This document shows, piece by piece, positions 1 through 64,000 of a stretch of DNA of 64,000 nt. The translations under genes were made by a program, and so were the position numbers. Each line of letters begins with the position of its first letter. The stretch's first letter is position 1. Location of the stretch: positions 90,644,001-90,708,000 of the forward strand of contig OZ260662.1 in the NCBI GenBank assembly GCA_965285935.1. The letters run 5' to 3'. Source of the stretch: Ophelia neglecta (Eukaryota). Below the pieces are notes generated by a model. The model was not told the DNA's origin and searched no databases. It saw only the letters and a list, made by a program, of their open reading frames with translations.

Positions 1-926
1 GACAAATTTAAATCCTTGAACTAAGTTAGTTGATTCAGCACATTCTATTGACAGTCTAACAATGACCCAATAAATATGTGTTATAGTTTTCATTATGAAA
101 AACAGGATTGTTTACGAAAAACGTTTATAAATTCTGCGAACTTGCCATTTGTTATACAATTAAAAAGAGTTTTGCTATCTTGGCTGGATGACAATACGGG
201 TGCACAAAAATGATACTGTAGATCATTGGTAATTATACATTCAATTTGTTTTGTTTTGGTTTGCTTGGCTCCGTATTTGAAATCGACAATACGCGTAGGT
301 CAATGGCCAAATTTTTATGTGGAACTGCATTGAAGTACTAATTGTACAAGACTTGAAAGTCATAGGGGTGGCCGAGTGCTTCACTTCTACAGGGCTGTGG
401 GACAAATAGACAAGAACTCTGTCTGATATTAAATGGTTACTGATCTGATACATAGACCAATGGTGTTTATCAGACATGGAGGCAGTAGCAGAAAAATAGA
501 ACACCAGGCATTTGCAAAGTAATAGTCTTTCAAATTATTCTCATTCAGATATAAATTTCGATTAGATTCGCACGCAAAAGTTTGAAGTTATTAGCTTAGG
601 AAAGGAGTGCTGTGAATGGCAGGGGTGTCATTTTTCTCACAAAATAGACCATTTAGTTAGATTAGTATTTGGATATTTGATACATCCGGGTTAAATACTT
701 GAATTGAAACACTATAGTTTAATGAATTTTAAAATATCGCAGATTTACAGCATAATGATACTGTTATGATAAGTCCGCTACTTCTTATGGTTGTTAGTAT
801 CTTATACTATCTGGGACATAATAATCTAGGTTTTTATTTCCAAGTTTGCATCAGTAAATGTAATGAATTCCAAGAATCAGAACTAAACTATTTACCCTCC
901 TCACAGAAACAGTGACTGTACATATA

Positions 927-1107
927 GCAGATCCAGGATTTCAGGAAGGGGGGGGGGCACATTTTACCAAGGATGACAAGGCAAATGTTTGGATTGTCCC
1001 CGTTACTAACCCTCTGAAAGCACCTTGCGTGGGTCCAGAAATAGGCACTGGTCTAGGCCCACCTTTTGGCAAAGTCCCCCCCCCCCCCCCCCCTGAATCC
1101 GCCACTG
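927..1107. mobile_element. MITE family A copy 1 (CAGTGGCGGAT TIR; left TIR lacks first 5 nt)
   Basis: Ends ...GAATCCGCCACTG; internal sequence is the reverse complement of copies at 17724 and 35135; flanked by ATATA (922-926, 1108-1112). Confidence 0.85.
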
Positions 1108-4100
1108 ATATAGCGACTGATCTTACTGTGGCTTGTTACCGTGCAAGGGTATGTATACATGTATATACAATAAAGATGTCCTCGAAATTCGAATGAACAT
1201 TATATCAACGCCACAAGCTTAATGTGAACATGTATTATACCACAAGAGGGGGTAAATGTCCGCCTTTCAGAACATTATACCAGCTTTATGATTGGACGAA
1301 GCCATTGTCACGTGACACACGGTGTCATACAACTAGACAACCCCTGGTTGAGTCGGGTACCTGTTGAATGAAGGTTAATGGTGGATTTACTTTATGGGGC
1401 TCTGGTAGTAAATCAGAGGAAATCGGTGCGCAGCACTCGCGTAGTAATTCTCCATGAGCTGATCACGGGAGTAAAGCCATCGAGTCGTCTGCTAATGGAG
1501 ATCAGGAGATTTCCTGATGAGACCCGGTCCAAGATCAACCCAGGGGATTTAATGTAGCCTAGGTCACTGGGTATAGTCAAATGAAGTTGGGGGACATCCA
1601 CGTCAAAGAAAACATGCAAAACATAATCTTCACAACAAATACATAACCTGATATATTTATTTGTTTACAAAGTTTCATAGATGCCAAGCTGAATGTCATC
1701 TTCGTATATTCTCTGATGTGGTATAGTGGGCCAGTGAATCAGCAGCGTAGAAAACTGTTTTAATGTTAAGATTTGTTTGGTGGATGATTCCTTCGTTAAG
1801 TTTATGTGCAATTAATGCATAGAGCCTTACAAAAGATATAAGTATAATTTAGTGTATATGATTAATAGGTTGCTATATACCTGGTGAAAAAATATAGACT
1901 TGGTTTGCTTGAAAGTGCAAGTATTAAACTTCAGGTACCAAGATGTGGTATTATCAAAGGCTGGGTTCGGGGAGCAAGTCAAATTGAGGGTAATGATAAG
2001 TAAACATATTAGAGGTACCCGCTGTAAAGTCACGATCGGGTTTAGTATGTGAGTGTAAGATGTCGGATGATAAACGAGCTCCAGTGGCCAATGCTTGAGT
2101 TATGGCCACGTGGCCATTCCACACTAATTAGATGATGCGCACTTACCCGGCTGCTAACGAGGCAATGATTATAACCGGGCAGTAAGGATGTAATTAGTTA
2201 AGTTTATTGTCTCCTTCCATTTGTTGATTAAGCTGTACGCGCATTGTTAGTTTACAGGCGTGCACGAGTCGAACTACCAGGCAGGTTCCAACAGCCCTTC
2301 AGGTACCTTTAAAATGTAGCAACTTCCTCACATTCGAAATGACATAACTAGGTCACCATATCATGTATCGTAGTAAACTCGAAAACAAGGCAAAGGTTTG
2401 TTTTAATATACTTCTACTGATAAGAAGCCACCAATAATGAATTTGCAAATAAACAAGATGCGAATATCATATAATTGCTTATGAATCGTATCATCCGAAA
2501 AACAAAGATCATGTTCCATTGAGTGAACAGGAAACTAAGGCAAGATTGAAAATACAAATCTGGTCCAAAGACTTCCTGCGCCCAATTTAAAAACTAGATC
2601 ATTAAATTTCTGCTCGAACTCGCAATATTTCATGGCGCCAAAATATATTGTGTTACAGTATTTGAAACTTTTGTTGCCTTTACTCGTGCCAAGCCTGGTA
2701 GGTTTTTGTCTTTACAGGCATTATTAATCAGTGTTAATTTACCATCCTTGTCGGATTTTTTCCTTCAAGTCCCTGGAAGTAAACTGGGAAGAGCCCTGGC
2801 AGTTAGCACCAGTCACGAGCCGAGGGACTTCCAGAAACGTTCACTGGGCGAGTTTCCCGGGAAACTCACATCGATTTTATTTGATCAGAACCCCCTCGAT
2901 ATTTCCATTTGCGCAACAAAGCGTGTGCCTCGCATCAGACTCGGCTATTCATTGCCAGAAATTAATTAACTGCCTGAAGCAGAGCTATTGTTTTGAGAGA
3001 AAAGCTGGGTTAGCTATGACAAGCGCTATGACGTCTGAATGGGACTTTTCTTGATTCTCTTTGACTTTGCGTCACAACAGCTCACTGTGGCAATGTGCAT
3101 GATGAAATTATTCTACAATCTGAGCCGATACGCAAACGAAACAAGAACAACACTCTACGTATATTATACGACCGGTGTGCGTAGCTGATAGCATTGATGT
3201 AGACGGTGTATGAATGAAGTCAAAGAAAATCATTTAAGCCCTATGACTATTGTGGTTCCATTCAATATAACTACGTGTATATGCCTATAGGCCTACTAAA
3301 CTGATAATGGCAGAAACCATTATAGCTATGAGGAAAACAGTCTTCGAATTGCCAGTAAAATTGTTCGAGCTTTAATGTTTCTTGTGTCCCAGGTTTAGGG
3401 AAGGACCGAGTGAGGTAATGAGTAACGACCCGAGCCGGTAGAGTGTCCCGATCGAGTAGAGATCGTCACGGCAAATCGGCGTCCCGGGTCCCAGGACATG
3501 CGCATGACTCCCAGATCCAGGGATGATTATAAAACTCATCTCCCGACTGGCGCTGCTGTAGACATGGCCCGTTTTGCCCTATCAGTTTATTGAGTCCTTG
3601 AGCATCCGTCTGTTTGCGCAAAATAGTATCCAGCTGAGGCAATTCTGTTCCTGCGATGACCCTTGACCGATATTTGGGGTCTGCTTTGTAGCGTGCCTCG
3701 ATTTCGCGGTCACCACGTGACCCGTTGCATTGCGCACGGCTTTGATTGTTAGAACGAATGTCGTCTGCAGCTGCACCAAACGAACTTCACGGCCAGAAAC
3801 GCCTGATTGCAACGTTAATTGTTTCCAGTGACGTCGGGATCGTGCTATAATGAATATTTATCCCTCAAAATCGGACATCGGTCTTCGATAACGGCCACCG
3901 GCAACGTTTACCATCAGTGCCGAGCGGTAAATAGTACTACAAGTAATAATTAAAGTAGGCGCGTAGATACATTAATCCATCGCAATGTGTGAACATAAGA
4001 TTAACGCTCTATAAATCTGTTCTCCTGGTATTTTAGTAGGAAAGCAAATGTCTGTATGAACAGTCAATGGGATTTTGTGAGCTTGTCTGTAGTATTATTT

Positions 4101-6107
4101 CATATTCCTAGCCAGGTTGAATACCTAAGAAGCTGGAAAATATTGAATCAAAGAAAAGCAATTTTCATGCCCCTATACTAAACACAATTTTATTGAGCGA
4201 AATGTGTTAATGATATCAAATGATGATTGTTAAGAGGATGGCATATTGTACAAAATAATTTAAAATAATCCTGTGTGATAATGTTAAGTCTGATTAATGA
4301 TCGTGTGAATTTATCTTGTAAAGGAAGATTGAACTCAGTAGGGATCAGTAAATAACATTAGCAAAACTGAGCTCCACTAGCGATCTAATTAGGCAAACCA
4401 CATTAGAACTCAATCCAATATAAAAAAGACATCTCTTGCGGGAGCTCAATAATAATAAAGGTGTCAGAATTTCTCGGCATAAACTACCGTTGCCTACTCG
4501 GGAACAGCTCTCGTTGTGCCTGCAATTTTCTTGATTAGCAGCTGGCTGTTTGAACGCTCTCCTTGATATTACCACTTTTTTCTCGTTAGATTGCATAGTT
4601 TTTTCCCGGCATGCAACCTGTCAAGATTTGGGCTATCAATTACATTATAAGGTGATCTGTTATTTACATCAGGCATTGTATTTACCATTGTTCTATAGTC
4701 GATTCTCGTTCTCCGCCTGTTTGGAATGTATATGGTCGGAGATTATTTGATACCACACACCCTAATCAAGCATTCGGCTCCGAGTCCAGCACCTCACGAC
4801 CAGGCAATATCAGGATGTCATACTGTGTTATAGTTCTAATAAGTTTCCAAAAACTATTGGAGCGGGAAAGCTAAAAAGCGGATCACTTTACGCGTGGGGG
4901 TAATACCTGAAGATCACGTGGCAGGTCGGAAAACATAAATTGTGCCGACCTGTGGCCCCTGGCATTAACACCACAACAGGCCAGTCATCAGTCAATTCGT
5001 TTAGCTAATCTGGAAGACGCCTGTCAGGTTGAGTAGGCAGCCCTGATAGGCCCAATATATGAGCTACTGAAGAACCTGACACCAACAATACCTTGTTACT
5101 ATCATCATGAGGACATTTGGTTTTAAATAATCTCATAACAGGCCTATTGAAGCTTTAACAGCAGTGTATTAGGTCCTTTGCTCAGAACGGTTTGAAGAAG
5201 GATGGAGTCAGACACACCAACCGTCCGACACGTACGCCACAGAATCAATCCGGATTAGGAAAGGAAATTATTTTCCGAATTGGCTCAAGTAGCTCTCCTC
5301 GTCTGGAAACATACTCTGAATGCCAATCACACAGAACAACTTGTCTGTTCTTTGAAAAAAAAGGACGAATCCCGTCTTGCGCGGTAAATAGCTTTCATCG
5401 GCGATGAATAGACGGAGAGACGACTCCGGCAAATGGCTTAGCTCTCAACGCCGATTGCCTACTGAGCACTGCCTAGATTTCACTGATGGATGCCTGTAAA
5501 AAGATGTTTGATATGCAGCCGTAGTACTATTTCTACTATTTAAGTGCCCTTGGACGCCAGGGACTGATGTAGAAATGGGAAAAAAATCAACGCTGATCCC
5601 ACGAGAGAAGCTAGTGATAACAGTGCTCGTGGGATAATTGCAAATGCTGCTCAGGGTGTGACGTCAGACTAGTAATAGTTAGGCCCATAAAAAATAATCA
5701 TGTCTGCCTAATATTCATAATCGTTGACTTCTATGACGAGCACTTTCAACTACTAAAATGTGATTGTATTCAATACAGACTCATTATTTGCAAATTGAAC
5801 CTAAACTGTACGTCCAGTGAACGACTGTCTTCTCGTTTTCCCGCCCAAAACCCCTGCAGCCATTGGCCGGATGTACCCATGCATTGGTACTATAAGACTG
5901 TCATAACCGCTTATAACAGTTATGTCCTATTTATTTAAATAACAGCATATTTTTAAACGAATAACACTAATTGACGATGGATGGATCCCATTATATTCAT
6001 TAGACATACATTAGATAGGACCTAGAGTTTGTATGTGTATGCTGCCATCTTGTGAAATGTCAACAGTCCACTCATACAATTCATGATCAAACCTCCTACA
6101 ACAAGTA

Positions 6108-6265
6108 CAGTGAAACCTGTGAACTAAGACCACAAAAGGGACTGGAATATGCTGGTCTGATTTTGGAGGTGGTCTGTTTAGACATATACAGCACGGTCCT
6201 CACATTAGTGGTCTGAATTAAGAGGTGGTCTGTTATGAAGGTGGTCTTTAAGGCAGGTTTCACTG
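6108..6265. mobile_element. MITE family B copy 1 (Tc1/mariner-like, TA TSD)
   Basis: TA|CAGTGAAACCTG...CAGGTTTCACTG|TA; internal repeats of AGGTGGTCT. Confidence 0.88.
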
Positions 6266-9200
6266 TAATTCAAATAAGGCTTTCTTTGCAAGATGGCTAC
6301 CGTTAAGTGCTTAAAATTCCTCCTTCAGAAATATCTTCATTTCTATATAACAATGGAAGTCAGGTGGCAGTGTATTGCCGTGCAGAATATTCGTCCAAAT
6401 ATAGGCACGAGGGCTATTTACTTTCATGTAAATTGAAATTTTTATCTGACCACAATTGAAATAATTATAAACACAGCTCTGTATTTCTTTAACAAATGGG
6501 CCACGATTTACAAGACAAATATAAGATGACTACACTTTTCTTGGAATAAAAAGTGTCTATAGTGGATAAAAACATTACATTATACTACCATGCAGGCATG
6601 GTGTATTATTTTTATGGCTTCAAACATGAAATTTCATAGAAGGCGTTGTAAATATCCTGCTATGAAGATGACAATGTTCCACGCATGAAAATCCAACCTG
6701 CTGCATGCAAACATGTTAATTTTAGTTATTTTTCGAACTGTTGCAATGCAAATTCAAGTGAGTTATAAGCTACATTATATATAATATATATGCGGGTAGG
6801 CTTCTAGTTAATGATGACTGGCAACACAAAAGAGTAATATCAATGCTTAATGTTGGTCTGCAATGAACCAATATTTAAGGGTGGCTTTTAGGAATTAGGA
6901 TCCCACAGTTTTATAATGATGAACAGACTCAAGGCGTGACAGCGACAATAAAACATTGAAATCATTTCGAATGTCCCTGTTACTGCTAGAGTAATTAATT
7001 TCCGCCTAAATGAGTTTCGCTTTGCCTCCTGGCTGCCGATATGCGCTGGTTATTCTCAGAAATGTCTTAATATCGACGATTCTATTCGCTGCGCAGTGTC
7101 GGAGTGATGTAGTAGGGAAGTCGATTAAAAGAGACAGTTTATGAAAAGGATTGAACCAACTACAGATGCTTTTTATTAAATAGGCAGAAAGGCTTCCTAT
7201 CGCAGAAAAAAATCATATCACTATCACGAATCGGCAATACATCAAGCGTTATTAAATCAGAACATGTTTGCCCTTTGCGAATCATTCATATGTATCGCAA
7301 AAATACGACTTCCTAGAAAACAAAAATCATGCCATGACTCACAACACTTGGCGACTGCCGTTTTTTGTGCCAAACGAGTTTTCCGTTGTCAAATGATATC
7401 ATTACGATCCGCCATCCGGCCTCGTAACAAATATCGCAAGCTTGCTCCATTTTTCATTAGTTAACCTTATGAATTTCAGTACAATGACAATGTTTTTGTC
7501 TCAATTCCGAATTCGTCTTAGCCTTTCATCTTTCGATACATTGCAATATTCAGTGCTTTTGGACCGCGGCGGGTATGGGGGGGGGGGGGGCATGGGAGGG
7601 TGGAGTATTGGAAGAGGGGGGGGGGGGGTTGAGAAGGGAGGGGTTATATTTGAAGATTAATTCAATGCGACATTTTTCCTCAAACTTTTTCTCTTTAGCC
7701 TGGAGCCTACTTTTTTTTTTCTCCAATTGTGACCAACAATGTTTTTCATCATAGGCCTATATCATCTAGAATAAGTAAAATAAGTTTTCTTCATTCAAAG
7801 GTAAAATTGGCTTAAACCAAACAGACTAATTTGCTGAAAAAACAACTGAAAATAAAAACGCGTGTTTATTTATGGGAGGTGGGGGTCTTTACCAAAGCAG
7901 ATTGTCAGGGTTAATGAAATGAGGTATCCAGTATCACTGAATTTAATGGCAAAGCTGAGCTTATAAGAAAATAGGTGGGTTCGATGTCACAGAAAGTTAA
8001 TGAAATATCTAAGGGCAGGAATCGGATGAACAAATATGATGTTTCTTCAAAAAAAGAAACCCTCTGTTTGAAATTAAAGAATGGCGTAAATTTAATAGGA
8101 GCTATATGTCACCTTGGTCCGGAAGTCCATGTTCCCGAGACCTTTGATCGTACGACATATATATATCTGGTTTTCCATTTCTGAGGCACAACTGTGGTAC
8201 GATTTGTCTTGGAATTCAATAATGAAATGTCCGTTCATATATAGCTGATCCCGGGACCGTCTTTTAGAATACGTCTGCTTTCCGAACGCTGTTAACGATA
8301 ACATGTGTATCTAATATGGACGGGGTGGGGGATCGGCCTTCTCTCGGGTCTGGATTTTATCTCGCTCCTTGGTGCAAGAGAACCTGCCAGTGATTTTCGG
8401 AAGACTTTAATTCCTGTAGTCCTGTATCTAGGATCAAAGTCAATTGATAAGGCATTTAACTCCATCCGCATAAAAGTTCTGAATAACCTATGATTTCATA
8501 TTAATCAAATTTTGATAAAGAGTGTTATATATGTAAACAAAATGCTGGGACGCGAAAGCACACGGATGACATTACCTATAACAATTGACTCGTATAAACC
8601 ACAATTCTCCATTTATATGCCAACAATCGTTACCGTCTTTTCCGCATGTTTTGCTTTAGTATCTCAAATGTAGAACATACATCGAAAGGCGGCCTAGGGT
8701 GGGGGCCCTACGCAAAATCATTCGCTTCTATTGAGACCAAAACAGGTGTATGCTTATTTGAATCTTTGAAGGGATTTTCCGTGATCCGAAAGAATTTTAG
8801 TGCATAAATTATCAGATTTATCATCAAGTCTATTATTATTATTTTCATCATGACTATTATTAAAGATCTTTATTCTGGATAGTAATGGTGTTCTTCCTAG
8901 GGGTCCTGTTACATTATACAGTATAAAAACGTACCCAGGTAGGGCCTATACGTTCTGTACATAATATTATGGGACATGTTAACATTCATTCATAAGCATG
9001 AATATAAAATCGTATATAAAGGAATATGATCATACATGCTATTCACCACATTAAACTGATCTGACTGACATTTTAAAAACAGCTAAATTCTTTAGATGTC
9101 GCGCATCACCATTGAGATGTCCCCACAAGTTGAAGCCTTTTGTGTTTGTGTTGAGTTAATATAAAGACATCAATCTAACTTACAGTGATCTCTATCTGAT

Positions 9201-10199
9201 GGTTATGTATTTGCATTCGCAGTATTTAGCTTAAATTGCATTAGCTTAAATTGCGTGAAAACCACGTATGAAATAAGACCTGCAAGCAAGGCTTAAAGAT
9301 ATGTAAGTTTCTGAAAATCGCGCGTCTAATTTTTAGGGCAAGCCCCTCGATAAATTTTAGCCATGTATTTCCCCCTATGCTGATTTTCAGAAAATATGTT
9401 ATCTGCGCTGAAGTTTTATAATTAAATATTACGTTTCAGCCTAAAAATCGAAGTTGTCTATAATTGCAAATAGTGAGCACCTGCAGTATTTTCATCAATT
9501 AAGCCTCTGTCATCTGTCATGTTCTGGGTAAGTATATAATTTTCATTATCAAAATTAATAAACAAAACGGTCGGGCGCTCGTATTACTGCTGCGCATGTC
9601 AAACTACCAGAAACAAATACATTATTTTTTTGGCTTTATGTTTTGCAGGTGTCAACCATACACGCTAATAAATACAAAATATTATCGTCAGATTAAAACA
9701 TTTTAGAAAAAAAAACAATATTCGCTTGCATATAAGCCTTGTAGGGCATTCCTTCGCGCGGAGGGTGCGCACTGACCCGTGCGTGTTCTTCCAAGACCCA
9801 ATCACAGTTTAGACCTTCTAAAGCCACTATTATAGGTGCCGTTATATCATAATAAAATTGGTAAACAGCAACCCAGACTAGTTGATGCAAACGGCTTTTT
9901 TTCCTCAGAAATTGCCTACTTAGCACAAAACTTTTTAACTGTCCCGAATGAATGACATTTATCAAGTTGTTTTGACGTTTTAGAGATAAGAGCACAAATA
10001 GCATGCATGCGCCCATCATGTGTTATGGCACATGCCTGCTACTAATCAAGTACAGATACTCCGAGCGATGCAAATGAGCGTGGCTTATTAATTTGTTTGT
10101 GGAGCCTTTCACGGGCTGCTCCCTGGTCCAGGGCAGCCTCGAAGCTGCAATCGACCATCTATGCCAGAATGATCCACTCGGATGTACTACGGTAGTAGC

Positions 10200-10393
10200 G
10201 TAGCCCGTCGTAGTACGCACATTGGCGTTTGACGGTGATGTGTAATTCCCGGCACGTCATTCACTGCAGCACACGCACGCCAGATACGGTCGGAGACGCG
10301 CGCAACACGAAAGTCAGCGTCCGGATAACGGCAGTCAGAAAAGGAGGCAACTGGTGCAAAACGTTCAACAGAAACAGAAGGAGAACTCTCAAA
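10200..10393 (+). promoter_or_regulatory. Putative promoter/5'UTR of gene 1
   Basis: CpG-rich stretch directly upstream of the signal-peptide ATG; reverse CCAAT (ATTGG 10221-10225) and Inr-like TCATTC (10257-10262). Motif-based only. Confidence 0.4.
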
Positions 10394-10478
10394 ATGTCTG
10401 ACAAAGTTCGGATTATCTTCGTTTTTCTACTGCTGGCCACACTAGGATTCTTCCACACTTCACTAGCTGCCATGCATG
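10394..10478 (+). CDS. Gene 1 exon 1, signal peptide MSDKVRIIFVFLLLATLGFFHTSLAAMH
   Basis: AAAATG start context; basic n-region, hydrophobic h-region and SLA c-region; donor G|GTATGT in phase 1 matches the phase-1 acceptor at 26000 (G+AG=Glu). Confidence 0.75.
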
Positions 10479-13400
10479 GTATGTTAAATTCTGTGTTCCC
10501 TTTTTCAATATGTCTTTTTCGTCGGAAAACAGGAAAAGGTGAGAATGATAAAAAAAAAGCAGGTACTTTGGCGATTCTACCTTATTGAGTATTGAGTAAT
10601 TTGAGGGATTTTGTCTATTTTACTCCGATTTTCAGGAAAATCAACGATTCGAACTAAACTCTTATCAGGACATTTGAAACGTGTCTTTTAAACAGACTGC
10701 GCTTGTCGATTTGAGGCAGACTGCACTAATGTTAGTGTAAATAACTTATGTAAATTATTAAAACAACCTGATCGCCCATCACAATAGTTGTTGACAAAGC
10801 CATATAATTTATACTCCCGTTATCACTCGTCTGGTCTCGGCCCTGGATCTTCGTTCTATGTTATTTGATGCTTTTAACTGTACAACCTGGATTGCTGCCA
10901 ATACGAGCTCGATGTAAATATTGACGTGTTTTAACCCGCCTATCGACCGAGCAGAATGAACCAGCATGACTGAGACTAGGAAACCAGCCTTTATTTAACT
11001 TTGCATAAAACTACTTTGTTGGGCAGACGATACAACACGACAGGTCGATGAAACTCTCGTGTAGAACCAGCGAGATTTAATGTGAGGTCTCATAGAGTAT
11101 CAAGTACTTTACAGCTACCAAAACAACGCTGCTACCGTACGCTGTACTTAGAGCAAGGCATCTTGCTTCTTTTTAATTTATTGAATGTGTTCATATAAGA
11201 CATAGAAAAACGTAGGCCATTTCTCCTCGGCACTTTGTAGGTTATATTAAAGGTCGGAATAACTGTTACGTGCATGTAAATTGACATTTGGTGACTTCAC
11301 ATGCTGCCTGAAGTCGTCTGGCTTTGATTTGAGACGCCATAAATTTGGAGTCGGCGACTTAACCTTTAGTCGTTCTCTGTGACGTAATCATTTCAAAGCT
11401 TCTAACATAACACGCAGACGTGTGTTTTGCGACATTTATCGTCGCAAAGCGATCAATATTTGTCCTAGTATTTCTAGAGATCTTTGAAGCGCGTGGATGT
11501 TATTCAATGCCTGCCTACCCCATCCTGAGCGCTGCCTTATGCTTGTCACGTTCTGGTATTTAGAAGATTCTTCTTGTTTCTCTCATCTCAGTCGGCAGCC
11601 GAGAGCTGGCCACGATATGGCGCCCTTTTATACACCTCACTGCCGACGCTAGCCGAGTGACTTAGAAATGGGCATCTGTTAACTTAATGACGTCTTCAGT
11701 TAAACGATGGCTTTCGACGTACAGACTTAAATATGATCAGTGATTCGCGGAGAATTTCCATCTACAACATATAAATACGTTTCGAAATAAGTTCCTCATT
11801 TAAACCGCTGAACGGACGCCATTCATCCACGATTATTTACATCAAGTGACAGCATGTGATAAAACTATGATGCCGAATCTACAATAAAAACTCGAAGATT
11901 ATACTGTTATTAGCTTAGGTAATTAGAATTATGTATTAGAAACACAAACCTTTTGAATATTATTTTACTAACGTCCAATCAATCACCAGCTGCCTTGGTT
12001 TAATTGCTGTCTAAAGTAGATTCGTTAAATTCCTGATCACTGGCTACATACTGTTAGCAGGTGTCCCGTGTGAGAAGGCAGACGTAATTCTCAATCGTCT
12101 GCGCACCCCGCAGATTAATAAACCATCCAGACCTTCCTAATTTGTCCAAGTCCCTTTCTACATCATTACAGACGGTATAACGACATCGGCAACGATGAAC
12201 TTCTGCTGCATTCGGCAATAAATCTGTCGGTAGATGTCTCTGTCTTATATTAATTGGCCACGTGAGAGGGGATCTTGACACTAGTCCGAAAAATTCCATC
12301 TCTGTAGTTTCTGAGTTAGGTTAATAAGACCAAATAGTGCTTTGGAGCCGATGATTTCTGGTTTACTAAGTACCCGCATGGAGAAGGCAAGGCCTGGGGC
12401 ACCTATGGACCGTTCTCTCTGGGATTCTTTTTACCCTGACCTGCTTGTCTTGGGTTTCATTCATACTTGCCCTGTGGGTACTCGATTAATGATTTCTGTG
12501 CCAGAACAATTGCTATTACAGGAAGACAGCTGAGCCAAATGGGCCAAGATGATTTGAGAGGAGAAAATTGTTTTCTAGGGAACCGCCATGCCGGAAGCTC
12601 TGACGGTAGTCTGCTCCTGTGGTATCTCAAGTGCTCTTGAAAACAACAACTGTTCTCATGTCCAGTTGTTACTTTCATCTGTTCATGTTATGTTATCATG
12701 TGTGTGTAGTTACAGACGCATGCCGTATTAGAAATATAGATATGTTATCAGTATGCCTAATTATAAAGTTTCACCAGAAAACAATCTAAGTAAAGACCCC
12801 GCATGCACTTCAAACAGAACATTTCTCTTTTACGAAGCCAATCAGAAATCAGCACAGGACACGCAACGAACTTGATACGCAAAACATGCAAACACTTTGT
12901 TATTCTGTCTTGTCCAACTGCACACTATCTGATAGAATGTGAAACGTCATCATTTATGTATGGTTTGAGTATAGACTACTCCCCTAGATGTCAGCCGGGC
13001 ATTAGTTATATGCGATAAGTTGATAAGTGAATATGCATTGATGTCCACTGTGTATGCCTAAGGCTTATGGAGCAATGTTCTCTAACAAAAGCCTGGTACG
13101 AAAGTGGGAGATGTCATTGAGGTCTTATCAAAATACACATTTCCATAGCTTCCATTCTAATAAGTAATCTAATGATAAATTTCCATCTGTCCATTGTTGA
13201 TTTTAGGAAACACGATTAGACCCACGTGACTCATAAGATCTTGGACTTCAATTCCCGAGTCTGTTATTGTGGTTGGTGCCCAATTGTTAGAAGTTTTAAC
13301 TGGCATCTCTAATGAAAAAAAATCATTAAAAACATTTCTTTCGCAGAACATTCGTCAAGTCGATTAGTGGAATTCTTTACAATTTGACTAGATTAATGAG

Positions 13401-16400
13401 CTATTAATAACTGGTATTGTACAATCTAATAGCGGCATCCTGATGAAAGCAGACGACGAGAAATTAAGCACCTGTTCCTCTGTTTGTTCAGTCAGCCGGC
13501 AAGTGAGTAACTATGGAAACCATTATTCTTGTGCCGGTTAGCGTGACACAATGCTCGCAACCATAAAAGATATATATCTAGCCAGTTGGAAATATTATGT
13601 GCTTTTTCAACAACTGATATCAGCGCTGTTCAAAGGGAAAAAATGTGTCGAACGCTTCCACTTGTGAGCATTGCTCGCCCGTTGGCAATTATAGCGGACA
13701 ACGAACATTTACAATTAGGGGATTTATCATAACAAACGGATTTCAAATAGCAGACGACAGTAGCCACTAGCTATTGACGGAGTCCGTCAGAGGAATTCTT
13801 TTTGGCAGAAAGTATGACAAATCACAAAACGAACTGCCCTAAAGGTTTGTCCAGACACAGATGCTATACAACAATGTTCGTCGTTCATAATTATATTTGA
13901 TGTACACATAACATTCATTGAACTCTTGCATCTTCCTTTTACCGAGTTTCATCATGCTACATATATACATGTATGCTTGTACAGCATGCTATATAGATGC
14001 ATGTAGTGGGGAAGCCAAGCCCAACGCTGCTCGCGCTTGTCATGATTTGCCTTGCGAGTCCCAACGTTGGGACTATATATATATATTTAATATACGATAT
14101 ATAATTGTTCTATGCTTTTAACGTTTAACCACATTATTACTGGCAAATGATATTAGACTGCTGGTCTTATTTGCTCCGACCAGCCCCTAGGCAGGTAGGA
14201 TTAGGGCCGTCATCTATATAAGCTCGGTCCGTACGGCCGGGCGCCATTGTGCCCGGCCCCGGGCTGAAGTGCATAGCCATTGTTCTCCAGACAGCCTCAG
14301 GGGGCCAAAAAATATTACTTCGACGGGGGTGAGATGAATTCATCACAGTCCATTGCCCGCAAAGCGGCAAAACGGAAGTAGAATCCCGCTCTAGTCAGAG
14401 AGACGCTACTGTTATAATATACGGAGCATCATAAATTGAACGCTGCACAACCGCGTTAAAAAATCTTTGCCGAGGATAGACACTATAGTGTAGACATAGG
14501 GGATCACTCATTGTCTTTCTTATCGAGAAGCAGTCGAGGTGACAAATTTGAATTCGCCCTTACGCAGTTCGTTAACGCGCGACTTTCAATACTGGCATAA
14601 GCTACATGTATATGCAGTGAATATGTGAATAACTATTTAGTTTGCTACCTTTCTTAGGGCGATGAGGCTTCAAATATTGTACCATATTATGATCCAAAAT
14701 GGACCCTGGAAGCGGAGCTGTCTGATAAATACATTGAGTGACCCTTCCCCCCAGATCCGTGTACTCTAATTGAAAATATTCAAGGCTGAATTTTAGTCAT
14801 GAAACAACATTATCCCATCTTTGCCCCCCCCCCCCTTTCCCCGCCACAACCCCCTTGTAACTAAGACCGTGTTTTTGCATTAGATAACTAACAAGAAGGC
14901 TGTGAAAGTTATCAACCTCTGACCCTCTGCAATCAATACCTAACAGGAACGGAATGACCTAAAAGGTTACACATTGATAATATAGAATATCGATCAAGCT
15001 TTGTTCTTAATTATGATAATAATTATGAAAACTGTAGCTACAATTACCAGAAAGAGCACTGAACATCATTATGTTACATGACACCGATTTTAGAAGAATA
15101 TAAAGTGTGGCAAAATGTACAGTTTTCTCAACTGTACTGTTCCTAGTATCACTGCCTGGTCTTTTTTTAACAACACTGTTTTATCGGGGCTAGCAGAAGA
15201 CAGCTTGATTCCATTTGAATCCAGTCATTGAACGAACGAACATGAAATTCGCGCTCAAACAAGGACTGGGAAGATACGATAAGGAAACAGGAAAGCCTCT
15301 CCTCCCAGAAGTCAAACTGCCACTGCTACAACACCAACAAATAACAAGGCAACTGGTTTATGTCAACAGAACGGCGCATTCAAAAATTGATTGCGACTTT
15401 TCAGTTGTGTCATTAATTGGATACCATATAATGGAGGGATCCGCGCGACACATGACCCAAACCATAAACCTGTAATTCTATCGCATTTATACTAATAGCA
15501 GTTTAATATAAAAGGCACCATGTGCAAATAGTTGGCGGGTATAACAATTGTCCAAGATGTGGATCAAATTCGTATGATTTCTGGTCGGGTTTATGTCATT
15601 GTCTGATGGGATGTATTGATCAGCATGATGAGAGTTATTATTAAATAGTTATTATAAATTTTCACACACCAGGGCTGCAAATGACAGGGATATCGCACTC
15701 AATGACCAGAATTTATGTACTTATTATATATGTATCCGATAGTTTAAGTTTATCATATTTAACTTATAGGTACACAAAAATAACTATATAAGGGTAAAAC
15801 TGCCTGGTGCAAGTATTTAATTTTATGAGATGCATCTGTGGGATGGAAATTTGGGACAATTTTTTGTTAAAAAAGTATAATTACTATCGTTGAATTCCGT
15901 TTGTGACACGTTGGGACCATTGTACTAATTACATATTTAGATCCTTCATCTTGGTGAAACCTGAGTCAAATTTGAATTGCCATTGGTTCTTCTTCAGATT
16001 GTCTTGTAGTATTTGAAATAAACGTAAACGGGTCTAGTAAGTGGAACAAGTAAGTGGAACGAGACACTAAATGTGTAAACATTAACCTCGATCAATGCCA
16101 ATCAGTATTTTACCTCCATTCGAGGGTCAGCTATGTGATGCTTGAAATCGTGACTGCAAACTATATATTTCTCGGTGGTTCTTAAATCGAATAAGATGCA
16201 ACATAGTTTAACCGACAATTGTATTGTGTGACATTTACCCTTTTAGTTCAAAGTCACGGCGAGGCGTTAGACAATCAGCGTCCTGTTCTACTCAAATCAG
16301 CTGCCCAATATCAAATACCGTTTAATATCTTCTCTTTTAGAGCGAATCAACTCCAAATTTTACCGATGCTTCACCCGTTCAGTGATATCTTATTGCAATG

Positions 16401-19400
16401 TTATTTTTCTTGTCACGTGGTTCCTGTCTTTTTGTTTCTATGCGTGCTAGTTAATATATTAACTTGGAAAGCATTTGTCCGATTTTGATCAAATGTCGTA
16501 TAGATTTAGCTTTGAGCCAGCCCTCGTGATGACCAAAGCATCAATTTGTACGATTTTGAAAATATGTGGGATAGATTTAGTTTGACACCACTCTCTTATG
16601 ATGATTGAATTAAATATACATGAAAGACCACCCCTAATTCGCTTTCATATTTTTTGTTTTTACCATAGTGATGAAGACGAAATCGATTACATGAAGGCCG
16701 AGCAGAACTTAGCTTCGGCACCTGTACATCAGTCTGTAACAAATGGAAAAATTATTGTAAACGTTCTTTGGCATTCATTATGTTCTAATCATTAAATATC
16801 AAAATTTAAACTATTGTCATCTGATTAATATATTAATTGATTTATACATGCAGTGTACATCATTACAACAAAACCATTCTATCATCACTCTATAACCGGA
16901 AAAAAGAGGATACGATCCAAATACTACTTAATCTTTCCATAATGATCGAATCTCACTCCTTCTGAGACACATAGCATTGCTAACTAGACATTCATCCAGA
17001 AGAAGGTGAATAAATAGATGGCCGTGTCGTTAATCTCCGGAATAAAACAGACCGGCGAGCTCAATGATGCTGAAAACATTGCGGATTTTGTGTAGTCAGT
17101 TTTCGTTCAATCCATTATGCTCTCCGAGCCACACGCTCATCTACCGGGTATACCTATATGATGGATGGTGTCTCCAGGACGATCAATGGTACAGGCGACC
17201 CTTCCCCATCTGTCTTGCGGGTAGACTAGCAATAAGCTAAAGCGACCGTTACCGCTCTATCCTCAACATGCTTTCCGCGATGAACAGCATGGAGGTCAGC
17301 AAGTATGAGCAATAAGAAGATCTGATGTAGAAAATGTCTTCTTGGCGTAAGTAACTGACCTACTTAATAAATGTGCGGTCAGAATTAAGTTGCATTGATG
17401 AGAGTGCAGGTTTAAAAGAGTTTGTGCAGGTTTAGTGTATTCTACTGACAACAGCTTAACAAACAAAAGATACGATAACGATTCAATGGGAGTGCTGGTT
17501 TATTGTTCATTTACCGAGAACATGGTAAAGATAAAATCAAAAAGCACATTGCAAATGTAACATTTTCTTAGAATAATTGCCCGCTTTTAGTGCGAATGAT
17601 TTTGTCCTAGGGATGGTTGTTTCTCTGTCATTGCTTCAATAGATTTTCGGCTAATCTTTGCTCCTCTTTTGCTGAAATGAAACTTGGCTTGTGGAAAAAA
17701 GGATTTAAATGTAAAACCAGTTTCAGTGGCGGATTTAGGGGGGGGGGGGAGGGCAGGGGGCCCGCCCCTTTGCCAAAAAGTGGGCCCAGACAAGGGCCTA
17801 TTTCCGGACCTAGGAAAGGTGGTTTCAGAGGGTTGGTAACGGGGACAATCCAGACATTGGCCTTGTCAACACTGGAAAATTTGCCCCCCCCCCCTTCCTG
17901 AAATCCTGGGTTCGCCACTGAGTTTTATAAGAAGGATAAATTAATTATCTTTGGTTTCCTGTGTCTACCGCCACGTTCACCGGGAGATTCGCCCCGGCGG
18001 CAAGCCACTCATTTTGGCCATCTGAGACCTATAAGAATGACTCATTTCTCCCTATACAAGGCACAAAACTCTCAATATGGCAGGTGCATATTAATTTGAA
18101 AGTTAAGCAATATACTAGTACTTCGTAATAAGTACGTCCAGACGAACTGTGTTTATCTCGGGGGATTCCCGACAGTGTGCATTAATGTTAGCCCAACATC
18201 ATCGGCATACTGAGTGATATCACTGTCTAAAAAGATGTAGACTCCTACCACTCGTGCAATGCTCTATTTCCGTGAGAGAAGCCCGGACACGCATGCGCGC
18301 CCTTAATTTGGCGGAGGAAGGGGTAGTTCTCCGAGGTGTCTAAAAACGAGGTGGTTTGAGCCCAAATAGGATTTTGTAAAAGTGGGTAATTTTGTGCCGA
18401 GGAATTACATGATGTATTTAAGGGAATGGACCGGACCATGTATCCACCGAATCCAAATTAGGTACTGCTAATGACATGCAGTCGGACAACTCTTTTATAA
18501 AAATGGTCGCCAACATTTTATTGATATTAATACCCTATTTATTTGCATACTATAAGCATATCAAGTCTTTTACTACCAGTATATACTTCTAAATTGTCTT
18601 ATTTTTCGCAACGGAAGTTGTACTTTTTTGTACTTAATGCTCCTAGATTTGCCGCACAAAAAGGACGTTAAATAATTTATTTTCTCCTTGAATGGGATTT
18701 TTCCCCAACTCCTTACGAGGCATATGAGCCAGTTGAATATCTCATCGTGGCTTGTAAGCTAAAGGGATAAACAGAAACAGTGTACGTGGATTTATTCCTT
18801 GTTTTCCAGGCGGAGGGGGGGGGGGGTCAGTTTAATGTGTGAGACAATGGCATCCATCGGAGAGCAGACTTTGTATCTAGGCATTCTTAACTAACATAAT
18901 TTACACTTTGGTTTATATACTCTTGAATGCATCAACCTTGCAATTGAGTATAGCCATTATTGTTTTCTTAGCAATTCCTCAGTGTCGTGTCACAAGTGTC
19001 TCATATCAAATTTATTTATTGTTTTAGCCATGAACACGTGCTTTTTTGAATAAAAATGAAACAAAAGTCGAACGGCAACATCTAATAAAAGCAAATTTTT
19101 TCCAAATTATCCACTGAATATAGATTATATATTCATTTGATTGAGACATGACATTAAAGAACGATCTCAAACTTCTTATGACGTAACCGCCTCATTTAAA
19201 AAGCTTATATCAAATATATTAGGCCTATTCTATAGTAACAGCAGATTATTCTATTTTAATTTTGATATCTAAATTGCGATATTGAACACAAAAAAACCCA
19301 CCGATGTGTATCATTTGAGAACCAATATTGAAATCACCTGCAAGAATGAAATCTCTGATGGTTTCGAGCAATAAAATGAGTGTCCTGAACAGGACTAGTG

Positions 19401-22400
19401 CATTACCGCGGCGTTCCGTTCAAGAGCACAGACAACACTGACAGCCGGAACAACCTATAGAGTGTCAATGCCCTCGGCCGGGCAAATCGATTCATTATCG
19501 CACCAGTTAGTGTGTTTAATAAAACCAGGACGCGGATCACTAAATACATGTCTTTGAGCTACACGTAATAATTATTTAATGGACTAGAACAACTATTTAC
19601 CCAATCTAAATGCGAGTTTTTTTCGCAACGAAAGCACACTCTTTGTGTGTGCGGTGCGAGATAAGTAAGCAAGTGAAAACCGACACACCTTCATTCAATA
19701 TTATTACAAGCTAAAGCCCGAAGGGAACGATAACCTTGCACTAAAGTTGAACGCTATTTGTCAGTTTCAGCGTTCCCTATTGCAGTCAAAAGTACAAGTG
19801 AATGGATGGTTCATTGACGTTAAAAGTGATTGCAATGGCTTTGTTCAAAGGTATTATTTGTCTGTCCTCGTGATATAATAAATGCTGAATTTTATCAATA
19901 CAGAGTATAAGGTTTATCGTAAAACGCGGCTATTTTTTTTTGCGACACTTCCTCCAAAGGTAGCCTTGTAGATCAGGAATCATATAACAATGACATTTTG
20001 CTGTATCCAGTAGAGTTACAAACATTTCCATGTAGGACAAATATGTAGATATATATTATTGATATGCAATATAATTCAAACGAACACTACACATAAAAAG
20101 ATATTCTGGCTTTAAAAAAGATGTGATCAGAGCGGATACCATTCAAGTTCGCATAATTGTTACAAACATGAGTATCAATATATTAAACTGGTTCTGGACT
20201 TACCTCAAAAGTTGGTTTATATAATATTAGTAGTTAGTCAATGATAGTGTTTATATTTTCTACGAGACATGAGGGTGTTAGCCACTCTTTTATTGTTGCT
20301 ACTTTGTGATCATAATTATTGACTTATCCAAGAAAGAACGCATGAGTTGGTATCCTTCGTTTACGGCATAAGGTGCTATCACCAGGGACCCTATCGACTA
20401 ATCTAGCGATGATTGTTCTCCAAAGAAAATGCCATAAGTTGAGATACGTACTATACTCTCAAACCTATTCATCGATATCTAAATTTTTGAACAGTTTAAA
20501 TGTCGGTTTGAAGGTTACATATATAATATTTGTTTATTGAAGAGCCAACACTAGTATACAATTCACTTGACTTGAAACGAGTCAATATAAACCCGAGCGT
20601 AAGTGCGCTTTTACTTTTCTTCGTAAGGCAAGATTTGTTTGGTATTAAATTCTTTGACAAACAATAATATATGTATTAGGTTTCCATCTGTGCCACATAC
20701 GAATTCCAAAAATGATAAAGCCTCAAAATTCAATTGAGTAGTTTTGTACACATATTACTTACCTGGTAGCAATGAGCTTTCGTATAACTTGTTCCTGCTT
20801 CACTATCGGACCAATGAATTTTTGGACCAATGCTTCCTCGGATCATTGTACACACTGTCACGGTCATGATATGTGTCGGATATGCACAATTACTTGTATC
20901 TATATCAAGGTGAAGGCCTAATTGAATTTGCGGGCTCCATTTCCGGACCTGACACCATGACACCCGATCCCTCGTGATATTTAATTTATATGTTTGAATT
21001 ACGCAAGCACCAAGCTGCTGAAATAACGCGTTGAGGAAACTCCAAATTAGAAATCCCCTTCCAGTCTGCAAAAGTATACAGTAAGATTAAGGTATATGTA
21101 ATACCCCAGTTAGCGCCGGACAGATTAGGGGTGTTAAACAAATCATTGGACTCTGTGAGTATTACAAAGTTTACCTAATAAAAGTTAGTATTTCCTCTGA
21201 CATAATGTTTATTCTTAACACCCTAAACTGTACACACTATCAATATCTTTCTTGCTAGGAACTGAAAAATACTTTTCCTTTCACTTAAGCTAATGTATTT
21301 TCTCTGTTATCTTTTGGCCTTTTATCCTGGATATTCATTGACAGATGAAATACTATTGGCCTCCACGGTGATTGATGATATTAAAGAGCACATGTGGCTG
21401 AAAGCAGTGTCATTCTTCCCCATGACAAGGCCCTGTTCTAATCTCAGATCTTTATACCAATTCGGAGTCTTACAAACATTACAATAATGATCAGTTTGAA
21501 CCCGTATGGATCTGTTAGTGCAAATTCCGGTGTCTAATTGGGTAGGATTATATTCATGGTCAGGAATTGAATTCTTGGATTGACTCGGAAAGAGAACTTG
21601 GCATTAAACTAACGGACAGTGCAGTGTAGTTCACCGGAATAATCCAGCAGCAAGATTTGGTGTACGAATTCTTTAAGCCGACCAAGCTGGATTACCCACC
21701 ACAATGATGAAGATTACACTGCACGAAAAGTTCAAGATGATTGCCTACACAAATTGAATAATACTATAAGTGATGATGCAAGTAGGAAAATGACTACAGG
21801 AAGCGTATGCTCATCAGTCCTCTCGAGCTGCATATTTTATTGCCCTGACTAACAACATTTATCAATGCCAGCTACAGCAAGCAGGAAATAACGTGGTATT
21901 TTTATAAAATGTTTTATGGCCTAGTAGTCAACTGAAGCTTGTTTGAGGACATGATATTGCCGTTACCATCTAGGTCTCTTTTTGCCCTTTGTCTTTTGAA
22001 ATTGCATGAGCAGGTAAATATAACGGATGGAACAGGGCTTGTTGTAAATAATATTCGTGTAGCAATTAGACGACTGATATATAGGAAAACCCGCAAGCAA
22101 CATGTACCACACGCAACAGAAATTAGACCTGTTATGCTCCAAGGTATATAAACATTATGAATACATACACAAACATAGGCCTGTATATATATTATATATA
22201 TTATATATTTTGCGTCATGCAAACGCACTTGAATTCGTATTCTTGATCGTTTTCTGGGTCACGTTTTATAATAATGTGAATGATATTATTGCTGACAGTA
22301 TTTATGCCCATTTAGACAGCTTTATCGATTACGAACATTTCAAAGCGGCTTTTTCCACTGTTGTTTAAATACAGTTTTGTTATTTATGGTATCTGCAGTG

Positions 22401-25400
22401 TTTTTAGCCAAAGTAATTAATCACTTGTTAATACCTCGGGCGTTTATCTCTTTCCGATGATATGATGAATATGCCATTGTCAGTGAAAGATAATAGAACC
22501 CCAAAACATCATTAACTTGCGTTTAGCATGCTTAATGGAGTGGCTGTAGTGCTTCGGCTACCAGCATAATATCCAAATTTTGTCATAAGTACTGGAAATT
22601 CGATTTGTTTGGGTGTGGTAACTTCAAACGAACGTTACTGACAAGTGTCATTGAAACCATTCGGCCTTTCTTCTTTCCTGCTGACAAAGGGAGCCCCGCA
22701 GCGGTGTAAACTACTTGCTGCTTCACCGATTGCCTCTCCCCACTATGATCACTGCCTAATGCGGTAAGAACTCCCCTCCACGTGCATCACCCACTGTTGT
22801 CTTGCTGTGTGCTCTAGTTTCTCCATTCACCGCACGGTGTCCTAGATTCCATACACCTGCCACAAGCCTGAATGCTTCTCGCTGCGAGCTAGTGAAAGAA
22901 GAGATGCTCAATGAAAAACAGAACCGTGTGGAATATACACAACGTAATTACAAAACATTAACTCATTCACGTTCTATCGTAATGGATAGTTTTCTGTTAT
23001 GCTTAAGTTAGGGGTATCATAGAGTTGAAATGCGATTGGAGAAGGGTTATCATTATGAAAGAAATCGGATTCCTCTCTTAATACAATAAAGGATAGTAAA
23101 AAAAAGAACATTTCTTGGTAAATTTAGACAACACGAATAAAACGGCCAACGAGCACTTTTTCATAGAGTGTCATATTGGCGAACCCCCAAAAATATCACT
23201 ATCTAAATGTACTGCGTGTGTTCCCTAGTAAAATCTCCAATAGTGTTAGTAATCACACTTCTTACTGTTCGGTATACTATTCAGTGTCAAATTTTAAGTC
23301 TTTCCCATTAAGTTTTTAACTCTCGCGTTGCTGCGTGACAATGGCCTGGACCACGTGGTTTGCTCATCTACTCTCCCATTAGCCCGGGCTCACTCACCCA
23401 GTGCTCAGTCGTGAGTATAGAACGGGGGCGCAATATAATGTCTTCGGAAATATGTCAATAATCACACGTAATGGCGCTATCTTTCAATGGGATGCGATTT
23501 GTCAACTAGTCAGCGGAAATAATTAGTATTTGTTGGAAATTAACGAAAATTGATCTGTGAGATAATAAGTTCCTAGTCACGAGTTTGGACGATGAGTATG
23601 TAGATTGTGGCCATTCAGTGTGGACCCGGCCTGCAATCAGACGTACGTCGTCTGTAAAGTGACCGCGGTAATGTGCGATTTATCTCAATGTTGGGCACAC
23701 ATCGGATTAGGAGCGAAAATAAGCCACATAAACAGCTTATTTGGTAGAAATGTCAATTGAGAGTCAATTCTATTATATTGCACGTTTACAGGTTATGCGG
23801 CATTATCCAGAACGAGTATCCATGACAACCAGATCATAAAATGACCTACCGACAAATCAAATATGGCCGGGATTATTGTGTAATGTTATTGCATAGCTTG
23901 CGTCTTTTTAATCTCAAATAAGATGGCTGGGTATACTGATATTAATGAGATTGCACAATGCTGTTTTTTTTCTTTTTTTCATAAGACTGGCTAAATAAAT
24001 CAAAAGCTGAAAAAGAACAATCCGGCTCTGGCACCAGCACTGGTTCAATTTACTCTCATCAACCGCGAAACACGATGATTCGCATGGTTTGGTAGAAACC
24101 AAAAACCAAGCTTACTTTGCGTAAAACAGAGATTTAGGCTTTACTGGGGGGGGGGGGGGGGGGGGGGGGCTTTAAGGTGGACTAATATTACTGGGTAGTT
24201 ACTGTAATGGAAAACTAGGAAAGACGCGAATGCTATAGCTTAAACTGAATATAATTCAACAAACATGCAGACAATACTGATCAACTTTTGTATAGGCCTG
24301 TATATATGTGTAAACAAGCGTCTTGCCCTTTTCAGTACAGTAATGCGTACATCCAACCAGTTCCTTTTTCCCATTGCTGACCAGACTATCGCATGCAGAA
24401 TTGGAGGTATGAGTACATTGTATGACATTTATGCTTAGATGCCAACAATTTGAAAAAAAATGCTTTTGCATTCGCCTAAGCGTAGTGTCTATTACAATAA
24501 TATGTCGCAGCAACCTGCGTTTTTTTCGAGATATCTGAGCAAAAAGCGAATGATAATCCCTTCTACAAAATAGTTGATAGGTCTAGATGTAACAATTATC
24601 GTATTTATTTGTTTACATGACCTTTCTAAATACCTAAGTATGCTGTGTTTTTTTAATCTTGCGGGAGTTAGAAGTAGTAACCTACTTAAGTAGGCTAATG
24701 CCAACTAGGCGTTCTAGTATTTAAAGCATCTTTCTTTATAAGAAATAACGCCTTTAAGCAATTCGATTTTGCGGCTGTCAGAGGCATCATGCTGGACTTC
24801 CCACATGCACATTCAAGAACAGTGTCGGTCACATCGCCTTCATTAGGAAACAAACATCCAAAATCTACATACCAATCTGATGTTATTTGTTGAAAATGAT
24901 TTCGATCAACGACTGCTTGCATATAATGTAACTTTGCTTATAATTCCCCGTTCATGTATCCGCAAGTTGGTTTAAAAATATGTTATTAGGATCGGTGGTC
25001 TTTTCTTAATATTTGCAGTACAATTTTAGATTAAATGAACAGATGGACATAACATGGACAAACAGACAAATAAACAAACAAGTATTACACAATGAAATGT
25101 TTTTCATGTTTCTCAAAGCGCCTGAGTGTATAGTATTAAACTATAGCCAAATTAAATCGCTTATATGTACCAAAAACTGAAAATTAAAAGAATAAATAGA
25201 TATCAGTGATGCAGCATAGATTGGTGCTGAATGAAGACACCAACGTTCATTTTACCTCGGAGTCCGCTGCTCTCGATTCTTGTAATAGTTTGGTCTATTA
25301 TGATGGGATGCAGTGCACGCCCATCATGCCCCACCACTCATTCGTTTATTTGTGAACCAACCAGGGGAAACATTGGCAGAGGAGCAGACTTACTCAGCCT

Positions 25401-28400
25401 GGGCGCAGAGCAAATGTAGTAATATGTCTTTTATAAAAATAATACACATAACCTTGTTTGGGGCTACAGCAAATATATAAACCAAATTATTTTCGCGGCA
25501 TCAGCTTTTTACGCAATGGACAGCATTTAATAATTGTACGTGTCATTTTCCTTGGTATTCACGAAAATCGCGAACATAAAATGCGCGGGAAATGTCCTGT
25601 AATTTGGGTATTTACTCTTGGAATATCAGCCAAGTGTACTAAGGTATGGAAAGAGGGCCTTGTAGAGTTCTATAGCCTATGTGCCCTCATAACTTCATCA
25701 CATTTCTAAGTCTTCACGCCCCTATTACCTGAGTTGCCCTCCTCATGATTTAGAGCCCCTGAGTCCGCTGTTTGTTGATAATTTAGTGTAAAGAGGTTTC
25801 GTCACTCGACATAATATTTAGGCTATAATCTTTAACCCTTTACACAGATAAAGAATAATGTGGTAATTGTTTAGTTTGTGTGAAATCTCTCCTTCCCTGC
25901 CAAACTCAATCCCTCTGCCATAGGAGTTCCATGCTGAATTATATGTTGTAAAACTATCCATGTAAACGTATGTCGTTATTTGAGGAGTTTCTGTTTCAGA
26001 GTTACGTGAGTATTGCGAGGGGGAGACATTCCGAGCTCGCTGCGCCTATGACGAGGTGATCCTGATGCAGCGCGCCATCTACGGGCGGATGAGGCTCGGC
26101 CGCTGTGTCAAGGTCGACATGGGCTACATCGGCTGTAGTAACGAGGTGCTGGACCTGGCCGACAACCGCTGCTCAGGGCGTCGAGAATGTGAGATCAAGG
26201 TACCGGACAACGTGTTCGAGGAAACCCAGCCCTGTTTGGAACTGAAGTCATATCTAGAGGCCAGCTTCACCTGCATTAAAGGTATAATGTGGAAAAAACA
26301 AACTATTAAATCATATTGATGACTCATCCTTGGTATATAATATTACACTTATAATAAACCATCGAAATTGGTTTTCATTTGTTTACAATGTAAACAAGTT
26401 ATTGTTCAATGAGATATATCCCCCCCCCCCTCGACGCCCATTCCCCACCGGCTCGAAAGGTTAACCAACCAGCCTGACATTTCAAGGAAGAGGATATTAA
26501 GTTGTTTAAACTGATTCTTATTTAGCCGGCAGTTATAGTAGGTTAAATAGCAGTTTGATTTATATATGGAAACCTATCTGCATTTCATGTTGAGAAAGTC
26601 CTAACGTGTGACTCACGAAGGTTGTCACTGGGAATTAACAAACGCCCTGCTTCAAAAAGCGTCTGTCGGATTGGGCTTAATGCGAGAAGACTGGCTGTTC
26701 TAAGTCTTCTCCGCTCCATGTGGCCCCAGCAGATAAGGGCTTTCTTCCTGTCAAACTCCAAGGCCGCTTTTGCACATTGATAATTGCCTTGAACCTGTCG
26801 ATGTAAGGTGCCATTTAATACAGTGCCTTCATGTCAAATCAGATTTGATTCAGTATCAAAGAAGAGAAGGGCGGAGAATAAAAAAATCATTAGATTCGGC
26901 CTGCAAAGTAAAGCTTTGCCAAAATAAAGCGTTGGTGAAACTCATATCCTTTTATATTTTAACCGTATACTGCGGGAAAAGGTAAGCTAGAAGGCCCGTC
27001 TAGTAAGAAGCTACAGATCTTTCGCACTAATATTTCATTTCCTGCCGACTTCTAACGTTAGTTCTTCAACAGTATATCTCCCGGGTCCAAATGCCATTTA
27101 AGAAAGATGTCTTGTCATAAGCAATACAACAGTAAGGTGGTCTTTATGAAATCTGGGAATAATATAGTCATATTATACGGGTCTCTGACGTAACATGCCC
27201 ACGGCCATTTGCTAAAATGACAAGAATATATATTGCATGTTAACTCGATAGGGTGTGAAGTAATCTAACATTACAGTATAATATCACCTGCCTAATCTCG
27301 TTGCATATATTTCCCAGTCCGACATGCTTTGCTTCTCCGCAATAAAACAACAAAAAACAACAACATTTCCATTCCTGCGGCTGATGTATGAGTTCTATTC
27401 GTATCTATGAAAAGTCTGCACGTTTGTGCAGACGAGTACAAGTAGTACGAGTATAGACTCTTACCCGCTCAAAGGTCTACAACTATATAAATATTTGACT
27501 ACACTGTTAACAGGCGGTATCCAAAGAGATCATTATAATCGTTTAATGTATGTCAAATAAAGCCAATTGCTTTAAATAAAGGCAATTAACTAGCGCCTGT
27601 TTTTCGTATTTCTAAGAAATCCTATGTTCTACTGCTATTCATCTAAAACTTTTCTTTTAATTGTGCAATGGTATATGCCGTTGTCTGTACACAATTAAAA
27701 ATCACAAAATTCATAATTTCTGAATGAGCTGGTGTGTTTTAGTTCTTCCAGTTGATAGTGACGTGTGCAGACGCTCCAAATTCCTCAAGGTCAACGCGCA
27801 GCAAGGTTACATCGCCAGCGTCACTGCCCAGGAGACCTGGTGCGGAGGCAGCGACACCCCGTGGTTAATAGAGGCACTCCCCGGCCAGCGAATAAACATT
27901 ACTCTGTTAGATTTTGGTGTTCAAAGGAGAAACTCGGAGAATTTTCCTCAATATAGCTCGTCCTTTGACTCCATAGAAGTATGTCAGAAGTATGCTGTGA
28001 TTAAAGAGCAGACGCGCAATACAGTAGTATGCGGCGGCAGGCACCGATATCACCACGAGTACATCTCCAATAGCAATGTGCTGGAGATTCAAATCGAGAA
28101 CAAGCTTACAAATCCTCACTTCTTCTTATTGAAATACGAAGGTGAGGCTAACTTTATATCTTGCTTTAGTTTCTCATACTAGCTTTCTTTATTGTAATTG
28201 GCAGCTCCTGGTTTTTGTCAAAAAAAAACCACTGAAACTGTAGTAATAATTATGTTGTCACCGATTTTCATGTACTTTCATGGATTCCACTATGCAAATG
28301 TGTAAGAAGCAATATAATTATCTCATCCGATTAGAATTTCTTTTCCTCCTGAAGTGATTGGTTGCCCTGACCCGGAAGTGTCAGCAGCGATGTCGTTTGA

Positions 28401-29673
28401 ACGACAGAACAACGAGATTACATTACGCTGCAAAGGAGGGGAAGAGAGTTGGAAACTACAATGTACTGGAACTGTCTGGCAAGGAAATATGGGCAACTGT
28501 TCTCAATGTATGCACATATGTAAAATTAAATTAATGAAATAAAATGCTAATAGCCTACACAGCCAAGCAACTTGTTGAATATGGCTAAATGGGGTAGGCT
28601 AAATATAGCAGTTTGTAGAGAAAAAAATAACGGTTATTTAGTTATTTCATGTTTGTGCCATCGATCATAGGAAGTGTATCATACTTGTTGTTTTTTTCTA
28701 TCCATTTCCAATCTGTTTGTTCTCTTTTTGCAGATCTGACCATGGTCAGTAGTGAAAGAAGAATGGGAAAAGGCGGCCTTACACGTCGTAAGAATGTTTT
28801 TATTTAAATTATGACCAGATCAATATATTTATAGAATGGTGTTGAACCAAATGTAAGCTCCGTTCTATTCGATCTTAAATCGTGCCATGCATGTCCAGAG
28901 TATTCAGCACTGTACATACGATATTGAAGGCTAATATTTTTTTTCTGAATAAGATTAATAATAGTATTTTAAGACTGAGAATAAAAGTGTGTCACGTGTT
29001 TGCCTTCTTTCCAGCCTTAGTAATTACCACTGTGTGCGGTATTGCCTTCATAGTCGGTGTGATAGTATTACTACTTGGTATCATGTTGTTCAGAAGGTAA
29101 GTAGTATTATCTGCTAAACAAACATGTGGATTGGTGTCCTCTTTGAAGAAGTATTTAAGGTTATATTGCTATCGTAATAAATCTAGTCACCTGTGGCCCA
29201 TACTTCTCCGCTTTACCGTCCAGACCTGCCGACTGTAGCGTGCACGTTTAAGCTAAAGTGGGTAGAGGTAAATTGCGGTTTTTTATATTTATGATCATAT
29301 TACCAGATACCGTCGATACGGCGACGAGGTACCGCCGGTTTCCCCTAAAAGCACGGAGGAAAGCGAGGTCCACGACGAGGAGGTGTACCTCAAGCCGTCA
29401 AACGGTACCGAGGCCGGCACCTACCACAAGTCTAACCACCTCATCCAGCGTGAGGGCACTTACTCCCGGCCGGAGGCGCAGTACCAGAAACCAGAGGGAC
29501 CGTATCACAAACCAGAGAGCGATTATCAAAGACCTGCTGGACACTATCAGAAAACCGAGGGAAAGTATCAAAAGGCTAATAGTCTGCAGGAGAGTGTCAA
29601 TCAGATCGGGGATAAAGGCAAGAATGAATACACGCACATCTGGGAGATGCCCCTACCCACACCAGGAGAGTAG
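10394..29673 (+). CDS. Gene 1 (7 coding exons, 473 aa): type I membrane receptor, signal peptide + SUEL-type lectin + CUB-like + Sushi-like + TM + Tyr-rich cytoplasmic tail
   Basis: Exons of 85+282+399+153+54+82+367 nt = 1422 nt join into one frame ending at TAG 29671-29673. All introns are GT-AG with matching phases (1,1,1,1,1,2). The exon 1 link across a 15.5-kb intron is inferred from phase and signal peptide. Confidence 0.85.
17724..17920. mobile_element. MITE family A copy 2
   Basis: CAGTGGCGGATTTAGG...CCTGGGTTCGCCACTG terminal inverted repeats, subterminal G/C runs, AGTTT duplicated on both sides. Confidence 0.9.
26000..26281 (+). CDS. Gene 1 exon 2, SUEL/Gal_lectin (rhamnose-binding-lectin-type) domain
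   Basis: ttctgtttcag acceptor, G|GTATAA donor. LREYCEGETFRARCAYDEVILMQRAIYGRMRLGRC...RCSGRRECEI...QPCLELKSYLEASFTCIK has 8 Cys and the YGR and PC..YLE..C pattern of SUEL domains. GC-rich third codon positions. Confidence 0.93.
27743..28141 (+). CDS. Gene 1 exon 3, CUB-like domain
   Basis: tgttttag acceptor, G|GTGAGG donor. GYIAS..PWLIEALPGQRINITLLDF...CQKYAVI...VCGG...SNSNVLEI...FLLKYE matches CUB beta-strand motifs and aligns with gene 2 exons. Confidence 0.9.
28355..28507 (+). CDS. Gene 1 exon 4, Sushi/CCP-like module
   Basis: ttttcctcctgaag acceptor, T|GTATGC donor. VIGCPDP...LRCKGG...LQCTGTVWQGNMGNCSQ has 4 Cys with C..P and C-x4-W-x6-C spacing as in CCP modules. Confidence 0.82.
28734..28787 (+). 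CDS. Gene 1 exon 5, 54-nt stalk (YLTMVSSERRMGKGGLTR)
   Basis: Long pyrimidine tract ending tttttgcag, donor C|GTAAGA; phase 1-1 preserves the frame. Confidence 0.75.
29015..29096 (+). CDS. Gene 1 exon 6, transmembrane helix (PLVITTVCGIAFIVGVIVLLLGIMLFRR)
   Basis: ttctttccag acceptor, AG|GTAAGT donor (phase 2); about 25 hydrophobic residues followed by a basic stop-transfer RRYRR. Confidence 0.88.
29307..29673 (+). CDS. Gene 1 exon 7, cytoplasmic tail with tandem Tyr heptads and terminal YTHIWEMPLPTPGE
   Basis: attaccag acceptor, phase 2 (AG+A=Arg), in frame with ORF 29383..29673; ends at TAG. Confidence 0.87.
29452..29577 (+). repeat. Coding 21-bp repeat x6 (Tyr heptads) in gene 1 tail
   Basis: EGTYSRP EAQYQKP EGPYHKP ESDYQRP AGHYQKT EGKYQKA. 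Confidence 0.9.
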
Positions 29674-30212
29674 CTAGAATAATGACAGGACTTCTTTGAC
29701 TGACACCAAAGGTATTATATCAGCGAGGCAGGCTTCCTTCTGATTTGTCTTTTAACGTTTCTTTCTTTGTCATATAGCCATGAGACTATTAAAGTCACCT
29801 TAGATAGGAGAGCAAATGTTATCATTAAAGTTTTTTAAAAATTATGAGGCTGGCCTCAGTTAATAGAATCCTATAAAGATCACACTATTCTCACAATATT
29901 GTATTTAAATGTGTTTTGCAACAAATTAAATTAAATCATATCATACAAAGAAAAATTCAGAAAAAGCAATTCTGTGACGTCATCTGTCCAGAAGATTAGT
30001 GTTATCTGAAAATAATTCTGTTGCGTTTTTTTTTACATTTATCTGACAAATTTGCGCAATATAATTAACTGGCTATTCAAAACATTCATTCAGGTTCTGT
30101 CACCTTATTGAGATATTTCATCAAGTAAGATGTATATTATTTTGTCGACAGTTCAACCCTACATCTATCTAATAAGCGTATCATTCATGTAGGCAGCAGA
30201 TTTTACTTGAAA

Positions 30213-30282
30213 TGTCTCTGTCTCTGTCTCTCTCTTTCTCTCTCTCTCTCACACACCCACACACACTCTGTCTCTGTCTCCT
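30213..30282. repeat. Compound (TCTCTG)/(CT)n/(CA)n microsatellite
   Basis: Directly visible. Confidence 0.9.
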
Positions 30283-30308
30283 CCCGAATTGTTTCAATGA
30301 TACATGTA

Positions 30309-30447
30309 NNNNNNNNNNNNNNNNNNNNNNNNNNNNNNNNNNNNNNNNNNNNNNNNNNNNNNNNNNNNNNNNNNNNNNNNNNNNNNNNNNNNNNNNNNNN
30401 NNNNNNNNNNNNNNNNNNNNNNNNNNNNNNNNNNNNNNNNNNNNNNN
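30309..30447. other. Assembly gap
   Basis: Run of N. Confidence 1.
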
Positions 30448-30699
30448 TTTAATTTTCCCGGACATGATCCTCAAATTTGTGGGTGAAATACTTAATTGTA
30501 TGCTCCAGCCATTTTTCAAACCTAACAGCTGCCATGTAACATAAAGATAGAGCATATACACGGGCATTAGTAAAGGGCATTCAATTAACGACTTAATTTC
30601 TTATGTATTTGCAAATAATAACATCGCATAACTTGATATTTGGTGATGTTCGAAAAGAAAGTCCACTTTAATTTGGAGACTGTTAGACCGGTGGCTCCT

Positions 30700-30890
30700 T
30701 CGGGTCGGGTGGGCAGGGGTCTGGGGGCAAATGGGAAGGGCTCAGTCTTGGTGCAATGTGAAGGATGCCAGTGGGAAGAACCCTGGGAGCCAGTGGGAAG
30801 TGCTCTGAGGGCCAGTGAAAAGGACCCTGGGGGCCTATGGAGAGGACCCTGGGGCCAGTGAGAAGGGCTCAGTCCGGGGCCAATGGAATG
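30700..30890. repeat. Degenerate ~22-bp G-rich tandem repeat
   Basis: GCCAGTGGGAAG(G/A)ACCCTGGG-like units starting at 30767, 30789, 30811, 30833 and 30854. Confidence 0.75.
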
Positions 30891-33800
30891 GATCAGACAT
30901 AAAAAATCTTCGACAGGTTCCCTGCTGAAATGGAGGCAGGAAAAAGGGGGCCGTAGTATAATATTATATAATGTCGTGGCCCATCGCCTGCACATCTGCC
31001 AGGTTTAAACCCTCAATGTCTTATCTCGAACCATTGTCCTTAATGTAAAGGTACCAAAGCCAGGTGGGGTGATTTCGGTTGGTGTCTGCTCGATGTGTGC
31101 TGATCATGATTCATAGCTTCGTGCCATTTATACGTATCATTATACAATACCAGCATGTAAGTCGTCATAATAAGTATATCCGCTGGCATTCAAGTGTCGT
31201 TTAACTACTTATTCGAAGTTAGTAAAATCGCTTGCGAGCCCATTGTAAGTTTAGGAGTTATTCAATAATACTACATTATGCCACTGTCAAAGCGCCGGCA
31301 CTAACGGTCAAAACTGTATGGAACATCAGCGCATGTTATGATAAAAGGCAGGAATGAGTACACGCAACAATATTAAACTTTCGGAAACGTCATAAACATT
31401 TGAACATAAGAAGTGTAATTGTCATCAAATAATTCTCTGTGCAGAAGATTAAAATATGCAAAAAGGAACATCGGCAAGATGTTCGCAAACATTCCTTGTA
31501 GCCTAATGTTTGGTAGTATTAATAACAGTTCTTCCCTATTCTACTGGCGGAGTGCCTCAGCATCTGTGGGGTCCCGTTGAACTTAGCGTAAGTGCCCAAG
31601 AGCCTCCGATGTTATCGCTCGGCACACGTATTAAATTTTATTGATATGACTGCACCGTGCTAACTTAAACTAGTCAGACCTATAATGGCGGTGATGATAA
31701 CTATAATTATTATAGCGGTCCACTGAGGGCACAAATGTGAATTCCATGTTGATATAGATGTCTAAGCTCCTGCAGTATAGTCTTGTAGATCGTACGTTTG
31801 AGTATCGTCTGGTAACCGTGTCCTTATGTTTTCTGTTTTTATAAACTATTGTACTAATTAACAGAGAAACATTTTATGTTAGGACTGACCCCTATATATG
31901 TTGGTTTATGAAGTATGCCAAAGAATAAACTGTTGCTTATATGCTTTTGAAATAAAGATATTTTATTATAACATCATTCTTGTTTCGTTTTTTGTGTGTA
32001 TATTTTATCTTCCAAAACTGTTAAAACAAGTTACTGGCAAAGTCATAATGCGGGGAGAGTTTTTATAAAGGTAGGACATGAGAGATCAACAAAGCAACAC
32101 CCTGTTGAAAGCAGTAAAATATAGGCAGGTTACAAGTGGTTTACGCGTTGAGGAAATGCCTTGTGTGGTCTTAATGCGAAACATTTTCGTAACTATTTAC
32201 TCATAAGGACATATTGGGTTTTCTAGTAGTGTTCATGTTTTACACGTGTCATAGTTGGATGCTATTTAAATAATATTTTATTGTGTTAATGCCAAAATGT
32301 CATATGCTGTTTTCTACCCCCATACCATATCCATTTCATAAGGTCAGAGAAATACTTTATGTAATATTTAAACAACGTACCCACATCTTCTACAACACTC
32401 ATGACCAGCAACGTACAGTGTATACTATGCTTATCTCCTGGTTTATTTGTGTGAAGCTTAGGAGGTAATTGGCTGCTTGTGCCATTTATGTTGGTGTATA
32501 TCTTCTTAGCTTATCTGTTTTTGAGAGGAGTAAATCATAATTAGTGAAGACGGGCAAAAAGTCGAAGAAAAAAATGGCTGTGGGAATATTGTTATGGGCA
32601 TAGTTAGCAACATGTGCATAGGCTACGGTCATTTTATCATTTTGTAATTTCAAATTGTTGTAGTTAAAAAGATTTCTTTAGTCTTTATTTCACACTGCTA
32701 CTGCTAAGCGTAGTTTGAGTTTCCTTAAGAGGAGTCACAAGATTTTGGGCCAATAAAGTAGCAGAAGATGTGTAACGTTTCTTCTTAGAGTGAATTGTTC
32801 CATTGCCAATACGAATAATATTCTGTGAGTGTCACTCTGTTAACCCAACGAACGATTTTTAATTTAACACGCGTAGTCAGTTAAAGGAAGGCAGTTCCCA
32901 AATACGAAAATGACTCCTACCGCCCATGTGACAATACGATAGGTCCGGTTTACTGGATAAGTAGTATGCTTGGTTGCCATATAGAAATAAAAACGGAGCT
33001 ATACTACCTATCATAACATGAACGTCGAGTTGTCGACAAATACATTAACGCTACTGCCATCAACTATGTCCAGTGAAAAGTACGCTTTTCCCTATATGAA
33101 ATATTTATACATATTTATTAGTAACCAGTGAATGGGCTAGATAAATAAAATTTCGTATATTAAATGAATGATAAAAATTAACTCTCTTTGAAAAATGTGT
33201 CCCTACAACATTGAAAACTTGAAGTAACTATATTTTTTACAACATTTCCCATAGGCCTACTAACCGGTTATTATAGTTTATTATGCATTAAAAAGTCAAT
33301 ATTGAAACGTTGACGTGATTTAAATGGCACACAATTCCCTTGGGAAATGACTCGGCTAGCTCCTGGAATTAACAACTCTGGAGCTTCGTCTTTCTACCGT
33401 CGGTCCTTGTTGAAAACCAAATATGTATTGCACTGCTGCATATTTGTTTTACTTGTACAAACTCTGTTGATTCGCAAACATGTCAGATTTCGAGGTAAAT
33501 TTTCATGGCAATTTATGTTTTTTAAATGGGACTATTGTATTGTTAAAGGCGCGGGCATGCCATCGAGGTCGTTCTGCTTTTGAAAGAGTGAAGCGAGGCA
33601 TTATTGAACACCCCACAAATCTGACAACTCTAGCACCTTAACATAATGCCGCCTTGAAAGCAAAACGCCTTGTACTACTGGCCGGAGAGAAGATTGTTAA
33701 TAACATATATATATATAAATTACAGATGACGATTATTGGCTAAACGAATATATTTGTCTTGAACCACACGAACATCTCCCCCCCCCCCCCCCCCCAACTC

Positions 33801-35044
33801 TGCCTTAAAAGGGCAAATGACCACTGGCGTTTCATCCTAAAATGAAATATATATAACTGCTGTCACGATATGCATGTCATACAGCAAATCTCGCTGCTAA
33901 ACAAAGAATGCCTTTTCTGGAGTTACTAATAAATTAATAATTAATTAACTGCTTTAATGATGATAAATAAAACAAATTAAAAGCCATCCGACGGCGCATT
34001 TGCTTGTACAAACGAACGTATAAATGTTCATACATTTTATGTTGAATACAAACAACCTAACTATTGTGTCAACGGGTATAATGCCTGGGAGTTCATTGGG
34101 TGTTGACTGTTAGAAGAAATAAAATGTAGAACTTATATCACAATTTAGCATTAAGTTCCTTCTCACCCATGCCTCACAATGTAAAATGTAGCTTTTGCAG
34201 CCATCAACGCCATTTTTATTATGATAAAGGGGACTTGGAGTGCGGAGTTAGTCTTGCTGTGGGTGGTTTAATTTTCACACGGCTAGCTCCTGCTCCCATG
34301 TGGTCTCTAGCACAGCCCATGCCTGTCGGCCTTTTGGTCCTCTAACCGCAGACACAGGCAGAGATAAATCATAGACGCCTCACCAAAATTGATTAGAGGG
34401 TCGCGAGGGATGGCGACGATATTAAACGGAGGCGTGAAACAGCACTGCGGTTAGTGTGCAGGTGGGCCCTTAAAATGTCTATTTAAATTTCCTCCATGCT
34501 TTGTTTTAAACGTTATTACTCTGATACGTAGAAGCTCAGCATTGTGCAAACAGAAAAAACTAACAATATTACGCACCGCTATAAACAGAACAGTATTTTC
34601 CAGTCGCTTGTGTGGTCTCAATTCACTGGTTTCACTGTAAAAATACCGCAAAGGTCCATTTTTATTGTTGAGTCGGCTTCTTGCACTTGCTATGAAATGA
34701 TGCGGAGGATGGATCATGTTCGTATGTGCTGTGTGTACCTGAGGACATAATCGTGTGGTTTCAAAGTCCTTTGCTATTTAAACATAACAAGTACATGTAC
34801 GTGCATTTTAAATTAAACTTTTCACAAGGCTCAAATGTTGTGGCACATTTGGTAGCTGTACGTCGCTGTTAAATGATTTTTTATAACAATATGACCTGGG
34901 TTATTTAATGAAGTTTGGGTATGTCATGTAGATACTCCCTATACACTTATAACAGTTAAATTCATTACCACTCTTTTTATCACAAAAGTTTAGATTTCGT
35001 TTTACATCCTTCTCTGTTCTGTGCTTCCAGACACATTTGTCTAC

Positions 35045-35339
35045 AAGTGGCGGATTAAGGGGGGGGGCAGGGGGCCCGCTCCCTCCCCCCCCCTTTTTGC
35101 AAAAAAAGGGCCTGAACCAGGGCCTATTTCTGGACAGTGGCGGATTAAGGGGGCCCAGAGGTCCCGCCTCCCCCCTTTTACCAAAAAGTGGGCCAAACCA
35201 GGGCCTATTTCCGGACCCACGCAAGGTGGTTTCAGAGGGTTGGTAAGGGGGCAATCCAGACATTTGCCTCGGCAGCCTTAGAAAATTTGCCCCCCCCCCC
35301 AACCCCCACCCCCTTCCTGAAATCTTGGATCCGCCACTG
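35045..35339. mobile_element. MITE family A copy 3 with duplicated left arm
   Basis: (A)AGTGGCGGATTAAGG at 35045 and CAGTGGCGGATTAAGG again at 35135; right TIR GGATCCGCCACTG; TCTAC duplicated on both sides. Confidence 0.88.
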
Positions 35340-38050
35340 TCTACAGTTCCACATCTAACACATAGGAGAGAGCCTAGTCCATCATACACTCTCCTGGGGT
35401 GTATTTCATACCTGTCCCACGTTTACCACTGTAAGGATACCTTCTGTGCTCTCATTCGCTGCATGGCAGTCTTTGTGAGCTTGCAGCTGACGGCTTCTAC
35501 ACTGTAGTGATTTCGGACCCATTTATTCCACCATCCTCGATATTGGACTTGTTTTCTCTCCCTGGTATCCACTTCTTTCTTTCATTAAACTAATGCTTTA
35601 ATGTCTACAAGAATGTATTATAAGATTTTATTTGGGTGATAAAATGCATGCAGGGTGCTCCAGTAACATAAGGTATTAAGGAACCTACCTCTTCAAAATA
35701 TTGATTTCATGTTTAAGTAACGTTAAAACTGCTACAAAAGCCAAAATGTTTTAGTCTGAACGCAGATTGTGAATTTGGTTCTTCAGCCTTTGATGATTGG
35801 TTTGTACAATCGGTTGAGCATTTTATATATTGTACAACAAAATTACTCTTGCAAAATAGCCTGAAGAGGGTATCTCTAAGTCCCTCTGGCAAGAGTAAAA
35901 TGTCTCTTAATTAAAATAAAAAGGTTGAGAAAAGTAGCGCCGATGTTTCTGACCGAGTTACAGGTAGCAAAATTCTTGTTCCAAAATTTTTAAATGACCA
36001 AAAACATGATAGTCGAATCGCCTGCGTACAAGTGAAAATCCATTTCATGCGTTGTCAATAAATCACCCAAGAACGGGCTTTACATGTGTAAATAGGAACG
36101 TACACGAGGCACTACTTTGGAGAACCTAAAAGAAAACAAGTAGCTGAGGTATGATGATTACATATCAATATTGATGTATTGTTTGACAAGAAGAAGAAGG
36201 TCAACACGTTAAAGATGCTCCCTTCCATATTAATTCTATTTTCAATTCCATTTTTAATAACTTTTTTTTTATCTGATGTAATGCAGATGATTTGTTTAAT
36301 AGTACAAATTAAAAACTTTGTTAATCAACGCTACAATGGATACAGCATCCTATAGTCGTGAATAAGGTCTCCCTTTTCTATAAATTTATTAGTTTTACAC
36401 ACAGTCTGGGATTTTTTATTAAAATTAAATGCAGATGTTCAACTAATCTGTATGCAAACAAAGCGTTTCAGCACTATTTAACGGGTACGTTTATTGGAGT
36501 TTCTTCCTGCTTCAAGACGTTGAGGTCATCGGACCTCCTGGCTATTACGTATACTGTACCCACCTCTTCCTCCTGTTGTTGGTCGGTCCACATTACATAG
36601 TTAACATGATATTGTACTATCGGGGAGATTTTATACCCCTTTGCCTCTGATGTATGGAGGAACCTTGTTACGTCCCTCTTCAATCTTATGTTTATTGAGT
36701 CAATTTCATCTTTAGTTCCTAACATTATGAGAAAGCCTGGACCACCACAGACTCTTCCGGGGGCATATTTCATCTCTGTCCTACCATAGTCCGACTAGTT
36801 GTTTTATGCTCTGTCTTGCATCATGGAAAACTTATAACAGCTTCACACTTCAAGTGATATACGTTTATGTTTCCATTTTCTAAGATCCATTACACGTTTA
36901 TTTCCTGTTTGGGAGCTGGGACTGGTGTATGTGGGCTTGTGGCTCTTGTGGCGGCTGGTTCTTGGTGTTTTCGTTCCGATTTATTGCACTTTTAATGATT
37001 ATTGATTTCACATTGTCTGCCAGGTTTCCACTCCCTTTTTTACATAGTATTTGAACGTCACCGGGCCTGGATACCTTGGTTCTGATGGCTGCCAACCTCT
37101 CGGGGTTTGGAGCTAACTGGGCTTTCCTCTCAGTCTCTTAGTACGTAGCCTACCAGTATCTAATAAGTTCTTACTATTTTTCTTCCTCCACATCGACCTT
37201 TGCCTTCTGCTATTGCTTCAGCTTCTGAATTGGGTCTCTCACTTTTGCTCTTTGACCTTTTACGGGGTATGCCAGTTTGATTGCATTTGCTTCCTTGCGA
37301 GTGGCTTGTTATTTTAATATATGTATGGGTCAGGAAAACGTAATAATATTTCTGCGATCTGCTTGTTACTAAGACGAGACTGAATAAAAGCCCCCCTTAT
37401 ATTAGGCTGCGGTAGTTTTAGCTTGGGGTAACTTGAACTAGTCAATAGTAATTTCCTTTGCCCGACTTGAATTATAAAGATGACACTTTGATCAATTCCA
37501 TAAAAGTGTTTGCTACGTTCAAATGATCAAAGAAGTGTTTGCCATGGGGAAATTTCGTCTTGCATGTGGTTCATCCATGCACGATGACTTGTAAAGAAAT
37601 GTAACCTGATCTAAATATTTATCAATTATGTGCTTATTCACTATTTGAAACGTATCTATAATTCCAAATATAAAGGCACTTAGACCTAAAGGTGACCACT
37701 GACTGCTTTGTTTTGTGTTGTGACTCGCATCAGTGAAATCTTTGGACCCCTCTCATTGCAATTGAGTGATATCAATTTCTTTATTATTTTTGTTTACTGT
37801 TTAGAGCTGGGGATTGACGTATGTGAGCCCGTAGCTGGTGGTTCGTAATAATGATTTCTAGCCGATTAAATTGAATATTCTTGACGTATTATTTTGCTTT
37901 ATCTGCCTGGTGTCAACTCCGGTTTTTTAAGAAGCAATATTTTTATTCTTGTTGCGATTATTAAGCAAATCCTGTGATTGTGGTGTCCAGAATCTTGGAA
38001 ACAGTTTCCTGACAGATTCTGGCAGGGGGAAGATAATAATGAAATTCTAA

Positions 38051-38231
38051 CAGTGGAACTTGTTTGTTTAGGTCGGCCAAGGGAATTGCTAATAGTGACC
38101 AAATTAGAAAGGGGGCCTGACTAGACAGGTTGATTTACATGGTCCTAAATGGAAAAAGGGGGCTAAAAAGAATTACCTTAAATAAACCGGTGACCTTATT
38201 ACACAGGTGACCGCTACGACAGGTTTCGCAG
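38051..38231. mobile_element. Degenerate family-B-related MITE
   Basis: CAGTGGAACTTGT...ACAGGTTTCGCAG|TA imperfect TIRs, similar length, internal (A)GGTGACC repeats analogous to AGGTGGTC. Confidence 0.55.
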
Positions 38232-40142
38232 TATTAACCATATGCGATCAAGAAAGCAAGGGCTTGTCATAGTTTCTTTTCTCTAGGGAGACTGATAATT
38301 GAAACGAATTGGTCATACCAAATGTTAACTTTTGAGATTATGCAATTTTTAAACACAGGTAGTATGTTTAGTAATAATACAAGGACTTATAGTTAGTAAC
38401 ATGTGCCTCAGACTTGATAAATGCACCAGTATCATTTATTACGTAGGTCATTTTAATACTTATAGTAGCTTGTTATAACTCAGTGCTCTTTATTGAGTGA
38501 TTGCCATTGATGCACATCAAAAATGGTATTCTTAGGAAATCACGGTTTTTATGTTTTTTTTATGTTTCAGTCCTCAACTTTCGTAATGTTAGGCTTCATA
38601 TATTATGTATATTAAATATATATATATAGTCATGGATAAAAATAAGCTATGAGAATATTATGACATCGGCCACAGACAAAGCTCGAGAGTGGGCGTTAAA
38701 CTGAATCCCTCATCCTGAAGAGAAAGATATAGTGCTGTTTAATATGGCAGCCACATACATATATTTTGGCCTTTGGAGAGTGATACTGTTGGTAGTTATC
38801 GTTGGAAAACTGGGCAGTGGCATCAAAAAAAAAACTGAATAACATAGACTGCACAAAATACGTTTTTGAATATAAAAATGCATTAGAATAGGTCTCTGCT
38901 GGGAATTTAGCCATGTAATCCTGATCAATACGCACGTCGGCCATCTCTAGCTAGACTATATATTTATTTCCGAATAACAATAGAGCACGAGGAAATGCCA
39001 TCTCTAGTAGGCCAAAATTCTATGTTTTAACTGTCCATGGCAGAGTCACTGATGTGTGCCAAGTCAATTTTTCTCTATTTACTTTGCTCAGTGCCTTTGA
39101 GCCAAAGATTCAATTTGCTCAAGATTATTTTAGCGAATTCGCCGCCGGCACGCAGTGGCTAGTCAGTAGTCAAGAGGGCGAGAACCCTACACCGCGAGAA
39201 GTCGGGAGTAAACGACATCCCGCCTCAATTACGTGCTGGTCTCACGTGGCGAGCGGCTGTCGGGAAGAAGACGAGGTGATGGGCAGCTCAGAAAGCGGTG
39301 TAAATCGATTGGCAGGGAAGTTAAGCGTTAATATCCCCGAGGGTGTCTAGGACAAGAGCTCTGACACGGAAGGAGAGTTGTCTTTCATCTCTGCTGGTTG
39401 GCCGGGTAGGGGTTTGGTGATAGGCCACCTCACGCCCCAAGGCTCCCGTTTAAGCGACGTTTCCTGCATATGAAGGGGACGAATATCGAAAAACTGCCAG
39501 GCTTGTACTTCTGCAGATCATATAGCCCACACAATTTCGAATGGTTATCAGCAGATTTGGAAAACAATCTGTTATAGTGTCAGTCATGCTTCGCAGAGTT
39601 TAAGGGCGACACGGGTGTTTAAATCGAAGTCAAATTAAGAAAATGGACGCCATTATAACCCTTTAACATTTAATAGTCTGGCCAAATAAAAATATAAACA
39701 GAAAAATGCCAAGTCAATAAGCCCCAAGGCACGTCAGCCACTACCATTCAAACTTAATGGTCAAACGTTGAATTTATCAAAATTAAAAGTCATTGTTATT
39801 CTATCAATATATCACGCACAGGAAATACACAATTTGCAATTATATTAACGTAGCACCATTCAGCTCTGATCAATTGAAGTTCAATCCAAATCAGAATCAG
39901 ATCTGATTATAAGACACCCAGTTATATATCCTCGTGCAAGTAACAGTCCTATTTCTGTGTCAATGTCCTATAGGTGGGTGTCTCTGGGCTTGGTCCAAGT
40001 CCAAGGTCATTGCAACAGATTGAGCTGAATAGTATAATACTTTGTATAAAACAGTGGTCAGTTTATGATAATTTGGACATAAAATTAGGAGAACCATAGG
40101 TTATTTAGACAACGGCGATCTGCTTACATTTTGCTTTATGAC

Positions 40143-40212
40143 ATGTTATAATATGTTATCATATGCGTTATTATACGTTATGATACGTTATGATACTTTA
40201 TAATATGTTAAT
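40143..40212. repeat. Short degenerate ~10-bp tandem repeat (ATACGTTATG-like)
   Basis: atgttataat atgttatcat ... atacgttatg atacgttatg atactttata atatgtta. Confidence 0.7.
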
Positions 40213-40484
40213 GACCTAGCCCTCACGAACGCGCCAACTTTTCATTATACATTTGTGAACAGATTCTAGTCTGGATCATAACCAAATAATTAATTTTGGT
40301 CTCTATTGTAAAGTATAGGCCAGTATACATTTATTATATCGCCCTACATGGAATATAGGGCAATATAAAATCAATCGGTTAATCAATAATATCGAATTTG
40401 GATTTGCAACTAATTTCGCGCTGGCTGCCTTGGGCCTGTAAAAACACGAAAACTAATTGTTTCCATGATACATGTTGATCCAAA

Positions 40485-40712
40485 NNNNNNNNNNNNNNNN
40501 NNNNNNNNNNNNNNNNNNNNNNNNNNNNNNNNNNNNNNNNNNNNNNNNNNNNNNNNNNNNNNNNNNNNNNNNNNNNNNNNNNNNNNNNNNNNNNNNNNNN
40601 NNNNNNNNNNNNNNNNNNNNNNNNNNNNNNNNNNNNNNNNNNNNNNNNNNNNNNNNNNNNNNNNNNNNNNNNNNNNNNNNNNNNNNNNNNNNNNNNNNNN
40701 NNNNNNNNNNNN
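40485..40712. other. Assembly gap
   Basis: Run of N. Confidence 1.
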
Positions 40713-43700
40713 CAAATTAGTATGCATGTATAGTGCCTTGTGTTTATGGACAACTGACATATATGTCTCTGCCGTCCAAATTCGTGGATTGAGTTAAAAA
40801 TCTGACAAAAGATGACAAATGAAGTGGAAACTGAGCCAGAAATAAAATAGCTATCTGGCCGTATATCAAGTTAGTTGTGTAAGAAAGATCCAATTTGAAG
40901 ACTTGCCATGTGGTCTTGATTAGCAAGTCTTCCAGGAAAACTTGTAGATCTATGAGGAGGATGTGCAGACTGATGAGTATAGGATCAGGACAAAGACAAC
41001 AATGGTGAAATCCGCCAGCTGCCTGTCGTCACATTTTCTTTTGCAGGGAGTTCTCGGTAAATAAAGCTAGGAAGACAGTGACAGTTTTACCAACCGTGTT
41101 GGAGTTAGCCAAATTGGATGGCTGCTGTCCAGAACAGGCTCGCGGCCATCTCTTTTTGTTAGCATGCCACAAAACTGCAGACAATTCAATAAGAGATACG
41201 GACAAGGGGCGAGCTCAGGGCGCAGGATATGAAGCCAATCATTTACTGGCCGCGATATCGAGTCAGCTGCGCTCTGACAAGAAAATTAGCGCCGGCTTAC
41301 AGGGGCAAAGGTGAGCATCAGTCATGGAGCGGAGAGAATGCCTGGGTTTTGTTGTAATAAAGCGACACCGGCCCCTAAACGTAATCAGCACACTTCAAAT
41401 AGACTGGCTCCTAGTAGGGACACGGCAAAAATGTATTAGTCACAAATATTAGCTTCGTTTTGTAGCGAGAAACCCATCTGATTAATAAGCGCTACTCAAA
41501 GCTATTTGCATAGCACAGTCGTAAAGCATCTAATTTCACCAGCGACAGTGTTCATTACAAAAATGATCGATGTTGTTTTGATCAACATGCGTTTATATAG
41601 CTTGCCTAATGAAATTGAGCACAATATCCATGAAAAACTGTGATTTATAAATACTGTGCCGACAGACACACCGAAGAAGCCAATAGGACGCATGGCTATC
41701 GAACGGCGGCAATTTATCGCGCTATCGATCCGCAATTATGTGAAAAGCTTGGAACTATTTTCATCGCGATTTTTCAATTGATGCACATTATGGTACTCAG
41801 TACAGAAAGCCAAATTACATGTTATGCCGCCCCATGTGACAGGCACTTCTTCGCAAGCATCTCAAAAATGGCTGACGACACAAGGCAGCGAAGTAAATTC
41901 GGGAAAGTGATCAATCCGAACCCATTAAGTTGTCACAGTAATCACTAACTAATGGAGTGAAGTTGTAATTTTTCCAATTTTCTCCATTTCGTGCACATTG
42001 CAGCACAATTTCTCTTATAAACGGTGCTCAAATTGCTTTTCGTGACGTGATGTGTTACTACACGTTTATTGCCGTGTTATTCAATGTGTAGCCTTTGCTA
42101 GACAAATGGCCAATTTCTTGTGTCAGACGGCGGCATTCTAAAGCTTCTTACTTTGTTACTCGTTTAACTTTAAATATTTAAAGTCGAGAGCATAAAGTAC
42201 AAGGTACACCTTGTTAAACAAATCCTTGTTGGGTTTGGTATATTGTTGTGACATTGTCAAGCATTATACCGATTATTACTTATAACTAAGGTATCGTGGC
42301 AAATATTTCACCATAATATAATGTGTTTACATTTGTATATTTGAGCTATAAATTGTAAACTAGTTTGATGCCCAACTAACCGACTCTTTCACATTTATAA
42401 TGCACCCCTATTTGGGAATTTGATGCATAAAGTTTAACATATAGTATATCAGTTTTTACAATTTGGATTATATTGGCCCCTAATATATTATTTACTTCAG
42501 CAGAATTGTATGAAATGTGGTGGGGATCGACTAGGTCAAATGAGCAACCATGCGCGATGCTTAAATATTTAGACCCATGTTTACGTTCAAATCTTACGTA
42601 TAATGTTTATGTTCTCACACATATCTAAGAACATCTAAATATTTGGTTCAGCTACAAGTTTTAAAAAAAAATTAAGGTCAACCGTGAACCAATTCCAGTT
42701 AATTGGGTAATTTAATCTTCAACCTTGTACAGCGGTTGCTCTGCTGGCGATGGTTACAATGTAATCTAACTGAACTGTAAGTTAATATCAATGGGGGGCT
42801 TGTTCATGACCAACCATAATGAGAAATATGGAGGCAACACGCGTAATAAGCATCTATTACAGGCCTGTGTGAAATTAACAATGCTTATAATACGACCGTA
42901 ATAAGAATAATTAATTGAAATTAACACGATATCAAGGGAATAAGTGTGTCCATGCACTCGAACGTTTGACATTCTATACATCAGCAGCAGAGAATATTAT
43001 TGTCTTTCTGTTTAACAATACAATATCATTTTATGATTAATCTACGCAATGTAATCAATTATAGTCAATTCAAAGCTTACCACTTGATGAGAGCCAGGAT
43101 ATAAAACTGAATAAGGTTCATATTCCCTTATTAATCATTTCGTTTCGTCGCCTACACAGAACATGATATTTTGTCCATTTACTTTATTGCTTTATGGTGT
43201 TGTCCTATCTCCGATAATCTAAAATAAACCCTGGCTAGCAGAGCCAGGCTCTCGTCGCCAGATTAGCCGAGCCGAGTGCTGATTGCATGGTAAAAGCTCA
43301 TGTCAGAAGTTAATTGTGTCTGGATGGGGTTCGCCTGACCTGTACCTTTGTGACAACATTCCCGCTGGTCCCCTGGGCTCGTGCCCGCCTCAATGCCATC
43401 CCCGCCAGCAGATGATGTCATTGGCTTTTCATTTTTCAAAGCTTGGTATTCTCATAACGCAGCGGGAGATTATATTATTGCTTGTATAAATAAGCCCATC
43501 ATGCTGTTTTTGGAAGCAATTTCTTTTCGAGAAGACAATGGTACAAGTTATAACTATGTACCATCTCCATCATGCCCGTGTACGAATGACCGTCTGCTTT
43601 CAACGGCGCCTCCCGAGCTCGCTTTTCTATAAGTGTTTTGTAGATAGGCCAGTATCGCATATATTGAGTAGGGCGTCGTGGAACCGGAACCACGCATGAA

Positions 43701-46700
43701 TTGAAGTAAAACGCCTGGTACTTTGTTAATAACTCGGGGAAATTATTCAGATAATCATATTTTATACTCGAACATTTTTTCCATAATGAGAATTAAGCTT
43801 AAATATTGCCACGGTCTTAAATTGTAATGAGAGAGGCCGGTTAATGTAATAATAATATTCGTGGCTATCGGTTATGAATATAATAAAGAGTTAGATGGCT
43901 GTTTATATCGTCACCTCAGTATATATTTTGTTTCTATTCTTTCTGAAAGTGACCAAGATATTAAGCTTTCAAACGGTCTTGTTGATGCTATTATATAGGA
44001 ACATCATGGACGGAACCTTGCATAAAGGAATCTCAATGTCGATCATTCCATTGAAAAGTAACTGTACGCTTGCATGTCAGTGTATCGTTCTTGTTGATCC
44101 CATGGCTGCTCATGTCAGAGAACATTTGTTTCAAAAATATAAATTGCCACCATCAATCTCTATGCTCGAGTGTGATAGGAATTCAGAGTACCCTGAGCTA
44201 GCCATGTGGCACCGCCAACCTTCATCATAAAGTTTCCGACTGTGTCCGGCGGGAGTACGGACGTACACTCTTGAGGTTGTTGATGTTACTACAGGCTATG
44301 AATTGCATAAATTCCTCGTTATAATCTTGCAAGTCCAAAGCTAACATGGCCGACATGCCAGTTACCCTAAAGCAATGTTATATACTCAATATTTCTCTGT
44401 CGGTGTCCAATGTAAAGCAAACATTAATTGGCGAGAGTTCCTCGAGTATAATTTAATATCACACCCCTAGCTATATAGCTATCGATTCATGACAAACGGG
44501 AAAAATATCGGTTTATTGCACATCTAGATTGCGTTGTTTGGCCATCAATTCTACTAGGTTCAATATTGAACTCTCAAGCTTGCCACTAAAGATGAAAGGT
44601 CCTGGAACAATGGGCTGTGTGTGTAAATATTGCACAGTTATTAGCAGGTGCACTTTTCCTTCGAGTGACATTACATCAATATAATGGAGTGGAAGGAAAG
44701 TCAAACTAGCTGACTATTGGGTTATCAGGTTTATCAGGATTAATGATGTTACAGTCTGAACTGTTGTGAGAGCCCAGCTGACCAATTTAAAATAACTGAT
44801 GCTGATCGATTGAGAGATAGGGCAGTGCTTCAAAAATGGATCCAACGCACGTTGTATTTAATGTATATATACACGTGTTCAATACATAGAAAAGTAAGCT
44901 GTGAACTTGTGTTTTGGAGTTGAATAAATTGCAATCGATTATTCAAGTAGCTACTGACATGCATTTTCCTAAATTTAGTCGGAAATATTTATTTTCCATA
45001 TAGAATTACGTGCCGTGCGCATAAAACCAGAGAATCAAGTTCAATTCAAATGTCATTCTGGTACAGAACCAGCAATCGAGTTCAAGGTAAGCATCTTGTC
45101 CAAAATAATTTAGTCGTGCAATGTGTGATTACATTATGAGTAGGAGAGGAGTTGACAAGTCGGACGCCATTTGCTGGTGTAGTGATCAAGTCAACGGTGA
45201 TTATTCTCACCTCAGCAGCGGAGGGATATATATATATATCAGCGAGACGTGATTGATAGTAGTTTCTTTCCGTACCTAGCCGCAGCCTTTCCCCGGCTTG
45301 TTTACTCCGGAGTCTGTCCCTGACCCCCAGTCAGTTATGACACCTGTAACCGTCCCACCACACACCTTTCCAATTACCTGTCAGTGTGACGTATGTGTGT
45401 AATCTCGGGCCTGCCAGGAGAGGGCTCAGCAGCAGGTGGCACTTCTTGGTCTCCGGCCTCCGGGAGTCACATTCAAGCACACAATATCTCTCCCCTGGCC
45501 CTCCTTTATATTCAGCAATCAACACCAATGGGTGGATGAATGTGAGCTGGGTGCGGGTAGTTTACAACGGATTATACGCATCGGGACTATCCGGGTATAG
45601 TTACTACCGAGAGAGTAGAGCAGATAAGGGCAGGATCTCTATATAGTCAGCGTTTTCAGCCTGGCAGATCTCCGTCGACTCGACCTACCGCCAATTAGAA
45701 GTCAATCGGCAGCGGGGCCCTAGCGGGCCGAGGCTTGAAGGTCGGGCTGGCCCCCGGGGAGACATAGACCCGAGCCGGGTGTGTAGCTATCTGTCCCGGG
45801 GCCTCGCCCGCTGCGTTCTATCAGGCAAGGCGACCTCTGGCCCCATCAGCTTACCCACGGGGCGGCTGCCTGCTGACAGACTGACCTTCGATAATCACCT
45901 GCTCACGAGGCCAGACGAGCAAAACCCTAATATTCACTGGGAGGTTTCCACGTTCAATATTGATCCGCAATTCCAATAATTATAATCAATTTCAATTTAT
46001 TCAACTCAAACTTCACCAGGAGCATAAAGTACAACCTATACATTATTTGACAAACAAAGCAACGTTATAAATCACATTTCAATATAATCCACCACAGAAG
46101 TTCGTTATATTACATCGCTTAATGGAAATAGCGAGGCTCTTCTCGCGTCTTACATCCTGCAATAACTGCTCTAATTTAATCAAGTTGACATCTGTGCGGT
46201 AATACTTAGGCATGAATTTTCTCTCACCCCAGTAACATGATAAAATTTACATTCAAATAAAATGTGAAACTCGTCTCCTAGAATACTCTCAGTACACAGG
46301 TCACAATAGCGCTCAGACTTATATAGGGATATTGGCGTGCCTACCAGTTTCAATTGCCAATCAAAATCAAAGTAATTTGTACTTCTGAAACACCCTATCT
46401 GACTTGTAAAACAGTTTTCGTTTCAAAAAATGCTATGAACGTTTAAAAATGCTGAATTGTGTGATTTAGCCAAATATGAGACCAAATGTGAAGGATCAGC
46501 ATTTAATGTGACTAATATGCATGCGTTTTAATCAAATGCACGGCAATCCTCTGTCAACAAATGTGTTTGCATCCCAGCAGCAGGTGAAGAGATAGGGCAC
46601 ATCATATGCATCATTATTATCAATTTCGGATGACATAAATTATGCCATATATCTTAATGGGCATGTTACGAAAATAAACAGAAGCGGTGATTGGAGATCC

Positions 46701-48027
46701 TGTGACAGTTTGCGATCAAGGGACGCGGTGCTAGCTGGTTTAAGAGGCAGCACGTGTGTCTCCGGCGATAAGAGTGACGGCGATGAACTAAATTCATTTT
46801 AATTAAGTCCTGCAGTGTGCATTTGCTACATAATCACACAGAGAGCACGGCAAAATGGATAGGACCGAGCTAAGAGCACTGTTTTAGTGCCAGCGGCTAA
46901 TGACATACTCCAGGAAACAGCCAGAGGTTTTATTTGCTGTGTCTGACATGAAGGGTGTCAGAGACGCCGGAGAGTGTGCTTCATCGATCGCGCGATTTTA
47001 AACGCCGAAGGAGGATAGGAGGAAGACTCACCACCGATTGTTGAAGCCCGGGACGGCATAGGATCGGACGAGAGTGCTCCATCGCTCCCTCGAGAACGGC
47101 GCCAAGATTAGCGAGTATTGTGCTCGATTGGCGCGTGGATCTTCGCTAAAATACCGACCAATAACAGCTAGCACATCTCTAAAGGATAGACTCACCACGA
47201 ATGGGATTACTTAGCGCAATTGCTCCCCGATTGTGTCCCAGCATTATGCTCCATCAAATGTCACCCTAAGAGGAAATTAGTGAGTCGTCTGATAGAGAGT
47301 GCCTTTGTGTCTCAATCCGGAATGGTAAGGATACATTTCTAAGTGCGTTCTCGAGATAGGTACATACAGATAGATAGAAGTGAAGGGCCCGCTTAAAGGA
47401 CTTAAACTTCCTGGAGCTAGGAAACCAAGTCGGATTGCATCTTCATTGATTATTAGAGAGCTTTAATTGGGTACAAGACGAGCTTTCAGCAGAGTTTTGT
47501 CTGGAATGAAGCGACATTTGCGCAGTACGATGTTCGGAATAAGGCATTGGTTGGTGATCCCATACTGTCTCCTCTTCCTGCGAAATACACGTGGAACCGA
47601 AGTAACCGAAAAAGGTCAGTATGCTCTTTTCATACCCTAGAAACATTTATAAACACTTGCGCTCTTATGTTAGTTTGTCATAGGACCATGATTGATTCGT
47701 ATTTTAAATTTGATATTCCCGCTTTATATTGGATAAACCGCTTTTGGGAGGCTGACTGTTTCGTTGTAGAACTACAGCAACGCTGAAATGATCACCATGC
47801 ATAATCGAAAATAATATGCAACCTAAAAACAATGTAATGATAGCCAGCATAAACTGAATGTAAACAGAACAGCGGCCATTATGCCGGTCCTGATCACCCA
47901 TCTGTGGTTTACAAATACTGGAGGCACTGAGTGTAATTCTAGTCGATTTAATCAAAACAATGAAGTTAGATTCTGATCTCCAGCAAGCAGCTGTCCAATT
48001 TCACGGCTAATGGACATTATATATATA

Positions 48028-48204
48028 CAGTGAAACCTGCCTTAAAGACCACCACCATATTCAGACCATCTGCAAATTCAGACCACTTATATGAAGACCA
48101 AAGTATACCCTTTCAATGTAAAATAACCAGTGTAAACAGACCACCTCTGTAATCAGACCAGTATATGCCAGTTTCTTGGGTGGTCTTAATTCACAGGTTC
48201 ACTG
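48028..48204. mobile_element. MITE family B copy 2 (opposite orientation to copy 1)
   Basis: TA|CAGTGAAACCTGCC...CACAGGTTCACTG|TA; internal CAGACCAC repeats. Confidence 0.85.
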
Positions 48205-48214
48205 TATATATGCA

Positions 48215-48395
48215 CAGTGAAACATGTCTTAAAGGCCATCTCTATAATCAGACCACCTTTCAATTCAGACCACTTATATGGTGACCATTGTATGGTGACC
48301 ATGGTGTATACAATAACCTGTGTAAATCGACCACCTTTGAAATCAGACCATCATTTTCCAGTCCCTTGGGTAGTCTCAATTCACAGGTTTCACTG
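48215..48395. mobile_element. MITE family B copy 3, tandem to copy 2
   Basis: CAGTGAAACATG...CACAGGTTTCACTG|TA; colinear with copy 2, 10 nt downstream. Confidence 0.85.
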
Positions 48396-51300
48396 TACAT
48401 GTAGAGGCACACTTTATTGACTATAAGAAAAAGCTTTGTTTGCAAGACAGTGTCTTCGTTAAGTTATTTTCTTTTACATTTCACTCAAAGTTATATTTTT
48501 CCTTGTTCCTGTATGAATGTATTAACAACCAGGTTCTGCACAATGAGTTATGGTTAAGTCCCTTGATAACATTGGAGGTTGTTGTCACTGTTGTCAGCGA
48601 AAAATGTACAATCCTGGAGTAAAGTAATGGAAGCTTGATATTCGACCATACACTGATATTGACCAACATTATTAAGCAATATTTATTTGATTATAAGTAA
48701 CTTCCAGGCCACGAAAGATTTATTTCTTGGGTTCAACAAATCTATCGCGATGGAATATCAATTTTAGCTTCTTCAATGCAGTTGAGAGCGATACCTCTCG
48801 TCTGAAGTACGTCTATCTTAACCATAACAAACACGGATTGGTAATGGAAGGTCAAACATGTGTGTGAAATGATTTAGACCGGTGTTAATTCCATGTGCCA
48901 AAAGTCTATGTATCGCATGGTTGATTAATGTTTACTAAATCTAAGTTAAGAACTCGAGTTCAGAAGTCAGGAACCCCGCAATCTCTGTCAGATTTGAGAC
49001 GAGAACGAGGTCGGAGCCTCTTTGTCATTCGGTCTCGCTCTCGTGCTGAGCATCTGGAGCTCGTTACGTGACTTTGACATTCGTAATTGGTAGTTTGATA
49101 GAGTTACTGCGAGGTTGATACCAGAGTGGTCAGGACCTATAGGGCCCGACCCGAGGATGTTGGGGCTGGTCTGCTCGCGCCCAATATCATAAACAGCACG
49201 CCTAGTTTGTATGGTTTGAAGTAATCACAGCCAGGGAGATGGAGATCGCGTGTTGACTTGCTCTTTAGAGCGCCATCACTATTAAACTTCACCCAGCCAG
49301 AGTATCACATGGGGCGTGGAGGACATTTTGTCAGAACACGTGCAATCTTTGATCTTTCATTAACTGCACACAAAGACGCTAGCGTGTTGCCTATCAGCGA
49401 GAACATCACTCAATATCCCCAAACATTAATCATCCTTCTGAGCGATCTGGAACTCAGCCGACTCGCAGGAAATCGTCTGCTTCCCGCGTTACTTGTAGAT
49501 ATTAGAGATATGCATGCGCGGCAGATAAACAGCCCACGTTTGATATAGCTCATTATTTTTCATCTATTTACTGTAATGGCGTGCTTTATCGCTCTTATAC
49601 TGTTAGACTGTCTGTTCTCCAGATATGTTGTCACTGAATTAATAAACCGCCATCAAGAATAGCCAGATGCGTCATCAATTTCAATGTAAGCCATGTAACT
49701 GGCCTGATCACAAACCCCCAGAGGTGGCGATGCGTGCAGGGATGGTGATAGGACTTTTGATCTAGAATTTGTCGAAGTGATTTTCCTACCACGGGGTGTC
49801 CGCTGGAGTGAAGGGTTAAAAGCCTGGAGCCAGATTTGTTGACTCTCTGACAAACTGAATTCCTGAAATAATATTTGCAAGCTGTGAATCATTGTTGTTT
49901 TAACCAATTGCCTTAACTATATCAAGACCTGCTAAGACCCTTAACGCTATCATAAAAACACAAACATTGCCGCTGGCAGTTTTGAAAGTCTACGGCATCC
50001 CAATCTCACGCAGTTTAGATATCAAATATCTTTCCTCTGTAACATTTTACTAGTAAGACACCCCTTCGATCAGCTGTCCACCAAAACCCTCGTGTACACA
50101 TGCTACGCTTCTAGCGGATTTTGACGGTGGGCCAGAGGGACTCGCGCCCACCTCTTCCACAAGATACGTCAGACTCCTAGCATCTTTCTAAAATTGATAT
50201 TTGCATCTTGTAGCTGATAGGTTAGCCCAATAACCCCCCCCCCCCCAAAAAAAAAAAAACCCGTCTTCCATCCCCGTCCTCCCCCATAATTTCGCCATAG
50301 GGTTGTTGACCGCATTTTAAAAATTCGTGATATTTCCTGTATAACCATCGAGCAATTAATTTGAAGCGTCTCTTCCTGGGTAAAGTGGCTCCCAAACCTT
50401 GTTAACTCTGAGTTAGGGCTGAGCAGCTCATCATTTAACTCGACGTGATACGTTTCACCCCATCAGTAAGACATCAGGCGCGGCTGATAGACAGAGAAAC
50501 ACACACCCGATGTCTCCTCTCAGCTTGATCGGAGGTAAATAATCAAATGATCTAATATTTACATTCTGGTTAACAAAATCTTGGTTCTGCAAGCTGGGAT
50601 TCTTCTTCGATTCAATTTAGTTCACTGTTGACGTGATTCAAGGAATAATGTCTAGGCGTCCATCAGGAGAGCGGTTAACCCGCCGGTTTATCATACCGCA
50701 CACGAATCTTCCGATTACTACAGGGATACCTCAGAATATACTAGTATGCCTTGGAGCAACGGATGAAAAAATAGCCGTGGCTTGGTTCAATGATGCTTAA
50801 TATTGATCTGCAATGAACAGTATTTGAAATTGAAAACCACGGGCAATCAAATAGTAAACGTGGAGTACTTGAAATAATTTGAAATTTAGAACAAGCGGGA
50901 ATCGAGGAGAAAACTTGAAAGAACAACTCCCCACAGCATGTTGAGATAGTATTCATGCTATTGCATGATCTTCTCTAGAAGAATCTGATCTGGTCGAGCT
51001 GTGTCTCTTCACAACAACTGTTTATTTGTTATTGGGTTAGCTGGTGAATGGCTACCCATCAATGGGTGCATCCTTCGTTTCTAGTGATGGACGTACGTGG
51101 AGTCCTGGGGATCTAAGGCGCCGGTGGAAGAGGTATAAAGTTTTATTTAGACTAGACCGACCTGATCAGCAGACAATTGACTACCGTAACTCACCTGATA
51201 CAAGTAAACGACAAAAACATTGCCATCGGACAAACTTGGCACTATAGGAGGGATTTTGAAATTACGAACGAGCATAAGAACAATTTTTTTTTCACCTTTG

Positions 51301-51531
51301 GAACTTGAACTTGTTTCTTTTACTTTAACTCTTTACAATTAAGACCAGGCGGTCTGATAGAAATACTCACATTTGAGCAAGTATTTATATGTATAATATA
51401 AATGCAAGAATTACCTTATATCACATAAATGTATTTTAGGCTTATTCATAATACATGTATATAATTATATACTAAAGACGCGGAAACACCAACACACGAA
51501 GTATAAATCACATTATACCCAAGGGAATATT

Positions 51532-51640
51532 TAATTCAATTCAAACTGCTTTATTGATCAAGATCATATATATACATTCTAGGTTAAGTATAAGCCTACA
51601 AATATACCTTCGGGGTCTTTATAATAATTCCCTTGTTTTT
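51532..51640 (-). mobile_element. Possible LINE 3' tail
   Basis: Minus strand reads AATAAAGCAGTTTGAATTGAATTA, a polyA signal plus short TTGAA repeat as at CR1/L2 3' ends. Confidence 0.3.
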
Positions 51641-52982
51641 AGGAATAGCCCTGTCAATGTGTTATTAAATATGGCTTATCATAACGCACAATGTGCAATA
51701 CTGTAATGATTATCTAGATTCTTATTAGAAATAACCCCCCCCCCCCTTCCCGCCCCGTGGCCCATTATAACAGTACTACAAGGGCTCGTGGATTTGACAT
51801 CCTGGAAATCGGAGTTCAGGGAAAAGCCCCCCCCCCCCTTCTTCTCCCAACCCCCATCCCCTCACTCCCTCCCCATTCCCTCACCCCCCCCCCTCCCATC
51901 CCCCCACCGCCGCCCTCTATCCAGTCTAAAAGTTGAGAGCTCTCATATACAATTCGGACACCCCTCTGATGCTTAAGTATTTAGACAATAGGTGGCAAGA
52001 GATGATATTTGTGAATCCTGCTCTCTGTAGAGCTCTCCCACTGCCTTCTCACTTAAAGTTTATACTGATCGATGGACTCTTACCTAGGACTAGGAACTAT
52101 AGTTTTTTAAATATATATATTTAAATACTAGAGCCATTCTCGGTGGTGCTGACCACTTACTTTGATGTGATAATACACATTATAATTCGACTCAATATTC
52201 CTAGAAGTCGACCTTCCTCTACATTAATTGCAGTCTCTGACAAACTCCAAGAGGCTCAAATAATGACCGCGACCGCTTTTAAAATGAAGATTTGAAACAG
52301 TGAAGAGGAAGTGGCCAGTATAGAATGAAGAATGATGCTATCCCCACACATGTTACCGGTATATAGCAATGTCAGACCAGGGTTCGGTAGGGTGGAGTAG
52401 TGTTGGGTTACGTGGAGAAACTTGGCGAAAATGATCGGCGCCTTGAGTGATCTGGTATTTTATGTCAGGGTTATTTATCAGTAATTGGAAATAGCACATC
52501 GGTCTTAGAAATAGTTACTTACAAGAGTAGATTGGACTGCATCGAAAACTACATTTTATGTGTTCTGTGAATCATAGCCGGGCAGGTCTAAACATATGAA
52601 CGCCCTTTACGTACTGCTAAGAAACCCGCCCGTGCGAGAATCGTTGTCTTGTGAGACGCAGAGCTGAAATAATTTGTACTTTTTGAACCGGGCTCACTAA
52701 GCAACGCTGCCCGCTGGGGCAAAGCTCTTTCTATGCTGCGGTTCACAAGGCAATCCTGCTCGCCGGGGCGGGGCTACCAACAGGGCTCAACAGCTGTAGC
52801 GAAAATGCCTCTGTGAGTTTGAAACTTTTGAGCATTGGGCATTTAGTAATGGATTAAGATACCTGGGGCTTCAGGTATCATAAATCAGGATCTCGATACC
52901 GGATCCCTAGTATACAATACTGTACGCCGGCAGACTAAATATGCTAATTTTTCAAGACCTGGGACTCTCGCATTTAGGTTAT

Positions 52983-53514
52983 GCCTCAGGCACATTTGCC
53001 CAGTTGGCCGGCCGAATATGAGGTAGGCTATCGTGCGATTTCCCTAATACCCGGGCGCCGGTGACTTTTCTAGACATTTTCACGACGTTTCTAACATATG
53101 AAGGAAAGCGATCACGGCCCCTAAATTATTTTGCCCAATAAAGTCGAAAGGCCATCGCACGGGAGCTATAGGCTGGCGGTTCCGCTCAGGTTTTTGAAGT
53201 CGCAAGGGCGGCAGGATACTGTTAGGAACCGTGCGGTCCAGGTATTAAATATAACATCGCACGATGACTGTAAGGTGTCTCCGGGGAGCGCAGGGTGACA
53301 TTAAGACGTCCTCCCAGGGCCCGTAAACACCCCGGCGGTGGACCCTCGGTGTTATTCTTTTTAAAAAACCGGCCGGTCATCGAGAAAATATAACTTCGCG
53401 TTAAAAGCCACCGGCGACATTGGCCGATACCACCGCACTTCACCGACGAAATGTGCCTGTGACCGCACAATACCATAGGTGCCCGCCAGAACTCACCGAG
53501 GCATATGGGACAGT
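52983..53514. mobile_element. Possible degenerate non-autonomous DNA transposon (PIF/Harbinger-like)
   Basis: GC/CpG-rich block in AT-rich context with imperfect inverted ends (CACATTTGCCC ... GGCATATGGGAC) and repeated ATCGCACG/ACCGCAC motifs. Family assignment is from resemblance only. Confidence 0.35.
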
Positions 53515-56500
53515 AAAAATAGTCTGTACCAGTTGGACCAAATAAACGCTTTGTCATTGTCATATCAAGAACAAAGCGGCCCGGCCGAATCCAGGTATAT
53601 GATCTGTTACGTATAGGAAAAATAGAGCCAAAGTCTGCAAGCATCAGCCGACCAAACCTGACATGTAGATGGGAAGTAAACTTCGTTTTCATGACTGTTC
53701 CCTGGATCATTTAATGTCTTCACATAAGTGTGAGTGCAAACTCTGCACATCTCAGGGGTAGTATAGCTATGTGTCTAAACTCACATGTTACTCGACAATC
53801 TCATTAAGCCTGTCCTCTCTTACTTATCATGACACTAACAGATAACCAGGCTCCCCACAGATGTTGTTTTAATGGCAAATCATAATAAGCCTCCTTTGCA
53901 GTTATGTTCAGTTGATTAGATAATTATTTCCATTAGCGAATTACCGCTTGGCGCTGACGAATTATTGAAATCTCCCTCATGCAAAAACGGCTCAGCTCGT
54001 CTGCAAACTGTGATAAGAGGCGAGCAGGGAACGACGGCTAAAAGCTGGAGTAATGAGATTATTGTGAAAAGGAGGTAATGTTGTCAAATTGTATTATATC
54101 AAGCTCATGTGGATGATAATCTTCGCAGATGTTTCGCTCGAGAAACCCAAGAAGGATGTGGAAAGGCAGACCTTGGGAGCCATCTTTGTCGGATTCTCTA
54201 TATCTGTATGCCCTATACCACATACGACAAGAAATACGAAATGCAGCTGTCTTGTAATCATCAGCGTTATTTACAACATCCAATTATTGTTTTCAATACA
54301 CCTAAAACAGGATTATTTGACTATATCGGTGATTCTTGGTGAATTAATCACGATTACTTTGACCTTGTCCGATAAAAACTTGCCGGGCAATCTAGCCCTT
54401 CTTTGTTTTGATTTTCAATACGCCCTGAATGTATTTTAAATCCATACCATGTAGATGGCGACTTGCTAAACTGGTATTATTTTGTTCATATTACTGTTCC
54501 GAAGCGTCTTTTATTTTAACACTGAATGCGTTCCTTTTAGCAATAGGACGCCTCACTTAAATAATCCTGTTAAGTTACTATTCAGCCTGTGTTTCTTGGC
54601 GGGTGTTGCGGACCAACATTGATGAGTTATATATTAAGCACATTTACCTTATACGTATATTTGGAGACGCGAATCAGTCCCTAATTGGTACCATTTGCAG
54701 AAATATTACAAATATCTGGCCACAGTCGGTCTACTGCATTGCTTCACATTTCATTGTGTTCTCACGGAGAATTGTAAAAACCTGGTAAGGGCTTCTTGCA
54801 TGCATCTGCTGTAGTTAAAAAGGATATAGCAGGAGCATGCTTTTCTTTTGCTCTTTGTTCTGCTTTGTGCATTTTATTTAAGCCGATGCCCTATGTATAA
54901 TAGGGACTTAATTTTTCTAATCAATATTTGATTGTCGCAAATGGTACAATTACATTCAAAATGTTTTTTTGTTTTGCAATAAAGAAAATCAAACATCTGC
55001 AATGAGAGAGTAAATAACTGTCTTAAGCTAATTCATATTCAAATAACATTGGATAATGTCATTGTGTTTAATTTGCGAATTGTAAACTTAATGTATGAAT
55101 TGATTAATCAAATCCTAGTATTTTATCACTCTCTTTTTTCCATCGTGGGTGACTTTGGCACACTGCAGGTAGGCAGACAAAGTGGACCTATGTCTCTTTC
55201 ATCATTACCAATAGAGCAATTTTCCTTATTAATTTATATTTCCTTTCTGATAAAGCAATTCCTGTTGCGTGATTGTAGCGTGATCTGGCATATCTGGGGA
55301 TATTGTGCGCTCTAAATTGACCACAATATACACTCTCTATGCCGGTAATTGAAATCAATCATAAAACCTCCATCATATTATCTTTCTCAAGCGCATTTAT
55401 TTGTTGAGGTAACAGAATATTGTCGCTGGTATTGTATATTTTCGTTTTATCTCTAAGTTCTCTGGACACAGAGCTGGGGTATCATGATCAATTGACTTGT
55501 AATTAATATTTATAATTTCCAATCGATTAATTTCACCCTTGTTGTGTTCAAATTGGCTGAAGATTCCAGTTATCCTGAGTAGCGTCGTCAAGGAAACCCT
55601 CAGTAAGAGGGCTAGTTTTTCTTTTCTGTTAAAGGGCAATATATGATCAAAAGAAACAAGTCTTACTCATAAAAATTACTTTTGACGATGTCGACCTTAG
55701 AGATGAAGACTACCATTAAATTCCCTGGTATTGCTCGGGCACGCTTGATTGGATTTCTTTAGCGGCAGTGTTTAACCATGCATGCCTAGTTTTCCACTAA
55801 TGGGAGCACCAAATCTTTTTTGTACTCGCCCATGTATCCTCGACATTATCATTGAACTTCCTGAACAAATAGAAAATTCCACGTCCTCGGCGCAACTGTA
55901 GCCAAGCGATTAATACACGGCATAAAAATCAATTTGTCAATTGGTTAAATCAATAAATCTATTAAAAGGAGGAATAATAACTAGCCAGGCTTTCGGGTAA
56001 AAGTTTAGATAATTGGGTATCATAAAAGATAGCTAATTATAGACTGGTTTGTATTAATGGCGGCTTGTATCTGCAGCTAAGCTATCAACTATGATGGCAA
56101 TAGTAGTCTGATACGATAGAACTGGCTTATCCAGGGACCGGAAGAGCGAATAATGGCAGTTTTAAAATGTGCAGTATTGGGGGGGGGGGGGTGCTTCAAA
56201 AGCGCTGCTAGGGGCGTCAACGACTCGAGCAGGACCTCGAATTAATTGTCAAATGCGGTCGATGTGTGCTACCAACACGGCATTTATCACGTCACCACGC
56301 CACGAGAGGGCGTGTGTAAATTATGACGCGCCAAGAAACACGCCAGGAAGTCGTGTGATGCTAATCAAGCTCACACAGAAGAAAGATAAAGTAAGGACAG
56401 AGAATATAACAAAGGAGATGACTTTTAACCCGTAATTTATACCATCTTATAGTATGCAATAGAACAAACAGGTATTATGTGGATTAGTTAGTGCATTTGA

Positions 56501-58729
56501 TGTTGCGGGCGATATGGATGAAAAACCAGTCGACTTGACACTACAAAGAAACTCTGCCTCTCAAAGGCTGATGTACTTGAGTACACACGTGTAATTAGAG
56601 ATTCCAGCTACCCGATACCCACCGGAGCAAAATCTGTCCTTCCGCCTCGAGGCACAATTCACCCGATACTGCCTCAAACTTATAAGACAATGGCATGATT
56701 TAAACGAGCTATTGTTTCCTTTTAGAGTGGATATTACAAGGAAAAACTTGAAAGTTGTTTTTGTTTGAAGCCTTATAGAATGAGATTAGAATTATGCCAC
56801 TAAGCGGATCAGCTGCGTGGCACAAAGGCAGACGACATGCTGTCGTCTTTTAGAGTTGGTGGTTTGTTGCTCTCGTCGTCTGCCCGCGCTTGCCTTAGAA
56901 CCCAGAGAACTGCTCACAATTACATTCACAGTACATTTGATCTTCTTTTGTGCAGTGAGATGAAGGAAAAGAAAACAATGACACACAATAACATATTTAT
57001 ATTTTTTCTTCTATTTCCCAAAGCATATACGAATACGTAAACATGTTTACCATGTATACATGAGGACTATTGTAAGCTATTGTATGTGATTTTGTCTAAA
57101 TGTGAACCAGTAAAAGTCTTTAACCATTGTATTTCTGAAAGTCACATGTCGGTGATTTTGTATCGCATATATTGAATGCAGCCAGGTGCAAACTATTAAT
57201 ATAGTAGGCAGATACTCATTTCCTAAAAGGCGAATCACGCTCAGAGGGAATATGCCCAAAAGAGCTTTATGCCGAGGCCCCAGGTCGATGGAAATACTGC
57301 AGTTTGGGTCATATTCCCGAGGGAACCATAATTCACCATGTTTCCTAAAATACGGCAGGCAGCAATTGTTTGATTACATACCCAGTATGTTTTTTTAGAG
57401 TCATAATATTAGCTGACTGATGTATCATCACTATTTAATGTGTTAGTTATGATGACATAAAAGTGTCAATTCTATGCTTATAGGCCTTGTTTGTTCTAAT
57501 GTAAGCATTTATAGTTTTCCAACTTTTAAAACAGGAGGATGTTCCCCTTGAATAATCATGAATACATTATTACAATAGGCCCCCTTCATTCAGAGGGTGA
57601 AAGGAATTGATATGATTTGATCGGCCGGGTCCGGGCTGACAGTCGTGTCTCCAAGCGGCTCTCCGGTGTTTTGACCGTGGTTATATACGGCCTAAGGCTG
57701 TGCATGGCTATACTGCGTGGCAACCTCGGTTTAGAGCAGGGGCCCTTCCGTAATATTTCAATATGTCGTCGGGTAGTAACAAATCTCCTTAGTGCGTGTT
57801 TTTCTTCATAATTGAGTGTTAAACTTCATAATTACAAAATGATACTTTATTTAAATAGCCAATCAGCAAATTTTAATCGCCAGGATTCACCAATTCAGTA
57901 TAAATCAACAAGTTAACAAACACGTGGTTGAAGCCTCCAATTAGTCCATGCTTCATAAAAGTTATCTTCAAAAACTCATGTTATTCAACATAGGAGGTGT
58001 GTCTTGACAGCGAGTGTGAGCGATATAAATAAACCAATAAACAAATCAGTGAGTGGTCACAGGATGGAGGTTTTGACACGTCGATATCGGCCTACCTCCA
58101 TCCAAATGAGTTGTAATAATCACTCAAATCACGCTTTATTTACTCCTGGTTGTATAACAAAAAGGGCATGTCTATATTCAAATGATTACGTTTTAGATCA
58201 TAAAACGATCGTAAGTGCCTATAGAGTACGTATGGATACGATATGACACACGCAATGCCTATTTATGGGTATACTACGTCATCGTGTCTTGGCGTCTTGT
58301 GTCTGTGCTGGTTATCCCACATGCCACTCGCAATTTGGAGGCAGTGATACTGGGGATGAGTTTTAATTTATTTCATTAGAAAACACGATTTATCATGATT
58401 TTCCACCTAGAGGGAGATCGCCTCGGCTGTGTGCATCTCTCAGACTTAATGCCATCAGCTTCGTAGCTCTCGTTCATGACGCATGAAGACTACCATCTAT
58501 TACAAGACGGCCTTGTTGCACGTCCACAAGACAAATGGCATTCCAATAACATGCTTATTGAATTTTTCCCCTGTACGACGCGCTTTATGTAACCGTTCAC
58601 ACCCCTGTCGGTAATAAGGACTAATGTCCCCGGTTAGTACGTGTTGAAAGGTAGCTGTCGTCCATCTAAAACCGGATATTGATTGAAGATCGCCAGGGGA
58701 TTACGCTAAAATCTCACCTTTCAACAGCA

Positions 58730-60110
58730 TTGCCGCCTGATTCATGTCTCATTGCCGTCTACCCATGATTCCTGTCTATATTGTCGTCTACTCATGATTA
58801 CTCTCCATATTACTGCCTACCCATGATTCCTGTCTTCATTGCCGTCTACCCATGATTCCTGTCTTCATTGCCACCTTCCAATGATTCGTGTCTTCATTGC
58901 TGTCTACCCATGATTCCTATCTTCATTGCCACCTTCCCATGATTCCTGTTGTCATTTCCGTCTACCCATGATTCCTGTCTTCATTGCCACCTTCCCATGA
59001 TTCGTGTCTTCATTGCTGTCTACCCATGATTCCTGTCTTCATTGCCACCTTCCCATGATTCCTGTTGTCATTTCCGTCTACCCATGATTCCTGTCTTCAT
59101 TGCCACCTTCCCTTGATTCGTGTCTTCATTGCTGTCTACCCATGATTCCTATCTTCATTGCCACCTTCCCATGATTCCTGTTGTCATTTCCGTCTACCCA
59201 TGATTCCTGTCTTCATTGCCACCTTCCCATGATTCGTGTCTTCATTGCTGTCTACCCATGATTCCGGTCTTCATTGCCGCCTGCCCATGATTCCGGCCTT
59301 CACTGCCGTCAATCCTTGATTCCTGTCTTCATTGCCGTCAATCCTTGATTCCTGTCTTCACTGCCGTCAATCATTGATTCCTGTCTTCATTGCCACCTTC
59401 CCATGCTTCCTGTTGTCATTTCCGCCTACCCATGATTCCTGTCTTTATTGCCGTCCTCTCATGATGCCTGTCTTCATTGCCACCTGCCCTTGATTCCTGT
59501 CTTCGTTGCCGCCTGCCCATGATTCCGGTCTTCATTGCCGCCTGCCCATGATTCCGGTCTTCACTGCCGTCAATCCTTGATTCCTGTCTTCATTGCCGTC
59601 AATCATTGATTCCTGTCTTCATTGCCACCTTCCCATGATTCGTGTCTTCATTGCTGTCTACCCATGATTCCGGTCTTCATTGCCGCCTGCCCATGATTCC
59701 GGTCTACACTGCCGTCAATCCTTGATTCCTGTCTTCATTGCCGTCAATCATTGATTCCTGTCTTCATTGCCACCTTCCCATGATTCGTGTCTTCATTGCT
59801 GTCTACCCATGATTCCGGTCTTCATTGCCGCCTGCCCATGATTCCGGCCTTCACTGCCGTCAATCCTTGATTCCTGTCTTCATTGCCGTCAATCATTGAT
59901 TCCTGTCTTCATTGCCACCTTCCCATGCTTCCTGTTGTCATTGCCGTCTACCCATGATTCCTGTCTTTATTGCCGTCCTCTCATGATGCCTGACTTCGTT
60001 GCGGCCTGCCTTTGATTCCGGTCTTCATTGCCGCCTGCCCTTGATTCCTGTCTTCATTACCGCCTGCTCATCATTCCTGTTTTCATAGTGTCTACTCGGT
60101 TCATGATTTC
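58730..60110. repeat. 29-bp minisatellite, about 46-47 units, with higher-order periodicity
   Basis: Unit CCATGATTCCTGTCTTCATTGCCGTCTAC (period 29; CCCATG at 58820 and 58849); diagnostic variants recur at 116, 145 and 522 bp. Confidence 0.97.
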
Positions 60111-60689
60111 TGTCTCCCGGTTTGCCTCCAAATACAATCAGTACATTCCCCGATGGCGGAATGTGGCCGATTTGAAATCTGCGATATGGTGGAGAACAGG
60201 TTTTATTCAATCCAATTTAGATTTCATAAGGATTTATTGACTTCACACAACATATACGTGCACAACAGTTAATATTCTTTTCAATAAAACAGAATAACTT
60301 ATTTGAAAAACAACTTAACAATCAAGCAACATGTGTAAAGACAAGGAGAACAGGACACATATATGTCCTCTAAATAGAGAAACTCAACAACAGATTGCGC
60401 AGGTGCAGCTACTGACAGGATGCTTACAATATAAACAACAATGTCAACATAACAGAACAGCGCCATATCAGCCCTCGTACAAGAGTCACTTAGAAAGTTC
60501 CAGCAAAATCACACCATATAAATTATGTGAATAAATTTCCCTCTCGGCCCCCATTATGTAGTAATAAAATGCTCAGGCAGTGAAAAAAGATTATAGATAC
60601 TCTTTGATAATTGTCTTTAATCTGTAGAGGCTATAAAAAAGGAACAATAATAGCATAGATTTGAATTTTTTTTAAACACCTGTATATCT

Positions 60690-60820
60690 GACAGCTCTGT
60701 ATGAATACTAATTTTAACTTTGCCTTAGATAAGCCTACGCGTAAGTTAATCTTCTGTCTAATATTGTAAGAATGGATGTCTGAATTGCATATAAACTTCT
60801 CAGGTAGCACTTCTAGGTTG
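60690..60820 (-). mobile_element. LINE (CR1/L2-clade-like) ORF2 C-terminal remnant
   Basis: Translates as LEVLPEKFICNSDIHSYNIRQKINLRV, resembling the F..N..IH.YNTR motif after the RT domain in these LINEs. A possible 3'UTR/tail follows toward about 60200 (AATAAA on the minus strand). Confidence 0.55.
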
Positions 60821-61575
60821 ATATTTAAACATGAATACTGACACCAAATAATTATAATTATAATGACATTGCACAAAAGAAGTGCCTTCAACTTTTAGAA
60901 CTATCAAACAGTATTTCCGAGTTTCCTGACACATGATACAATGCGAACTGCTATTTTTATAAATTTAAATAGTTTTTATTAATTTAATTAATAGAGAGCA
61001 CTTTTAATCGTAAAACACCTCCTGCGTGATATCAGTTAAAATGTCACTTCATAATATTATATATCAAAATGAAAAAATAAACGGTGTGCTTCAAAAGAAA
61101 AGCAAACGGACATTTTAAGATAAATAATGCAATGACTAATGCTGCTGTTCCATCGGGTCTTACACTTGTTTTCCGGAGCCGATCGCCTTGCGATGGTTCA
61201 GTCGTTTTAGGTAAAATTCAGCGAGAGCTGGGGCCTGATTGAGGTGAGGTCAGATCCCCCCCCCCCTCCGCACACACACACAACCTAGGCAACCTCACAT
61301 CTTGATGGGAGATAAGGCTATAACACAAAGTATGCTCTCCATCAAATCCCTCCGTTATACACTTTGTATCTTCACTTCTGTCGTTAATCAGTCGGTGAAA
61401 ACTTCCACGTGGGAAAGACTCGGATTTGGTTACTTTTTATAATGATAATAATGTTGTCACAGTTTATTTATGACGACAAAATGGGCACCTTTCCTTTTTC
61501 ATTCGCCCGAAGGAGTTAAATGACCCAATTCCTATATCTATAATGCTATTGATACGTTATTTTCTATTGGTTTAG

Positions 61576-61857
61576 GCGGAATCTATTGCGAGTTCGAAAC
61601 ATTTCAAGCACAGTGCCCGGATGATCACGTGATAGTCATGAAGCGAGCCCTCTTTGGCCGAATGGAGTTAGGACGCTGTGTTGTTGCTGACCTTGGTTAT
61701 GTCGGCTGCTCCTCAAATGTCCTTGACCTTGCCGACCAACGCTGCTCCGGTAAACGACAGTGCAGCATCGCAATGCCGGACAAGAAATTTTCTGCACGGC
61801 AGCCCTGTTTAACCGAACTGAAATCCTATTTGGAGGCTTCTTATTTATGTCAAAAAG
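61576..61857 (+). CDS. Gene 2 SUEL-type lectin exon
   Basis: tggtttag acceptor, G|GTGAAA donor, 282 nt like gene 1 exon 2. GIYCEFETFQAQC...ALFGRMELGRC...QPCLTELKSYLEASYLCQK; 59/91 identical to gene 1 by manual alignment; all 8 Cys conserved. Confidence 0.93.
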
Positions 61858-63698
61858 GTGAAATTAAAACTCTTTTATTGATCGGACCTAATCAATTTTA
61901 CGATGATTCATCATGTAATGTTATCGCGGGCAGATAATTTGGACTGTTTAGTTTACCTAAAATGTCCGCTTTTTTGATTGGACAATGAGGTCAGATTTGA
62001 CCACTTTAATCGGACTCAGGTGTGCAATAATACAGCTTTTTACCTATAAAATGATGACGTTATTTCAGTGACGGCCGTGGAGTCTCGGACGTGTCGGCGG
62101 TGTGATTTTGTTAAGGTGACCAGTGACGAAGGTTACATAGCTAGTGTCCTCACCGAGGAGAGTGGCTGTGGCTCCCCAGACTGCCCTTGGCTCGTACAGG
62201 TAAAATATTATTTAAACGCAAGGAACTTGTTAAATTAAAAACACTGACTTATATATGTTACATATATCTGTAGTTGATATGTTATACTTACATGTCTATT
62301 TAATACGCATATAGTATATCGGTGGCCATGACTTTTAAAATTGTGTAATTATTATTTAAATGTTTGGCGGGTCCTAACTACGTATACTGTGAAGGCATAT
62401 TTTCAAAAATTACCGTGTTGGATAAAGTTCGAGCTATGTTAAGGTTGCCTAGCTGGGGTTTCTTTTAAGCTCAAAATCTCTCCATGTTCCAAATACCTAA
62501 TCGTTTAAACAGAGCTGCTAGATGTTTCACTGGCAATTTTGAATTCATTTGGTACCAATGCATGATCTGCTGCGAACACTGTTTGAATGATCCTCCAGTT
62601 GTTCAATGAGTATCTGTGTCATGTACTTAATAATGTTCACCTTTAAATGCCGGCACGGACACAACACGAATATGTTCGCTAACGACTGCATCAATATAAG
62701 GATCATCATTATTCAACTATTACATGAGGGGTTTACAAAACCTGATTGGGAAAAGGCGCTTTTTTCTTGGCGAGACTTTGAGATAATCGTTTCTTATCCA
62801 ATACCTCGCCTTAATTATGGAATAAACCCCAAGGGAAATTTGTTAGAATGGATCTTCATCTGCATTAAAGAAATTTCTCAAGTCTTGTCTTCTGCAAGTC
62901 ATTTTGTACTACTGGCATTATTTAATGGCGTGGTGCATTTGTTTAGTCAAATTTTCTTAATTGTGATATAGCAGCATCGTGTTTCAAAGTGTGCTTACGA
63001 ACGAGAATAGTATATGCCAATGTATATGTCGAGGGTTTGTTATCCTGTGCTGTTCTGAATTCATCCGTCAAGGAAGGTTGTAAAATTACAGGAGAATTGA
63101 GTATTTCATATATCAATGTAATCCAAAAATTATATGGGCTTTCGACTTTTTGTTGCTGGAAAGTATTCATGCATACATTCTTTATATTTTCAATCAGGTA
63201 CACCCAGGACAGAGGATAAACTTAACGCTGGTAAATTTTGGTTGGAGCCAGGATATGGCGTCTCCGCAAATAGCAAATGGAGAGACAGAAGGGTGCCGGG
63301 TGTATGGTACAATAAAGGTAGATATCATAAAACAAGTATCTGTTAGTATGTAATCGATATACTACTTCACATTGTAGACGGACTATTATAAAGTAGTATC
63401 TGTAAAGTAAGAGCTTTAAGTGAATGCGACATCGACATTTTCTTAATTTTATTATAGGTCACTCATTCATGGAGACTTCCCAGTGCCTGCATTCTTTGAG
63501 ATTATTGGTACTTAATCATAATTTGAATAATTGTCTTTATGATCTTTCAGGAAGAGACTGCTATTCGTAGTAAAACCGTGTGTAGTGGTAAAGCTCGGGA
63601 GCAGCATGTGTACACATCGCTCACGAACACCGTGGAGCTTCGAATTGTAGGCCAAGGTGCTAACGAGGAGTCTCCACATTTCCTATTCAGATATGAAG
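61576..63698 (+). CDS. Gene 2 (partial), paralogue of gene 1: SUEL-type lectin + CUB-like; first exon not located, 3' exons not found in window
   Basis: Four exons (61576-61857, 62069-62199, 63198-63317, 63551-63698) splice in frame with GT-AG sites and align to gene 1 exons 2-3. Confidence 0.88.
62069..62199 (+). CDS. Gene 2 CUB-like exon a (not in ORF track)
   Basis: tatttcag acceptor, CAG|GTAAAA donor. VTAVESRTCRRCDFVKVTSDEGYIASVLTEESGCGSPDCPWLVQ aligns to gene 1 VLPVDSDVCRRSKFLKVNAQQGYIASVTAQETWCGGSDTPWLIE. Confidence 0.9.
63198..63317 (+). CDS. Gene 2 CUB-like exon b
   Basis: ttttcaatcag acceptor, AAG|GTAGAT donor, phase 0-0. VHPGQRINLTLVNFG...CRVYGTIK aligns to ALPGQRINITLLDFG...CQKYAVIK. 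Confidence 0.9.
63551..63698 (+). CDS. Gene 2 CUB-like exon c
   Basis: atctttcag acceptor, G|GTACAA donor. EETAIRSKTVCSGKAREQHVYTSLTNTVELRI...HFLFRYE aligns to EQTRNTVVCGGRHRYHHEYISNSNVLEIQI...FFLLKYE, with the same terminal phase-1 intron position. Confidence 0.88.
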
Positions 63699-64000
63699 GT
63701 ACAACAATATCACTGGATAAAAAACATTTCGTTTAATTCGGGGTTTTGCTCCAATAATCCGCGGCCTGGCTTTTACCAGGAAGATTGAAAGCTTTTCCAT
63801 AGTCCGCCTCTCAGTATGGGCTGCGAGCAGCGGAAGTGTAAATTTCTATCGTGTTTGAATCGGGGTCGCGGCAAATTGCCATGTTGTGAAAGGGGTTTGT
63901 TTACAGCTGAAGTAAGGTAACTCGCAGATATGGGTGGCTCCCCTGGCGGCCAGAATGAGGTCAATGCCAAAGTTCGCAGACGCCGAGAACACCTCACACT

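Follow-up and report, generated by a model that had tools for sequence, protein, structure and literature searches.

Two neighbouring genes of Ophelia neglecta encode new members of a large, functionally uncharacterised family of SUEL-CUB-CCP single-pass receptors

The systems nearest to the locus described here are three Arenicola marina proteins carrying the database label 'Gal-binding and CUB domains containing receptor' 11, 12 and 15 (GenBank UCK81580, UCK81579 and UCK81578, respectively) and the unnamed 'SUEL-type lectin domain-containing' proteins ELT96203, ELU09978 and ELU05650 of Capitella teleta. A literature search found no paper on this family or on any function of its members. The SUEL fold, with its eight cysteines, YGR motif and ...PC....YLE...C end, is also present in SUL-I (sea urchin; 5H4S), CSL3 (salmon lectin; 2ZX0) and CSL2, which are secreted tandem-repeat lectins with a DPC-x-G-T-Y-K-Y-L-E loop. 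Latrophilins (ADGRL1-3, LAT-1) and EVA-1/EVA1C are membrane receptors with an N-terminal SUEL/RBL domain; in the former it is followed by olfactomedin, HormR, GAIN and 7TM, and EVA-1 has two SUEL domains without CUB or CCP. Finally, a CUB directly followed by a CCP is found in C1s (CUB2-CCP1), and the Atlas neighbours that come closest outside the SUEL proteins are the clusters of SEZ6 and NETO.

The window, a stretch of 64,000 nucleotides of O. neglecta contig OZ260662.1 (assembly GCA_965285935.1, positions 90,644,001 to 90,708,000), carries on its + strand two neighbouring genes for single-pass membrane receptors. Gene 1 (10394-29673) comprises seven GT/AG exons with matching phases and encodes about 470 aa, against 473 aa in the original prediction. 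Its features are the following:

10394-10478, + strand: candidate exon 1, start codon and putative signal peptide (MSDKVR, hydrophobic core, then SLA/A)
26000-26281, + strand: exon 2, domain of SUEL/RBL lectin fold (8 Cys); phase 1 in and out
27752-28141, + strand: exon 3, divergent CUB encoded by this one exon; phase 1 in and out
28355-28507, + strand: exon 4, short CCP/sushi of ~47 aa; phase 1 at both ends
28734-28787, + strand: exon 4b, 54-nt stalk (LTMVSSERRMGKGGLTR) between CCP and transmembrane (TM) helix; phase 1 at both ends
29015-29096, + strand: exon 5, TM helix (LVITTVCGIAFIVGVIVLLLGIMLF) followed by RR, read from the sequence; phase 2 out
29307-29673, + strand: exon 6, cytoplasmic tail and stop codon
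29455-29580, + strand: six Tyr repeats of 7 residues in the tail, seen in the translation; four of the six are YxxP
29623-29658, + strand: tail motif 1, N-E-Y-T-H-I-W-E-M-P-L-P, then TPGE and the stop codon

We infer exon 1 and the joining of the exons from the logic of the splice sites, from homology and from the conservation of exons across species. The candidate exon 1, located 15.5 kb before exon 2, has the best donor (ATG/GTATGT, phase 1 out) among the high scorers in a scan for an ATG, a hydrophobic core and a phase-1 donor; it is a plausible first exon, 25231-25312 being a weaker alternative. Exon 4b was detected because the alignment of gene 1 to the orthologue contig L037 covers exons only: the block 28731-28803 is conserved there, with the AG acceptor, the GTAAG donor and the length all kept. 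In addition, a relative from a marine metagenome (P0168/L038) has the exon 6 acceptor at the same position and its stop codon within one codon of that of gene 1.

The SUEL exon of gene 2 starts 35.6 kb after that of gene 1, a spacing and adjacency which presuppose a correct scaffold across two assembly gaps. As these gaps are located after the gene 1 stop codon and before the first recognisable gene 2 exon, neither exons nor reading frames extend across them. The features of this part of the window are:

30309-30447, no strand: assembly gap 1, 139 N, 636 nt past the gene 1 stop codon
40485-40712, no strand: assembly gap 2, 228 N, between gene 1 and gene 2
61576-61857, + strand: gene 2 SUEL exon; phase 1 in and out, splice sites present
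62069-62199, + strand: gene 2 CUB exon a; phase 1 in, 0 out; tblastn match of 50% identity to gene 1 CUB residues 1-40
63198-63317, + strand: gene 2 CUB exon b; phase 0 in and out; tblastn match to gene 1 CUB residues 43-84
63551-63698, + strand: gene 2 CUB exon c; phase 0 in, 1 out; tblastn match to gene 1 CUB residues 80-129

Two extra introns divide the CUB domain of gene 2 into three exons, versus one in gene 1. Within the window only the lectin and CUB exons of gene 2 are visible, as had been noted; the CCP, TM and tail exons were recovered 2.6-4.2 kb past the window end (locus L013). The exon-1 scan did not find the signal peptide exon of gene 2.

The predicted order SUEL-CUB-CCP-TM-tail was borne out by Pfam for SUEL, by structure models for CUB and CCP, and by the consistent phases. 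Both SUEL exons pass the curated cut-off of PF02140 (E 8.4e-11 for gene 1 and 5.7e-10 for gene 2), and that of gene 1 matches the solved structures of SUL-I (best E 3e-20), CSL3 and the latrophilin RBL. The CUB domain of gene 1 is weak by Pfam (E 0.009, under the cut-off, which one relative, P0065, clears). The AF2 modelling proposed as a check gave a CUB model with a pLDDT of 90.9, whose best Foldseek and VIA matches were nearly all CUB domains (MASP-1 CUB2: Z 9.0, rmsd 3.5 A over 102 residues), so that the CUB fold of exon 3 is confirmed by predicted structure. The sushi-like exon 4 had no Pfam match. It displays the pattern GCPDP...C...W.L.C....W.G..NC, and four Cys and two Trp are kept across 30 paralogues. 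Its model (pLDDT 88.6) likewise confirms a CCP/sushi fold, as the best 41 matches were nearly all CCP modules when 48,161 chains were searched without filtering, and CD55 aligned over 50 of 50 residues (Z 5.2, rmsd 2.2 A). The C1s structures 4LOS/4LOT match both the CUB and the CCP models.

The A. marina and Capitella proteins match the two genes significantly at the sequence level. They run in the same order from a signal peptide (a candidate one in gene 1) through SUEL, CUB and a short CCP to TM and tail, with 8+4+4 cysteines as here, and their tails carry related motifs (NDYYRTWQ/HIWETPLP and YFELD). However, these relatives are only 38-57% identical per exon and, as a consequence, none of them is the orthologue of either gene. 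With respect to SUL-I, CSL3 and CSL2, there is a single SUEL placed on a membrane receptor and devoid of the binding Lys and Gly, whereas latrophilins and EVA-1 lack the combination found here, in which one SUEL is followed by CUB, CCP and one TM helix. In comparison with other CUB proteins (C1r/C1s/MASP, SEZ6/CSMD, neuropilin, NETO, DCBLD and CDCP1), protease, EGF, LDLa, FA58C and MAM domains are absent, and a single CUB and a single CCP are joined to a SUEL head and to another tail. The initial statement that this domain order matches no named family is not supported, since the A. marina receptors 11/12/15 share the architecture and UniProt/NCBI also contain Capitella members.

The proposal of a duplicated, diverging single-pass receptor family holds, on a much greater scale than first suggested. 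The genome contains at least 150 SUEL exons of the gene 1/gene 2 type and 139 CUB-exon matches; gene 1 and gene 2 do not stand alone. An array of ~90 family genes sits on a different chromosome, SUEL, CUB and CCP exons were colinear in 33 of the 34 loci examined, and tblastn recovered TM exons in many paralogues. A phmmer search with the CUB exon gave 1361 proteins at E<=1e-3, among them A. marina UCK81578-80 and Capitella proteins, and all the full-length ones are SUEL-CUB-CCP-TM-tail. The Atlas cluster is annelid in all of its 106 members (score 0.98). One relative has an uninterrupted 496-aa ORF on a 2554-nt contig, which indicates that relatives are expressed as spliced mRNA.

The SUEL domains of gene 1 and gene 2 are 64-66% identical, in accordance with the ~65% first reported. 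Nevertheless, the notion of a locally duplicated pair was not sustained: identity falls to 42% in CUB and 31% in CCP, pS is ~0.75 (saturated), and the partner of gene 1 in a quick tree is not gene 2 but a gene at a distance of 48 Mb. Judging from these comparisons, both are ancient paralogues, neither sisters nor a recent tandem pair. The tree also contains subfamilies common to Arenicola and Capitella. The suggested dN/dS analysis, run on gene 1 against its L037 orthologue, gave, for 196 codons, a dN of 0.072 and a dS of 1.26 (omega 0.057), with introns not alignable; in the CUB exon (81% nucleotide identity) omega was 0.044. These values point to strong purifying selection on gene 1 (omega ~0.06).

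Tail motif 1 (consensus N-x-Y-x-x-I-W-E-x-P-L-P) is common to gene 1, gene 2, L014, L015, L019, P0024, Capitella P0071 and P0168, and most members add motif 2, [RQ]-Y-[FY]-x-L-[DE], which gene 1 lacks. Gene 1 is part of a conserved subfamily in which the tail stops directly after motif 1 and bears the six Tyr heptads. The latter (GTYSRPE, AQYQKPE, GPYHKPE, SDYQRPA, GHYQKTE and GKYQKAN) are not a tandem repeat at the DNA level; P0168 keeps part of the pattern (EGxYx[KR]x type), and gene 2, L014, L015 and L019 lack the repeats in their tails. Phosphotyrosine signalling through the conserved Tyr motifs is plausible, and these motifs would fit YxxPhi sorting signals just as well as SH2 sites.

We considered that these proteins could be classical pattern-recognition lectins, in which SUEL binds galactose/rhamnose-type glycans of microbes or cells, the tail signals by phosphotyrosine and an arms race drives family expansion. 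The SUEL fold is clear, and both genes retain the YGR Tyr as well as a Glu directly following the first Cys (+1). The family also has very many members in tandem arrays, like many invertebrate immune repertoires, and a bivalve SUEL lectin agglutinates bacteria (review PMC8878817). However, rhamnose/galactose binding by the latrophilin RBL requires the loop-2 Lys and Gly, and K120R or E42Q alone is enough to abolish it in the mouse protein (PMC2430599). Family loop 2 reads QPC-L-E-L-K-S-Y-L-E: both genes lack this Lys and Gly. Of 23 paralogues checked, none has the Lys, and all have D/E in the place of Gly117. The glycan recognition originally put forward is consequently doubtful, although a basic residue one position earlier ([DE]-L-K-S-Y-L-E) would make a re-shaped sugar site possible. 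According to the same study, the residues for sugar binding are often missing from RBL domains of the receptor type, which are argued to bind proteins (PMC2430599). Moreover, the purifying selection on gene 1 and the subfamilies common to Arenicola and Capitella argue against a fast arms-race turnover for gene 1, and the tail has no ITAM spacing because its motifs are 60-100 residues apart. All this makes the lectin explanation unlikely.

It is also improbable that these are endocytic or cargo receptors, whose ectodomain would capture a soluble ligand while YxxPhi signals (YTHI, YFxL) drive AP-2-dependent internalisation instead of signalling. Both conserved tail motifs match YxxPhi as read from the sequences, and CUB-containing endocytic receptors exist, cubilin being among the structural matches. 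But motif 1 conservation extends far past the four YxxPhi residues, which suggests a more specific partner, the gene 1 subfamily lost motif 2 and gained the YxxP array, and more than 150 paralogues would be unusual in cargo receptors. As for one or both loci being unexpressed or decaying pseudogenes, or mis-assembled artefacts, the unfound gene 2 exon 1, the missing motif 2 of gene 1 and the two intervening gaps would be in favour, but this is very unlikely given that every exon is open with Cys and Trp conserved and consistent splice phases, that omega of gene 1 is so low against an orthologue with unalignable introns, that its short tail matches a distant relative to within one codon, and that no exon is touched by gaps.

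On the demonstrated architecture, family membership, family size and selective constraint, we consider it probable that both genes are intact in an old annelid type I receptor family whose ectodomain binds a stable ligand and whose tail couples to the cell. Their layout would be signal peptide, one SUEL, one divergent CUB, a short CCP/sushi, stalk, TM and a tail with Tyr and Pro motifs. The SUEL-CUB-CCP ectodomain would bind its evolutionarily stable ligand by protein-type contacts or a non-canonical sugar site more likely than by the rhamnose/galactose pocket of the classical type, degenerate in these proteins. Motif 1 would transmit this binding into the cell, with motif 2 added in most members, both motifs serving as phosphotyrosine/SH2-SH3 docking or YxxPhi sorting signals, and the six Tyr heptads of gene 1 would suit multi-site adaptor docking. 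Gene 1 and gene 2 are new members of a family recorded in databases and functionally uncharacterised, which is apparently old, very large and annelid-wide.

Gene 1 was modelled as seven plus-strand exons with AG/GT at every boundary and consistent phases, giving a product of about 470 aa (473 aa in the original prediction). The window belongs to a chromosome-scale assembly of 762 Mb. The features that the text refers to are the following.

Features of the window (window coordinates)
912-1196, plus strand, copy of a dispersed element
10394-10478, plus strand, gene 1 candidate signal peptide exon, ending in phase 1
17617-17918, both strands, copy of the dispersed element
26000-26281, plus strand, gene 1 SUEL exon
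27752-28141, plus strand, gene 1 CUB exon (exon 3)
28355-28507, plus strand, gene 1 CCP exon (exon 4)
28734-28787, plus strand, gene 1 stalk exon of 54 nt (exon 4b), exposed by alignment with contig L037
29015-29096, plus strand, gene 1 transmembrane (TM) helix exon, ending in phase 2
29307-29673, plus strand, gene 1 tail exon with the stop codon
30309-30447, assembly gap (N run), after the gene 1 stop codon
35021-35389, both strands, copy of the dispersed element
40485-40712, assembly gap (N run), before the first recognisable gene 2 exon
50169-50395, minus strand, copy of the dispersed element
53222-53710, minus strand, ORF of 162 aa
61576-61857, plus strand, gene 2 SUEL exon
62069-62199, 63198-63317 and 63551-63698, plus strand, gene 2 CUB exons

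Each ectodomain module of gene 1 is encoded by one phase 1-1 exon, the classical layout for shuffled extracellular modules. The candidate signal peptide is a good one and lies 15.5 kb upstream of the next exon. In a search of sequencing runs the locus was found in three, all apparently DNA runs of one sample, and in no RNA run. Contig L037, which comes from another sample (ERR14113986) and carries the gene 1 orthologue, aligned to the window in three blocks only (27741-28148, 28353-28510 and 28731-28803). These blocks coincided exactly with exons 3, 4 and 4b and their splice sites, the introns being unalignable, and it was because L037 aligns at exons only that the stalk exon was recognised. 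No conserved upstream element was common to the putative 5' region of gene 1 and the 35 other family loci compared.

The CUB domain of gene 2 is interrupted by two extra introns, both phase 0, and its CCP, TM and tail exons were located 2.6 to 4.2 kb past the window end, in the fetched locus L013. A signal peptide exon for this gene was not found by exon scan of the window. Neither N gap is crossed by an exon or reading frame; the 35.6-kb spacing of the genes and the possible place of the missing first exon of gene 2 both assume that the scaffold is correct at these gaps. A (CT)n-type simple repeat at 30207-30308 (ORFs SLSLSLSL / HTHTH) adjoins the first gap and probably explains the assembly break there. 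A minisatellite of 29-bp period (about 58633-60200, more than 44 copies, 63-92% identity) lies 1.4 kb upstream of the gene 2 SUEL exon, and its position matches the 58-60 kb bin, in which GC and AT skew are strong. The dispersed element, one copy of which is in the long first intron of gene 1, is found in both orientations with ORFs reading ...PGFQEGGGG.F..DKANVWIVPVTNPLKPP...GP..G...PPPP and is probably an interspersed repeat. The minus-strand ORF at 53222-53710 gave a weak match, under the cut-off, to a RING-type zinc finger (PF13445, E 0.008; C-P-I-C...C-G-H), and could represent a piece of a TRIM-like gene or mobile element.

For the family, fold and database searches the exons were used singly as queries. 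The SUEL domain was recognised by Pfam in both genes (PF02140; E 8.4e-11 in gene 1 and 5.7e-10 in gene 2), and among solved structures it matched rhamnose-binding (RBL) lectins and the RBL domains of latrophilins, with a best E of 3e-20. The gene 1 CUB exon fell under the Pfam cut-off (CUB, E 0.009), which was passed by one relative, P0065, and sequence searches of the gene 1 CUB and CCP exons against solved structures gave nothing significant. The AlphaFold2 model of the CUB exon, built from an 89-sequence family alignment, had a pLDDT of 90.9, and its best Foldseek and VIA matches were almost all CUB domains, among them TSG-6 (E 1.5e-3) and MASP-1 CUB2 (Z 9.0, rmsd 3.5 A over 102 residues). 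The family CUB consensus is C-x-x-Y-A, against C-x-Y-D-Y in canonical CUBs. Calcium-binding CUB domains (cbCUB) carry a conserved Tyr/Glu/Asp/Asp Ca2+ site, and the family consensus hints that these CUBs may have lost it.

No Pfam match was obtained for the gene 1 CCP exon, nor any Pfam Sushi match in the ten relatives scanned. Nevertheless, the pattern G-C-P-D-P...G-C...W-x-L-x-C....W-x-G...N-C is common to 30 paralogues. The AlphaFold2 model of the exon (pLDDT 88.6) was compared with 48,161 chains in a search independent of Foldseek, and the top 41 rows were nearly all CCP modules, including those of CD55, MASP-2, SPICE, E-selectin, C1s, CD46, factor H and IL-15R alpha. In these matches 50 of 50 residues were aligned at 2.1-2.5 A, with Z from 5.2 to 4.0. 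Such modest values are to be expected for a module of this length; the call rests on the consistency of the match list and not on the Z score. Both genes have a single SUEL, a single CUB and a single short CCP, in this order. The original prediction of two same-strand genes with these domains was borne out, including the SUEL, CUB-like, Sushi-like, TM and Tyr-rich tail calls in gene 1.

The genome search revealed that the two genes are part of a large family. The gene 1 SUEL exon matched at least 150 places in its own genome, all 150 scored places (from 207 candidates) having E ≤ 2.5e-14, and the CUB exon had 139 matching places. SUEL, CUB and CCP exons occurred in the same order and strand at 33 of the 34 other loci fetched, and family members are present on at least three chromosomes. 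About 90 SUEL exons are concentrated in an array at C5:92.53-93.62 Mb. As read from match coordinates alone, a CUB-like exon matching only residues 9-87 of the gene 1 CUB comes after each of them, at a distance of no more than about 0.5-1 kb, and the array is on the minus strand to about 92.93 Mb and on the plus strand beyond, in blocks mostly of opposite orientation. At another site of the same chromosome (L020 and L021, G000:C5:104979300-105000300) two family genes separated by 11 kb had the same scores and the same identities whatever the search, pointing to a very recent tandem duplication or to a duplication in the assembly.

Close to the window two further complete-looking family genes, with the same two tail motifs as gene 2, were identified upstream of gene 1, at 34 and 67 kb from its first exon.

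Family genes upstream of the window
G000:C2:90604001-90614000, minus strand, locus L014, tail motifs 1 and 2
G000:C2:90567001-90577000 (SUEL exon C2:90577038-90577316), minus strand, locus L015, tail motifs 1 and 2

As both are on the minus strand, the local cluster consists of four genes in divergent orientation.

Relatives were also recovered from other organisms. A phmmer search of 1.84 billion representatives with the gene 1 CUB exon yielded 1361 matches at E ≤ 1e-3. The ten longest relatives (356-651 aa) among the 150 matches listed all contained a SUEL domain, and of those whose full sequence was read nearly all were SUEL-CUB-CCP-TM-tail proteins. They included the "Gal-binding and CUB domains containing receptor" 15, 12 and 11 of Arenicola marina (UCK81578, UCK81579 and UCK81580) and several unnamed Capitella teleta proteins. 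The CUB exon matched UCK81578 (P0041) at E 1.5e-17, UCK81579 (P0106) at 4e-14 and the Capitella proteins P0140 and P0071 at about 1e-13 to 1e-15; against UCK81578 the exons reached 47-57% identity at best, the SUEL exon 47%. Four relatives were found on cDNA-like contigs (for example P0024, an uninterrupted ORF of 496 aa on a 2554-nt contig), which shows that relatives are expressed as spliced mRNAs with the SUEL-CUB-CCP order. The nearest ESM-Atlas cluster (score 0.98) had 106 members, all annelid, and the second (score 0.88) was from rotifers. A word-index protein search returned only the query when a full-length relative or the nine-sequence family alignment was used, and one match with the gene 1 tail exon; these results carry no information on how widely the family is distributed among taxa. 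Both window genes very probably belong to this annelid SUEL-CUB-CCP family. The architecture had been taken to match no named family; the A. marina entries in GenBank record a named, though uncharacterised, family with the same one.

Other receptor classes share only parts of this architecture. In latrophilins (adhesion GPCR L) the RBL domain is followed by Olfactomedin, HormR and GAIN/GPS domains and seven TM helices, whereas the window genes have CUB, CCP and one TM; no Pfam match to olfactomedin, HormR or GAIN/GPS was obtained in the exons of either gene or in ten full-length relatives. EVA-1 and EVA1C possess two SUEL domains and then a TM, unlike the window genes, in which a single SUEL exon precedes CUB and CCP. 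The C1r/C1s/MASP proteins are secreted, with the order CUB-EGF-CUB-CCP-CCP plus a serine protease; the window genes share with them only the CUB-CCP pair and have a TM, and neither EGF nor protease domains were matched by Pfam in the window exons or in ten relatives.

The relationship between the two genes was studied with concatenated sequences (the three CUB pieces of gene 2, and three ectodomain segments per paralogue) in the identity, dN/dS and tree analyses. Gene 1 and gene 2 are 64% identical in SUEL, 42% in CUB and 31% in CCP, and saturation of their synonymous sites (pS about 0.75) makes dN/dS uninformative for this pair. In a quick maximum-likelihood tree the partner of gene 1 was not gene 2 but a gene at C2:42.14 Mb (SH-aLRT 91). 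In addition, the Ophelia neglecta paralogues interleaved with Arenicola and Capitella proteins, several clades having supports of 92-97, and consequently the subfamilies are older than the split of these annelids. The two genes are therefore old paralogues, neighbours by chance, belonging to a repertoire that exceeds 150 genes, and not the locally duplicated pair initially proposed.

Gene 1 is under strong purifying selection. Its orthologue in L037 is 89% identical in the CUB, every paralogue being at most 50% identical, and over 196 codons dN was 0.072 and dS 1.26 (omega 0.057). This argues, for gene 1, against decay and against arms-race turnover. The only close paralogue pair in the sample, L024 and L025 (G000:C2:71.63 and 71.20 Mb), had a dN of 0.08 and a dS of 0.61 over the three ectodomain exons, again a sign of purifying selection.

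The original prediction included glycan recognition among the roles of these receptors. The SUEL fold with eight Cys and the YGR motif of carbohydrate-binding SUEL/RBL lectins is present, Tyr of this motif being kept in 22 and Arg in all 23 of the 23 paralogues. In the RBL domain of mouse latrophilin-1, NMR and mutagenesis showed that rhamnose or galactose is held by Glu42 (directly after the first Cys), Tyr63, the Gly117 backbone and Lys120 (the K of Y-K-Y-L-E) and that E42D, E42Q and K120R each abolish binding, and the authors of that study argued that receptor-borne RBL domains without these residues bind non-carbohydrate ligands (PMC2430599). In HMMER alignments to SUL-I, CSL3, CSL2 and LAT-1, Q-P-C-L-E-L-K-S-Y-L-E of gene 1 stood opposite D-P-C-x-G-x-Y-K-Y-L-E, with Gly117 replaced by Glu and Lys120 by Ser, and gene 2 had the same replacements. 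None of the 23 paralogues had the equivalent of Lys120 or of Gly117, the latter being Asp or Glu in all 23; the equivalent of Glu42 (C-E) was kept in 8 of the 23, both window genes among them. With the loop-2 Lys and Gly missing throughout, canonical glycan binding by the family SUEL domains appears unlikely. Most paralogues carry a Lys or Arg one position earlier, and this shifted residue might conceivably contribute to a re-shaped sugar site. The "Gal-binding" of the GenBank name only reflects the Pfam label.

At the other end of the protein, a single TM helix followed by a tail with motif 1, N-x-Y-x-x-I-W-E-x-P-L-P, was found in gene 1 (29015-29096 and 29623-29658), gene 2 and relatives; across species it reads N-[ED]-Y-x-x-I-W-E-x-P-L-P, often with more prolines after it. 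Motif 2, [RQ]-Y-[FY]-x-L-[DE], was present near the C-terminus of 10 of the 11 tails examined, gene 2 included. The gene 1 tail ends four residues past motif 1, and no remnant of motif 2 was seen downstream of its stop. Ahead of motif 1, at 29455-29580, it has six Tyr repeats of 7 residues each, of which four are YxxP; no tandem repeat was detected there at the DNA level. A more distant relative on a marine-metagenome contig (P0168/L038) shares with the gene 1 tail the acceptor position and the first 30 residues, and has a related EGxYx[KR]x series and an ending identical to gene 1 KNEYTHIWEMPLPTPGE, with the stop one codon later. Because P0168 keeps the short tail, this is not a recent truncation, and the absence of motif 2 is a subfamily trait that gives no ground to exclude gene 1. 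In another subfamily (L012, L016, P0041 and P0103), conserved between Ophelia neglecta and Arenicola, N-x-Y-Y-R-T-W-[EQ]-[LM] replaces motif 1 and a third motif, E-H-I-Y-E-S-P-[KR], occurs in the tail.

Judged as sequence patterns, the tail motifs would fit SH2/SH3 docking and YxxPhi sorting signals equally well. They depart from those of ITAM/ITIM immune receptors. An ITAM is YxxL/I-x(6-12)-YxxL/I and an ITIM [SIVL]-x-Y-x-x-[IVL], whereas some 60-100 residues separate motifs 1 and 2, and the residue at -2 is Asn in motif 1 and P, Q or S in motif 2, so that the ITIM pattern is matched by some copies only.

In the mechanism that appears most likely, though with somewhat less than even confidence, the SUEL-CUB-CCP head would capture a ligand mainly via protein-type contacts, and the conserved tyrosine and proline motifs of the tail would relay this capture. 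A more extensive proposal, which we consider improbable, is that the family of more than 150 genes would be an annelid-specific recognition repertoire (cell-cell identity, chemosensation or self/non-self), in which SUEL without a sugar pocket, CUB and CCP would form a diversified protein-binding head and each paralogue would be under purifying selection for its own ligand; the gene 1 subfamily would be specialised for signalling, its six EGxYx[KR]P-type repeats serving as a built-in platform for phosphotyrosine docking of the Crk/Abl type.

According to a review, no role has been established for SUEL-type lectins in lophotrochozoans (PMC8878817), and our literature search found no paper on this family or its GenBank names, nor a ligand or expression pattern for it. 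Within the family both window genes are ordinary, apart from two local peculiarities, the short Tyr-heptad tail of gene 1 and the two extra CUB introns of gene 2. The receptors headed by this SUEL fold possibly form one of the largest receptor families in an annelid genome, conserved between distant annelids and under purifying selection. Finally, the degenerate classical sugar pocket and the sharply conserved Tyr/Pro tail motifs replace a vague label, "lectin receptor", by questions that can be tested, namely what the ectodomains bind and which adaptors read the tail.
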